A DNA stretch of 64,000 bases from Setoptus koraiensis (GCA_048013815.1 CM106586.1:18352001-18416000); one strand, 5' to 3'; counted from the first letter of the stretch, positions 1 to 64,000 are shown. Notes: generated by a model from the sequence alone, not told the origin. Made by a program: numbers and translations.

Positions 1-1
1 A

Positions 2-58
2 GCAGGGAACAAGGGAGTACTCAAGGAACAAGCTGAGGCCAAACCAAAAGCCTGCTAG
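2..58 (+). CDS. Possible 3' end of a gene entering from the left edge (AGNKGVLKEQAEAKPKAC*)
   Basis: Open frame 2-58 ending in TAG, followed by an AT-rich UTR-like region with AATAAA near 195. An alternative frame is also open to 36, so the frame is ambiguous. Confidence 0.3.
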   Translation, partial: AGNKGVLKEQAEAKPKAC

Positions 59-330
59 ATGATTCTTTTTTTTTCAGTGGTTTGTTATAGGCATGACCAG
101 GGCAATAAGAATGGAGTTCATAGCGAGTGGGAGATGATCCAGTAGCTAGGCCATTAGATGATATCGTATGTTAAAAATACATGCGCTATGTGAATAAAAT
201 GTTTTCAGTAAGACTCCATATAGAACTTATCCTGTGTGAAATGTGGCTCGAGTTGAGATGAGTTAATTTATTACAAATCTATGCTCTCGCACATTATTGA
301 TACCCTAACAGGTTTGATATAATCATTGAT

Positions 331-336
331 TTTATT
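331..336 (-). terminator. Polyadenylation signal AATAAA overlapping the RPL14 stop codon (second copy near 267-272)
   Basis: Plus-strand tttatt at 331-336; the stop TAA is 334-332. Confidence 0.5.
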
Positions 337-841
337 TTTTGGCCTTCACTGCCTTAGCGGATTTAGCGGCAGCAGCAGCGGGCTTCTTTTTATCTGTGTT
401 CTTCTTTTCTCCGTTCTTCTTGCTGGCTGCTTGTTTCTTTTCTTGAAATTTCAATTGTTTCACTTTTTCCTTGAGGAGTTTGTTTACCTTCTGTTTAAGC
501 TTGTAGACTTTGAATCTACCTAGGTCGCTTAAATCCTTTCTCCTTTTGTCAGCTAACAAACGTTTGAATTGGATTGATGACTTCCATTTTGTGTCAATAT
601 CGTTCTTTTTCCATTCACGTTCAACGACGGACGTTGAGGCACTGTGTTCTAAATTGATCTTGTGTTTTGTCAGACGGAGCCTCTTGAATCTGATTGGTTG
701 CCTTTTCACTTTAGAGCAGGGACCATCAACTAGGGCTCTGTTTTGGTCGATAACATCGACGATGGCCACAGGTCGGCCAGCGTTCCTTCCATAGCTCACG
801 TAGGCAACACGGCCAATTTCAACGAGATGCTTGATTGCCAT
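332..841 (-). CDS. RPL14: 60S ribosomal protein L14 (eL14), intronless CDS, 169 aa
   Basis: MAIKHLVEIGRVAYVSYGRNAGRPVAIVDVIDQNRALVDGPCSKVKRQ matches the eL14 KOW-domain signature (VEIGRVA...IVDVIDQNRALVDGP). Lys/Ala-rich C-tail. The ATG is preceded by an acceptor-like ctag|G, suggesting a 5'UTR intron (possible donor GTATGA at 1100). Confidence 0.97.
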   Translation of the reverse strand: MAIKHLVEIGRVAYVSYGRNAGRPVAIVDVIDQNRALVDGPCSKVKRQPIRFKRLRLTKHKINLEHSASTSVVEREWKKNDIDTKWKSSIQFKRLLADKRRKDLSDLGRFKVYKLKQKVNKLLKEKVKQLKFQEKKQAASKKNGEKKNTDKKKPAAAAAKSAKAVKAKK

Positions 842-2712
842 CCTAGATTATAAATGGAGAATGTCTATTATCTTGGCTATAAATGTTTTGTGTAAATGAA
901 ATTATAAATAACTAAGCGATGACCAATATAATTTGTTATAATAATTGTTCCGATAATGATTATGTCCAATAGCCCAATAATAATAGTGACGGTAATGTCG
1001 ATCTGTCTAGCATGCCTTCGAATTGAAAACGGAATGCCTCCGATCGCATGAGTTTTCACCATTCGCTTCCACAGAGCACATGCACAAACTCTGCTCATAC
1101 TTCCGGACGTGCATTTCTGTGCCAACGAGGATTTGAGCAGCAAAATTGCGGCTCTTCACATGCAGGAATGAAGCAGTCTTTAGAACATTGCAGAACAGCG
1201 CATGATTCTATTATACGGCGCGAACGAGAGGAATTCTTGACATTTGGCGCCAAGTTCAAAGCTCTATTTTTTTTTTTAAATCTGACCAACTTTCGAAGAA
1301 CATTTCCAAAAGATAACGTCCTCCGGCAAATCCTTTTCAAAATTAACAGAGGCTCAAGGAAGTTAAAAATTGCCACCGAAATATACTAGCAGGAAATAAT
1401 CAATCCACTGATATCGATGAAATCGTCATTGGCATTATGAGCATGGGGAGCGGTTTCGTCTAGCATCTTGCAGACCAGTTAAAACTTTTTCACCATGATG
1501 CCAACTTTACTTTTGATTTTCACCGAGAAATAGTTGAGTATTGTCCCAACAAATACTTACTCGTAGCTAAGATTTTTCCAAGATTGTGTGAATATACTCG
1601 TCTTAGTGCCACAATTTATGTGACACTGACCCACGCTTGATGCAATGTTTGCAGTGCAAACTTTGCACCGATTTGCGACGAAGCATCAGTTTTCACGAGA
1701 TTTGTCGTTGGATTTAACGGATTTTCACGGATGAAATATGTATATCGTGATGTGCCGGTGTCGAAATACAAGTTTGACAGATCGAGTTTTTTGTGAATTC
1801 TGGCGCACTCAAAATTCATAGCTGGTAATTGATTGATCCCAAAACAATGAATGATTAAGCTGGGTATGTTTGTTTTTATTCATTGAAACAATTGCGAGAA
1901 CATTTTAATTCTCTAATAATGAATATTTTTAACAACTTTTGAATCATGACTAGAGTTTGACTGTTAAATTTTGCTCATAAATACTGTGGTGACAATTGTA
2001 ATCAAAAATCTAAAAAAATGTTCCATAATAATGTCTGTTGTGATTGTGCACATGGTAATTGTCAACCATTTTACTTTTGAGATAAAACTCATCGGGTGAT
2101 GTAACATGTGAACTGGTTTTATTTTAAAGCTCCATCTGTATAATTGTAACGAATGAGCTGAATCACCCACTTGTAGGCTCCTTTTTCCTGGCTGAGATTG
2201 AGCTCCGTTCTCGATAACATGTACATTTATGTGAGATGGTTGTGCATTGGATGGCTATAAGGTTAGTGGTTGTGAGCGGTTGTGAGAAAAAATGCGAGGA
2301 GGAAACATATGAACACATAATTATTATTTTATAAATATATTGTTGTTGATCGAGGTAATAATAATAACAGTAATGCTGTTATGTTAGTGCCGGTAGTAAA
2401 GGCCAGTTTAGGTAGTGGTGGCAATAGTAGTTTTAGTGTTAGCAAATGGCAAGTGAATTGGTAGCTAACCAAGTATAGGTTTTGGCTGGCTTATATATTT
2501 ATAGTCGACATTTTGGAACTTCCTGGCAAACAAACAACAATCATACGTGCGCGCTTAGAACTAACTATTTGGCCATAACCAGTTGGCTACTGGACTTGCC
2601 AACAAATTGATTATCAGCCAGTTGATTTAGTGTCTAGTCGTGATTCATGAATAGTAGCCATTAACATGGCTACTACAATGTCGATGTGAGTAACGTCAAA
2701 AAGAAGAAGAAC

Positions 2713-2748
2713 GACAACAGCAACAGCAACAGCAGCAGCAGCAGCAGC

Positions 2749-2783
<35 letters not shown>
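2713..2783. repeat. (CAG/CAA)n trinucleotide microsatellite
   Basis: Direct reading: acagcaacagcaacagcagcagc...aacaacaacaa. Confidence 0.9.
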
Positions 2784-5131
2784 GTGGAAGTAACAACAAC
2801 AGGAAATTTGCATATGTACGACGACTAATGTTGCTCTCATCGATAGTAGCTTCCTATTTATGAATGGCCAGCCAGCCGGCCGGACACATGATTATGTGAT
2901 GCTGATGATGCTAATCTGATTGATTATAGAAGAGTGGGATAGATTAGGGAAATGAACGACGTCGTCTTTGTCAGTTGTGTAGCTAGATTGGTACCTTGTT
3001 GAGCAACTTGTTAACCATAAGCCCATGTTATAAATGTACGGTGTTATCACACATAGAGGAAGGTTATTATCTCCAATAAAGGTTGTCTAACTCACCCAAA
3101 GTGAGAGTGAGAGTGAAACCACTACCGGTTATCTGAAAATATCCATCTATGCAAATGTGATGGTTGTAATAAGTTTATCGATAATGCATCGCATTCTCTT
3201 ATTATTACATAACTATTATAGCATGATAGTTATAGATATATAGTTATAGATATATGTAATGTATGAATATGGCTCTATGGTTTATTTGAGTTGACGCTGG
3301 CCACCATCAGCATGGGCACTACCAGTTGTCTAGAAGGGATAGTTTAGTTGTTGTCGTTGCCGTTGTCGTTGTTGTCGTTGTTGGTCTACACAGTTGAGTT
3401 GCAAAAATACAATCACCAACCAGACAACGCCAACAACAACAGCTAAGGTACACAGGTGGACTAACTGAGACTAGCTAACATTTCTGGCACAATTGAGCGG
3501 ATACTTTATGTATGCTTATGTTGTTGTTTCTATCGTGGTTATAGCAATAGAAAAGTGCTAGCTTAATGATATTATTTATAATGGTGCACATTTTATCCCG
3601 CTCAGCTTGTCGTTGCAACCTCCATTAAGCCTCCGCTTGATTGACTGGCCCGCCAATTGGCTTCTGCCTAGCTAACTGGCTAGACCAAATGACTCACTGA
3701 CTGCTGGCTTGTTTTTTGTTTGTTTGCTGGGCTTGACTCATTAAATCTCAGTGTGACGAGGCTAAAGAGACAACGACGTACAACTCTCTTTGTATTAATA
3801 GCTCAACAGATATACAGCGTATAGGTACTAAGTTTTAGGATACTCATTGCATGGCATCATGGTAGCTCATTGGCTTATATCCATTCACGTAACAGTATCA
3901 TTTATCCGTTGTAGGCTAACAACCGTAACAAAACACCATCATCGATAGTAATAATATTTTTATATTTAATTTATATCGAGTCAAAGTAGTTGTATCCCTC
4001 TGTTTGCATTTGTCATGCTTATTTTATCATGATCGGGCATCATCAACACAACATCAGTTCATCTTGACGAACCGATGATTGCAGACACAATCACTCCACG
4101 CCAGTGAGAATTGAGGCCCGTGATGGGTCGTCGATACATGCAATAATTTATTCGATATAAAATAATTTGTTTCGTCAAGTCTCACAACAGCCACAGACAC
4201 AGCGACAGCAACAACAACGGCAACAACAACAGCAACAACAGAATAATGATTGACGAATCCGCTCGGTGTGTGGGGCAGTAATATACTATTACGTCATCAG
4301 CAAATAGTATGCAAATAAAGAAAAAGAACAATACACACACACTACATTACGTTTGAGGGCGCCAGGCATGAGTGGCCCATTGAAATCAGTTGAATAAATA
4401 TTATAGATAGTAAAGTTATTGATTCGCGTGAGCGACAGTGTGCGAAAGTAAATTCACTGCCAACAATTACATCACATGCATACGACAATAAACAATTCAA
4501 CAAAAACAATACATGTGATTGTTGTTGACAAGCATCGATTGTAGTAGTAACATAACAAGTGGTGCTGTTGGTGTGTCAACCCATTCAGTGAAATCAACGA
4601 GCGCGACATGCTGAGCAAACAAGTGGATAAATCATTGTCATAATGTATTTCATTAATTCGTATAATACTGGCCACACTGATCATAACTCAACAACAACAA
4701 CAACAAGCTCATTGTCTGGCACATTTAAGGTCAATGAGAATCTCACTACAACAACAAACGCGAGCGACCTCCAGCAAGGGCAGCTCGCGAAATTAGTGCC
4801 AACAACAGAGGAGCGCAACAACGATACCTTCATCGATAATAGATTGATACCACCTAGACGGGCGACGTGTGTTAGTAATAACGAATGCGTCTCATTAAAT
4901 CACCTTAGACAGCAGCAACAGATGACAGCATCGAAGTGGTCGCAACAACAGGATGAGCATCAACGTCACCATCGCGATCAACGTGAAATAAGAATAAGAA
5001 GAAATTTTAATGATGAACAAGAGACTATATCAAATGTCAAGAGAAAAACAAATAATTATATTAGCAGTAGTGGCAGTAGGAGTAGTAGGAGTAGTTTTAA
5101 AGAACAATTAGTGATTGTAGTTTTAACCAAG

Positions 5132-6524
5132 ATGCCATCGTTAACAAATAAGTGTGTTATAATATTATTGCTAACAACAAACCTGTTACCTGTGCTAGTT
5201 GAGTCGGCCAATCTCGATTTACAGCAGCAGCAACAGCAACAGCAGCAACAACGACAAACAAATCAACAACAAGTGCACCAATTGCACAATATCAACATCA
5301 AACAGACTGCAACTGGACATGATACAAACAATGAAAACAACGACAACAACAACGGTATTGCTCAGCAACAAGCAACAGAGACACTTATACTGGTCGCCAA
5401 TGATAATGCTCAAAATGTGCCACCCTTTCAAGCGGCCGGGACCCCATATCCGGTTGGGCCAACTGCCGCGCAATTAATCCATGGCCAGCAGCAGCAGCAC
5501 AATGACGAGCTTCAATTACAGATACTTCCGTTTTCGTTGTATCTACCGACAAATACGGTTAGCCTGTTGCAAAGCGCTAGCTCGCAACAAACAGATTCTG
5601 TGAATGTAAATACAAATCAGCAACAACAACAACAACAAGCAAACTGTGATAGTTTACAATGTAATATCAATCAACAACAACAACAACAGCATCAAGGTTC
5701 GCCAGCTATATCATTGTTGTCCAACGACGAATTGGAGGAGGCTCTGTCCAGCAACCAAGAATCAATGGGTGGCGGCTTCAATCAAGACGACAGTTTGGAT
5801 TTTAACGTTGGCGGGGGCCGTTACAACAATAATAATGGCAAGCGCCCATCGAAACCTAACTCTGGCTGGCCGAATATGCGCCAATTGGATAGACGCGGAT
5901 TATGTATGCTAAGATTGCCGAGTAGCGGTAGTAGTAGTGGTAGTAGTAGTGGTAGTAGTAGTGGTAGCATTAGTGTGTCATCTAGTAGTAACTCTCCGAA
6001 TTCACTTCAATCATTTACATCTAGCTCTACATTGTCTTCCATAACGGATAATTTAGGTCCTGGTGGTGCTGCGGCCAACAGTGGTTTGGGCGGTGGTAGT
6101 AGTGGCGGTGCAAACTCTAATGATAACTTTGATATCGATATTTATTTATTCAATAGAAACTACGCTGACTATAGTGATTATAATTATCTTGAGAAATACA
6201 ATCAAGACATCGGAATCAAAGAATTGAAACAATCCCGTTTCGATCCTACGATACCCACTTACATTATAATACACGGCTTCAGGGGCTCTTGGGCGGGCAA
6301 GCCGTGGCAAAAGGATATCAAAGATCTGATATTGGCACAAATAAATGCCAACGTTCTCATAGTGGACTGGTCACAGGGCTCAAAGCCAGCCTTCGAGTAC
6401 GATTATCCGCGGGCTGTAATGAACAGTCACCGGACGGGTCAAATGATGGCATTGTTTGCAAGAAAACTAATCAATGCCACTCAAACGGATCCGAAAAAAT
6501 TTCACCTGATCGGTTACTCTCTGG
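5132..6524 (+). CDS. Pancreatic lipase-family (lipase member H/I-like) protein, exon 1
   Basis: Signal-peptide-like MPSLTNKCVIILLLTTNLLPVLVESA at 5132, about 330 aa of Q/N/S-rich linker, then IIIHGF, NVLIVDWSQGS and GYSLG (catalytic Ser); donor G|GTGAGA at 6524/6525. The frame is open upstream to ATG 4643. Confidence 0.9.
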
Positions 6525-6678
6525 GTGAGATAATAAATAGATATATATATATTTACAACACAAGCCCAGCACGTGTGCTGTCAAAGAGTTGTTAACATAC
6601 AATTTACTACTCTACTCAATTAACTAATCCAGTCAATTCTCAACAAATTGTCCCTCACAACTGTCTGTGTATCATCAG

Positions 6679-6750
6679 GGGCGCACATAGCGGGATATAT
6701 TGGTCAGGCTGTGCCCAATGTGGCGCGCATAACCGCTCTGGATCCCACAG
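6679..6750 (+). CDS. Lipase exon 2 (GAHIAGYIGQAVPNVARITALDPTG; catalytic Asp)
   Basis: catcag|GG acceptor and ACAG|gtaagt donor, phase 1/1; completes GYSLGAHIAG and RIT.LDP motifs. Confidence 0.92.
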
Positions 6751-6873
6751 GTAAGTTGGCGCGGTCTAAAAGTCACGCTACATCAACTATATGAGTCATG
6801 GTCATTTCATTGATGAGCGACACGAAAAAACTAACTCATACTTTAAATTATTATTATTATTAACGTTATTAAG

Positions 6874-7074
6874 GTGTTTGCTACGAAGAAGAGGATCACG
6901 AAAGAAAGTTAACAAGAGATGACGCAACCACTGTAGTGGCCATTCATACAAATGGTCGCACATTGGGCACCAAATCAAACGTGGCCGATTATGATGTTTT
7001 CATAAATGGAGGAATGAATCAGCCCGGTTGCTCGAGGCCCTCAACAGAGATAATTAAATTGTTGACTTTCAGAG
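6874..7074 (+). CDS. Lipase exon 3 (KLTRDDATTVVAIHTN...DVFINGGMNQPGC)
   Basis: ttaag|GT acceptor and AGAG|gtttgt donor; matches the L...DA.FV..IHT and D.Y.NGG..QPGC lipase motifs. Confidence 0.9.
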
Positions 7075-7175
7075 GTTTGTGAGGCTCCAATGAGAGCAAT
7101 TGGATCATTGAGTTTGATTTTCTACAAACGACAATGACATGACGTAACTAACCGATTTTATTCAATCATCATCAG

Positions 7176-7283
7176 ATCACTCTTTTGCGTGCAGCCATCG
7201 ACGAGCCCATTTATTGGTGGCCGAGAGGCTCGGATTTTGCATGATAGTCGCCTATCAATGCTCCAGCTACGAGGCCTTCAAAC
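7176..7283 (+). CDS. Lipase exon 4 (DHSFACSHRRAH; catalytic His)
   Basis: atcag|AT acceptor and AAAC|gtaagc donor; CSH.RA motif followed by C.SYEAF. Confidence 0.9.
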
Positions 7284-7426
7284 GTAAGCACCACGACCGA
7301 TGCTAATGACCAATCATCATTACAAAACAACTAACTCGATTAATTTAAATATTTAATTTTTTTTTTAATTTATTCAATACAATTGGCACAATGTAACAAT
7401 ATATTATAACAATGTGTAATATACAG

Positions 7427-8381
7427 TTGGCGAGTGCGGCTACTGCGACAAGAACAACAATCAGTGTGTATTGACTAATCTCATTGAGCAGTTGCCAATA
7501 CATTCCTGGTTTTCGTTGTACAAGCAGCAGGGATTTACGCCCGACGACAGTGCCACAAATTCAAACATCAACACAAAGCCAACAACGGATCAGGTGGCGC
7601 CCCCGCAAATGAAATTCACCAACAGCAACAACAAACAGGATGACAATGTCAAATGGTTTGTGGATCACTCAAAACAATATCACGTGCTCACCTCGAAAGC
7701 AAGCCCGTATTGTTCGTTTCATTATCAGGTGATCATAGAGACAAACAGAAGATGGCGCGACGACACTAAGAGGCCCGTGTTCAATGTTGAGTTGCTAGCA
7801 TCAATTGACAGCAACAACGAGGGCCCCGATCAGCTAAACAACGAACAGGTGACAGTTGGTGCCCAGTCTAAAATTCAAACTGTCAACGTGAAAGTGTCAC
7901 ATTTTGTCACCAACACTTACGCCATTGATAATCTGAGCAAGAGACGCCAGTATGTTTCCATAAGTGCCAACAGTATAAATGGGGCCCTGTCAGCGCCCCC
8001 TGTAATAATGAATCAGAAGCAGCAGCAGCAGGCCAATGATAATAATGCTGGCCCCACTGTCGCTAGCTCCGCAAACACATTGGCCTCTCAGAAGCGTTTG
8101 GCCAGCAACGCGGCCGTTGCTGGCCAACAGGTGACCAATTTGAATTCGCAAGCACAACAAGCTGCCAATATATCACCAACCAATGAGAGCGGGCCAACTC
8201 CTACTGGCGCCACCTATAGCGAGGACATAATGACTGCCCTGTTGCTGATTGAGGCCAACGATCAAGCATTCCAATACATGCCACTAAGATTTAGCCAGGC
8301 AAATGTGTCGTGCAACCAGCAAGAGGCCCTCGACAGTATCAAGCGAATAACCGTCAACTACATGAGCCACAGCAACTACAG
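7427..8381 (+). CDS. Lipase exon 5 (GECGYC; LTSKASPYCSFHYQV, start of PLAT-like domain with low-complexity inserts)
   Basis: atacag|TT acceptor in frame with ORF 7471-8385; donor AG|gtgagc at 8381/8382. Confidence 0.85.
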
Positions 8382-8538
8382 GTGAGCAATTATAGAAACC
8401 TTTATATTATAGAAATTATAGATAACTAATAGATATGAATTGCGTAACAACTCAACTAACTGATTAAACTGACCACAACTTAATTAACTATATACTTTTC
8501 AACTATAACACTGACACGATCTTTGCGCGCCATGACAG

Positions 8539-8974
8539 GATTCGCGGAGAGTACTCGTCGCGACTCTGTCCTTCGATAGCTCAATCGCAACAAGCCACCA
8601 TCAATTTAAATTCAGTCAATCAAATGTCAACAGGTCAACCACAACAATCAATTCTCATGACGCAAGCCAACCAACAAACCGATCAAGCGCCACAGGTTAT
8701 CGGGGGCAACAAACGATCGTCGCAAATAATAAATCAGGTCAACAACAACCAAAACAACGACGCCACAACCTCGTCAACTGGCATTAATGGGGCCAATTCA
8801 AAGCCCACAGGCAGCGCTACAAGCGGCTCGTCACCCCCAAGTAGCAAATCAAGTTTTCTCTCATCCATATTCAATATTGGCAATAAATCTAGTATGAAAT
8901 TTCTATCTGTTAGCAGCGGAAACAAGAGCAAAATGTTGAGCACCAGACTGTTCACATCGGAATCGCTTTGTTAG
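8539..8974 (+). CDS. Lipase exon 6 (terminal; RIRGEYSSRLCP then Q/N/S-rich tail)
   Basis: gacag|G acceptor in phase 2, continuing into ORF 8624-8974. The six exons sum to 3165 nt (1054 aa plus stop). Confidence 0.78.
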
Positions 8975-10328
8975 TGCCCATTCAACAAGACAAATTGTTA
9001 TTATTTATTTTTGTTTGTCACATGTAATACATACATCATCAGCATTGTTAAATTACCATAGTGTTTTCAATTTTATAGTTTGTATCTATCACTCGAAATT
9101 ACTCTCGAAGTAAACCCGTTCAGCATGACACCCATTCCAACCGGATTCTCGTCTTTTTAGATCGTAGGCAGGTTACGAACGTAGATCTTTTTGGCGACCT
9201 CGAAGATGTCTTTCGTTGTCCCGGAAAATGCTAAATTTTCGAAATGTCTAGCCCGAAAAAAATCTATCACTCGCATTCGCCTACATATTTAACCGACCGA
9301 GCGATGGTAAACAGTAATGGTAAACAGGCGTGCGAATTTGTAAAATTATCTCAAAAAAGTGCACTTTTTGCGAAAAATGTTCGTTCAACGAGACTGGCCT
9401 CAGAGTTGTCGCAACATGTGCCATGGCTCACCGAAGAGCACCGGCTTTTTCGGACATTCGTGAATTGTTGACAAATCCATGCTTGCCGTGAATCTGGTTA
9501 TCTAGCAGATAAGTCAAATCAATTCGAGGTTAATTTTCGCTTTTAATGCCAGATTTCGGCAGCGATTCGTTTCGCGTTGACATTACATTTTCAGTCCATT
9601 GGCACTAGCCTGGTCATTTTTATCTGCCATCAACCATAGCTTGTTAGCTGGCAAGCGAGCCACGCTTTGTATCTCTATTGTATATTTGTATGTCCGGTTG
9701 TCGTAGCTTACACGCCGGACACACAAACGGTGGCGCCCAGATGGCGCCTAAATCATAACAAGTCACGGCCAGAGAGGATAAAAGGACGAGGATAAAAGGT
9801 TCGGCTGGAATGGCCGTTATCGGTTGATCTGAAAAGTTGTCAATTTATCCAAGTCAGACAACAATGAATTGTGTGCACCGTGAACAGTGACTGTCGTTAC
9901 AATGCGTATTGTTATTGTTGCAAGTTACGTAATCGTAACGGGATTTTGGCATTTTGTTTGAAAAATAATCAAGTGCGAGCGGCAATTTGAGAAGAAAAGC
10001 TCAATGTGAGCGATTGTTTTCGCGCAACTGGGCGCAATTGTTGGCGATGTTACGCCGATAGCACTGGCCGAACGCTGCTGACCAATCAGCATGACTCAAT
10101 CGAGTAAATCAAACACAGTGACAAATGGCCACTTGGTTGACTTTTTGCATTGGTCAGTGTTTTTGTTAATTAGTTGCTTGTACGGTTTGTTGCTGTTCAT
10201 TGTTTGCTGTCAAATTATTGCCACTCTGGTCTGGGCAATATGGGCAAAATTGTTATTATCAGGGGGCGAGAGTGTGAGCCATTCGAGCTGGGCCAAACTA
10301 ATAAAGTGGGCCCAACAAACAAGCCACC

Positions 10329-10430
10329 GGCCTCTGTTGGCCATGGGGCCTCTGTTGGCCATGGGGCCTCTGTTGGCCATGGGGCCGTCGGGATGTGGAG
10401 CCGTCGGGATGTGGGGCCGTCGGGACGTGG
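10329..10430. repeat. Composite tandem repeat: 18-mer GGCCTCTGTTGGCCATGG x3 followed by 16-mer GGCCGTCGGGATGTGG x3
   Basis: Direct reading. Confidence 0.9.
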
Positions 10431-12678
10431 GGCCGCTGGCTCGAAAGCAACAACTGGCGGCCCGAAAGTTGCCAGAGTGGCGAGATTTTTCGAATCAATC
10501 AAGTGAGTCAACTCTTTATCTGGCTGGCCGCTGCAAATCCCATTACCAGCACACTACGCTTTGTACAGTATACACTGTGTACATGGGGCCCGCACCGTTG
10601 CCTGGCAGCCGGCAACGGAACGTGCCGCTGATGAGTGTGTGGGCCGCAAAACAAACGGGGCCCCAAAACAGCGAATGGCAAATATTAAGTTATGTCACCG
10701 GCACTTGTTTGCGGCGCTTGCTGCTGCTGGCTGCTGCTTGCTGGCGCTTGGGGGTGCTGGCTGGTGCTGGCCGGCGCCCCAGCGCGACTTATTGGCCAGT
10801 GGCCAGTCGCTCAGCAAAAAGTTGTTTGCCGTTCGCACAACGCCAGTCACTGGATACTAGTGGGCCCCACTAATTTACTAACTCGCCGGCCAGCTAACCA
10901 AATGATGATTATGCCCTCCCCCCCCCCAAAATGGCGCAATTTCGTCTCGATCTAGTTTGTCTGGTCTGTGCCAGTGACCGCTCAATCTAAATCTTTCGCT
11001 CTATTGATCTAGGCGCCAGCGCACGCCACTACAATCCAGTCAAGACTAGATACAGGCCGGCCTCTGGCGCGCCGTGGAGCCAACTGAGCAAATATTGGTC
11101 AGTTGGGTCAATATTATCAATCATCTGGCACTCCATTCTATTACGTGGGGCCCGCCGGTTTGCGCCAGTTTGCGCCACTCTGAGCCAGTGCGCGCCACTC
11201 TGAGCCAGTGCGCGCCGGTTTGCGCCAGTGCGCCCCAGTTTGCGCTCGCCCGTCATTGTTGGCCCGTTATTGCTGGCCCGTCGGCCCGGTGGCAGCCATA
11301 TTTGTGCCGGGGCCGGGCCGGCCTATGGGCGCGCCGCGCTGCCAAGTGGGCCGGCAAATATCGGTCACAGTGGCACACTGGCGATTGTACTCTAGTTAAT
11401 AGAGATATCGGCCGCTGGCCGCTAATGGAAAGTGCAGCGTCGGGCCCCAAAGATGACGCGCCTGTCATACATTATTGGATTACTGGCTGGCTGGCATCGA
11501 TGTGTCAAGTCAGTGTTGTTGTCCGCTCGTCGGGGGCAATCAGTTGACTTGTCGCATCATGCAAAGATAGTCTCACTGTGCCAGCGGGCCTCTCCACTGA
11601 GCGGGCCTCTCAGTTGCGGGACCCGCGCTCCGGTCCGAGTGGCACAGCCGCCCGCGCGGTCTGGCCCGGCCGCCCGGTTGGCCGCCCGGCTGCCAGGGGT
11701 CAGCTGGCCAGCCGGGCCTCTTAATGCAATTATATCATTGTTACACAACGCCCATTAGTGCGGCCAGTGGGCGCCAACTGGCCCAGCGACAACAAAGCGA
11801 CACAAGCTCGTCTCGGTGTCTTGCCAAGACAGTCTCGGTGCCCGCTGGCTTATGTCAGCCGGGCGCAAAAGTCAACTGAGCTCGCCCCAAAACTTGGGCC
11901 CTTTCAGTCACTGGGAGCGTCCGGTCGCTGGAAGCGCCAAATCGCGGGCCTCACTGGCCACCAGTGCGGCTGTCGGGTGCTAAAGGGTGCAAAGGGTGCG
12001 AAAGGGTGCATGGTCGGGCCGCTCGCCGCTTATTTGTGCGGTGCGCACAGTTTTGCGCAAACAATCTTCTTGGCGAAATGGATGGCCACGGCGCCGCGAC
12101 CAGAAATCGACCGCCGACGAGCTTGCCAGACCGGCGTGACACTGGACAGCGTAGCCCGGGGCCAGCGCAGCAATTAGTTGCGCACCCAACTTAATGATCG
12201 AGATGAGAGCTCGCTCATTAGCTGCTTGAGTCGGGCTTGCGCTCGCTCAATTGCGCTCGCTCCAGTGACCAGTGGCCAGTGTCCAGTGTCCAGTGTCCAG
12301 TGGCCAGTGGTCAGCCTGACAGTTGCAATGTGACGACGCGTCGCCATATCGCACCAATCTACTTAAGTCGCCCGCTGGGCCGGCTGGCGCTTGTGTCCGG
12401 CCCGCCGGGCGAGCCTGAGCAAACAAGCGAATTGTTTTCAGCGAATTGAGCCGGTCCGATCCGGCCCGATATTGGCTCGCGGGACAGCTCAAGCGTGACC
12501 GATCTGTGTGTCGCTGCAACTATCGTCATGTCCGCTCGCGCTTGCATACCCTCGTGGGCATACCCAAAACACCAAAATAAATAGGTGTTGTGTTTCTCAT
12601 TATCGCGACCGGCCCACCGTGCGGCGCATCGCGCTCGTCAGGATAATAATTACTATTTTGTCGGGCGCGCGCCTGTCT

Positions 12679-12759
12679 ATTCCGTCAATTCCGTCGATTC
12701 CGTCGATTCCGTCGATTCCGTCGATTCCGTCGATTCCGTCGATTCCGTCGATTCCGTCG
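12679..12759. repeat. 9-mer ATTCCGTCG x9
   Basis: Direct reading; explains the SIP/DGI/RRN periodic ORFs. Confidence 0.95.
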
Positions 12760-15396
12760 ACTGTAGTCGGCGGTTGTGCGAGAGCCCGCCAACATCCACG
12801 GTGCACATGTAAACATGCTGCCAGATATACGCTTACGGGGCTTTGAGGCCCCGAGAGGCCCGCTCATCGGAGGCCCGCTCATCGGAGGCCCGATCGTCGG
12901 AGGCTGTGATCAGATGCGGACTAATCAATTAGATTGCACGGCCGGCAGCCGAGTTCACGCGTGAATTTAAACCGCCTGCACAGTTTGCGCAGTGCCCAGA
13001 CCGGCCGCCTGGCGGCTGCCCGTCACCGGCCACAGTGGCCATTGTGGCCAGTTCCGGTCGCGTGGGCACCGGCCGCGACAATGTTGTTGTTGTCGCTGTT
13101 GTTGTTGTTGTTGTTGTTGCTGTTGTTGTGCGTGTGACGCAATTGACTTTGCCACACAAACAACAAATTTGTCAGCCGAGATGTCCGGCCGCCGGCTTGG
13201 CTGCTGTAACTGGGCCGTCGGTATATCACGTTATCTGATCAATGACGCTTTAATTCCCGACGCCGCGGCCGCCGCGGCCGCCGCCGGCCCGATATGCAAC
13301 ACAAAAACTCGCAATGGTCGCTTGTTTCTTTTTGGCGGCGTCATGGTCCGGCAGTCGCTCAAACAGCCGCCATTGTGCAAGAATAACAATCGCATGACAA
13401 ATATTTACTTTGGCCCCCTCGAAGCGGCTCGCCGATCGCCGAGGGACGCATCGTCGTCGGTTTGTTTTGTGTGTCGTCACTGTGTTGTTGTTGTTGTTGT
13501 TGCTGTTGTTGTTGTTGTCGTTGTTGTTGTTGGTGCTGTCGTTGCCGTTGTTGTTGCCGCTGTTGTTGCCGGTGGTTGCCTCTCTGCACACAATCTATCA
13601 AGTGAGCTCCAGCGAGCACCATCTCTGGACAGTATATAATAGACGCTTCGGCCACATAGGTAGCGGCTTAAACCCACACACGCCGGGCGCATTCGTGATC
13701 GCATGCAAACTCGCCCACTACATCGGCACGGGACCCCAATAACAACGAGGGCCGATTTTTTCAAACACGCCAGAGAGTCGCACGTTGTGTTTGTTGTTGT
13801 TGCGACGTGACACAAAATCGCCAGAGAGCGGCCCCCCGAATCAGTTGTTGAGAGCGCTTTGTTTGCTCTCTCGAACTGACCCAATCTCGCCCGACAGCTC
13901 GCACTGGAACGCGTTCGATTAGCGCCCCGGCCTCGCCGATTCGTCACCGAATTGGCGCCCGAATTTCTTCAATTGCTTTCTCGCATTGCGGCTCCGCTCA
14001 CAAGTTGTCAGTATCGGCGGCGCTCGGCTCGCCAGCGGAGCTGTAAGCAATAGACAGGAGCGGCCGGCAGCGCCAGCCCACACCAGCCGCTCATACCCGG
14101 CCCTATAGAGGTGCCCAAAATGACGCACCGCCGCTATGATACCGGGTATGTTGGGCGCCAGTTTTCGAAGCCAGCTTTCGAAGCCAGTTTTCGAAGCCGG
14201 TGGCGGCCGGTGAGCGGGCGGCTTTGCGGCTGCCCGTTCACGAGTGGTCGGCCAATAATCGCGTGGCCGATTATTAGCCGACCGTTCGCGGCGGGCGACC
14301 AGTTTTAGCGCGCTATTCAAGAGCGCAACGAGTCGGGTTCGGGTTTTGAATTTTCAGCGGCTCGTTGGCTGGCAGATTTTTTCATAGGCAGGCGCCAAAA
14401 AGGGGCCCAGATGCCCGCAAGCGCGCACTTGATAATTGCACTGGTAGTAATCAAGCGATGAGTGACGGGCGATGAGTAATGAGCAATAAGTAATGAGTAA
14501 TGAGCTGGGCGATGGGGCCAAATTGAGAGTCTAGTCGCAATCTAATACACGATCTGTGTTGTGGCGCTGGCCGTCGTTTATTTGATGGGCGCTGGTTGGC
14601 TTTTTGCTGCCAGCCACAAGTCGCGCACAACTCGTCTCGCGCTGACCAGCTCGTAATGATGGCGAGTGGTCATATTATAACATGTTATTATATTTTGGCG
14701 AGCCGCCATTCGAGTGCCGCCGAGAGAATCGGCGATTTATCGAGATTTCGCACAGAATCGCATTGAATCGGGCGCTCACATTTTCGCCGGCGAGCTCGGT
14801 GTGACAAGTGAGAAGGGGCGAGCTCGGTGTGGCGAGCGAGAAGGGGCGAAAGTGGGGCCCACGAGTGGCTGATGTATGGCGCCCGGTCGACAGTGCGCAC
14901 CGTGCACCAGAGTGCGCCGGCAGAGTGCGCTGGCAGAGTCGGGTGCACGACGCTGCAAATCGGACACCACTCTCGCCACTTATAATCCCATCTCAGCCGT
15001 AGTGGACAGTGTTGCAGCAAAGCCAATTTTGAGGATAGGTCAGTCAGAGCGACAGGCGCCCGACGAGAGCCCATCGAGAGATATCTCTAAATTCATAAGC
15101 TGGCGCAATTGTACTTTCAAGTTATTGCTATAGGCCACATATTGGATGGGCGCAATATCTCGAAAGTGAGCAGCTCAGTTCGGGCCCAACTGCGGCCCGA
15201 TCGCGGGCTCGCTGCGGGCTGGCCGCTGGGGCCGCGAGCCAGTTCGGCTCGAATGGGGCCCATCTCGTTTGGGCCGAGCCGAGGCGAAGGCGCGACTGAA
15301 GTGTCAGCCACGGCACACGATATACACATGATGTAACAGTAATCTCGTCTCTTTTTATTTGCCAATCCGGTTTGTTCGGTCTGTCGGTGGGGCCGG

Positions 15397-15461
15397 CGAG
15401 ACTCGCTGGCTGGTAGCGAGACTCGCTGGCTGGTAGCGAGACTCGCTGGCTGGTAGCGAGA
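15397..15461. repeat. 20-mer CGAGACTCGCTGGCTGGTAG x3
   Basis: Direct reading. Confidence 0.92.
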
Positions 15462-18221
15462 AATTTGCAAAGAGGCAAAGCTTGAGTTGGATTGGGGCGG
15501 AATATTTTGCGCAATATCTTGGGCAACATTGTGCTGTTTGCGACGACGAGCAAGAGGCCAACGGGCAACTGTGATTGTACATACGCAGTGTACGGCCACA
15601 ACAACAACCTTGCGCACACCTTGAAGATGGGGCCCCAGATAAGAGGGCCTACTTTGGGGCTTGTTTGCAAGCGCTTTTTGTGCTGTGTCTGGCGCTGCCG
15701 GAGTAGTGCAAATTCGAGCAAAAGTACCGGACTTTTGCTCCAACTTGTTTGTGTCTCTTCAATGGCTGCTCTTTTGTGAACTTGACACTGTTACAACATT
15801 ATGATATGTATAAAATGAAAAAATATTAAATGATACATGCATGATATATACATGCAGCTGTATGTTTGACAACGGACATCATTACAAGCTCGTCGCTGCA
15901 ATATCCTCATGCCAGATCCTCATGCCAGATCCTCATGCCAGATTCTTATATGTATCCGATGACAGTTACAGTATTCACATATTTATGTCAACTCGTTGGC
16001 CTCTGCTCGTGTTCGGCTCCACACGAGTAGAGAGGCCAACGAGGGGCACGCGTTTGTTGGTTGTTGGTTGTTGCATCGTTGAGTCGAGGCCCAACATGCA
16101 GTTACGTTCAGCAGAGAGGTCAGAGAGGTCAGAGCGGCCAGAGATAGCCGATGATGGCGTGTTAGTGGCGGCTTAGCAAAACGCGTTTAGCCATTGTGTT
16201 TAGTGTCTCGGTGTCTAGACACATTTCGCTAACACAAAGTCACAAAGTTGTAAAACACTGACCGCAATATGCACAAGCCGCTATTTGTTTGTTGGCGCGC
16301 AAGTCGCCACACGATTCTTCAGAGCCCAACAGTTGCCACGGACGTTCGCATAATTACTTGCTCTGGGCCCCAGAGTCTGGGCTCGCTGGCAAATGTATCA
16401 TACGCTGAAATATACGCATATATTTGCATCTTGCTCTGTGGCCGACACACAAGCTGTCATGCTGTTCATGCTGATTCAGCAATGACCAATCTTTCCGCTA
16501 ATCGGTCAATAGTTAATAAATTAATTAAAAATTAATTAGGCGCGCCATTGCGCCCGCTAATTAATTACTAACTAATTGGCCCTGCATAGTCATGCGAATT
16601 CAATAATTGAACTGGCCGCAAGAGAAACAAAATGATTGAATCGCAGCTCGTCACAAACTCGAATACTTCACACCGCTGCACACATGTAGCCCACATGATG
16701 TGGGCCGTTTCGGCTGTCACGAAATAGCATTTGTGACCTCAATAGCGACCTTTTCAAACAATACCATTTTCGCCCGTTGTGTCCGACATATCGGACATTT
16801 ATTTTATCTTAATTTAAATACAGTGCGCACCACTAACAAGTAGTTGTGACTCACAACTTGTGAGTGATTCAAGTGCGCCCGCACCCGTCCACAGCGACTG
16901 TTTATCAGCCGAGTGTTTATCCGACGAGTATTTATAATAAGCCAGCGCCAATATCCGACGCTGGCCAGCTTTGCAGCGGCCGGTTGCTGTTGTACGGGCT
17001 CATTTGCAATGGTTTATCGACGGTAATTGATTGGAAGCCGAACAGAATTAATTGAGCAGTGGCGGCCGCCAAAAGTGTAACAAAATAAGATAGTTAGTCC
17101 CATGATCTGCGGATTATACCCGCCATCACCGCACCCATGTGATAATCAGAGGCCAGCCGATCTCTAAATGACATCATGTTCACACTTAATCCCGGCCGGC
17201 ATCTCACCTGCGGATCGCGCGTTCGGATCGCGCGTTCGGATCGGGCGTTCGAATCAAGTGCTCAGATCGAATGAGAGGTATTAGGTATCAAGTGTTGGGT
17301 ATTAAGTTTGCGTATTACGTATTGGCTGTAGCTGGTAGCCGAGGGGGCACAACAAGATAACAAGAGCACGACAACAGTGTTAACACTGGATCCAATGGCT
17401 TGGGGCGCTCAAAAAAGGGGCCCCACTAGACGTCGGTTGTTTGTGCCGGCCGGCTAAGCTCGACCACCTGGGAACAAGTGGCAGCCATACAAGCCAGTTG
17501 GTGGTTAAAATTGGCCGATAAATTGTTTTTGTCATCAGCTGACAATGTTGCTGGTGGGCATGTTGTTGGCCTGAACTGATTTAGACTGACTCACTGGGGC
17601 CCCGTTGGCTGGCGCAAACTGTTTACAATTCGTTGTGGTCCGTTCGCTCGGGACCCCAAACACACGCACAAACAGTTGGAACATACCGACAGAGATACGG
17701 ACAGAGGCAAGCGGCAATCAGTGGTGAAAAGTTGCCGATGACTAACAACAACTATTCACTTTGTTGTTATTTCTAATAGTGTCGCACGTCCGTGGCATTA
17801 CATAACCCCGTTTGAGCTGTGTACGCCAGTGCTATATGTGGCAGTGATATCACCAATACGCCAGTGCTATATATAACACTGCAGTATTGGTGCAAGTGAG
17901 TCGCGAATGTCGCTATAATCGGCTGTTCCGCTCACTTTGCACAGTGTGCCCGCTATTTGCCTACGATTACGTGATTTAAATACCAGACGACCGATTGTGC
18001 GGCGCGCCAGCCACCGGCAATACTTAATAATAGATGTGTGTGTGTGTGTGTGTGTATTATGTAATAAGTCTGCAGTAATCTCTCGGTGTGATCTGGGCCC
18101 CATTTCTGGTCATGGCCACTGGTAATTGGCCGCACTGTGTTACGTAACAACTCACACACACAATGGAGGAAATCTGGACAAATCTTGCGTGAGACTGTCA
18201 CCAGAAATGGCCGCACAGCAC

Positions 18222-18305
18222 TGACGTTACCAGTGACGTTACCAGTGACGTTACCAGTGACGTTGCCAGTGACGTTACCAGTGACGTTACCAGTGACGTT
18301 AGCAG
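18222..18305. repeat. 12-mer TGACGTTACCAG x7
   Basis: Direct reading; two units carry a variant base. Confidence 0.95.
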
Positions 18306-19567
18306 GTCCAGCCAGTGGGGCCACCTTTGCGCCCTTGGCTGGATTGGCGTGATTTGGCACATCTAGCCAAGGCATTGATCCCTGGCTGTTGGCGCACAGC
18401 AGCATTTATGGTATGCTGTGCATTTATGGTATGGTCAGGGGCCCAAAAGAGAGTTGTGACAACAAACAAAAGATGCCAGCCGTCATTGTATGCTCAACAA
18501 TGTCAAGTGAGCACGCACTTTCTCAGTTGGGCCCCAATGAGTGGCATTTAAGCACAAACTGGGGCCAATTCAATAGCTATCTATCAGTGGTGCAACAACG
18601 ACCAAATTCATGTTGCGTAAGTGGCGCCAGCAGCGACGTAATGATCATGAACAAAAAGAATTGGCCCCCACCCCCACACACACACTGTGAGAAATAACAG
18701 AGAAATAACCCCCTCTGCCCCCCGCACACACGCACACACACGCACACACTGTGTCAACGTAATTTCTATACACACACACACACACACACACACGCACCAA
18801 GGCAAGCTCGTTCAAGTTGGCGGCCGGCTGAAGAAGCTCGGCGAGCCAATGAAGGCAAAAATGAAAGTGAATAAGCTCGCGCTTGCACGCGCCTAAGCCC
18901 GTCCTAATGTCTAATGATGATCAACGGAATAGAGCGATACAAGCGCCCCCTCGCCCGGCCCCCAGATACTGTTGCGAGCAGACGCAAATGTCAGGAAAAT
19001 GTTTGAGAAGTGGGGCCCCACTTTGTAGCAACAACAGAGTATAGAAAGATGTTTATTATTGTGAATTATCATGCTTTGATGCACAGCAACAACGGCAACA
19101 ACAGCGCCAACAACAGCGCCAACAACAGCGCCAACAACAGCGCCAGCCACTGGCCTTGCTCACCGCCAATGCGCCCCCATTTGTATCATTTGCGGCCTCA
19201 TCCATTTAATCAAGCCACTGGCGAGCCCCCTTTCCTTAATGGTGCCCATAATGATATCCGGTTGGCCGGGCCAATCAAGCGGCCATTGTTGCCGCTGTCG
19301 TACACCACATATACATAGGCATATATGTGAGAGTATGATATTGAGAGTTGAGATTTCTACAATCTAGAATTAGCACAAAGCCGCTGCTGCTGCTGCACAA
19401 ACTATAAGTATGCCATTCATGATAATAATGATTTTTCGCGTTGTCACAATGTAGCCCCTACATTGCAGAGTCATGCCAGGCCAAGACACGAAAACGTCAG
19501 GCCAAATCTCGGCTGCCTCGGCCTACCTGACAGATGAACAGAGGCACCGTCCAATAGAGATCTGTTG

Positions 19568-19650
19568 GAATTCCGACAGATTTCCAATTGAAATTCCGAC
19601 AGATTTCCAGTTGAAATTCCGACAGATTTCCAATTGAAATTCCGATAGAT
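19568..19650. repeat. 23-mer GAAATTCCGACAGATTTCCAATT x3.5
   Basis: Direct reading. Confidence 0.9.
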
Positions 19651-21821
19651 TGGCAACAGGCCAATCGAACACGACTTGTGCTACACAAGCGTATTTAATC
19701 GATTATTGTTATTTGCATATCATCATCAGGCGGGCGCCAGCTGAACTACGAGATCTTTATTGGGGCCCACAATTAAATGCAGCGCCACACAGCGAGAGAG
19801 TGCAAACTGATAATGATTACATAATGATTCAACAGACGCCGCTAGTCGTCGTCAATCTCGGCCAATCTTTCGCCTGGGCGTCGCTCTGTGGCCGCTTATC
19901 TTATCTTGTTGCGTTTCACGTCGTCATCTCATTACGTCTTATCGCCAGTAGCCGTTTGCACGTTGCAAGTTGCAACTGGCTACCGGCAAATATCCGCGAA
20001 TTTTGTGCATTCGGTGACTATGACACTGACAACTTGCGACTCGCGTCATTGCGAGACTCCCAGTCCGAAAGACAACAAAACAGCCACTGCGGCTCAGTTT
20101 GTTCGCTGCCGAGTGGGGCCCACGATAACTGGATCCGCTGTGATTGCGCGCCAGTCGGCGACCAGTTGGATACAGCGCCATTGATACACGCATATTTATC
20201 CATGTAGCCATGTAGCATATCCGGCATATCCTATTTTTGGCTCAATATATATTCAGGCACAGGCGTATAGGGCACGGAACAGGGCAACAGGGAACAATAA
20301 TTTTGGTTTGTTTTGAATATTTAAATGATGGTCGCAGTTGATATCAGCACCTCGCAGCAGCAAATTGCGCCATCTATTACATCATCGCTGTATTTTGCAT
20401 AACTGTATTAGTTGTTGTTGCGCGCTGGCGGGGGCGCACATTCCGTCCACCAGGCACAGTTAAGCAACATGCTATTGCGATATGGGCGCGCGCGCGCGGA
20501 TAATTGGACTTTGGGCCCCACGGAATGAATCAAACTGAAGCTCAGGGCAATTTTCTCTCTCGCACTGTCTCTTCTTCTGGTTTGCTGGGCGCCCCCTGGG
20601 CTCACTCTGACTCAGAGTCTCTGACTCAGGGTCTCTGACTCAGGGTCTCTGACAAACACAAGAATGCGATACAGTCCGAAATCGAGTGGCGCCGGATAAT
20701 AAGATCATCATGCTCAAGTGCTTTAATTCACCTGGATGATCTAATGTTGTGTTGTTTGCATGTTGGTGTCCGTTCTCTGGCGTGCACAAACGTAACTTGT
20801 GTGTATATATACGCAACAACGTCGGATATCATTCATAGATATACATTGCGCACGAGTCACATGATTGCTGGGGCCCCACAAGATTTGTGTGCCAATGATG
20901 TGCGCGGGAGCGGGGGCCCGCCGGCATTTGCTGGCTTGTGGGGCCCACAATCTAGACTGCACAATCTAGAGCGACCGACAGCGGGTTTGTTTCCGAGAAC
21001 ACACACACACACAATTACTAGTGGTACAAGTCAAAGTAATGTCTACTAAATCAAATAATAATAATATAACACTTATCATAACCTTCATCTAGCTGGCTCG
21101 CGTAGTATATTTGATACTACGCGCCGGCAAGACTGGCAATTGCAATATCCAGCATGCCACATACAGACAAAAGTTTCGCCCCAGATACCCCAACCCGATA
21201 TAGAGATACCTTGCGCTACAGCGGCTCCATTTAATAGGTATTGCGGGGCTGCTTGTTTGTGGGGCCCAGCGAGTATGCAGAGTGCGAATGTTAGTTTCGC
21301 CAGGCACTTTCGATGAATGCTCTCTGTCGGGGAACGAACTCATTTGAGCGTAAGATTAGGTTAGCTCGAGACGACTCGAGCTCGAGGTTAGGTGGTCGTC
21401 TCGAGCTCGAGAAATGCACACACACACTCTATCTATCTATCCGCTGAGATTTCCATGGGGCCAAAATCTTTTATTCTTTACCAATGAATAATGGTATTTT
21501 CGCCCCCGTGGGCTCCGATGGGCACCCAAACGAAACGCGCCCAGTCAAATTGCAAATGCGAAATGGCAGCTGTAGCGCGTACGTATATCAACATGGCAAG
21601 TGGGCCAAAAGTCTGAAGTGTGCCACTCCGAAGAATAATGCGCGATTTGCTTGCTCGAGCAGGCGACAATTAGTTGTCGGTGGTGCCCATCGGACGCTCC
21701 AATTGCAACGCTCTCTTCGGATCGGATCGGCCCGCTCGTCGGCGGCGGCGGCGGCGGCGGGTTTAAATTCTCCCCGAGAGAGGCGCCATTCGTGACCATT
21801 ATGGCGCCACCAGTTATATCT

Positions 21822-21933
21822 TTGTTGTTGTCGTCGTTGTTGTTGTCGTCGTTGTTGTTGTCGTTGTTGTTGTTGCTGTCGTTGTTGTTGTTGTTGTTTC
21901 TGTTGTTGTTGCTGTCGTTGATGTTGTTGTTGC

Positions 21934-21967
<34 letters not shown>

Positions 21968-21980
21968 GCTGTTGCTGTTG
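21822..21980. repeat. Long imperfect (TTG/TCG/CTG)n microsatellite
   Basis: Direct reading. Confidence 0.92.
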
Positions 21981-22936
21981 TAGTTGGCAGAGCAAATGCC
22001 GGCAAACGGCACCAAACGCAACGAGCGGCACGTTTGGGGATCCCCGCTCGCCAGCCTCGAGAATGCCGAGTCGAGATTGATTGATCCAGCTAACGCGGGC
22101 CACCAATATCAGCCGAGTGTGTTGTTGGCTGACAGTCGGCCGACACTCTCAGCCTGAGAGTCTCAGGCTAAGCGAGTTGCCAGCAGACAGTAAATAAAGC
22201 AAACAACGTACAATTGCCATGCAACTTGCATAACTAAATTGTGATTATGCACGCAAGCACACAAAGAAAACCATTTATAATTTCTTTCAAGTGTGGGGGT
22301 GGGGGCCGGGGCCAAACAAAATGCTCGATGCGTCCCGTCGATGGCTACCAATGGCTACCAATTGCGTAAACTGTAAACTCAAAAGTGCAAACAATCCAAT
22401 CATTTGTTGGCCGACATAGAGACACTTAAGACTGGCGAGAAGAAAAGAAAAGAGAGGGAGAAATCTTTTTTTGGCAACAAAGAGATAATGTTGAAACGTT
22501 GTTGTTGTTGTTGCACACGAAGCACCATTGGTAATTTCTCCCCGCTGGCCCGTTGCGGGACCCCAGAGCCCCGGCCTACACAGTGTGTCGAGTAGAGCCG
22601 GCTCAGACGGACGGGCTGCCGGATTGGGGCGTGCGGCTTTTGGCCTGGCCTGGGCCCCAGTGCGCCAGTGTAAATCCAACGTAATGATGATACGAATATG
22701 GCCAGGTGAGCGAGCCTAGAGCTGCCATTATATCCATGCATAATGGTGACGGTAATCGAGTAATAGATACAAAGGCCAGTGTGTCCATTATGCGCGCCAT
22801 ACCATATCATCATCTATTTGTATGTGGGTGCAAAATACACACTTCACACTTGGCGCCCTTGTCTATAGACAACGGCCAGGTGAGCTGAAATTGCGACTTA
22901 TGAGCGCACAGTAATTGCAATGGCTCGTTTTGATGC

Positions 22937-23008
22937 GCGACTCTCGCTTGTGGGGCGACTCTCGCTTGTGGGGCGACTCTCGCTTGTGGGGCGACTCTCG
23001 CTTGTGGG
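22937..23008. repeat. 18-mer GCGACTCTCGCTTGTGGG x4
   Basis: Direct reading. Confidence 0.95.
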
Positions 23009-24200
23009 GCGCCCAGGTGACGGTGTCAGCGAAAAGAATGGCGAAAGAGCGGCGCGGATATTTAATCAAACAACTGCCACGGGCCAGCTAGAGCAGCTCA
23101 CATTGGGGGCCTATAAAATGGGGCCTGCCAGCGACTCACAGCCAGCCAAGGGTCTGTGTGGGGGCACGCGAAGCCGGCCGCGAGCCAGGTCCGCCCACGA
23201 CAAGGATGGCGCGCGATAATGACGACAATGGGGCCGACATCTACGACAAATTGTCCTGACCGAACGAGCGTGTCGCGAGCTGTGATCCAGTCGCTAGGTG
23301 GCCCAAGCCGAATAGTAGCGCCCCCGTTATCGCGAGCGAACCTGACAAGCTCGTTGCTGTTGGCCGTTGTTGGTGTTGCTCTGGCCGTTGTTGGTGTTGC
23401 CGTTTTAGCGTGTTTAAATCACATTAGCAAGCGACAGATAGATTGAGCGAAAAGGATGATTGGCGACAGACAATAAGCTCGCTCGATAAATAGATCGGGG
23501 CCCAATCCATTTCGCTGGCCGCTCGGCGCGTTCGCTGTGGCGGCGCTCGCAGCAGAAACTGTTCGCCATCAAAGCGCCCTTTTGGGCTTAAATAGATTCG
23601 CCCTCTTCCTCGTTGCAAGTTGCAACGGTCAAACTGGTTCGCAGTCTCAAAGCCGAACGCTGCTCAAATAGTCTACTTGAAATAGTCTATTTGAAATAGT
23701 CTATTTGAAATAGACGCTCAATTGAATGGCGCGGTCGAATCACGTCGCGCAAATTACACAATAACGTTGCCGTGGCCGACGATCCGTTCGCGCTGACGAT
23801 CCGTTCGCGCCGGCAACGGCCACAGAGATTGGCTGCAACACATTGTATGGATATTTATTATTTATTAGCCGCTTTCTGGCCGCTGCGAGCCGCTTGGAAA
23901 TTGTGAAAAAGATGAAAAATTCCGCTCCCAATTGGCCCGATAATTGCCCGATATTTGGCACACGACACTAGCGCCAGACGGCAAGATTTTGCGGCCACGA
24001 CCGATACTTCCACAAGCCATCCATTGTGGCAATCTATTGTGTTGTCGAGCTCATGCGCTTGAGCTGGGCGCCTTGTGCCCCAGCAAGCGAACAAATATCG
24101 GCGCCGGAAGTCGGGCTGCGTCGTAGCCAGTTTTTGCAAAGCTGGCACAAAATGTAAAAGCGATAGAGGAAATAGTTGAAATAGTTGAGCTGAAACTCAC

Positions 24201-24611
24201 CAAACAAGTGTAATTGCCCGAGTCGTTTGCTTGAACTTGATCAATGACTAAATGCGACTTTCGTTGCTGTATCAAGGTGAAATAATTATCACTTCCGGTC
24301 AGTGGCTGTTGCTGTTGGTGTAAATTTTCAAAGTTTTGTTTCAATTTTTGGCTGCTGCTGCTGCTGCCAGACAGTTGAGCTGAAGTGGCGCTCGCGTATT
24401 TTTTGTTGGGGCTCATTCTGTCGTCAACGGTTATGAAGGGTCCAAAGCGGGGCACTTGCTGTCCTTGTTGCTGTTGGGGATAATTGTGATTTGTGTGGCG
24501 CGTCGCTGTGTCAGTGTCGCTCGAAGCAGTGGCACTGGAAGCGAGCTCATTTCTATTATTGTTTCTGTTATATCTCTTTGGGCGTTTGCTGAACATGTCC
24601 AAGTGGACAAC
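24201..24611 (-). CDS. dpr: dpr exon 4 (Ig2 with long insert; ends SHLVIDQVQANDSGNYTCL)
   Basis: ttttag|GTT acceptor in phase 0 and TTG|gtgagt donor; DSGNYTC Ig motif. The following G-strand exon was not located. Confidence 0.88.
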
Positions 24612-24876
24612 CTAAAATTGTATGTGTACAAATAGGGACAAATTAGATAAACAATAACCAATTATTATATAATCATCATGCGGCGCAAACGTACGTAATG
24701 GCACAGTGTGCGCCACGGCCACATTGCGACATTGCGACATTGCTACGGCCTGTTCATTATTGGCGATTATGTTATTATTTGCCGCCGCCGCCACCAGGTA
24801 AGAGGATAAAGATTGGCAAGGGGGGCCCACACAATGCAGCCCAGAGGAGTTTGCATTGTGTGCTGGCTGTACTCAC

Positions 24877-25076
24877 TTGGTTATTTTTGTACCAGTAAAT
24901 GTAGTCGGGTTGGTCGGGCGCAAACACGGTGCAAGTGAGATTAAGTTTGTCGTTTAGGCGCAAATAAATAGGCGTAGAAGAGTTGTCGCCTATTTGTGAC
25001 CGGGCCTCAACTACATTTAAATAAATAAGGCGACTTATTTTGGGCTCCAGCGATGACACTTGGCACTCGTACAAAC
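24877..25076 (-). CDS. dpr: dpr exon 3 (GLYECQVSSLEPKISRLIYLNVV...LNLTCTV...YIYWYKNNQ)
   Basis: cttag|GT acceptor in phase 1 and CAA|gtgagt donor; completes Ig1 (D.G.YECQVS) and starts Ig2. Confidence 0.92.
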
Positions 25077-25087
25077 CTAAGCGGGCG

Positions 25088-25149
25088 ATGTCGCACAACC
25101 ATGTCGCACGATGATGTCGCACGATGATGTCGCACGATGATGTCGCACA
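25088..25149. repeat. 13-mer ATGTCGCACGATG x4 next to the dpr exon 3 acceptor
   Basis: Direct reading. Confidence 0.88.
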
Positions 25150-25343
25150 GATCAACATCATCGCCGTCAGAAAGATCGGATAGTCTGGATTAGCTTGGTG
25201 GGGCCCAGATGAGAGTGATAGCGTAACGAGCTTGGGCGGTCCCCGCGGCGGGGGCCATGTGCAAATTGTCACCGTTATGCGTTATGCGTTATGCGAAAAC
25301 GACAACGACAACGTTCAATTTCGGGCACCGGCCAGCTAATTAC

Positions 25344-25491
25344 CTGTGTCGCCCTCTTGCGGGTTCCTTATTATCAGTGTCCAATCTAGCAGATCGTGTT
25401 GATTTAAAACGGGCTCAAATTTTCCGTCATCTCCAAAGGCCTGCTTATCTATACTCAATATGGATGAATCACTTTTTCTAATCCATGATAC
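25344..25491 (-). CDS. dpr: dpr exon 2 (VSWIRKSDSSILSIDKQAFGDDGKFEPVLNQHDLLDWTLIIRNPQEGDTG)
   Basis: atacag|GTA acceptor in phase 0, matching the exon 1 donor; G|gtaatt donor; VSWIR and WTL.I...Q..D.G Ig-V motifs. Confidence 0.9.
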
Positions 25492-27851
25492 CTGTATCCA
25501 TGTAACCATAACAACAACCAAAAACGGATAACACAACGAAATAAACCAATTAATATTTATTTATTTACAGACAGATTGTCATTATTTTGGGGCCCAAATA
25601 GAGGGCGCTTGTCAGTGGCTCGTTTGTTTGTTTGTTTGCTCTTTGCTCTTTGCTGTCTGACAAGTTGTGAGGGCGATAATAAACTGCGCTCGCTGTACAA
25701 GATCAAGATTAGTCTCTTTATTACTCTCTGTTGACTGCGCCAAACAAATGGCCCATTTATTATCTGGTTCCAGCCGACTTACGAGAGAGCAGTGCTCGAC
25801 ATCGCAGATCGACACTCACTGCTATTGAATTACCCTTCTAGTCTGACTCAGAATTTCTGAGGCCAGAACAGGATAAATCGAGCAAGAAACGGCGTAGATT
25901 CGCAATTCGCGTGCTCATTGTTCACGCGCATTTCTCGTCGTTGTTCCAGGTTTCAGTCGACAGGATGAACAAATTTGCGCCAACAGTTTTCGAAGCAAAA
26001 GTTGAGCTTAGAATAACATCGATTTTCATATCTGCCTGTCATACTACAATTTGGAGTCAAGATCCAAAGTTTTTTGCCCTTGTCACCGTGCAAACGGTGC
26101 AAAGGGAAATTGCGCCCATGAATCGATCGGTAAACCGCGAGACTCTCGCAGCGACAGGCTCAAACAGAAGAGGCGCTAAACAGTTCATTTAGTATGCTAT
26201 CGGCGCCGCTAAAACATTTCATTTCATTTTTTTTTTTTCAACATTTTCAGACCGCAATGATTCGCAAGCTCATCGAATTCGCGAGACGGATCAGTTGAAT
26301 CACTCGACGCAATTTGCATTGGATCTGCAAGGAAAAACTGATGAATCGCGCAGATATTGGTGCTAAATAAATGAACCGAGATGAACAATCCAGTCTCATT
26401 CGGGCAGCCAGTGGAAGGGTGTCTGGTCCACCGATTCCGTGGCTTACCGCCGTTTTCTTGCCAGCTCTCACCTATAAACAAGCGGCCATCAGTCATGGGG
26501 GAATCAACAAAACTGGCTCATCCCGAACTATCTCAAGTTCAATTTTTTCGTCATATTCGATCGATTTGATCCCAGCGACTAATTCGTGCTGATCTGATAT
26601 CGTGCTGGTCTGATATCGGCCCACCGGGGCTCGCTCGGATAAAACTAATATTTGGCTGTGCCGATTGACTCTTAGGTCGCCTCCAGCGGCCAGTTCACCT
26701 TGCAAAATTTTTTCGTTTAATTTTTTCGTTTTATTTTTTCGTTTTATTTTTTCATACAGTTTTTGCGTTTAGTTTTTTCGAGGCCAGAAATCTATCGACA
26801 GCGAACTTGTCATTGCGATATCTGGCCAGAAATCGCCTCAGAGCCTCAGAGCCTCTGAGCCAGAGGGTTGGTGGAAAAATTATTATTCCAATAATGCTAA
26901 ATTAAGTGCCATTTTTCACACCGATTGTGGGCCCACTTGATCAGAGAACCCCAACAAGTCTTGCCAACAAGAGGCGGGCACAAGTTCAATGAACTGCAAC
27001 TAGGACGAGGTTGTCGTCAATCACCGGCCCACAAGCCAGGAAATGGGTGCGTTTCGCCGGGGTTGAAAATAATGAATTCAAAATTTGCACTTTCCAATTA
27101 TTGGTCTATTGCCTAATAGCACCGTATTTTAGGCGGCGTAAGGTGTGTGTAATCGAAACCTTGTGAAGTTCAAATTGATGCTTCGAGCTGACACGTCAGA
27201 CGAAGTGTCGAGCAGAACATGGGGTCAATCAATCGGTGAGCACACATGAACGACTCAAGTTCACTGATCGGAAATCAAATATATTTCTGGTCACAGAAGC
27301 ACGCTAAATTAACAACTCGAAGCCGGAGCTTTACAACGCGGGGCGCGACAGTAAATCACGGTGACTCACTTAAGGCGATCATTCATTCGGTCACCAAATA
27401 ACCCGGTAAACTAACCAGGTAAACCAGCCAAACTCGACGACGTCCACGAAAACGGCGACGACATACAACTGAGAGTTGGGCGAAAAACAAGTGACGCAGT
27501 TTGTGGCATTATTGTCATTTGTTGTTGTTATCCGGCTATTACCAGTGTCGCTGTTGTCGCTACAACTGCCATTGGCGCACCAAATTACAAATTACAGATA
27601 GACAGGTGAGAGATTGCATCTATACAAGTTGCGTTGCATTTGTTAGGCAATATGTGTCCATGCAGAGACACAAGATAAATTGTTGGGGCCCGCTGCCGGC
27701 TGGCATACATGGCCATGCTATATCTCTTGCCGGCCAGCCAGCCGGGCCGGCTAACCCGCTGTAGGCTGCGGCCGCGCACCCAAGTGAAGCAATTATTTTA
27801 TTGGCAAGCCAACATTGGGTCGTCGTCTCTTGAAATGGTCGCTTTATCTAC

Positions 27852-27922
27852 TGTCGCTGGTCGCGATTGTCGCTAGGCTCACTTGTCGCTGGTCGCGATT
27901 GTCGCTAGGCTCACTTGTCGCT
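27852..27922. repeat. 32-bp tandem duplication TGTCGCTGGTCGCGATTGTCGCTAGGCTCACT x2
   Basis: Direct reading; period 32. Confidence 0.9.
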
Positions 27923-30900
27923 AGCAGCTTGTGCGTGCTCTATAACTGATGCCAAAGTGTTGTTGTTGTCGCCGGGGCGCTGTTATATTCTCACTAGCGA
28001 CTATTTGTATTCATATACGCACTGACATGTACGAACTGATACTATTGCGTCACTTTCACTCGTGTACTAACGCTCTGACAATTCAACGTACAGGTAGTTT
28101 AGCGTTGAGACAAATAAGACAAACGATGCTGTCTGTCCGTCTGTCTGTCTGCCTGTTTGTTTGTCTACTAAGTTACGCAATATGTGTTTATCTGCTGCAA
28201 CTCTTGTTACTATTTTTGCTCTGCTGCTGCTGCTGTTGTCGTTGTTGCTGTCGTTGTTGTTGTCGGTGTTGTTGCCGCTGTTGTTGTTGCTGTTGTTGTT
28301 GCTGTTGTTGTTGCTGCCTCTATCATAATGCATCCACCAGCAAAAACTATGAATACACCAACAGGCCAAGTGGCAATCTGATTGCGCACTACATAATACG
28401 CGTACATAATAAGTTGCACGTTATAAGTTGTTGCCGGCGCTGTTATCTAACAATTTGACGCTTGCAACGGTGTAACGGAACTGGCCCCCCAGCAAACTTA
28501 ACTTAACCTCAGTCGGCAAGGTGGGGGCGCCACTTTGGCGCTTTCTCATTCATGGCGCATGAATCAGCGGCGCTCACTTGTTAGTCGCTACACTGATTGT
28601 ACGTGCTGGCGGTGGCTTATTGCGTGGCGTGGCCTGGCGTATTGTTAGGGGGCCGACTCGCACCACTTGATTAGGTGCGCCACTGGGGCCCGTTGAGTCG
28701 GCCGGCCTCAGCCGGCCTCAGGCTGCTGACTCAAGAAAACAAGTGGCCCCCTAATAAGCAACGGCAAGCAGCGGTGTGGTCATCTGCTGATTAGCATTAG
28801 TGGTGATGGGTCACACAATCAGAGTGTCAGATGAGCCAGCCAGACAGCGCCACAATCTGATACAAACAGCGGGATAAGTTTGCATTGATTGCACTCGAGC
28901 ACGACCAGTGGCCATTATTCACTGCTATTGCCAGTTTAGCAAAACCCTGGCATCGTCGCGGGCCGGATCGTGGCTTCGATCGCGGGCTGGATCGCGGGCT
29001 GGATCGTGGCTCGGATCGTGGGGCCCGTTCACGGCGGCCCAACGCACCACGGGCCGCAAGATGGATGATACGAGCATAGATGTACGACTATTGGCCTTGG
29101 TATTGGATGTAGGCGAGCAAAATGGTGAAAAATAGAGTCGTGTAAGTGGATAAAGGAATGTCGTAATGGAACAAGCTCGCAGCGCTGGTGGCTCGGCCGA
29201 CCGATACCAACTCGGTGCCACCGACGCTCGCTCTGAGTCTCGGCTGTGCGGGGGCCCGCCGACAGTGCGCCGATACCGTCAATGGCAACTGAAGCCGGCG
29301 CAATACAATCCCTATACAATAGATCAAACAAAATACAATCGAGAGATATGATCTGTTGTCTTGTTTCTTTGTTGTTGTTGTTGCTGTTGCTCATATATGC
29401 TGGCTCCGTTGGCGGGCGCGATGCTCGCGCGTATACGGCGCAGTGCCATCGCACAGTTATTGGGAGATGGGGCCCGTTCCTCGCCCCCGAATATCGCCTC
29501 CGAATATCGCCCCCGAATATCGTCTCCGAATATCGTCTCTGGCGGCCAGAGTCTGGGCCCGTCTCGTCGCTGCGAGGGACGCTCGCTCAGTAACAAGCGC
29601 AATAATGATGATGATAAGTATTTTGCACGGGCAGTGCCCTTATCGCGCTCTCTTTATCTAGCCACCGATGAGAGTATCATTGATCCGCTGTTCTGGAACA
29701 GCAAACCAAGTGAGCGCCGCTGCCAGCACGTTCAGCCAGCACGTTCAGCACGCATCACGTGCAAACGGGCTGCGCGCGCCACAATGAAATGTGACACTTT
29801 GCCTGATCCGGCGCTCCATCGATAGCCAAGTGCTCGCACGATAATAACAATGACGATCTATCTATTTCATAGTTATGCAATGACCAAACAATCTAGCTAT
29901 TTATTTATATCATTGTTGCGTGGGTTCGCTAGGGTACTCGTTGAGGTACTCACACTGACACCCATACTGGCGCTACGAGTCTCGTGGCAGCACTAACAAG
30001 TAAGTAAGTGGCAAGCTTGTATACTTGTATTGTAAATGTAAATATTTTAGTGTGATTACCATTGCCGTCGCTATTGTTAGTGCCGTAACAAGGTGTCACT
30101 GGAGCGCACCGACCAACTGCATTACGGGCCCCAACTCGCCCTCTCGGATATACATATACATTCATCTCTGTGTGTATATAAACAGCCAGCTTTATATAAA
30201 CATCACAATGACAATTGTCGGTGTGAGCGACCGATATTGAGCACGAGCTGAAAGTTGCACGCGTTGCGCCGCCCGCCACCCACCGAAATGAAACGAAATG
30301 AACACATTTCTCTCTTTCTGGCACCCCATTTTCTTGCTCACAATATAACGGCGCGCGACATATACGCCAGAGAAAATATCTGTATCAGCCGACGCTGCTC
30401 TACTACCACTGCCAGTCTAGTCTGCCAGTCACAATCCGACACAGGCCGACACCGCCACTGGGCCCCATACAATGCATACTCGCTGTCAAAAAAGAGAGAG
30501 ATTGATAGATTTGCATATTGCTGGGCGCGTTTTAAGCCCGAGATTAGGACCTGTCCCGTAAACGAGTTGCACCGCTCATTCAAGGCTTGCGGGCCCCAAT
30601 TACTACATATCTCAACCTGATGTCGGTGCACGCCTGGCAGTTAGTTTATTGATGGGGTATCAAAACAAACAGTCTGCGCGTCACGAACACATCATATGAG
30701 TAACCTGAAACTTTCACCTGCCCGATTCTCTCCATATCTGCAGCATACGCGTCATCCATTTTCAAATACTTCAAAATCCCAACATTTGTCGCTAAGAGCT
30801 CATCTATGAATCACTTTGCATTCTTTATTGCTGTTTTTCCCTTTGAACGCTCTCTCTCTCTATCTCTCTCATTTGCAGTGTCCGATATTTCCAGAAATTG

Positions 30901-33900
30901 TCAGAAATTTTCCTCGCAAAATCACCTCGGCAGAACTGCCCGAATTCGGGCCCCTGCGATGCCAGTGAATAGGTGCTCATTTGCAGGCCCACAACACCGG
31001 TGCTGATTTGCGGGAAATGTTTGCATTTCAGTTGAGGTGATTTGCCTTTTTTCAGTGTTTTCTCGTTTTTTCCAGTGGGCTTTTTTTCACCAAAAACTAT
31101 CATGTTTTTTCAGTGCGATTGCCACGCTGAGGGCTGCTCTACAATGATCTCTTAAACAACACTCTCAAGACGCCACTCGAGCGCGTTCGCAGACACTCGA
31201 ATCTTTTTCGTTTCGCTCAGTGTAAAGTTGCAGTGTATGTGACGCCTAACATGGCTGAATTCTCACCTGGAAATCACACCGTTGCAACGTTTTTGTTTCT
31301 CTGTTTTGTCACTGGTCGCGTGACTTATGAATCATTCAGTGATTAATCGACGAAAATCACGAGATTCGGTGAAAATTGTCCAATTATGATCTGCTTGAAT
31401 GCGAGGTTTCGATTTTCGAGCGGCACAAAAAGAATAGCTGCCTGTATCGAGATTTTCGCCGCGCAAATTCGGGCAAATTTCAATTTCACGGGGTGCGCCT
31501 CGGGCAGTGTTGCCCAGTGCCAATTTCGGTGTGGCTGTTGTCGCTGAGACACAACGCGTACTACGTTGAACGTAGTCTAAAATCGATTGATAATTGCTTA
31601 TTAAATAAGGACCAATCTTCAACCGTAGCTAACTATAGTTTGGTGTATAGTAGGCTGTTTTTGCAGGAAATCTGGGGGCCGGCACGTAACGTAATAGCCG
31701 AAATTGATTAGTCAGGCGTTCCGAAAAATGCTCATTTAGCCAGGGCAGGCACCATTTGGGCATTGTCATTTTAGCCGCCAGGGAATGGCACCATTTGGCA
31801 AGTAAGATGGATCACGAACACAGTGTTTGTGTCGCGGATGAATATTGATTTGATTTCCAGGGAATTTTGAGCGTTGTTTGGGGGAAAAGGGTTGCATTTT
31901 GGTGCACAACATTATGCCGCAACGCACACAATTGGCGCAACTTTTATCCGCATCAACTTGATTAGCAAAACACACACACACACACACACACACTAAACAA
32001 GCACAACAATGGCCTATTTATCTGGGTCACACAACTACTGTGTGATAAGCCCGTTAATTTAGAGCCCAATCTCTCATTGTGTCTTAATTAGTGATTGGAC
32101 GAACGGAGCCGCTATAATATAACAACTGGCTGGCCCCAGTTGTTTCCTTTCGCCCTGGCGAGCCAGATCAATTGAACCAAATCACTGGCTACACGACACC
32201 TTCATCTCGCTGTGTCGCGCTGTGTCGCGCGCTGTTGTCAGTTGTTTGGGCAAATAACGGTTTGCACAAACCGTTATTGTTGCTGTTGCGCAAGTCGGCC
32301 AATATATCATTGTGGCAATCGAGTGACGGGGCAAGCACCGAAAGTGAAATAAAACAGCGCACGTTGGGGGCCAATTCGTACCTTGGTGGGGCCCACTAAT
32401 CAAGCTTCATCATGTACAAATAAACTAATTGCTGTTGGAGCAAACTGCGCAACACCGTCCAACGTAAAACACACAATTTAGCCAGCACGAAAACTGGCTG
32501 CACGATGATACTGAGCTTCACTCGAGAGTCTCGGCTTGAGACTCGCACAAGAGTCTTGCCAAGAGGCACAAACTCCTGCGCGGGCATACCTTTTTTATCC
32601 TCTTCTATATCGGTTGAATGTTAAATGACTTGTTAATTGAATCAGCGTCGCCAAGCAAAAGGGGCCCCGACTGATTGAGCGTTTCGGGCTCGCAACAAGA
32701 CAACAAAATAACCATTTAGCAAGCCAGCGAGCCAGCACCGACACCGGCGAGCATTACGAGACAAATGGCCGGTCAGTTGTTGTATTATGGTCGCAGCGAC
32801 CTCTTTACTGTCTCGGCAATGTTGCAGCACGGCCACTGCCACAAGCCCGATGGCATGCTGAAACAATAAAATGCACCAAACAAGCCGAATGACAAATAAA
32901 ACTACTCCGCTCTGTTGGCCGCTCTATTACGTAACAATCAACAGAGTTTAATATTATCATTTCGTGTATTGCAACAGCAGCTAGGGGCTGTGTGACAACA
33001 AGCAACAACTCACTTCTATTGCTCGCTTGACAATGGCGAAATAGAATCAAAAAACTAAGTTATGTTGTGCCCTGACGGATGGATTGTGAGTGAATTTGGA
33101 GAATTTATATTGTGTCAGTTTGGCCAATTGAAACAAACAATGAAATGGTTGTTTCAATTGCACGCCACTTATTGCATTTATAACTGAAAATGAATTGACA
33201 TGAATGAAATTATTGTCTTCATTGGGGCCACTTTAACTGCTGTTTCGCTAACTGCTGTCTCGCTAACTGCTGGCTGACTCGCGAGCACGGCCAGCCGTCC
33301 TTAAGTTGACTGAGTCGCTCGCGAATTACATCATCGTCGTTTGAGCTGACACACCATGGTCGTCGCCTATCAATTAGATCAGTTTACCGGCTAGCCGCTC
33401 ACCTAGCCGGCTAGCCGGTAGATGCAATTGAACTGCCAGAGATAAATTTAGCTCGTTGCAAAGTTGATTCATTGTGGGATGGACAAAACAGACACCAAAT
33501 GGGTGTAATCGATTTAAAAAGACCAGCCAGTTATTTCTGGCTGTCTCGGGCATGGAGTAACTGCCCAAAATAGATACTTTTTTTGGTTGTTTTTTCATTG
33601 CAAAAGGGGCCCGCAGCTCATCGCAGCAATGCACACGTCTGGCCGACAATTCCATTTGGCGGGGATGCTTTCTCCGGAACTGGCCATAGTGGGCGAAAGT
33701 GAGTTGCATCAGTTTCATCCACAGCAATAACACAATTTGCTGGTGGAAAAACGGCACAGGCTGCAGAGAGTAGATTGAAAGAAATCGCTCGGAATTTTAT
33801 TCGTCTACGTGAGTGACCAGCTTTTGGGCTCCACTGACATTGGAGCGCACGCATACGGACTGCGCGCGGGGCTGCTCCGCGACCGGAAACAATCAAAACA

Positions 33901-34711
33901 TTACTGGCGTGATACTGGGCGCGTTGAAGCCAGCGTGACAAGCTCACGTTGAGTGGAATATCTGGAAAATTTGGAAAGTGGCGGTCAGTTTAAATGGATA
34001 TATCCGATGGGATCCATTTATTATGAATTAGTACAAAAAACACACAGTAGCTCTCGTGGCGCGATCATAGTGCCGGTCATGGCGCAGCAATTACGGCTGC
34101 TGTCGTATTACGGCTCGCCCTGTTCGGGTTCGGGGTATCAGTGGTGCAAACTTGAGAGGCGCAATAATAATTCCAGCAGTTAAATGCAGCAGCACTGACC
34201 GCATGCTTAATGACCACAATACTTGGCCTAATATTTGGCCAGAATCGTTGGGAATAATTGTTAGTTCTTTAGTGGCGTAACGAACGTTCTTTTGGCTGGC
34301 TTGCACTGCTCTGTTGGACAGCCAAACAGGCGGACAGGGCCACGGGCCACAGAGAGACACACGAGGCCAAAGAGACAAAATATCTCGCTGGCTAGTACAC
34401 AATAACGGGGTGAATTAGATTGGCTTGAGTTGCAGTTGCAGAGAGCACTTTAAATAGCCACTGGTCGCACTTGATAAATCGGCGTCATTTTGGTTGTTGG
34501 TTGTTGCCGTAACGCTGCCATGATGCCAAAATGAATGCCGGCGAGTGCGTTATTTATTCACACTTTCATTTGGCATCTATGAGTATTATTTAAATGACGT
34601 TTGCATCATTACGAGTCACATGTGTGAGTGCTCGTGTGCGAGACATGATGAATTTTGCTCAAAAAAGCGGAACAGCTCGGGCTCTGTCGCCATCATGTGC
34701 ATCGCCGCGAC

Positions 34712-34774
34712 GGGCTCTTTCGGGGCTCTTTCGGGGCTCTTTGGGGCTCTTTGGGGGCTCCTTCGGGCTCTTTC
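34712..34774. repeat. About 11-mer GGGCTCTTTCG x6
   Basis: Direct reading. Confidence 0.85.
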
Positions 34775-35355
34775 AGGCGCCTGCGTGGCGTGGCTAGTGC
34801 CTTCGGGCCCCACGATCATGTGATCACAGGCCATGATCGTGGGGCCCCGAAGGCAACTTTGCCCGCAGAATTGATGTCTCTGTTGGGCGAGATTCGCCCA
34901 TTCAATTTATACAATTTGCGGCGAGTTGGCTAGTGACAACGCGCATTGGCGAGCCATAATCGCATGAGTTGTTTAGTTGGCGCTTGTTTGCATTACAACA
35001 CGAGAGCTTGTTTGTATGACAATGACGTTTGTATCACAATGTGGGGGCTTGTTTGCACCACAATATGAGATACACATTGAGCTTGTCCGTTTGTCAGCGT
35101 TGGGGGGGCGCGCCAGAGATCAAATTGATCAAACTGTTTCGTCATGATTATTATTATCATTATTATCAGGCACGGAATGTTCATTGGACAGAGTTGTTGT
35201 TGTTGTTCAAACAAACGCTGCCTTGTTGCCTATTACGCAACGGCCAGCCACCAATTAGGGCGTGTGTACAACGAATTTCGCTATTGCTATTTGTTGTTTG
35301 AGTTATTAGTTGAGTGTGCGTTATGCAATCACGATGCGATGCAACAGCCACCACA

Positions 35356-35371
35356 GCAACAACAACAACAA

Positions 35372-35438
<67 letters not shown>

Positions 35439-35520
35439 AACAACAACAACAGCAACATCAGCAACAACAACATCAGCAACAACAACATCAGCAACGACAA
35501 CAACAACAACGATGATGATG
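35356..35520. repeat. Mosaic (CAA)n/(CAACGA)n/(CAACAT-CAG) microsatellite
   Basis: Direct reading. Confidence 0.92.
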
Positions 35521-35698
35521 TAGCGACGTGCATAGAGAGACATGTCGCAACTGAGCGTGTATGGGGCGCCGTTTGTATAATAATTTCTCTTGTTGTATAA
35601 TAGATATGGCTGGCTATGCAACCAGCACCATTAGTGATAATGATTGTATTTAGGCCTGATATATCGCCCGGCCAGCAACACGGTCGCTACATAGTGTG

Positions 35699-35888
35699 TC
35701 TCGCGGTGCGTCTCGCGGTGTGTCTCGCGGTGTGTCTCGCGGTGTGTCCGGCGCGGCCACAGTTGCCATTTTGCGACACAACGAGCCGAGACAAGTTGAC
35801 CGCTTGACAGCCAGCCAGCTCATCAGCTGTTGTCTTGCCATGAAAGTCTTGCCATGAGAATCTTGCCATGAGAATCTTGCCATGAAAA
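35699..35888. repeat. Two neighbouring arrays: 12-mer TCTCGCGGTGTG x4 (35699-35746) and 14-mer TCTTGCCATGAGAA x4 (35833-35888)
   Basis: Direct reading. Confidence 0.9.
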
Positions 35889-37927
35889 GATGGAAAGATG
35901 GCGAGATGACAGCGACGAGCGAGATAGCAAATGAATTATATGACTTGGCCAAGTTGCCAGCATACAAGTGCGTTTGCTTGCGGCTTTGCTGCCAGTGCTG
36001 TCCAGTCGGCTCGTCATAATGTATTTGTGTATGAAGATTTATGGTGATTTATGGTGATGATTGGCCAAACTTTGGCCAGCGCATCGTGGCCGGCGCTAAT
36101 AATATATGGCAAGCGCCGACGATGTTGTTGTTGCTGTTGTTGTTCGGTGCCACGGTGCAACCAGTGCTGTGTGTAGACCTGGCCAGTGTAAGTGTATCAA
36201 TCATTGTTGCGGGTTGCCATTCAAGTTGCATGCCAGTTGCATCATTGTGCATCACTGGCACAGTGGCCACGACAACTTATTAGCCGTCATCAGCTAATAA
36301 GTCGCAAATCACTAAGAGCTGACCAGCAAAAGTGCAGCTAAATAACCGGAAATTATGGTGCCCGCGCCAGTTAGACAGGCGAATATTGTCTCAGTATTTT
36401 CTCGGCGTTTTCTCAGCGTTTTCTCAGCGTTTTCCTCAGTCAGCGCTCGTTCGGCATGCGGCCGCCAAATGTAATCCCGCCGGAAACAGCTAAACGCGAG
36501 GGGCCCAAGCTGCCAGTTGCAACCACGGCGAGGCCCCTCGTGTGGCATCCATCATGATTTGCATTGGCCACTGACCAGTGGCTCTTTGTGTTGGTTGTGG
36601 TTGGTTTCTTTGGTGCCATTTTCAACTCATTGCGCACAAATCTAATCACGCCAGCGCGGCCTGACTGGCAAGGCAACAACAAAAAACTGACCAGAAAAAT
36701 GATTCAGCTCGGCCTCAGAAATGACCAGCACAGGCCGAAAGAGAGAGAAAGCAGCGCGAAATAATGGGCGCAAAACCGAGCTGGACGGCCCCGAGAATGT
36801 CGAGTCGAGACGGCTCAAGTTGTAAATAATCGCCGGGCAAGATTGAGAATCTCAATCTGAGACGTTGTCTCCTTGGCAACTTGAGCCAACTGCCATCCAT
36901 CTCGAGCGGGCCGCTCAATAATGAGGCGCTCGCAAGTCGCCCACGCAAGATATTCGGCCAAGTTGCTGGTCGCGAGTTGCGGCGCAGCAACTCGCGTGTA
37001 ACAACATCGAGGCAAGTCCATTCAATATCCGCAATGTTGAAAATTCATATTTTGTTGGTGGCTCGCTGGCTGGCCCCCGAGCCGAGCGGCGCGTCAGCAA
37101 TTACGTTAACTATGCGCGCAACTTTGGTTGTGCCGCATAGTTAACGCCGCTCCCGAGATGACGAGCCCATGATAGATGAGATGGGGCCAGTTTCGAGCGG
37201 CCGATCTCATCTTGGGATTGGGGGCCCAATTTTTCGCTCGTTGGCCTTGAACTTTTCAATGCGAAATTTGTGTGTGTGTGTGTGTGTGTGCTGTCGTCGG
37301 ACCATTGTCGCTGACCATTCAATTAGATGCTGTTTCCATTAATGCGATCACTGGTGGTTGTCATCATCACTTATGTATCGACATGGCCATACAATGAATT
37401 CATTAGTGGCGACAATTTGAATTCGCCCGCCTGCTGCTCGCTGGTATAAAACCAACTCTTATAGATGAGAGCTGGTTTTATACCAACTCTGATGCAAACC
37501 GACTGGCAGCCGACAAACAAGGCCGACTCTAACTAATAATACTCACTGTAATCACAAGCCGATATTTGTCGACTTCATATTCATTGCATGTCGGCGAGCG
37601 AGCAAGCGAGCCAGTGTGCAAGTAATCACGTTATTGGATTGAGCGAATGAGACAGTTACGTCATTTGTTATCTATTGTCCTGTCAAATTGAGCGAGCGGC
37701 CAGACCGACTAACAGTTTGCAGCCGGCAACTGTGCGCTCGTTTTGCCGGCAGTTTAATTGAATTATCTTAAAAAAGAGACGGCGCAAACGGCGCAAACGT
37801 CCCCAGTTGTCGCATGATAGTTTGTCGAGATATTATCTAGATTAGTGCACAATGGGCGCCGATCAATGTTGCATCCGAGGCGCCCCACTGGCGTTATCTT
37901 GCAAAATCTGCATTCTCCCCATTCAAC

Positions 37928-37995
37928 ATTCTGTTGTTGCTCTCGATTGAAGATTCTGTAGTTGCTCTCTATTGAAGATTCTGTCGTTGCTCTCT
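37928..37995. repeat. 25-mer ATTCTGTNGTTGCTCTCNATTGAAG x2.7
   Basis: Direct reading. Confidence 0.85.
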
Positions 37996-39212
37996 CGTGA
38001 TCCTATTACGGTGTTACTGTTGATCAGTTGATTCTTGTTTGCGTTTGCCAAATCCAGCCAATACTTGCCAGACTTTACAAGCTGCGCTCACGAAGTCAGA
38101 TCAGCCGACTGTGACCAGGTGATGGCGGCCTGATGTATGGCAATTGATGGCACAAGAATGCCGATCGCGCACGAAAACTGTTCTCGCAGAACATGCCTCA
38201 AAAGTTTTGAGTCAAAACGTTTTCTCTGTTCGAGTCTCTCTCTCTCTTGCGAACAGATTAAACGAAAATTGTCAAACGAAACGTCTCGCCAGCAGCACAC
38301 TGAGACAACAGGCAGAATAAATCAAGTGTTGGCTCTATGTGTTTAATTGGCGCTATTTGTAACGCTGTCAGTTTGGCATTGTCGTCGTGTAGTTGTTTTC
38401 GTTGTTGCTGTCGTTGTCGCTGTCGCTGTCGTTGTTGTCGTTGTTGTCGCGACTTGCGAGTTTATGCGCGAGACTCGCTAGCTTGTCGCTTGTTTGTGTG
38501 AGCATCAACGAGAAAATATGTCGATGATATCTCTTTTTGCTTGCACTTTCAGTGTTGTTTGTTGGATCGAAAGCGAACGCATTGTTAGTGTGATGCCGGC
38601 CGGAATACTGAGCCCCCGCTGACTGCAAGTGCAAGCGCTAAGACACGAAAATATTGCCAGCTCGTTTGCTGCGTGTTCGTTTTGTGTAAGAAGCCATTAG
38701 TTTTGCACTGAAAGCCAGCCTGACAAACGTCGTGCGATACTGACAAGTATCTTGACATAATAAACACAGCAAAACTAATAGCAAACTGACTGGCGCACAA
38801 ACTGCCAGCAGCATCTTCGTTTGGCGCCCAGTTAACATTTGGGCCCAGCGAGCTTTTGCGTCAGCTGAACAAAAGGCAAATGCGAGCATGCCAGCGACAA
38901 GATAAATTGGCCGACACAACAACACTTTTTAAATATTACACACACACACACACACACACACAAATTGCGTCACAGCAGATAATTGTCGCCAATCAAACTA
39001 ACACGCCGTTACGCACTTTTATTAACTAGTTAGAACAATTTCAATATTTTAATAACGTTACTCGCACGCAAAACGCAGCACAACAATTGCTAATTATCAT
39101 AATATAATAATTAGAAACTAATTAGTTTACTATGATCTCATTAATGCATGAAATAACTTCAATTAGAAAAGAGAAATTGAGCGAGAAATTGCCCCAAGCG
39201 AATAGTACTCAC

Positions 39213-40034
39213 CGTTTGTTCATTGAGATCAAACACTCGACACGGCAAATAGGCTTGCTCCATTGAGGTCGAGGCAGTCACGTTGACAGGTAGCGTTGTG
39301 TCGAAGGCGGGCCGCGTTCGCAATAACTGTCGACGGTATCTATCGGACAAGCTGTTTTGCTGCTGCTGTTTGTTGGGGCCAGCGGCTACGGGCAACAGCA
39401 ACATTTTCTCGCCCCATTTGCCGCTATCACTGATAACCCGATTGGTGGACGGCTGATTGTGATGATGAACTGACTGGTCAACACTGAGCGACTCATTATA
39501 GTGACTGGCATGCTGGTCACTCAATCTCACAACCACCGACGAACAATCGACACTTTTGATGGCGCCAAATGCCCGATGCTGACCGTTGTTGTCTGGCCCA
39601 AACAAAAGCGCAAGCCAAAACAATGTAACCAACATAGACACTGGTATCACAATGGTAAATATCACAGATAATGAGCATCTTTTGGCTAATTTACAACTAA
39701 ACGTCGTAATGGTGCGGCCTTTCCGGTGAGCGATTGTGGCGCCAATTCGACAACGGTGACACCGAAGCGGCAACTCGTTAGCTGGCCGCCGGCATGGCCT
39801 CTCGTGGGCCTGCAAGGCTGTCAAGCGAACTTGTTGTGGGGCGACAATTTTGCAAAATGCATCACAAATTGCATTCACTGGCTGCTGCTGATTTGTTGTT
39901 GGGGCAATGGGTGGCGAAATTGCTGCTAATTGCAATTGGCTGCTGCTGATTCTTGTGGATTCTTTAATTAATTCAGGTGTCTGGAAGGACGTTTGCGAGT
40001 GACCATAGGCTGTTGGTGAGTTTTCTGTTGACAT
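39213..40034 (-). CDS. dpr: dpr-family (defective proboscis extension response / zig-8-like) two-Ig protein, exon 1
   Basis: 274 codons ending RPAFDTTLPVNVTASTSMEQAYLPCRVFDLNEQT|gtgagt, the start of a dpr Ig1 domain. Hydrophobic segment SVIFTIVIPVSMLVTLFWLALLFG. The paralog identity is unknown. Confidence 0.85.
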
Positions 40035-40605
40035 TAATTCTGTTGTTGAGCTCTATTGTATAAATATTTCATATATGCTATGTTGTGTTGTGTTTGATCT
40101 AGCTATAAATAATAATTAAGCTACAATGGCTACATTTGACGCTCACTGTCATCACTTGACTGATCGCAGTTCGCAGTTGTGAATTGTTCTAGTTCATCGA
40201 CATGACATCGACATTCTTTTTCCAATTTGCCGTTCAATTTACATTTTTCGCCGTCGACAAACACAATTCAGTCAGTCGAACTGTATTGACACTGACACAA
40301 TTATACCGATATTGCCGACAGGTGATGGTCGTTTCTAATTCACTTGCATTGGTCATTTAATCGGAACTCGGGCCAACTCTACACAAACTCGAAACGCATC
40401 TAAAATCTTTCTAAACAGCGACGGAATTGAAATGATTAAAAGCTGTGAGTGACTGAGATACACAATATTCCGAGATGATATAGCGACGGCCAGTTCCGGC
40501 ACCGTCTCACTGACGCCATCGGGCCGCTAGTGTTTGGCGCCCGTGACGCCATCTGGCGTCACCCCATGAATAGTCGCGCTTGTGGTGGTTTTTGCTAACG
40601 AGGTA

Positions 40606-40714
40606 ACTAGTGCTGGGGCAGGGGCATGCCTAGAGCTGGGCAGCCGGGCAGTAGATTCTTGGGCAGGGGCATGCCCTGCCCAGCAGCTGCTGTGCCCGTG
40701 CCCCCAGCACTAGT
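40606..40714. other. GC-rich element bounded by inverted repeats (ACTAGTGCTGGGG...CCCCAGCACTAGT) with an internal palindrome
   Basis: 13-bp perfect arms at 40606-40618 and 40702-40714; internal near-palindrome GGGCAGGGGCATGCCCTGCCC at 40661-40681. Confidence 0.8.
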
Positions 40715-40946
40715 CGCTGCCCATGAAGCTGCCCCTACATTAGTGCTGACTAGTCTGACTTGTCTTCTCTATGGTGCTCTGCGTTCGTAGTATGCAACCA
40801 CGTGTGTATGGATTGCTACAACGAGATCTCCATTGAGGTACAAGCCATCAATATCATCATTTCTACAGATACTCTAAGCACTGATTTAAGTATAGGTTAA
40901 ATTATTATTATTTATCTACTTTACCCATTTTAGGAATTATATAGTA

Positions 40947-41705
40947 ATGAAAGTTATTGCTCTGCTAAGTGGAGGCAAGGATAGCCTATTTAATCTATTT
41001 AAATGCAAGCAGGACGGCCATGAAATAGTTGGTGTTGCCAATCTAAAGCCACCCGATGGAACAGATGAACTGGACTCTTACATGTATCAGACTGTCGGTC
41101 ATCAAGCACTGGAGTTGATCTGTGAATCTCTTGGATTGCCTCTGTTTAGGGCGTCCATCACCGGTGAGCCTATTAATTGTGATCTAACCTATGTCAATCC
41201 AACAACCGACAAAGACTCAAAGGACGAAGTGGAACAATTACATTCGCTGCTAAAAGATATAAAAACAAAGATTGACTTTGACGCTGTCTCGGTGGGTGCC
41301 ATTTGTTCGTCATATCAAAAGTCGCGTGTGGAAAACATTTGTAAACGTTTGAATATATCCATGTTGGCCTATCTTTGGCAGCAAGACCAAGACAGCCTAT
41401 TGCAAGAAATGATTGACAATAATTTTCACGCTATACTTATCAAAGTGGCCTGCATAGGTTTAGGAAGGAAACATGTTGGGCTTAGTCTGAAGGACATACA
41501 ACAGGAATTAAGAGATCTTAAGCAGAAATATGGCACCAATATTTGTGGCGAGGGTGGTGAATTTGAGACGCTAGTTTTAGATTGTCCATTATACAGTAAA
41601 CGTTTACAAATAGACCAATTTGAGCTAGTGTGTCACGCCGATGACGCGTTCGCTCCTGTTTTCTTCATGAAACCAATCAAGATGAGTCTTGCGAATAAAG
41701 ATTAA
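40947..41705 (+). CDS. DPH6: Diphthine--ammonia ligase (ATP-binding domain protein 4), intronless CDS, 252 aa
   Basis: MKVIALLSGGKDS (PP-loop), ELDSYMYQTVGH, GAICSSYQ..RVENIC.RL, LAYLWQ and CGEGGEFETLVLDCP motifs. Probable 5'UTR intron 40838-40933; AATAAA at 41708-41717. Confidence 0.97.
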   Translation: MKVIALLSGGKDSLFNLFKCKQDGHEIVGVANLKPPDGTDELDSYMYQTVGHQALELICESLGLPLFRASITGEPINCDLTYVNPTTDKDSKDEVEQLHSLLKDIKTKIDFDAVSVGAICSSYQKSRVENICKRLNISMLAYLWQQDQDSLLQEMIDNNFHAILIKVACIGLGRKHVGLSLKDIQQELRDLKQKYGTNICGEGGEFETLVLDCPLYSKRLQIDQFELVCHADDAFAPVFFMKPIKMSLANKD

Positions 41706-42628
41706 CAAATAAATAAAAAGTGTAACAAAAAACTAGTCTGTGAACTTATTTGGGTCACTCTAGCCGCTAGAATGAGCGATCTCTCGCGAGCAATAAACCC
41801 GACGAACAAACAAATGATATCATTATATAGAAGTTGTAGCTACATATACAACAGTACTAAATATGTAGAGCTAATTAATGAACAATCCACAGTAATAAGT
41901 ACAGGTGAAAATGTCTGTAATAAATGCCAAATGAGTTTTAAAAGCTCGAGACACCGTTTTACCGTTTGGCGTTGTCGGCATTGTGTCGAGGTCAGTTATA
42001 TTAAAGTCCTAGAGAGGCGCGCAGAGCGCTTTAAAAACTTGAGCGAATAGCGCAATATCTTCACAGATGTACAGTTGTGTCTGTGAATAGCGTATAGAAG
42101 GCTGTGCACTGATACAATTTCATGTTAGCTAACACGAGAATACGATAGCGAATAGCGCCCTCGGACGTCCGTTCCCCAACTCCGCTGAGTGCCACAGCTA
42201 CTGAATTGGCCGCTAACAACAGCACTCAAATTGAATAATGAAAGCTGCTGTGCCAGGTACAGCCACACAGCTGTCGATACGAGCCGTTGCATTGGAATAG
42301 GTTCGGACAACTACACTCTGTTTACATGAAAAAATAATCATATCATGCCAAAAGATCTGTATATATTATTGCTGCTATGACAGATAGAGTTGGATTATAT
42401 GACTCACAAGAGGCTTATTCAGGACTAGCGGACCCCCTGAGGATTAACTTAAATAACAACAAATGAAATAGAGGTGCAATATTACAGACCTGAGGGAATA
42501 CTCCATGGAAGTGGACAGAGTAAATGTAGTAATCTTTGCATCGATTGAATTTTAAAATTCTTAAAACGCCAGCATCAGCCAACAATTATCATTTGTATTC
42601 ATAGAGGATAACATATCTCATTGGAAAA

Positions 42629-44014
42629 ATGCTTTCCCAAGCTCTATTCAATCACAAGCTTGATGCCGTTTCATCGAACGAAACAAACCAACTCCAAACC
42701 AGTGAATATAGCTCAGCCGGGTCTGTCAGTAGCACAAACGGTTCCATATCGCCAAGCAATAGAAATGTCACCAGTACCACCAATGTCCAACAAACAGAAA
42801 CGAGCGATAAAGACTCTGCCGAGTCGACAAACAACAACAGTAATCTAATTACTGATGGCGATAGCTCTTTCAATGAGTCGAGCGACGAAATTAAAGAATT
42901 CGAACAACGATGGGGCTACAATATAGCCAATTTGTTTGACATTTGTTTAAAATTCTACAAAAACAACGAGAGCAAAGCCTTTCATCCCACATTCGATCAG
43001 CGCAATAGATTGAATGCACTTGTCATTCAAGCGAAACACGGTAAATATGACGAGAAAAAAATGCCAGAGATTGGTGTGCTGGACCTGGTTGGAAAAAATA
43101 GACGCCATCAGTGGTCATTGTTGGGCGATATGTCAAAACTGGAGGCCAAATACAGGTTTATTCTAATCATCGATGAGATATGTCCTCTTTTCAAAGCTTT
43201 TGTGGAGGCCATTAGACTAGACAGAAACGATGACTCTCTTGCTGATTCTAGCAATTCTTGTAACTCGCACAATGATAATCATGAAGTTAAACAACAAAAT
43301 GATAATCAAAGCAACAATAATATTGATAATAATAATCCAAGCAACGATGATACAGCAGCAAACAAAGAAGCGTTAGATGATCCTAATAAATTGGCACAAA
43401 CTATGCTAGAGCAGCAAAACAAGGCAATATATGAGATATTATGCAAGCAAACATACGAGCAATTCAGTAACTATGCCTACAATCAATATCCAAATGATGA
43501 AACTAAAAGAGAATATCTAGTGCAAAAATTACAATTGCAGTATTATAATCAGTATATGCAACAAGTGTACCAGCAACAGCAGCAAACGGCCCATAAAACC
43601 AATAGCCCAGTTGCTAGTGATACTATGCAACATTCACAAAATCAAAACAACAACTGCACAACTGAGGAGGAGGAAATCCCAAACAAAAATGCTAGATTGG
43701 ATGCCAGTAATAGTAATGGTAGAGATGTTATTTATGAGTCAAAGGTAGATGATATAGTGGAAACAACTGCAAATATTGATATTAATCAAGACAAAAGTTC
43801 TAGTGATTCTCTTGCTGACACGGATCATACAGGAGATGATGAGGAAGAACACGAGGAGCATGATGAAGATGATGATTGGCCAATCGATTCTCATAATCTT
43901 GATCTGAGCGTGGCAACGCCATCGCTTTGGACAAGGAACACCATCGACGAATTCAAAGAATCTATCAGAAATGAAGGCCGGTCTGGAATCTTTGTCGTTC
44001 ACTTTGGAGAATCT
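42629..44014 (+). CDS. ACBD3: Golgi resident protein GCP60/ACBD3, exon 1 (ACB domain, Q domain, start of GOLD)
   Basis: WGYNIANLFDICLKFYK...KAFHPTF...PEIGVLDLVGKNRR..W (ACB); QTYEQF..YA..QYP...LQLQYYNQYMQQ (Q domain); PSLWTR...FKESIR; donor TCT|gtaagt. Confidence 0.93.
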
Positions 44015-44124
44015 GTAAGTTGATACTATCAATAGCACTAGCAACGAAACAAAAAGCAAACTAAAACAAAGTTAGAATTCTAATTAGTGTCCTTAAATGT
44101 GCCCTTATCTTCTAACAACATTAG

Positions 44125-44503
44125 GTAACAGTTCGTGCGCCCACGCATCCAAATGGAAAAAGTATCTATTGGGAGTTTGCTACGGATAATTTTGACATTG
44201 GATTTGGTGTTTTGTTTCAATTTGAAAAAGATCCGACAAAAGACCATGCTCAGTCCATCAATTACGATGTAGATGGTGATGCTGACACTAACACCGATGA
44301 GGATGATAATCAAAATTATCTTAGCACCGATAGGGAGAAATGCGATATTGAGAACGGTATTTTTAAAGATAATAATATTAATAGCAATTCACCACCACCG
44401 CCACCACCTTCAAAGAGTTTCACATCTATAGTTGTGATACCTATATATAGGCGCGACTCTCACGAAGAGGTATACGCCGGTCGTCATGATTACCCTGGTC
44501 AAG
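44125..44503 (+). CDS. ACBD3: ACBD3 exon 2 (GOLD: VTVRAPTHPNGKSIYWEFATDNFDIGFGV...IPIYRRDSHEEVYAGRHDYPGQG)
   Basis: attag|GTA acceptor in phase 0 and CAAG|gtacgt donor; canonical ACBD3 GOLD motifs. Confidence 0.94.
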
Positions 44504-44765
44504 GTACGTACATCATCGGTAGCTTCGCCAAGTTAGACCTTATAAACCAACAACTTCATTAACTTGTTGAGATTAAGGAAGTAACGGTGCACGGCTATTG
44601 GCAGGTTCAAGTTTACAAATTAAATCACTTACTAAGCGAGCAACTTTCTTTCTATCTTTCTCTCTGCCCTCTTCTATACATATAAATATATAAAATGATG
44701 CTCCCCGCTTGGCACAAATAACTACTACTACTACTACTACTACTACAACCACAACAATAATACAG

Positions 44766-44872
44766 GTGTATACTTATTAAAATTCGACAACACCTATTCC
44801 AAGCTTAGATCTAAAACAGTCTATTATAGAGTGTGTTATTATCCACATTATGAACCAGCAGTAAGATCATAG
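44766..44872 (+). CDS. ACBD3: ACBD3 exon 3 (GVYLLKFDNTYSKLRSKTVYYRVCY...*)
   Basis: atacag|GT acceptor in phase 1; GVYLLKFDN.YS..RSK.VYYRV is the ACBD3 C-terminus; TAG at 44870-44872; total 623 aa. Confidence 0.93.
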
Positions 44873-47336
44873 TATTTATTTATATTTATATTAGTAAAAA
44901 TATAATCACGGATTTACAAAGATTGTACTACTTTTGTTCGACCGCAAACTTGAGTGAGCAGAAAGAAAAAGAAACTTCCAAACACACATATAATAAAAAA
45001 GCACATATCTATATCTATATATATATATGTTATCAATTAACAAAACGGTTAATGTTTGTTATTCTCTGTCTCAGCATTCTCATTCATTATCTGATGAGAT
45101 AAATTTGCATCTCCATAATGAGTTGCCTTAATGATCGAACTGATAGAACGCGACGAATCTCCGAGAGGCGTGTGTGATGTATGATTGTAATGACGCGTTC
45201 AACTAATTTCAGAAACCCTTTAGTTGCTATCATTACAATTATTATTATTACAACTGATGTCGATGAATAATCAAATCGGACAACACAAACTAAAACATTA
45301 ACTGCTATTCATCCTTAACCCAGCGACCCAGCAAGAAGGCGAGTGCTTGAGTAGAGCCAATCTTTGTTTGTTACGTAACGCTATGTCTTTTCCTTAAATA
45401 AAGAAAAGAGTTAATGAATAATGATGATGAGACCAGAGTGCATTTATATGTTTTGTTGTATTATGTTGTAAATTTAATTGAGCTGGCCTGAGTTGAGTTG
45501 AGTTGAGACGAGCAACAACTTAATGTCTGACAGCAACAGCTCGCCAGACGGCTATTAAAGTTGATGAGTTATAAAACAGCAACCAGCCAATAAATTGGCC
45601 GATGGTCGTTGACGGACAGAGTTGATTACCATGACAAGGTGGCATTTTGTTTTTCATTCTTCCTCCAATAATCGTCAGGATTTTCACCTAAAATCTTTCT
45701 ATTTGACTTGATCAAATTAGAGTGTTAGGTGTAACTGTATTGGTGCGCCTCTCATTTCATTCTGGAATTTTCTGCAATGCAAAGGTTGGACGAGGGAGAG
45801 AGAGAGCCATTGAGAAATGGCCATTCACTTTGGACGGGGCACAACAGGAACATATGCAAATCTGAGGCGGCCAAGGCATACACGTACCCGAGAGATCTTT
45901 CCGACAGTTTGGGCTGCCTTCAAGGTGATCGCTGATCAGTTTTGGCATGTTTGTAGCATGTTTGTAGGGTTCCCAGAAATGCAAGTGATAGCGGTATATC
46001 TCAAGGAGACTTGCCAAGAGATGTAGCTGTGTTTGTGTGAATTAAAAGATGTAGCTGTGTATTGTGTGTCAATCTATTTATTATCTTCTCTTTCTCTCGT
46101 TTTTTATTCTTGTGTTCTTGTGTGGAAATAGGTGCGTGATATGAGAGCAAGAGCGATAGTTAAATTAACACACACAGACTTAAATTATAATGCTGTTCAA
46201 TGGTTTTGATTAATTGGCTAAAAACCAACAGCGACAAAATAAATCTTTCAACGACCATGACACGCTTAATCTATATGAATGAATATAATACCACCTAGGT
46301 AAAGACTAACCAACTTTACCTGACTTTACCTGTGAGTAGCTGGCATACACAAGCTGCCAGTGCAAGTGGTTGCCAGCGAGTTTATAGCAATTGGCAAGAT
46401 GAGAGAAATAAAAAAGAGCGCCATTTGTTTGCGTGTACTTGTATCATCATATACAGTATATGTGTATGACAGGGGAAGACGGACCAAACGGAGAGAAGAA
46501 GAAGAAGTAAATTGAAATATCAGGATTGGAAGAATCCTCTTTTCTTTTTATTTCACCAACTTGTTGTTGTTCTCGGTTTCTTTCACACGGCTCGATCCTT
46601 TCTTTCGCTCTGTTTCTCGTCCGATTCAATTACGGCGATACCAAGAAACCGTTTAATATGTTACATACAAACATGTGTACAAAGCGAGAGCCTCTCTTCG
46701 ATGGCAAGCACGATCCATGTTGTCGAAAGCGAATAGTTTATTTTAGGCTAGAATGCAAGTTTATCAATTTCGACTATTTGTCACCCGAGACAAAATCTAA
46801 TCTCGCTGGCACGTTTGCTGTTTGCTGTTTGCTGTTGATCGGTACTGAACAGCGACGAGCGAGTCTATAACAGATAAAGAGTCTCCAGCGACGATGAATA
46901 ATCAAGCCGAAGCCCATTGACAGTAATGGAAACGGATTAGAACAGATTCGGTTGTTGCAACAACAGCGGAGGCATTCCGACACAAACTGTTTGATTGTTT
47001 GAGAGTGTGTACCTGTCGAGATATTGAATTGAAGAATGACGGCCACACATACCGTACATTGTGATTTTCGCTTCGACAACACTGTTGCTCTCATTATTGC
47101 TCTCACCACAATAACTGTTAATAACTGCCAGTGAGCACATTAATGTATACAAGACACAGCCAAAACTTGTTGCTCCTCCCGAATTGCAAAAATATCAATT
47201 AGGCTGATCTGTGTTGATGTTGCTGGCACGCTTTTGATAACAAATAATTAATTGTGGTAGAAATTCGCGACGAACCCTTTACTTCTCAGAATTGAGCCCA
47301 TCAAACAAAGCGCAACAATGCCATACCACCACCACC

Positions 47337-47367
<31 letters not shown>

Positions 47368-47605
47368 CGACAATATCCGCTCAATTTGTGCGGCTCTTTT
47401 ATCGCAATTGTCAGACGATCTCATCACGACAACACAGACAGGTATGCACTACTTATATGCATCGCTGTCGGATTTGCACGAGTCGTTGATTGGATCGTAG
47501 ATATTGTACAGGTATTTTACAGTAGATGTGCCAAGCCATTTAGTTGCAGCGCTTGCACTGTCGATCTTGACAACGGTCTTGCCAGTCCAGAGCGCGATCG
47601 GACAA

Positions 47606-47656
47606 ACTGGCAACGCTGGCAAGACTGGCAACGCTGGCAAGACTGGCGACGCTGGC
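47606..47656. repeat. 18-mer ACTGGCAACGCTGGCAAG x3
   Basis: Direct reading. Confidence 0.9.
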
Positions 47657-47732
47657 TCCTCCCGAATCAAATGCCGCCCGAATTAACTGTTCGATTGAGC
47701 TACCTGTTGGAGCGAGCCGCCGTTTCGGACGG

Positions 47733-47769
47733 AATAAAAGCGACGGCATCCATTGTGTTTGGCATCAGT
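47733..47769 (+). promoter_or_regulatory. TATA-like box (AATAAAAG) plus arthropod initiator TCAGT for the cuticle protein gene
   Basis: AATAAAAG at 47733-47740 and TCAGT at 47765-47769, about 30 nt apart and about 145 nt upstream of ATG 47912. Confidence 0.45.
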
Positions 47770-47911
47770 CAAGCAGTCGCGTCGATCGAGCAAACAACGC
47801 TTAGCCAGCACCCATTGAGACCAGACGTCAACACTCAAGACAACAAACTTGCAAAACTTTCACTTGTCGCCCATTTGTCACACCAGCAACAAACATCAAC
47901 CAACAGTCAAC

Positions 47912-47920
47912 ATGTTCAAA
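47912..47920 (+). CDS. Cuticle protein exon 1 (MFK micro-exon)
   Basis: caacATGTTCAAA|gtgagt; the phase 0 donor fits the exon 2 acceptor. A short first coding exon is typical of CPR genes. Confidence 0.8.
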
Positions 47921-48170
47921 GTGAGTCGTCAACATCATTTGCATATAACCATTCAATTATGTAATCACTGATTGCTAATCATCAGTGTGCTTGTAACACG
48001 ATCTTTAATCTCTCGCCCTCCCGCCCCCGATTTCTCCCTTACCACAATAATTACCTTAATTAATAACCTTAATTAATTACCTTAATTAATTAACAACAAT
48101 CAAACACACACACACACACACACACACACTGAACGACAAACATGAATCAACTATTGACATGATCAATTAG

Positions 48171-48542
48171 AGCACAATTGTCTTAGTAGTGGTGGCCTCA
48201 ATGGTGGCCGTCGTGCTCAGCGCCCCCGCCGAGCCCCAATCGGCGCCTACGCCATATGCGTACTCGTACTCGGCTGACAGCAACGGCGGTCAGGCGTCGC
48301 ACAGCGAGCAAGGCGACGGCAACGGAAGAGTTTCCGGTTTCTACACAATATTGGGCGCGGACGGACGCGAGCGCAGAGTGGAGTATGTTGCCGACGAGAA
48401 CGGATACCGTGCCACCGTGCAAACCAACGAGGTCGGAACAAAGGCCGACTCGGCCGCCAACGCCGAATTCATTGTGTCGGCCCCAAGCGAGGGTCAAATG
48501 CGCCAGGCCAACGCCTTCCAGAGAGCCGCGGCACAAAACTGA
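48171..48542 (+). CDS. Chitin-binding R&R (chitin_bind_4) cuticle protein, exon 2; 126 aa in total
   Basis: caattag|AGC acceptor; signal peptide STIVLVVVASMVAVVLSA; PYAYSY...SHSEQGDGNGRVSGFYTILGADGRERRVEYVADENGYRATVQTNEVGT is an R&R consensus with the TNE.GT extension seen in chelicerate CPRs. Confidence 0.93.
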   Translation, partial: STIVLVVVASMVAVVLSAPAEPQSAPTPYAYSYSADSNGGQASHSEQGDGNGRVSGFYTILGADGRERRVEYVADENGYRATVQTNEVGTKADSAANAEFIVSAPSEGQMRQANAFQRAAAQN

Positions 48543-49863
48543 ACAGGTCGCCCGCTCGATTGCGCCACTCGCACTGTCCGCGTCGGACTGTCCGAGTGGG
48601 ATTATCCGAGCCGCATGGCCCAATCACGGATGTACCATATGATCTAAGATATTCTCGCATGCATAAATGCGAGACACAAGAGCCCCCCACAGATGAAATA
48701 TAAGAAACAAACGGAACAGAACGTACTGCCACACGTCACATATAGTCAGGTGGAGCGTGGTCGTGTTCGCCATCGCCAACTACCGCTCACCACTACCACC
48801 AGAGGCGCTCCCAGTCAACACGTACACGTGCTTCGTTCATATATCACGATACAAGCGTGTATCACTCGGGGCCATATATCACGGGCTGCCGCATCATCAA
48901 TAACACGTGACAATATTGGCTCGTTTTGTGGCGCGTTGAACACCCCGCAATGGCCACACATTACACGTGCACGCGTTGCTGGTCAGCGCCGGTCAGCCAG
49001 TGGCCAGCGATGAGTGGCTGTAATTAGTAGCAGTAGTAATTAGCGATCATAACGATAGCGAGTGCGATGACGAAACGAACGCGACAACACTAATAAATGA
49101 CAAAATTGTTTCACCTGTCCATTGCTGGCTCGCCTCACATTTTATTGGTTTATTTATTGGTCGGTTGGCGCAAATTTATTTATTTTCTCGGTTTATTTTC
49201 TCTGTTGGTTGTTCATTGTCTCTGTTCTTCGTTTATCTCTAGTCTGGGGTCTGGTCGCCAGGGTCTAGTCTAGCCAGACTAAAGCGACTAGACTCAAGTG
49301 ACTAGAGATAACTAGCGACTCGAGTTATATTTAGTGACTAGAGATAACTGCTGGCACGGCTGCTAGACGGCGCCCAACGACGGCGGCCCGGTTGGCAAGC
49401 TCGACGCGGCAGCTATATCGAGCGCTGTTGTTGTGTGCTGTCAGTGCACATGACATTGTTTACATGTTGTTGTGATTATTTATTGAGGCCAGATATTGGC
49501 CCCAGTTGGCGACTGCGTCGTCAGCGCGGCACAAGTGCCAGACATGCGCAAATGGGGAGCCTGATGGCAATGTTGCCATGGCAAGCCAATTGAGCCGGCG
49601 TGCACTATCGGCATTTGATATTTAGGCTTTTAGGCTAAAAAAGGCAACACAGCAACAACGACACCAACAACGACAACAGCAACATCGGCAACTAAAATGA
49701 CAACAGCAACAGCAACGGCAACGGTAGCAATATCGACAAATGACGATAACGAGCACAGTGACAAGCACCTAGCACCAGTTATACTTGAGCCAGCCATCAA
49801 TTTTGTTACATAACGTCGCCAGTCGGCAGCAACTTGGCCAAGATTGGTTTGTTGTAGGCGTAA

Positions 49864-50320
49864 ATGCAAATGCATTGTAAGCGAATAATTGATAGCATCA
49901 AGTCAACAGCAACAGCAGCAACCATGACACAAAACAACAATTACAGTCTCATTAGATGCAAATTTCTTTTGATATTATCGCTGTGGGTGATAGCGATCAA
50001 TTTGCATTTGTCAAGTCGACACGTTTTCGTTTTGACGGGCTCGCCCAACGCAACTGGCTCGTCGTGGCCAGCAGCAACAACACAGCAGCAGCAGCAGCAA
50101 CAGCAACACAACAGCGGCCCACTCACAACAGCGTCACATCAGACAGGTGAGGGCGCGACAGGGGCGCCCATCGCACAGTTAAACAGCAACAATCAGCAAG
50201 CGACGGACAACAAGCAGCAGCAGCAGCAGCGAATCAAGCCGAGAATTAGCAAAAATCAAATCAAGAGAATAGGCAATTGTGATTACGACAAGGGCGAATG
50301 GCAAGAGTGCCAAGCCAACG
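49864..50320 (+). CDS. miple: Pleiotrophin/midkine-family (miple-like) secreted protein, coding exon 1 (start may be ATG 49924)
   Basis: Signal-like CKFLLILSLWVIAINL, Q-rich linker, then GNCDYDKGEWQECQANG|gtgagt (PTN/MK C.Y.K..W.EC motif). Confidence 0.82.
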
Positions 50321-50337
50321 GTGAGTGTCCCCATCCC

Positions 50338-50408
50338 ATGATCCCGATACCCCGATAGCCCGATAGCCCGATATCCCGATATCCCGATACCCCGATACCC
50401 CGATATCC
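50338..50408. repeat. 7-8-mer CCCGATA(N) array in miple intron 1
   Basis: Direct reading. Confidence 0.88.
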
Positions 50409-51094
50409 CCCAAAACCCGCGCTCACAATCGGCCGATACCCGCGCTCACGATCGGCCGATATCCATGATGATATCCATGCTGATGTCCATGCTCGCAATG
50501 TGCCGGTGTGCAGGCTGAGCCGATCGATTTGCGACAACTCGAGAATCGCCAACTAATTCGAGACGGCAGGCGCCCCCAACTGGCGAACCTTGGACTTGCA
50601 ATTGGCAACGTTAAAACTATTCACATGCGACATACATGATAACGTAGAATACGATCACGTTTTTGCGACATACATTATGATTGAACAACTATCTGCATTA
50701 TGTATGATACAGATAGTTGCCAGCGATTGGGCCAGCTCAGCGTCGAGCTGGCCAACAATTTGATTGGGCGATTCGCCACTAGATCGCGTCGCGCTCATTG
50801 CACAGGCTGCACGGGGCGCACTTCCGTTTTGGCGCCTCGATCGTATTTAGTGGTGACAATTGTGAGCGTGTGCACGAGCCGAACAAAACAAAAAACAGAA
50901 TGCAAACAAAAATTAAAATTACACAAAAGTAAAAGTGAATAGAAAACTAAAAATAAAAAAGCTCTCACTGACTCTCTGATGTTTGTTTATTCTTTTATCC
51001 GTTTTTTGTTTACGTTTGTCCCACTGCGCCCCACTTGGCCGGCCGCAAAACAAACAACAACAACAACAACAACAACGCGCAACAACCATAATAG

Positions 51095-51301
51095 GCCTTC
51101 AGCAGCGCACGCTGACTCTCAAGAGGTCGCGAGCTGCAACTAATGGCGGCGCCCCGACAACAACGACGCAGCCACCGAGCTCGTCCACGACGGCCCCATC
51201 GGACGGCGCCCACAAGCAACAGCAACAACAGAAAGCTAATAATATCAATAATAACCCCGTTTGCGAGCCAAGCAAATTGATGACCCGCGAATGCAAAAAA
51301 G
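51095..51301 (+). CDS. miple: miple-like coding exon 2 (GLQQRTLTLKRS...VCEPSKLMTRECKKG)
   Basis: aatag|GC acceptor in phase 1 and AAAG|gtaagt donor; completes R.LTLK...C......C of the PTN/MK repeat. Later exons were not found in the window. Confidence 0.82.
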
Positions 51302-53658
51302 GTAAGTTTTGAAAAAGGTCATCTCCGCACATGTCGCTCACATGCGATTGTGCCAACGCCGACCCGACGCATTGTTACGCAACACGAGCCATTGTTACGC
51401 AATACGCCAAGCGACTGGCCAGTGGCGAATTGGCGAGTTGGCGAGTTGTTACGCAATGGACACTGGCGCGCAGTGGACAGTGCGGGCCGCATTGTTATGC
51501 AGTGCGGGCCGCTGTCGCCCGGCGCAACAACTCGCACAGGCCAGCAGCGCCGGGGCCCCGATGACGATCAGCCGCCAGACGGGCAGATGACGTTAGTTAT
51601 TAGTGACAGCACATTTAACATTTGAAGAGCCCCCTAATAGCCCGTCTGGCCCGTTACACTCAACGTCTGCGTCAAGTTTGCTCTCTGGCGCGAGCACTCT
51701 CGCATTTATTTGGCCCCTCTCACGTGCACGAGTCATCTCAAAAGGGGCCCCATTTTAATTTGAATTGTCTAACACCTGACGCAATAGCCAGTCTGTATTA
51801 GTTGTGCAGTTCAGTCTCTAGTTGGCCAGTTCAACCATATACAGTTGGCACTGGCTGCGTCTTAATGCTCTCTTTGTACCCCTGCCCCCCTCATACCCGT
51901 CATACTGCGCCCCTTTATACCCTGGCCCCTTTATACCGCCATACCGTTGTACAGCCATACCGTTGTGCCGCCGCACCGTTGTACCCTCATGCCGGGCACG
52001 AGGGCATGAACTGCCAGTGTGAAATTGGCCTGCCGGCTCTTAATTAGAATTTCCCGCAGCTCTGCTGCCCAAAGAGACAGACCACGCGCAACTTCCGGTT
52101 GGCGCGTGCTGATGCGCGCCGGGCGGATAATAACTTTGGGCGCACTGGCTGGCAAACTGGCGCCGCTCGTGACACCTGGCGGTGGCATCCAGTCAATTGG
52201 GCGCGCGTCACATTAGTGCATTTACAGGAATGTTGTTGCTCTCATGCGAGACACTAAACTCAAAATAAACTCCAAATAGCTCCAAATGTGCGCCTGTCAA
52301 TCGGATCCCATTTATTTGGGGGCCCGCCAGCGCCGCAAGAAAGTGATAGAGAGAAAGAGTGAGAGTGAGAGAGAAAAGTAGAGAAATTGCATAATAATAA
52401 TGGCATTATTATTCTAGCCAATCTTTATTTTCATACGACAGGCCCCTATAACATGCTGACTGGTTCGCTTAATCAACCGATTATAATGTTTTATCTATAA
52501 ACTTTGAGCCAGGCAGGCAGCGCTTTCTTTCAGAGCACTATGCCGGTGCGCCGCGCCGGAATAGTCCGCGCGTCTTGTTTCCGCTCCACTGGGCCCCCAT
52601 TGAGGTCGCTGTCTCGTGCGCGCCTTCCAAAGAGCGCACGGATAAATGGGATAAGTCGGGCCGGCGAGCCAGCCCATTCAGGTAACTAGAGAACTAGCAA
52701 ACTGGCCTGGCTATCTCATCGACTGGGGCCCGCGAGACGCGGCACGCCCTCTGTTTGGGGCGTCGCTCCAATTAATTTTCTGCTTTGCGCTCGGGCTTGC
52801 GGCTGCGACGGGCCAAACGCAACCCGATGGCTGGTATGACAGGTAGTAGCTGGTGCCACTACCTGTAATACCTCGCTAATACCCGGACATATGACGGCGC
52901 ACACACAGACACACAACGTAATAAACAGTGACGCTCAAATCAAAACCCAAAATAAAGCCCAAATGATGATGATCTGGGCAATAACTCGTCATTAGTTACA
53001 AAACTGCAAGTGCCCATTTGGTGCGCCGATAAAAGCAACTGGCACCGTCACAACAGTCATATAAACAGGGCCATATATCACACAAATAATAATGGTGCTG
53101 ATTAGACCGAGCTTAGCTTGCCGGCCGGCCGGACAGCGGGCGTCGGCATCGGCGGCCAATGGGCAGCTTCGGGCAGCTTCGGTCGGCTTCGGGCGGCTTC
53201 GGGGGCCGCTGCGGCGGCCAGCCTGACGAGGGCAGCCTCAAAAGAGCAACCGGGAGTGGCGAAATGAGAAGCTGCCGCTCAAATTTATCCGGTTGCCGCA
53301 ACAGTGCCAATGCCAGTGCCAGCGGATAAATGCCAGCGTCTGCATTTCCAGACAGCTTACGGGGCCGGCTCAACGTGGCCCCCGTAAGCTGCGAAGGGCG
53401 CCCCCTCGCGTCCGACAGAGGGCTCGTTGGCGAAACCCGAGGTGAGCCCCCTCTGTCGACCAGGCACAACAAACACGTCTCGTGTGTCTCGGCTAGTCGC
53501 GTTAGTTGCGCTTTGCTCTTTGTCCGGCGATTGCTCGAGGCCGGCCCCTCTCTCTCTCGGTATCGCACTCACCCTAATGGCTAATCTAATCTTCTCGTAT
53601 TGCCCCGCATTTAATGTGCGATCCATTGATCCGTCCGCTGCTAATACCTGCCTGCCCT

Positions 53659-53708
53659 GATAAAATAACGGGCCCATCAATGCCCAATGATGGGCCCGTT
53701 ATTTTATC
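53659..53708. other. Perfect 21-bp inverted repeat with 8-nt loop
   Basis: GATAAAATAACGGGCCCATCA / TGATGGGCCCGTTATTTTATC. Confidence 0.95.
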
Positions 53709-53861
53709 CCCCAGCTCACTTATTAATATATCCATCAATTTGCGCGATCGTGTTTCTCCGTTTCTATCTTTATCGTCTCTGTCTTGTCTTGTCTTGTCAG
53801 CTTGCGCGCACAACAAATATCGTAACACGCTGACAAGCCGATCGTGTGTACAAAGTGCATT

Positions 53862-53902
53862 GGCCCCGCTGGCAAGCTCACGGTGAGCTTGCCAGCGGGG
53901 CC
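53862..53902. other. 41-bp palindrome (20-bp perfect arms, 1-nt centre)
   Basis: GGCCCCGCTGGCAAGCTCAC-G-GTGAGCTTGCCAGCGGGGCC. Confidence 0.95.
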
Positions 53903-54599
53903 CGTCGGCCGACAGCGATGATGCAATGCAGCTGTCGTTGTTGTTGTTGTTGTTGTTGTTGTTGTTGCTGCTGCTGGCTCGGGCCGGCACGACAGCGGCA
54001 GCGGCCCGGATCAATCAATATCCGTCGATTAGAGTGAATGATCCACTTTTGGTACGGGCTCGGCGAGCCACTCGAGCCGCTCGAAACGCCGCTCGGGCCG
54101 GCAAACGAAACGGGCAACATTCATTATTGTTATTGCTATTATTTTATTGCGCACACACACATAGAACGGCAGGTGTGGTGCGTCGTTTATATGGTCGCCC
54201 AATGAACGTTCATCGCTCAATTGGGCCAGCCAGACCGGAAATTGGTCGTGTGCGTGTGTGTGTGTGTGCGCGAAACAATGCTACGTTACGTAACGCATAA
54301 TTGGCCCACTTTTGTGCTCCACTGTTTGTGACTGCTGGCTGCCTGCCATAAGCCAGTGATCGCTCGATCGTTCATTATCCGCCCGCTGGCCGCACGGGTA
54401 TGCGGTGCACGGTGCACCGCGGTGTGGCTGCACCATACTGCGCTGACCATAGCGCACATCCGCACACTGGGGCCCGCTCGGCTCGCCAGCCAGCCGCCAC
54501 AAATATTCACACATTATCCACATATGTGTGAATCGGCACACGATTCACCTATTGTCCGCACACCGTTCACATGTTATCCCCACATTATCCGCACAGTAT

Positions 54600-54674
54600 C
54601 CACACATTGTCCACACATTGTCCGCACATTGTCCGCACATTGTCCGCACATTGTCCGCATATTGTCCGCATATT
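54600..54674. repeat. 11-mer CCGCACATTGT x7
   Basis: Direct reading. Confidence 0.92.
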
Positions 54675-57600
54675 CATCCGCTCGGCAGCCCAGTTGCTGG
54701 CCATAAATAAAGTGCAAATGGCCGCCTTGTGATACCCACACGCGTACACCCGTGCCGCCAACTATGCCCACGCGATACCCTGCTGGCCCCAATGGCGCTC
54801 AATCGGCCGCCGATAGCCCGTGCAACTCGTGCCGTTCGTGGGCGACATCCGCCAACGCTGTCCAGCCCTGGCCATAAACGGCGACACACGAAGCGAGAGA
54901 TGTCACAGGCTGACGGAACCAGCCAAGAGGCAAGCGAAATAAATAAAAACAATAATCTTTTCGCTTCATACTGACAGCCGACTAATGATGCGACACACAC
55001 ACACACACACACGCACCGTTGCGACAGTGGCCCCGCCAATGGGTCCAGTCGGGATTTATTCCGTTGATTCCGACATCCACGGGCCGCGTGTGCCTCGGGT
55101 GTCGCCGGAGTGGCCGACGCTCGGTGTGTGAACGGGAGCGCGGGGACGGGACCTCAATTGCAAGACCCGACAAGACGTGATCGTCGAGCCGGGCGCTGGT
55201 GGCCCCCCTTTTGCTCGCCTATCCTACGGCGGCCAGTTGTGTCGGCGCACAGTGGAGCTCGGGCCGGAATTAATGAATATTAATAACCTCTCAAAGCGTG
55301 CGCATGATTCCCGTTCCATTGCCCGGTGTGCGTGTGTCTGTCTGTCTGTCTGAGGCTGCTGTAGGGGGGGGGGGCTCTATTGTAGATGCGCCATAACGGC
55401 CCCTAATGATGGCGGATCAAATATTTGAGAGGCATTGAAAAAGGTTAAACAACAACAATCGCACACAATTAGCACACCCCAGTGGCGCCCCCAGTCAGGT
55501 GGCGTGACTTGCACACGGCGCCCCCCAATGGCGCGCACTGTGCATCAGCGGATATTGTGTCGCGCTCTTGCGGCCGCCTCTGTCACTTGAGCGACACCTG
55601 AATGAATTAATTCGGGGGGCGCCTCCGGCTGGCAGCCAGACAGTTGTCTCGCTGCCAGCGAGTCGCTCGTAATGAATAATAATAATGCCACGACATTAAG
55701 TAGCCCAACCTGGCCCCAATTGCGACTCAAAACTCAACCTGCTCCACCTCTGAGCGGACCTCAGTGTACCTTTGGGCAGTTAGAGCCGGGCACGCCCAAG
55801 CGAACCTCGGGCCGGCCGGAGCGTCACTTGGGCCGCCCAACCGTGCTGGGCGTGCCTCTGCGGCGGCCCGGCCCGAGTGGCAATTGGCCGCGCCGCTCAT
55901 TATGGCTTTGCTGTCGAGTCGCGTGCCTCGTGGAGTGGATAATGTCTCCTCGAGTTGATAGTGTCAGACTCGAGTCGGGCCGGGCCGGGCCGCGCCGCGC
56001 ACCGTCAACGCCGAGCCGCACTGTCTCGAGAGTGAAGAGAAGCCCGCAGCAGCGCCGTTTGTGTAGATCGGCCAATCGGATATGGAGGCGGCCGCTGAAT
56101 TGATGTGGCCGGATAGCCGGGCAGCCACCGGCGCGGCCATTGAGCCGTGCAGCCGCCGCGGCTATCTGGCCGCACATCTCTACAGAGCCAGAGCGAGCCA
56201 CAGAGAGCCAGAGAGGGCCAGAGAGGGCCAGAGAGAGGCATCTCCGGAGCGGCAAGCGATGGGCCGTCTAGATAGGCCGGCGCGGGGATATCGGCGCGGA
56301 TGATGGATGATGGGCGGCCGCCACTGGGCCATCGGGCCATCCGCGGGGCTGTCGGGCTTTCGGGCTGTCGGGCGAGCCATTGGGCGAGCGAGCCCGCCAA
56401 ACCGCTAACCAGCGAGCCCGGCAGCCCGACAGCGGGCGCCGGTTGTGCTCCGGTGGCGCCCGCACCCGCGGCTTATCTACATGAGTGCAGGTGGCGCCGG
56501 GCCGCGCGCAGCCAGCGTCTAGAGGGGCCCCGGCGGGGCTCGATGCAGATAGCGGCCAGCGCGATATTATGCGCGAGTCACGGCACAGCCGCTGCCGCTA
56601 CAAAGCAGCCGGTTGTTGTATGTTTAAAATGTCGCGGGGCGCCGCGCTGATATTATTGTGACGCCAACCATCAACTAGATAAATGTCGGGCGCGCCGGCG
56701 AGCAGCGAAAGTTTAATATCCGTTTTGGTGTCGCGAGCGTTATCTAAACGCGCCAGCGAGCCAGCGACGAGGCGCTTATCTTGGCGCGCGTTCATTCATT
56801 GGCAAGACTGGCTGGCCGGCCAGTTTGACAGCGACTACAACAATGACTAAACGCGCTGGCAAGCGACTTGTGACAAGCTCCGTTTGACAACAGACTCGCC
56901 GGCCCGCTGGCTCGCCAGCGGGCCCCACAAGCCGTCTAAGCGGCCAGCATCGGAACAGTTGCTCGCTGGAGCGTCTTTGGCGCAGTCCGGCGCTTTGGAG
57001 CGGCTAAATCGACTCGCTGCGAATTCGTTGGGCTAAGTTTGCTTGCCCGTCGGCCGTCATGTGCAGCGCGCGATTGCACAGCCGGCACAGACGCCGACAG
57101 AGTGACTCTGTGCCCAATTGAATCAAATATTCAAATTAGGCGACTCAACATTAGCGCCGCCGACTAATGTTGGCCAGCCGCACGAGCAGCGGCGACAACA
57201 TCGACCGACGGCATCGGCACAACATCGACCGACGCCAGCGTTCGGGCCGAGAAGCTCCCAGCCGCGGCTCGAGCGGCAGCGGTGCACAACGAACCGTTGC
57301 GCCGACCGGGCGCCCACTGGCGCTGCCGTCGCCCGAACCGGGGCCCCAGTGAGTGACTAACACACAGTGTGTGGCTAACGCAGTGTGTGACTAACACAGT
57401 GGGCCAGGCAGAGATTCGCGGGTGCAAATAAACAAAGAGCTGCTCTGTTTCCAGCCTGTTTCACATGAGTTGTCTCGCGCGCGCTGTTTGTCCACCGCGG
57501 CATTTATAGCATTCATGGGCCGCCGGGACCCGACTCGCCGCCCGGCCAAGCTGGCGCCGGATGCGCGCCGGCTGACCGGGCCTCTGCTGCTTGTTTCAAA

Positions 57601-58714
57601 GGCGGTGTGCGCGCGCGACTATAATTAGCGATCCGGCAAACGCGCTCGCGGCAATGGCGCTCGCTGATACCAACACGGGTACGTAATATGTAGTTACGTA
57701 ATACGCTGCGGCGATGCCGCAGCAGCGCCAACAACGGCAACAGCAGCAGCAACAACAACGGCAACAACAACGACAACAACAGCGACAACGGCGCCAACAA
57801 CAACAACGCGGCACATTGCGCAATGCGTATTATTTAGTGCGTTGGGTGCATTTTGTAGTGTTTGCACCAACGAGCCGTTGGTGCAAATTGGCTGGGCCCC
57901 ACGGTGCGCTGCGCAACGACCAACTAACAACTAATCAACTCGCCAGCTGGTGGCCAGCAGCGCAAATAATTAGGTGACGACATGCCAGATACGGCATGCT
58001 GTTGCGTAATGCTGGCGATCGCGTCACGATGAGCGCTTGTCGATTGGCCGCGAGTGCTCGCCACTCCACGTGTGCGCACGCCACGCGCACACACGCGACG
58101 CACAAGCTGGGCACCAGCGCGGCCCGCTCACCTGGCCGGCCGGCCCGACGGTCACCTGGTGCGCTATGCCATGGCGGTTGCGGGGCCCGCTCATATCCCG
58201 CGCGCACCAGAGTGAGTGCGGGGGTGTCGTCGGTGGCACCGACTCGTCGGCACCATTCAATCGGTAGAGCCGGCGACCGACGCACTGGACGAATCAAAGC
58301 TCGACACGAGTTTTGACCACTCCGGCCAAAGGTCTTATCTGGCCACGAGTTGCCCATTGTGCGTCGCGCAATAAATCACTGCCCGACGGGCGCGCTCTGG
58401 CTTCGCTTGCGACTCGGGCCGCCGTTTCGCGCGCCCGTGCTGACCAGTTGCTGACCGTTGCAAATGTCCGGCTGGGCGCACCGCTATACGCACCGGCCAC
58501 ACTGTGCACGGCACACTGGGTAGGGCGCACAATTGGCGAGCCCACCCGCCACCGCTAACAAAAGAGTGTGAGTGGCCTTTTGATTTCGGCCCCCTGTCTG
58601 GTCCATTGTGACAAGACCTCGTTCGCGCTGGCTCATCAATAATCCGGCCGCGTACATTGGCTGCCCGGCGCCCGCGCACATTGGCCCGTCCGACGGCAGC
58701 AGCGCCCGCGCGTC

Positions 58715-58784
58715 GTAGCCCGCCGTAGCCCGCCATAGCCCGTCGAAGCCCGCCGTAGCCCGCTCTAGCCTGCCGTAGCCCGCT
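58715..58784. repeat. 10-mer GTAGCCCGCC x7 (degenerate)
   Basis: Direct reading. Confidence 0.85.
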
Positions 58785-60910
58785 GTTGTAGGCGCAACGC
58801 GGCCGGCGCAATGTATCCAATGTTTGCGTTTGCATTGGCCTTGTCAATTGCGACCCTCCTACCAGTCACTGCCCGTCCAGTCGCGGGGCCGGCCCCGTCG
58901 GGCCGGATCCAGACAGCCCAGCGGGCTGTTTCGGTGCCGATCGGAGCCGGCCGATTGGCTGTGGCGCAGCCGGCCCGCGGCCCGGGCAGCTGCAGGAGCT
59001 CATCAGCGGCGTGTTTGGTGATGCATGAGTCGTCGGGCAGCAGCGGCAGCCCGAAAAGAATCGCAATCCCGTCGCAAGCCGCTCATCCCGCTCATCCCGC
59101 TCATCCCGTTCATCCCGTTCATCCCGTGGCGGGGCCCCGATTGCCGCGAACTGGATATTGCAAACACTGGCTCGCAATTGTCAACTTAACCCAATTGCTC
59201 TCGACTAGAGCGACTACCGCAATTGTGTGTGTCACGAGGCGGCCCCCGTGACGATACTATTGTGACACAATGGTCGTAATTGTAATATTGGCTGTATTTT
59301 ATTTGTATGTAAATGTAACTGTCGCTGAGGCGCTTTTGGTCCAAACTCATTGTGTTGTTTGTGCTCAATGAGCCAATGGCCTCGCTGGTGCGGCTGCCAA
59401 TTATTAGATTGGTGCCCAGCAGCGCGGGCAGCCGCGCCAAATGGCACCAGCAATATGTAACTTTGTGCGCCGTCGAGCTGGCTGGCCGCCGGCTGGCGCG
59501 GGGCCCCAATTGATGGATGCACAGGCGACCCAATTTTGGCTTTTGGATTCTTTGTGCTGCGCCGTCACTGCATTACTGAATAATACAGTCTGTATTTCGA
59601 TGGCACTTTGTGCCTGTTGTCTCGAACCAACCAAATCTCGAACAGATTTGTGTGCGCGCCGGAATCTCGGAATGCCGGCTGAGCAACCAGAAGTGGGGGG
59701 CCTTTGTTTGTGCCAGTTTGTGCGTGTGTGCCGCGACTAACGGGACTCCCATTGTGGGGCCGGGGACAAAAATGATGGTGATCACGCGATCAGCGCCATC
59801 AAGCGCCCGACTGGCGCACAGTGGCGCCGGCCCGACACACGGTGTAACCGGCGCCCCCGGTGGCCGCTGTTCGCCGGATCGGCACGTCGCGCGCCCCGGC
59901 GAGTTCGCGAGCGGCACGCCGGCAATGCCAACGGTGCCCCCTCCCGCGCCGGTTGCCCGCGCCGGTTGCCCGCGCCAGTTGCAACCGGCGACTGGCGCCC
60001 CCGGCAAACACTCGCGCGACACCCAGTTTTGGGGCCAACGAGCAAAAGACGATCATCATCATTATATCGTGATCATCATCATTTTGCAATGCCCATTGTG
60101 CTGCGCCGCGCCGCGTCAAACAACAATCCGTTCGACACGAGTAATTTGGTCGCTTTGTTGCTGTTGTTGGCTCGAGCTCTGAAGCGTGAGCGCGGCCGCA
60201 CTTAGCGGGGCCCCCGTTGCACAAAATCCGACCGCTGTCGGGCCGACACTGACACAGCAGCAACTGTGCCACTGCACAGTGTGCACATATTGTATACACA
60301 TGTATGTATATAATGACCGCACTCTCTGGCCGCTCTGTCAATGCCCGGCGTGAGCGGCACAGGTTGCCCACTGACAGTTCAATTGCGCAACGCACTTGAG
60401 CGCGCACTTTTATGCCGACTCTCGTCACGCGAGCGACCGTTGTGCAGCTCGTTACGTCAACAGGGTTTTATTGCGACACGGGCTTGCTGTAACTATACTG
60501 CTGCAGCATACGGACATCACTATTATGCAACGTTCGCTTGTCCGTGCAGCACTATTGTCCATCTGCGCCCATCTGTGCCGATCTGTGCCGCGTCGCGACA
60601 CAACTGCACCCAGTTTGCCAGCGCCCGCCACTGGCAAACTCAGCGGCGGGCCCCAACGTCCCGCGAGGGGCCCACTGGCAGGCGAGCGGCCAGTGACGCA
60701 ACCAGACCTGACGCGTGTGTGTGCTTCGATTAATGTTGACGGGCCGTCGCCATCGGTGCACGCTCTCATTGTGGGCCCCAGTCCGGCCCGGCCCACCCCG
60801 ATCAGCTGACCAGTTGTTTCTCGCGCTGGCAAGCTAGTGCCATGATGAGTGCCGGCCGGCTGGCTGAATGGCCGACTGGCCACTTCTAATGAGCCTCCAG
60901 CTCAACATAC

Positions 60911-61131
60911 ATTAGACGTGATATTACGCAACACACACACACTGGACGTAATATTACGCAACACACACACACACTGGACGTAATATTACGCAACACACAC
61001 TGGACATAATATTACGCAACACACATTAGACGCGATATTATGCAACACACACTGGACACAACACAACATTGCGCAACATGCATTGGACATAATATTGCGC
61101 AACATAAATTGAACGTGATATTACGCAACAC
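60911..61131. repeat. Minisatellite of 8 units of about 24-32 bp (ACTGGACGTAATATTACGCAAC(AC)n)
   Basis: Direct reading; units vary by point changes and AC-tract length. Confidence 0.9.
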
Positions 61132-62043
61132 ACTCGCTCGCTGGGAATGGCCACTGGCCAGTGGCTGGCGCAAGTGGCCGCACTGGGCCAAGTGCCACTG
61201 GGCACGCTGGCCAGCGTGTGTGTGTGCGTCGAACCGAGCCGGCGCCGACAGACGGTCGCCGTCTAGACAATAACTTGCCACTTGTCATTTGTGTCCTTGT
61301 TATGGTTGTTGTCGTCGGCGTTGTCGTGGTTGCCGTCGCTGTCGCTGACAACAGCGGCCAGTGGGACAACAGCGGCCAGTGGGACAACAGCGACAGCGGC
61401 CACGGGAGTGACTTGTTCGCGGCTTGTTAATCAAGCCCGCGACAACGCGGGCGCCAAGACGTCAGCGTTGTCGCTCGACGGGTGGCCTTGCCGGCAGCCT
61501 TGTTTATGTGTGACAAATTTCGGCGCCACTGCCGCCGACACGACAACTGTTAATAACGGGCCCACAATGACCGGCCATACAAATGGCCACTCGACAATGC
61601 GCCGCCAATTGAATGGCCATTTGAATGACCAGTGGCCAGTTGGCCAGTTGGCCAGTTGGCATTCAAATGGGCGCCGTTGCCAGAGGCGAGATTGAGTGGC
61701 GAGCGGCCAACTGGCGCGCGCCAAGTAATTGTGCCGCTACGTTACGTAACGCCACGCGAAAGTGCAAGTGTATCACAAACTGTGCGCTCTATAGAGTGGA
61801 CAGTGGCGAGTGTATATGGCCGGTGTATATGGCCGGTGTGTATAGCTGTGGCAGTAATTGAAATGAGATTATCGCCCTGCAAACAGACCATAGATGCCCA
61901 TATATCACGTATTGTGCCGCGCCGCTATGCTGTGCACTGCAGTGCAGAGCATGATACAGCGCTGCTCATTTGCGCACATTGTGCACATTGGGCACCGGTG
62001 TGCACCGTTGCGCGCCCTTGTGCACGTGCTACGTGCGCCCACA

Positions 62044-62095
62044 CGGCGTAGTGTGGCCAGTCGGCGTAGTGTGGCCAGTCGGCGTAGTGTGGCCA
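62044..62095. repeat. 18-mer CGGCGTAGTGTGGCCAGT x3
   Basis: Direct reading. Confidence 0.9.
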
Positions 62096-64000
62096 ATTGG
62101 TTTGGACTCAATTTGCTTTATTGCATTTCCATATGTTGCCAGGGTTTTTGTCGGTAGTGTGTGCGCCGCACAATAATAAACTCGTTCGTCACAAACTGAC
62201 CATACTGACCGCTCGCCGCACAACAAGTGCCGCCAGTATGGCCGCCGCTTCGGCCGCCGCTGTTTAAAATCCCGGGTGCACTATGCGCTTGTAACAGACC
62301 GTTTGTTTGCCCGTGCGTCACGCGGGCATGTGTGTTATTTGTTGTTCGTTGTTTATTATTCGGGGCTCGTTGCCCGTTATTAGATCCCGTTATTTGTTGT
62401 GTGCGGGGCCTCAACGCACCGGCCACTTGAGCAGATTACGCAACATTGAACAAGTGTCGCACAATTGAGCCCAATGTGTCGCCAACCACTGAGAGCCACT
62501 GACCACTGGTCAGCGCTGGTCAGCGCTGGCCAGTCTTGCATTGTCGCTGTCGGATAATGTTGTGCGCCCGTTTAGTTATTACATAACGATATAGTTATTA
62601 CGCAACTTGCCAGTGTGACACAAGCCAGCGCGACACAAGCCAGTGCGACACAAGCCAGTGTGTTTGTTGGTTGTCACTGTAACACTGTTTGATTGATCAT
62701 TCCTGTTTGCGCCGTTTGCCATTAGTGGCGCCGTGCATCATTGGTGCACCTGCACCTTCGCCAACCTATCATTGGTGGCCACCGGCCAGCGCTGCCTACC
62801 GGATAAATTGATCAGCTGCCGGCGACCATTAGCTCGCCATCGAGCTGATCAATTTATCGATATCAATATATTCGATATTGTTGTCAGTGTTACTTGGTAG
62901 ATTGCTCACTCGGTAGTTGGTGGTGTCGGCCGGTTAGCGGCGCTCTTTCTTCGATTTGTCAATTGATATCATATCAACATGCTTGCTGTAATTCACTCTT
63001 GGCCCTCACCACTGCCAGCGCCACCGCAAACGCCTTCCCGGCCGGGCCCCAATCACTCCAATTTACTCACAAAGCGTGTCAACTGTGGGCCTGTCAGTCA
63101 CAGCTGTTTGGTGCAAAGTGTCACTCTTCTGTTGTATGCATTCTTATGTAACATGCATATATTATGCAAATAGTGCGTTTATAAATAAACTTGACGCTGC
63201 TTACAAATAAATTGGCTACTAATTGACAATAAGCGAACCTTTGTCAGCTCGTCGTGTCCACTGGCCGCGAGCAACACGAGCACTCGTGTCGCTTATCCAT
63301 TCAGTCGCCTCTTGTGGCGCTAATTAGCTGCCGACAACAAACCTGTCACCAGCTAATTAGCTTCATCATTAGTGGTTGATTAGCAGCCCACTATTAGTGC
63401 AATTTGTGCAATTACCGGGCACCAATAGTCTATTGGCAATAGAGCACGGCGTAGAGTTGGCAAGTATCGTTACAACTTGCAACCAAATCACCATGTGCAG
63501 GTGGCCCCCTCGCGGCCGTTTGTGCAAGCTCGTTTAGTTGAGTCTCGAGTAGCCGACTCACTGTGGTTTATGGCATAAACTTAACTAATCTTGCAAGTAA
63601 CAAAGTATCACAGCTCGTCGTAAGGGGTACATAAAATGTTTTAAATTAACCCTTTTCTCTCACTCGCTTGTCTCGACGAAATGAAGTTAGCCAATGCTCA
63701 TCAGTCGTTGTCGGCCTCGTTGGGGCGCCCGAGCGTCGACGGCGATAATTGCTAGACGCTCGCACGTCGATCAGCGTCATCCGGCAGGCATGAGATACAT
63801 GTGTCAAGCAAAGATACACGCTGTCTCCGGAGCGTCATTGGCTCGCCCGACAAGCCAACAGCGGCAAGCTCCCATCGACGAGCTCCCATCGACAAGCTCC
63901 CATCGCCAATCCAACCGCGACAAGCTAGCAGCGACAGGCTCCCGTGGACAGGCTATCAGCGACGAGCTCCCATCGACAAGCAAGACAGTTTAAACTTGGT

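What the first reader, a model, noticed from the sequence alone, without database searches (positions are those of the whole stretch)
10000..63450. Many unrelated perfect hairpins, confined to the large GC-rich non-coding zones
By eye I found about 20 inverted repeats with stems of 10-23 bp and short loops: 14246, 15992, 21099, 21363, 33385, 34798, 36971, 37104, 37442, 52393, 53353, 53413, 53659, 53862, 56102, 56901, 62802 and 63320, among others. At least seven have perfect runs of 13 bp or more. For 42 kb of random sequence and spacers up to 30 nt, the expectation is about 0.02 for 13-bp arms and about 1e-6 for 20-bp arms. The hairpins share no sequence with each other and show no target-site duplications, so they are not one MITE family. 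They are nearly absent from the gene-dense parts (1-10 kb, 41-50 kb). Inference: either a pervasive template-switch or Pol-theta-type templated-insertion process that perfects quasi-palindromes, or a selected layer of intronic RNA structure (small-RNA precursors, ADAR substrates, compaction of giant neural-gene introns). This is the best candidate for an undescribed system in the window.
Basis: partly seen in the sequence, partly recalled or inferred. Interest (0 to 1): 0.8.

Follow-up and report, generated by a model that had tools for sequence, protein, structure and literature searches.

The report
Short hairpins from local DNA copying
The many short perfect hairpin sequences are real and far exceed chance, but they are the minority partner of an even larger excess of short side-by-side duplications, so they look like scars of a known DNA-copying error rather than a new RNA or genetic system.

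Summary
Observation confirmed. The window has 38 perfect inverted repeats (IRs) with arms >=10 bp and spacer <=30 nt, against about 2 in dinucleotide shuffles; 10 versus 0 at >=13 bp. A 5th-order Markov null that keeps GGCC/GGGCCC content gives 1.8 against 31 in the GC-rich zones. Contigs from three other sequencing runs carry the 53.3-53.9 kb hairpins unchanged and at single-copy depth. They are not a transposon family.

Short direct duplications are about three times commoner than hairpins (88 versus 29 loci). Both lie in the same zones, have similar arm lengths and fall to background within 100-300 nt. About 10% of the GC-rich zones is short tandem array. Complement-only repeats, which no copying mechanism makes, sit at chance. 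Hairpin edges are sharp: pairing just outside the arms is at chance, with no G:U excess. Most stems are too short for small-RNA or ADAR substrates, and Rfam finds nothing.

Best reading: footprints of short-range templated copying errors, accumulating where selection allows. Intron-rich DNA of other chelicerates also shows a 3-12-fold IR excess, so the hairpin excess is only 2-3 times denser here; the tandem duplications are more unusual. One-step origin could not be shown, because no close enough relative or polymorphism was available. Other first-stage notes describe the same pattern elsewhere in this genome.

The parts
10001..40900 (.). GC-rich (about 50%) zone with no recognisable coding sequence. 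Dense in short tandem duplications (1.4 arrays/kb of period >=7, 9.6% of bases) and holding 13 perfect IRs >=10 bp.
48601..64000 (.). GC-rich (about 56%) zone with no recognisable coding sequence. Tandem arrays cover 9.9% of bases. It has the highest IR density, 18 perfect IRs >=10 bp (1.17/kb).
8098..8127 (.). Perfect IR, 13-bp arms, 4-nt spacer, in the gene-dense part.
14246..14283 (.). IR, 16-bp arms with one mismatch, 6-nt spacer.
15992..16043 (.). Perfect IR, 13-bp arms, 26-nt spacer.
21363..21411 (.). Two overlapping perfect IRs (13 and 12 bp) interleaved with direct copies of the same short motifs.
32253..32278 (.). Perfect IR, 12-bp arms, 2-nt spacer.
33125..33160 (.). Perfect IR, 12-bp arms, 12-nt spacer.
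33385..33420 (.). Perfect IR, 13-bp arms, 10-nt spacer. The arm core is itself a palindrome, so this is equally a direct duplication.
34798..34855 (.). IR with a 16-bp perfect core (34805-34847), extendable to about 22 bp with one bulge.
37104..37146 (.). Perfect IR, 13-bp arms, 17-nt spacer.
37442..37485 (.). IR, 13 bp perfect, or 18 bp with one mismatch and an 8-nt spacer.
52833..52872 (.). IR, 15-bp arms with one mismatch, 10-nt spacer.
53353..53391 (.). Perfect IR, 12-bp arms, 15-nt spacer. Present unchanged in contigs of other runs.
53413..53458 (.). Perfect IR, 10-bp arms, 26-nt spacer.
53659..53708 (.). Strongest hairpin: 21-bp perfect arms with an 8-nt spacer (24 bp at 96% with a 2-nt spacer). 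Single-copy depth, unchanged in runs X3, X4 and X5.
53862..53902 (.). 41-nt near-perfect palindrome: 20-bp arms, 1-nt spacer. Unchanged in runs X3 and X4.
55628..55659 (.). IR, 15-bp arms with one mismatch, 2-nt spacer.
56901..56924 (.). Perfect IR, 11-bp arms, 2-nt spacer.
57861..57887 (.). Perfect IR, 12-bp arms, 3-nt spacer.
59943..59998 (.). Three tandem 13-bp copies followed directly by inverted copies of parts of the same unit, so direct and inverted copying occur at one site.
61570..61715 (.). Complex nest of imperfect IRs around an 8-bp tandem array.
62802..62858 (.). Perfect IR, 16-bp arms, 25-nt spacer.
63319..63361 (.). Perfect IR, 12-bp arms, 19-nt spacer.

Best explanation
The hairpins are neutral or nearly neutral mutational footprints, not a functional system. 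During replication or break repair, a nascent 3' end sometimes dissociates and re-primes a few to a few dozen nucleotides away. If it re-primes on the same strand out of register, the result is a short tandem or near-tandem direct duplication. If it folds back on itself or switches to the complementary strand, the result is an inverted copy, born as a perfect hairpin with a short spacer. This covers intra-strand fold-back or snap-back priming, inter-strand template switching, quasi-palindrome extension, and polymerase-theta-type templated insertion. These products accumulate in the large GC-rich non-coding zones, because indels there are tolerated, and are purged from the compact coding parts. 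Shown here: the excess, its locality, the parallel and larger excess of direct duplications, the sharp edges, single-copy status, and presence in other sequencing runs. Inferred: the enzymology, the one-step origin, and whether the rate is higher in this genome than elsewhere.
For: (1) IR excess is 17-fold at >=10 bp and over 100-fold at >=12 bp against dinucleotide shuffles, and about 17-fold against a hexamer-preserving Markov null. (2) Four-symmetry control with non-periodic arms >=10 bp: direct 182, inverted 34, mirror 17 (residual low complexity), complement-direct 3, against about 2 expected for each. Only the two symmetries that templated copying can produce are truly enriched. (3) Match density per nt of spacer drops about 30-fold for IRs and about 13-fold for direct repeats beyond 30 nt, and reaches background by 100-300 nt. 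(4) Direct and inverted loci share the same zones; IR arms fall within the 10-40 bp range of the direct repeats, which have the longer tail. Tandem arrays of period >=7 cover 8-10% of the GC zones. (5) Edges are sharp: only 1.44 of the next 6 outer positions pair, against 1.5 by chance, as expected for copies born perfect. Of the 22 highest-scoring IRs, 15 are perfect, 5 have one mismatch and 2 have three. (6) Some sites show direct and inverted copies of the same unit side by side (59943-59998, 21363-21411). (7) The only indel polymorphisms seen in 5.6 kb are gains of a tandem unit (GCGCC x2 to x3, and CT in a CT run), so the direct-copy process is still active. (8) Published experiments show this triad of simple-repeat indels, short duplications and template-switch palindrome creation or elongation in rad27/FEN1-deficient yeast (PMC5677150). 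Template switching is documented to create perfect hairpins in one step (PMC5453318, PMC8794818).
Against: No ancestral state could be reconstructed. The only relative found is too diverged to align in non-coding DNA, and the sampled individuals show no variation at any hairpin. One-step origin is therefore inferred, not observed. IR loci are not closer to direct-duplication loci than random placement predicts, so the shared mechanism rests on parallel distributions rather than on joint events. The comparison loci from other species are mostly gene-dense, so the claim of a higher rate here is weak for hairpins: 0.63/kb against 0.24/kb in tick introns and 0.37/kb at a spider locus. Transcription and small-RNA data were not available.
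Confidence: 0.7

Rival explanations
1. The hairpins are a selected layer of RNA structure in introns or non-coding transcripts, such as small-RNA precursors, ADAR substrates or intron compaction.
For: The stems are thermodynamically strong. Two have arms of 20-21 bp. The zones may be introns of neural-type genes: first-reader note s1-321361 names a miple intron, and ORF 39159-40034 gave a weak Ig-like lead.
Against: There is no Rfam match at gathering thresholds. Thirty of 34 non-periodic stems are 10-13 bp, too short for Drosha/Dicer or ADAR substrates by established knowledge. Several have 1-2-nt spacers that cannot form RNA loops without opening the stem. Pairing does not extend beyond the perfect arms, and G:T edge pairs number 3 of 34 against about 5.7 expected. 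Direct duplications, which are useless for folding, are three times commoner with the same distribution. The hairpins share no sequence or common architecture. No RNA run could be identified.
Confidence: 0.07
2. The hairpins are palindromic protein-binding sites, such as dimeric transcription-factor or insulator sites, or cruciform-forming elements, enriched because the zones are regulatory DNA.
For: The zones look like large regulatory or intronic deserts in an otherwise compact genome. Template-switch IR expansion near promoters has been linked to transcription-factor binding in yeast (PMC13100816, abstract only). GGCC-containing motifs recur in several arms.
Against: Arms of 12-21 bp with spacers from 1 to 26 nt and unrelated sequences do not fit any single binding-site geometry. 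Each hairpin sequence occurs once. GCCAG and GGCC richness is a general compositional feature of the zones and is not confined to hairpins.
Confidence: 0.08
3. The hairpins are remnants or termini of transposable elements (MITE-like foldback elements) that are dispersed elsewhere in the genome.
For: The same genome is reported to hold an abundant hairpin-rich TIR transposon (note s1-303148, not checked here).
Against: The window has no dispersed repeats. Contig word depth across the 53.2-54.0 kb hairpin cluster equals single-copy depth even at an 80% likeness threshold. At 25-58 bp in total, the hairpins are far smaller than MITEs.
Confidence: 0.03
4. The excess is just the ordinary background of eukaryotic non-coding DNA. 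The same universal mutational process runs at an ordinary rate and is merely more visible here because the zones are long and unconstrained, so nothing is specific to this genome.
For: Tick intronic DNA shows 0.24 IR loci/kb (12 times its shuffle), an unnamed soil arthropod 0.29/kb, and a spider 0.37/kb. The literature states that perfect short IRs are enriched in many genomes (PMC5941160).
Against: IRs >=12 bp are 2.5-10 times denser here (0.32/kb against 0.03-0.14/kb). Direct-duplication loci are 3-19 times denser than in the seven comparison loci that have any (1.90/kb against 0.10-0.58/kb; one locus has none), and tandem arrays cover about 10% of bases against at most 3.7%. Other first-stage notes describe the same pattern, plus larger inverted duplications, across this genome (s1-314322, s1-314293, s1-318871, s1-303151; unchecked).
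Confidence: 0.3

Closest known systems
Short-range template-switch mutations and quasi-palindrome correction or elongation (Ripley model; Loytynoja & Goldman 2017, PMC5453318; Monttinen & Loytynoja 2022, PMC8794818; rad27/FEN1 yeast, PMC5677150)
   Same: Inverted copies lie within tens of nucleotides of their source. They are perfect at birth with sharp boundaries and unrelated sequences, and they occur alongside simple-repeat indels and short direct duplications.
   Different: Here only the end products in one genome are seen. No ancestral or derived pair was available, so individual events were not called. The density in these zones is higher than in the comparison loci.
Polymerase-theta-mediated end joining with templated insertions (my own knowledge of the Drosophila, C. 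elegans and mammalian literature; only review PMC7407515 was seen, in a search list)
   Same: It produces both direct and reverse-complement copies of flanking sequence, typically 5-30 nt long and taken from within about 100 nt. Snap-back synthesis gives very short loops, as at 53862, 56901 and 32253.
   Different: Junction microhomology and the accompanying deletions cannot be assessed without the ancestral sequence. The presence of POLQ in this genome was not checked.
Cryptic simplicity and tandem-repeat turnover of non-coding DNA (slippage-like processes; from my own knowledge, Tautz et al. 1986 and Sinha & Siggia 2005)
   Same: Non-coding DNA is crowded with many different 2-5-copy arrays of 9-32-bp units at 90-100% identity.
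   Different: Those descriptions concern direct repeats. The inverted fraction (about 1 in 4 loci here) needs strand switching or fold-back, not simple slippage.
General enrichment of perfect short inverted repeats in genomes (PMC5941160; detectIR, PMC4237412)
   Same: Perfect short IRs exceed compositional expectation.
   Different: Those surveys did not tie the IRs to a parallel direct-duplication excess in GC-rich non-coding islands of a streamlined genome.

Membership tests
MITE / foldback transposon family | Multiple dispersed copies sharing sequence | tested here: not met
   There are no non-periodic matches >=20 bp beyond 300 nt, and self-blastn finds only local hits. The 53.2-54.0 kb cluster is at single-copy depth.
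MITE / foldback transposon family | Terminal inverted repeats flanked by target-site duplications, element size about 80-800 bp | tested here: not met
   Whole structures are 25-58 bp. Pairing and similarity stop at the arm edges.
miRNA / hairpin small-RNA precursors | Stem of about 22 bp or more with a loop, and a match to a known family | tested here: not met
   Rfam gives 0 matches. Only 2 of 34 stems reach 20 bp, and one of those has a 1-nt spacer.
miRNA / hairpin small-RNA precursors | Discrete small-RNA reads from the arms | not testable with these tools
Conserved structured RNA | Compensatory substitutions across species | not testable with these tools
   The only relative (L001) does not align in non-coding DNA.
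Template-switch / fold-back copying products | The inverted copy lies close to its source, with frequency falling steeply with distance | tested here: met
   Density per nt of spacer is 1.73 at 0-30 nt, 0.057 at 30-100 nt and 0.02 at 100-300 nt, against a background of 0.003-0.009.
Template-switch / fold-back copying products | Copies are born perfect with sharp boundaries and then decay | tested here: met
   Of the 22 top IRs, 15 are perfect and 5 have one mismatch. Outer flanks pair at the chance level.
Template-switch / fold-back copying products | The derived allele differs from the ancestral allele by one multi-nucleotide event explained by a reverse-complement copy | not testable with these tools
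   There is no alignable outgroup and no polymorphism at any hairpin.
Polymerase-theta templated insertions | Both direct and reverse-complement copies of nearby flanking sequence are present | tested here: met
   Direct 182 and inverted 34 against about 2 expected; complement-only at chance. Mixed direct and inverted sites occur at 59943-59998 and 21363-21411.
Polymerase-theta templated insertions | Microhomology at the junctions, and POLQ present in the genome | not tested
   This needs ancestral sequences and the whole genome.

The most novel reading that the evidence does not exclude
This streamlined mite genome has a genuinely elevated rate of short-range templated copying, direct more than inverted. 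The cause could be, for example, altered flap processing (a FEN1-like defect) or heavy reliance on polymerase-theta-type repair. On this reading the process acts across scales, from 10-bp hairpins to the 0.3-0.7-kb inverted duplications that other notes report as capturing promoters. It would be what builds and renews the GC-rich non-coding islands against the genome's strong deletion bias.
Probability: 0.25. Interest if true: 0.6.

Novelty: new member of a known kind. Interest (0 to 1): 0.3.

Why it matters
If the rate of local templated duplication is really raised in this lineage, the genome would be a natural model for two questions. One is how template switching and fold-back synthesis generate new non-coding sequence, hairpins and possibly regulatory rearrangements. 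The other is how a genome under extreme streamlining still keeps 15-30-kb non-coding islands. As it stands, the finding mainly shows that a striking by-eye pattern is statistically real but has an ordinary mutational explanation. It also warns that perfect hairpins in this genome should not be read as RNA genes without expression or conservation evidence.

Tried and rejected
(1) Comparative test of origin. I fetched the only near relative (L001, whose DPH6 protein is 94% identical). It is syntenic only downstream of DPH6, its non-coding DNA does not align, and it is AT-rich, so it is uninformative for hairpin origin.
(2) Polymorphism test. Contigs of four runs were laid on 52300-57950. Three runs are the same species with almost no variation, and the fourth holds only microsatellite matches. 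No hairpin is polymorphic.
(3) Co-localisation of hairpins with direct-duplication loci: not different from random placement.
(4) Break-site motif. GCCAG/CTGGC and GGCC are common in duplicated units but are simply common in the zones. They do not stand out against a Markov expectation.
(5) GC of duplicated units against zone GC: direct arms are slightly GC-richer (0.555 against 0.518) and IR arms are not (0.522). The difference is too small to explain the GC-richness.
(6) Coding content of the GC-rich zones. The long ORFs scanned in or bordering these zones have no significant Pfam domain; the only hit was below cut-off (New_glue, 49864-50358). An atlas search of ORF 39159-40034 gave only weak Ig-like leads.
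(7) RNA evidence: no RNA run was identified.
(8) Literature on eriophyoid genomes (PMC7738191, PMC11920263, bioRxiv 2026.08.24.746826) contains no mention of hairpins, inverted repeats or tandem repeats in the searched text.
(9) Mirror repeats at first looked strongly enriched (179 against 2). This collapsed to 17 residual low-complexity cases once arms with period <=6 were removed.


Full report
WHAT THE WINDOW IS. The window alternates between two kinds of sequence. The compact gene-dense parts are AT-rich (1-10 kb and 40.9-48.6 kb, GC 0.37-0.43). The two large zones are GC-rich (10-40.9 kb, GC about 0.50; 48.6-64 kb, GC about 0.56, locally 0.63).

Recognisable genes:
- RpL14 (332-841, minus strand)
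- a lipase-domain ORF (4643-6595)
- diphthine-ammonia ligase DPH6 as a single 252-aa exon (40947-41705)
- an ACBP-domain ORF (42629-44023)
- GOLD-domain and cuticle-protein (Chitin_bind_4) genes, identified by synteny with a relative

The nearest named DPH6 homologues are acariform mites at 54-57% identity. The long ORFs scanned in or bordering the GC-rich zones have no significant Pfam domain. Other notes of this scan call the genome intron-stripped and that of a tiny plant-feeding mite assembled in two pieces. This fits the two roughly 24-Mb chromosomes reported for an eriophyoid (PMC11920263). The taxon is an inference and I did not verify it.

- Dinucleotide shuffles in 1-kb blocks give 2.0, 0.13 (>=12) and 0 (>=13).
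- A 3rd-order Markov simulation of the GC-rich zones gives 2.0 against 31 observed there.
- A 5th-order simulation, which keeps hexamer content including GGCC and GGGCCC, gives 1.8 against 31.

Seventeen of the 18 listed coordinates are recovered. 56102 is only a weak interrupted pairing, and 52393 is low complexity.

The hairpins are not assembly artefacts. Contigs from runs X3, X4 and X5, which come from at least two studies, carry 53353-53902 without change. Word depth there equals single-copy depth even at an 80% likeness threshold.

Tandem Repeats Finder lists 111 rows, mostly 2-5 copies of 9-32-bp units at 90-100% identity, almost all in the GC-rich zones. I counted all four possible symmetries of short-range repeats with the same rules. 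After removing arms with period <=6, each class has a chance expectation of about 2 at >=10 bp:
- direct repeats: 182
- inverted repeats: 34
- mirror repeats: 17, all residual low complexity
- complement-direct repeats: 3

So only the two symmetries that a polymerase copying a nearby template can create are truly enriched. Direct copies dominate, at 88 loci against 29 IR loci in the zones.

Both classes are strictly local. Per nucleotide of spacer, IR matches fall from 1.73 (0-30 nt) to 0.057 (30-100 nt) and 0.02 (100-300 nt), against a background of 0.003-0.009. Direct matches fall from 4.57 to 0.36 and 0.04, against 0.004-0.011. Self-blastn finds no longer or dispersed repeats. Arrays of period >=7 occur at about 1.4/kb and cover 8-10% of the zones.

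PROPERTIES OF THE HAIRPINS.
- Arm lengths decay roughly geometrically: 18 at 10-11 bp, 12 at 12-13, 2 at 16-19 and 2 at 20-24.
- Spacers spread over 1-30 nt.
- Of the 22 best-scoring IRs, 15 are perfect, 5 have one mismatch and 2 have three.
- Just outside the perfect arms, pairing is at chance: 1.44 of 6 positions against 1.5 expected.
- G:T edge pairs are not enriched, at 3 of 34. The stems are discrete blocks with sharp ends, not eroded long stems or wobble-tolerant RNA helices.
- IR loci are not closer to direct-repeat loci than random placement predicts.
- Some sites do show direct and inverted copies of one unit side by side (59943-59998, 21363-21411).
- Density rises with GC across the window (Spearman 0.64 for direct loci, 0.39 for IR loci). 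The 48.6-64 kb zone is significantly denser in IRs than the 10-40.9 kb zone (binomial P = 0.006).
- The only indel polymorphisms among the sampled runs are gains of a tandem unit: GCGCC x2 to x3 at 52547, and CT in a CT run at 53547.

HOW UNUSUAL IS IT? I fetched the DPH6 locus, with up to 10 kb of flank on each side, from eight other chelicerates or soil arthropods and ran the same counts.

| Measure | Comparison loci | Window GC-rich zones |
|---|---|---|
| IR loci per kb | 0-0.37 (tick introns 0.24, 12x its shuffle; spider 0.37, 3x; unnamed soil arthropod 0.29, 7x) | 0.63 (16x its shuffle) |
| IRs >=12 bp per kb | 0-0.14 | 0.32 |
| Direct-repeat loci per kb | 0-0.58 | 1.90 |
| Tandem-array coverage of bases | at most 3.7% | about 10% |

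The gene-dense parts of the window have 0.17 IR loci/kb.

An excess of short perfect IRs over composition is thus a general feature of arthropod non-coding DNA, as the literature says (PMC5941160). The hairpin excess here is only 2-3 times stronger. The tandem duplications are the more unusual component. The comparison loci are mostly gene-richer, so this baseline is rough.

MECHANISM. The most economical reading is short-range templated copying error. A nascent end re-primes nearby, either in direct register or, after fold-back or strand switch, in inverted orientation. Direct re-priming gives a tandem or near-tandem duplication; inverted re-priming gives a hairpin.

Three published lines fit this:
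- Yeast lacking Rad27/FEN1 shows this triad of simple-repeat indels, short duplications and template-switch events that create or elongate palindromes (PMC5677150).
- Template switching explains mutation clusters in primates (PMC5453318).
- Template switching can create perfect RNA-type hairpins in one step (PMC8794818; abstracts).

Very short spacers (1-3 nt at 53862, 56901, 32253 and 57861) fit fold-back or snap-back priming. Spacers of 10-26 nt fit switching between strands. I cannot tell replication-fork switching from polymerase-theta-type repair synthesis. The enrichment in non-coding zones is most simply explained by purifying selection against indels in the compact coding parts. A real regional difference, for example recombination-associated repair in GC-rich DNA, is possible but untested.

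WHY NOT RNA STRUCTURE? Rfam finds nothing. Thirty of 34 stems are under 14 bp. Several loops are too small. There is no wobble tolerance at stem edges. The hairpins share no sequence or architecture. The same zones are even richer in direct duplications, which cannot fold. Expression could not be examined, so this reading is disfavoured but not excluded for the two longest hairpins (53659-53708 and 53862-53902).

WHAT COULD NOT BE DONE. The decisive test is polarising individual events with a close outgroup or with polymorphism, and it was not possible. The one relative in the databases has 86% nucleotide identity in DPH6 coding sequence and no alignable non-coding DNA. It also lacks a GC-rich zone next to DPH6, and its non-coding DNA is AT-rich. 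The sequenced individuals are nearly identical. Genome-wide statistics and a repair-gene inventory need the whole assembly.

VERDICT. The RNA-layer half is unsupported, and 'undescribed system' is not warranted. Other first-stage notes report the same pattern elsewhere in this genome (s1-318871, s1-314322, s1-314293), along with larger inverted duplications (s1-303151 and others). This keeps open, at roughly one in four, the more interesting possibility that this lineage has a raised rate of such copying that shapes its non-coding islands.

Noticed in passing
window 10001-40900 and 48601-64000 versus 1-10000 and 40901-48600: Non-coding zones are much more GC-rich (0.50-0.63) than the coding parts (0.37-0.43), the reverse of the usual pattern. 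In the close relative L001, the DNA around the same genes is AT-rich throughout (0.32-0.43) and has no GC-rich zone next to DPH6.
   Followed up: partly
window 40947 upstream, versus L001:1-5200: Synteny with the relative holds downstream of DPH6 (ACBP-like, GOLD and cuticle-protein genes) but breaks upstream. The relative's upstream genes have no match anywhere in the window, and the window instead has an ORF (39159-40034, minus strand) followed by 30 kb of GC-rich DNA.
   Followed up: partly
window 52547 and 53547: Run X3 carries three copies of GCGCC where the window has two. Runs X3 and X4 carry an extra CT in a CT run. These were the only indel polymorphisms in 5.6 kb. SNP diversity is very low, at about 6 sites in 5.6 kb across three runs.
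   Followed up: yes
window 57719-57808: A CAA/CAG-type repeat attracts contig word depth of 10^4-10^5 in all four runs, including one (X7) that otherwise lacks this locus. It is a ubiquitous microsatellite and not informative.
   Followed up: no
window 39159-40034 (minus strand): A 291-aa ATG ORF with no Pfam hit. Protein-atlas features give only weak leads (scores 0.69-0.84) to arthropod Ig-domain proteins. If it is a first exon, the 10-39 kb GC-rich zone could be its introns.
   Followed up: partly
window 60903-61133: A roughly 8-copy array of a 26-32-bp unit. Each unit contains a 12-nt perfect palindrome next to a CA run, which produces several of the listed IRs by tandem repetition rather than by separate inverted-copy events.
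   Followed up: partly
window 4643-6595: A 650-aa single-exon ORF in which only the C-terminal 100 residues match the lipase family. The N-terminal 500 residues include simple repeats (5921-5975) and have no domain hit.
   Followed up: no
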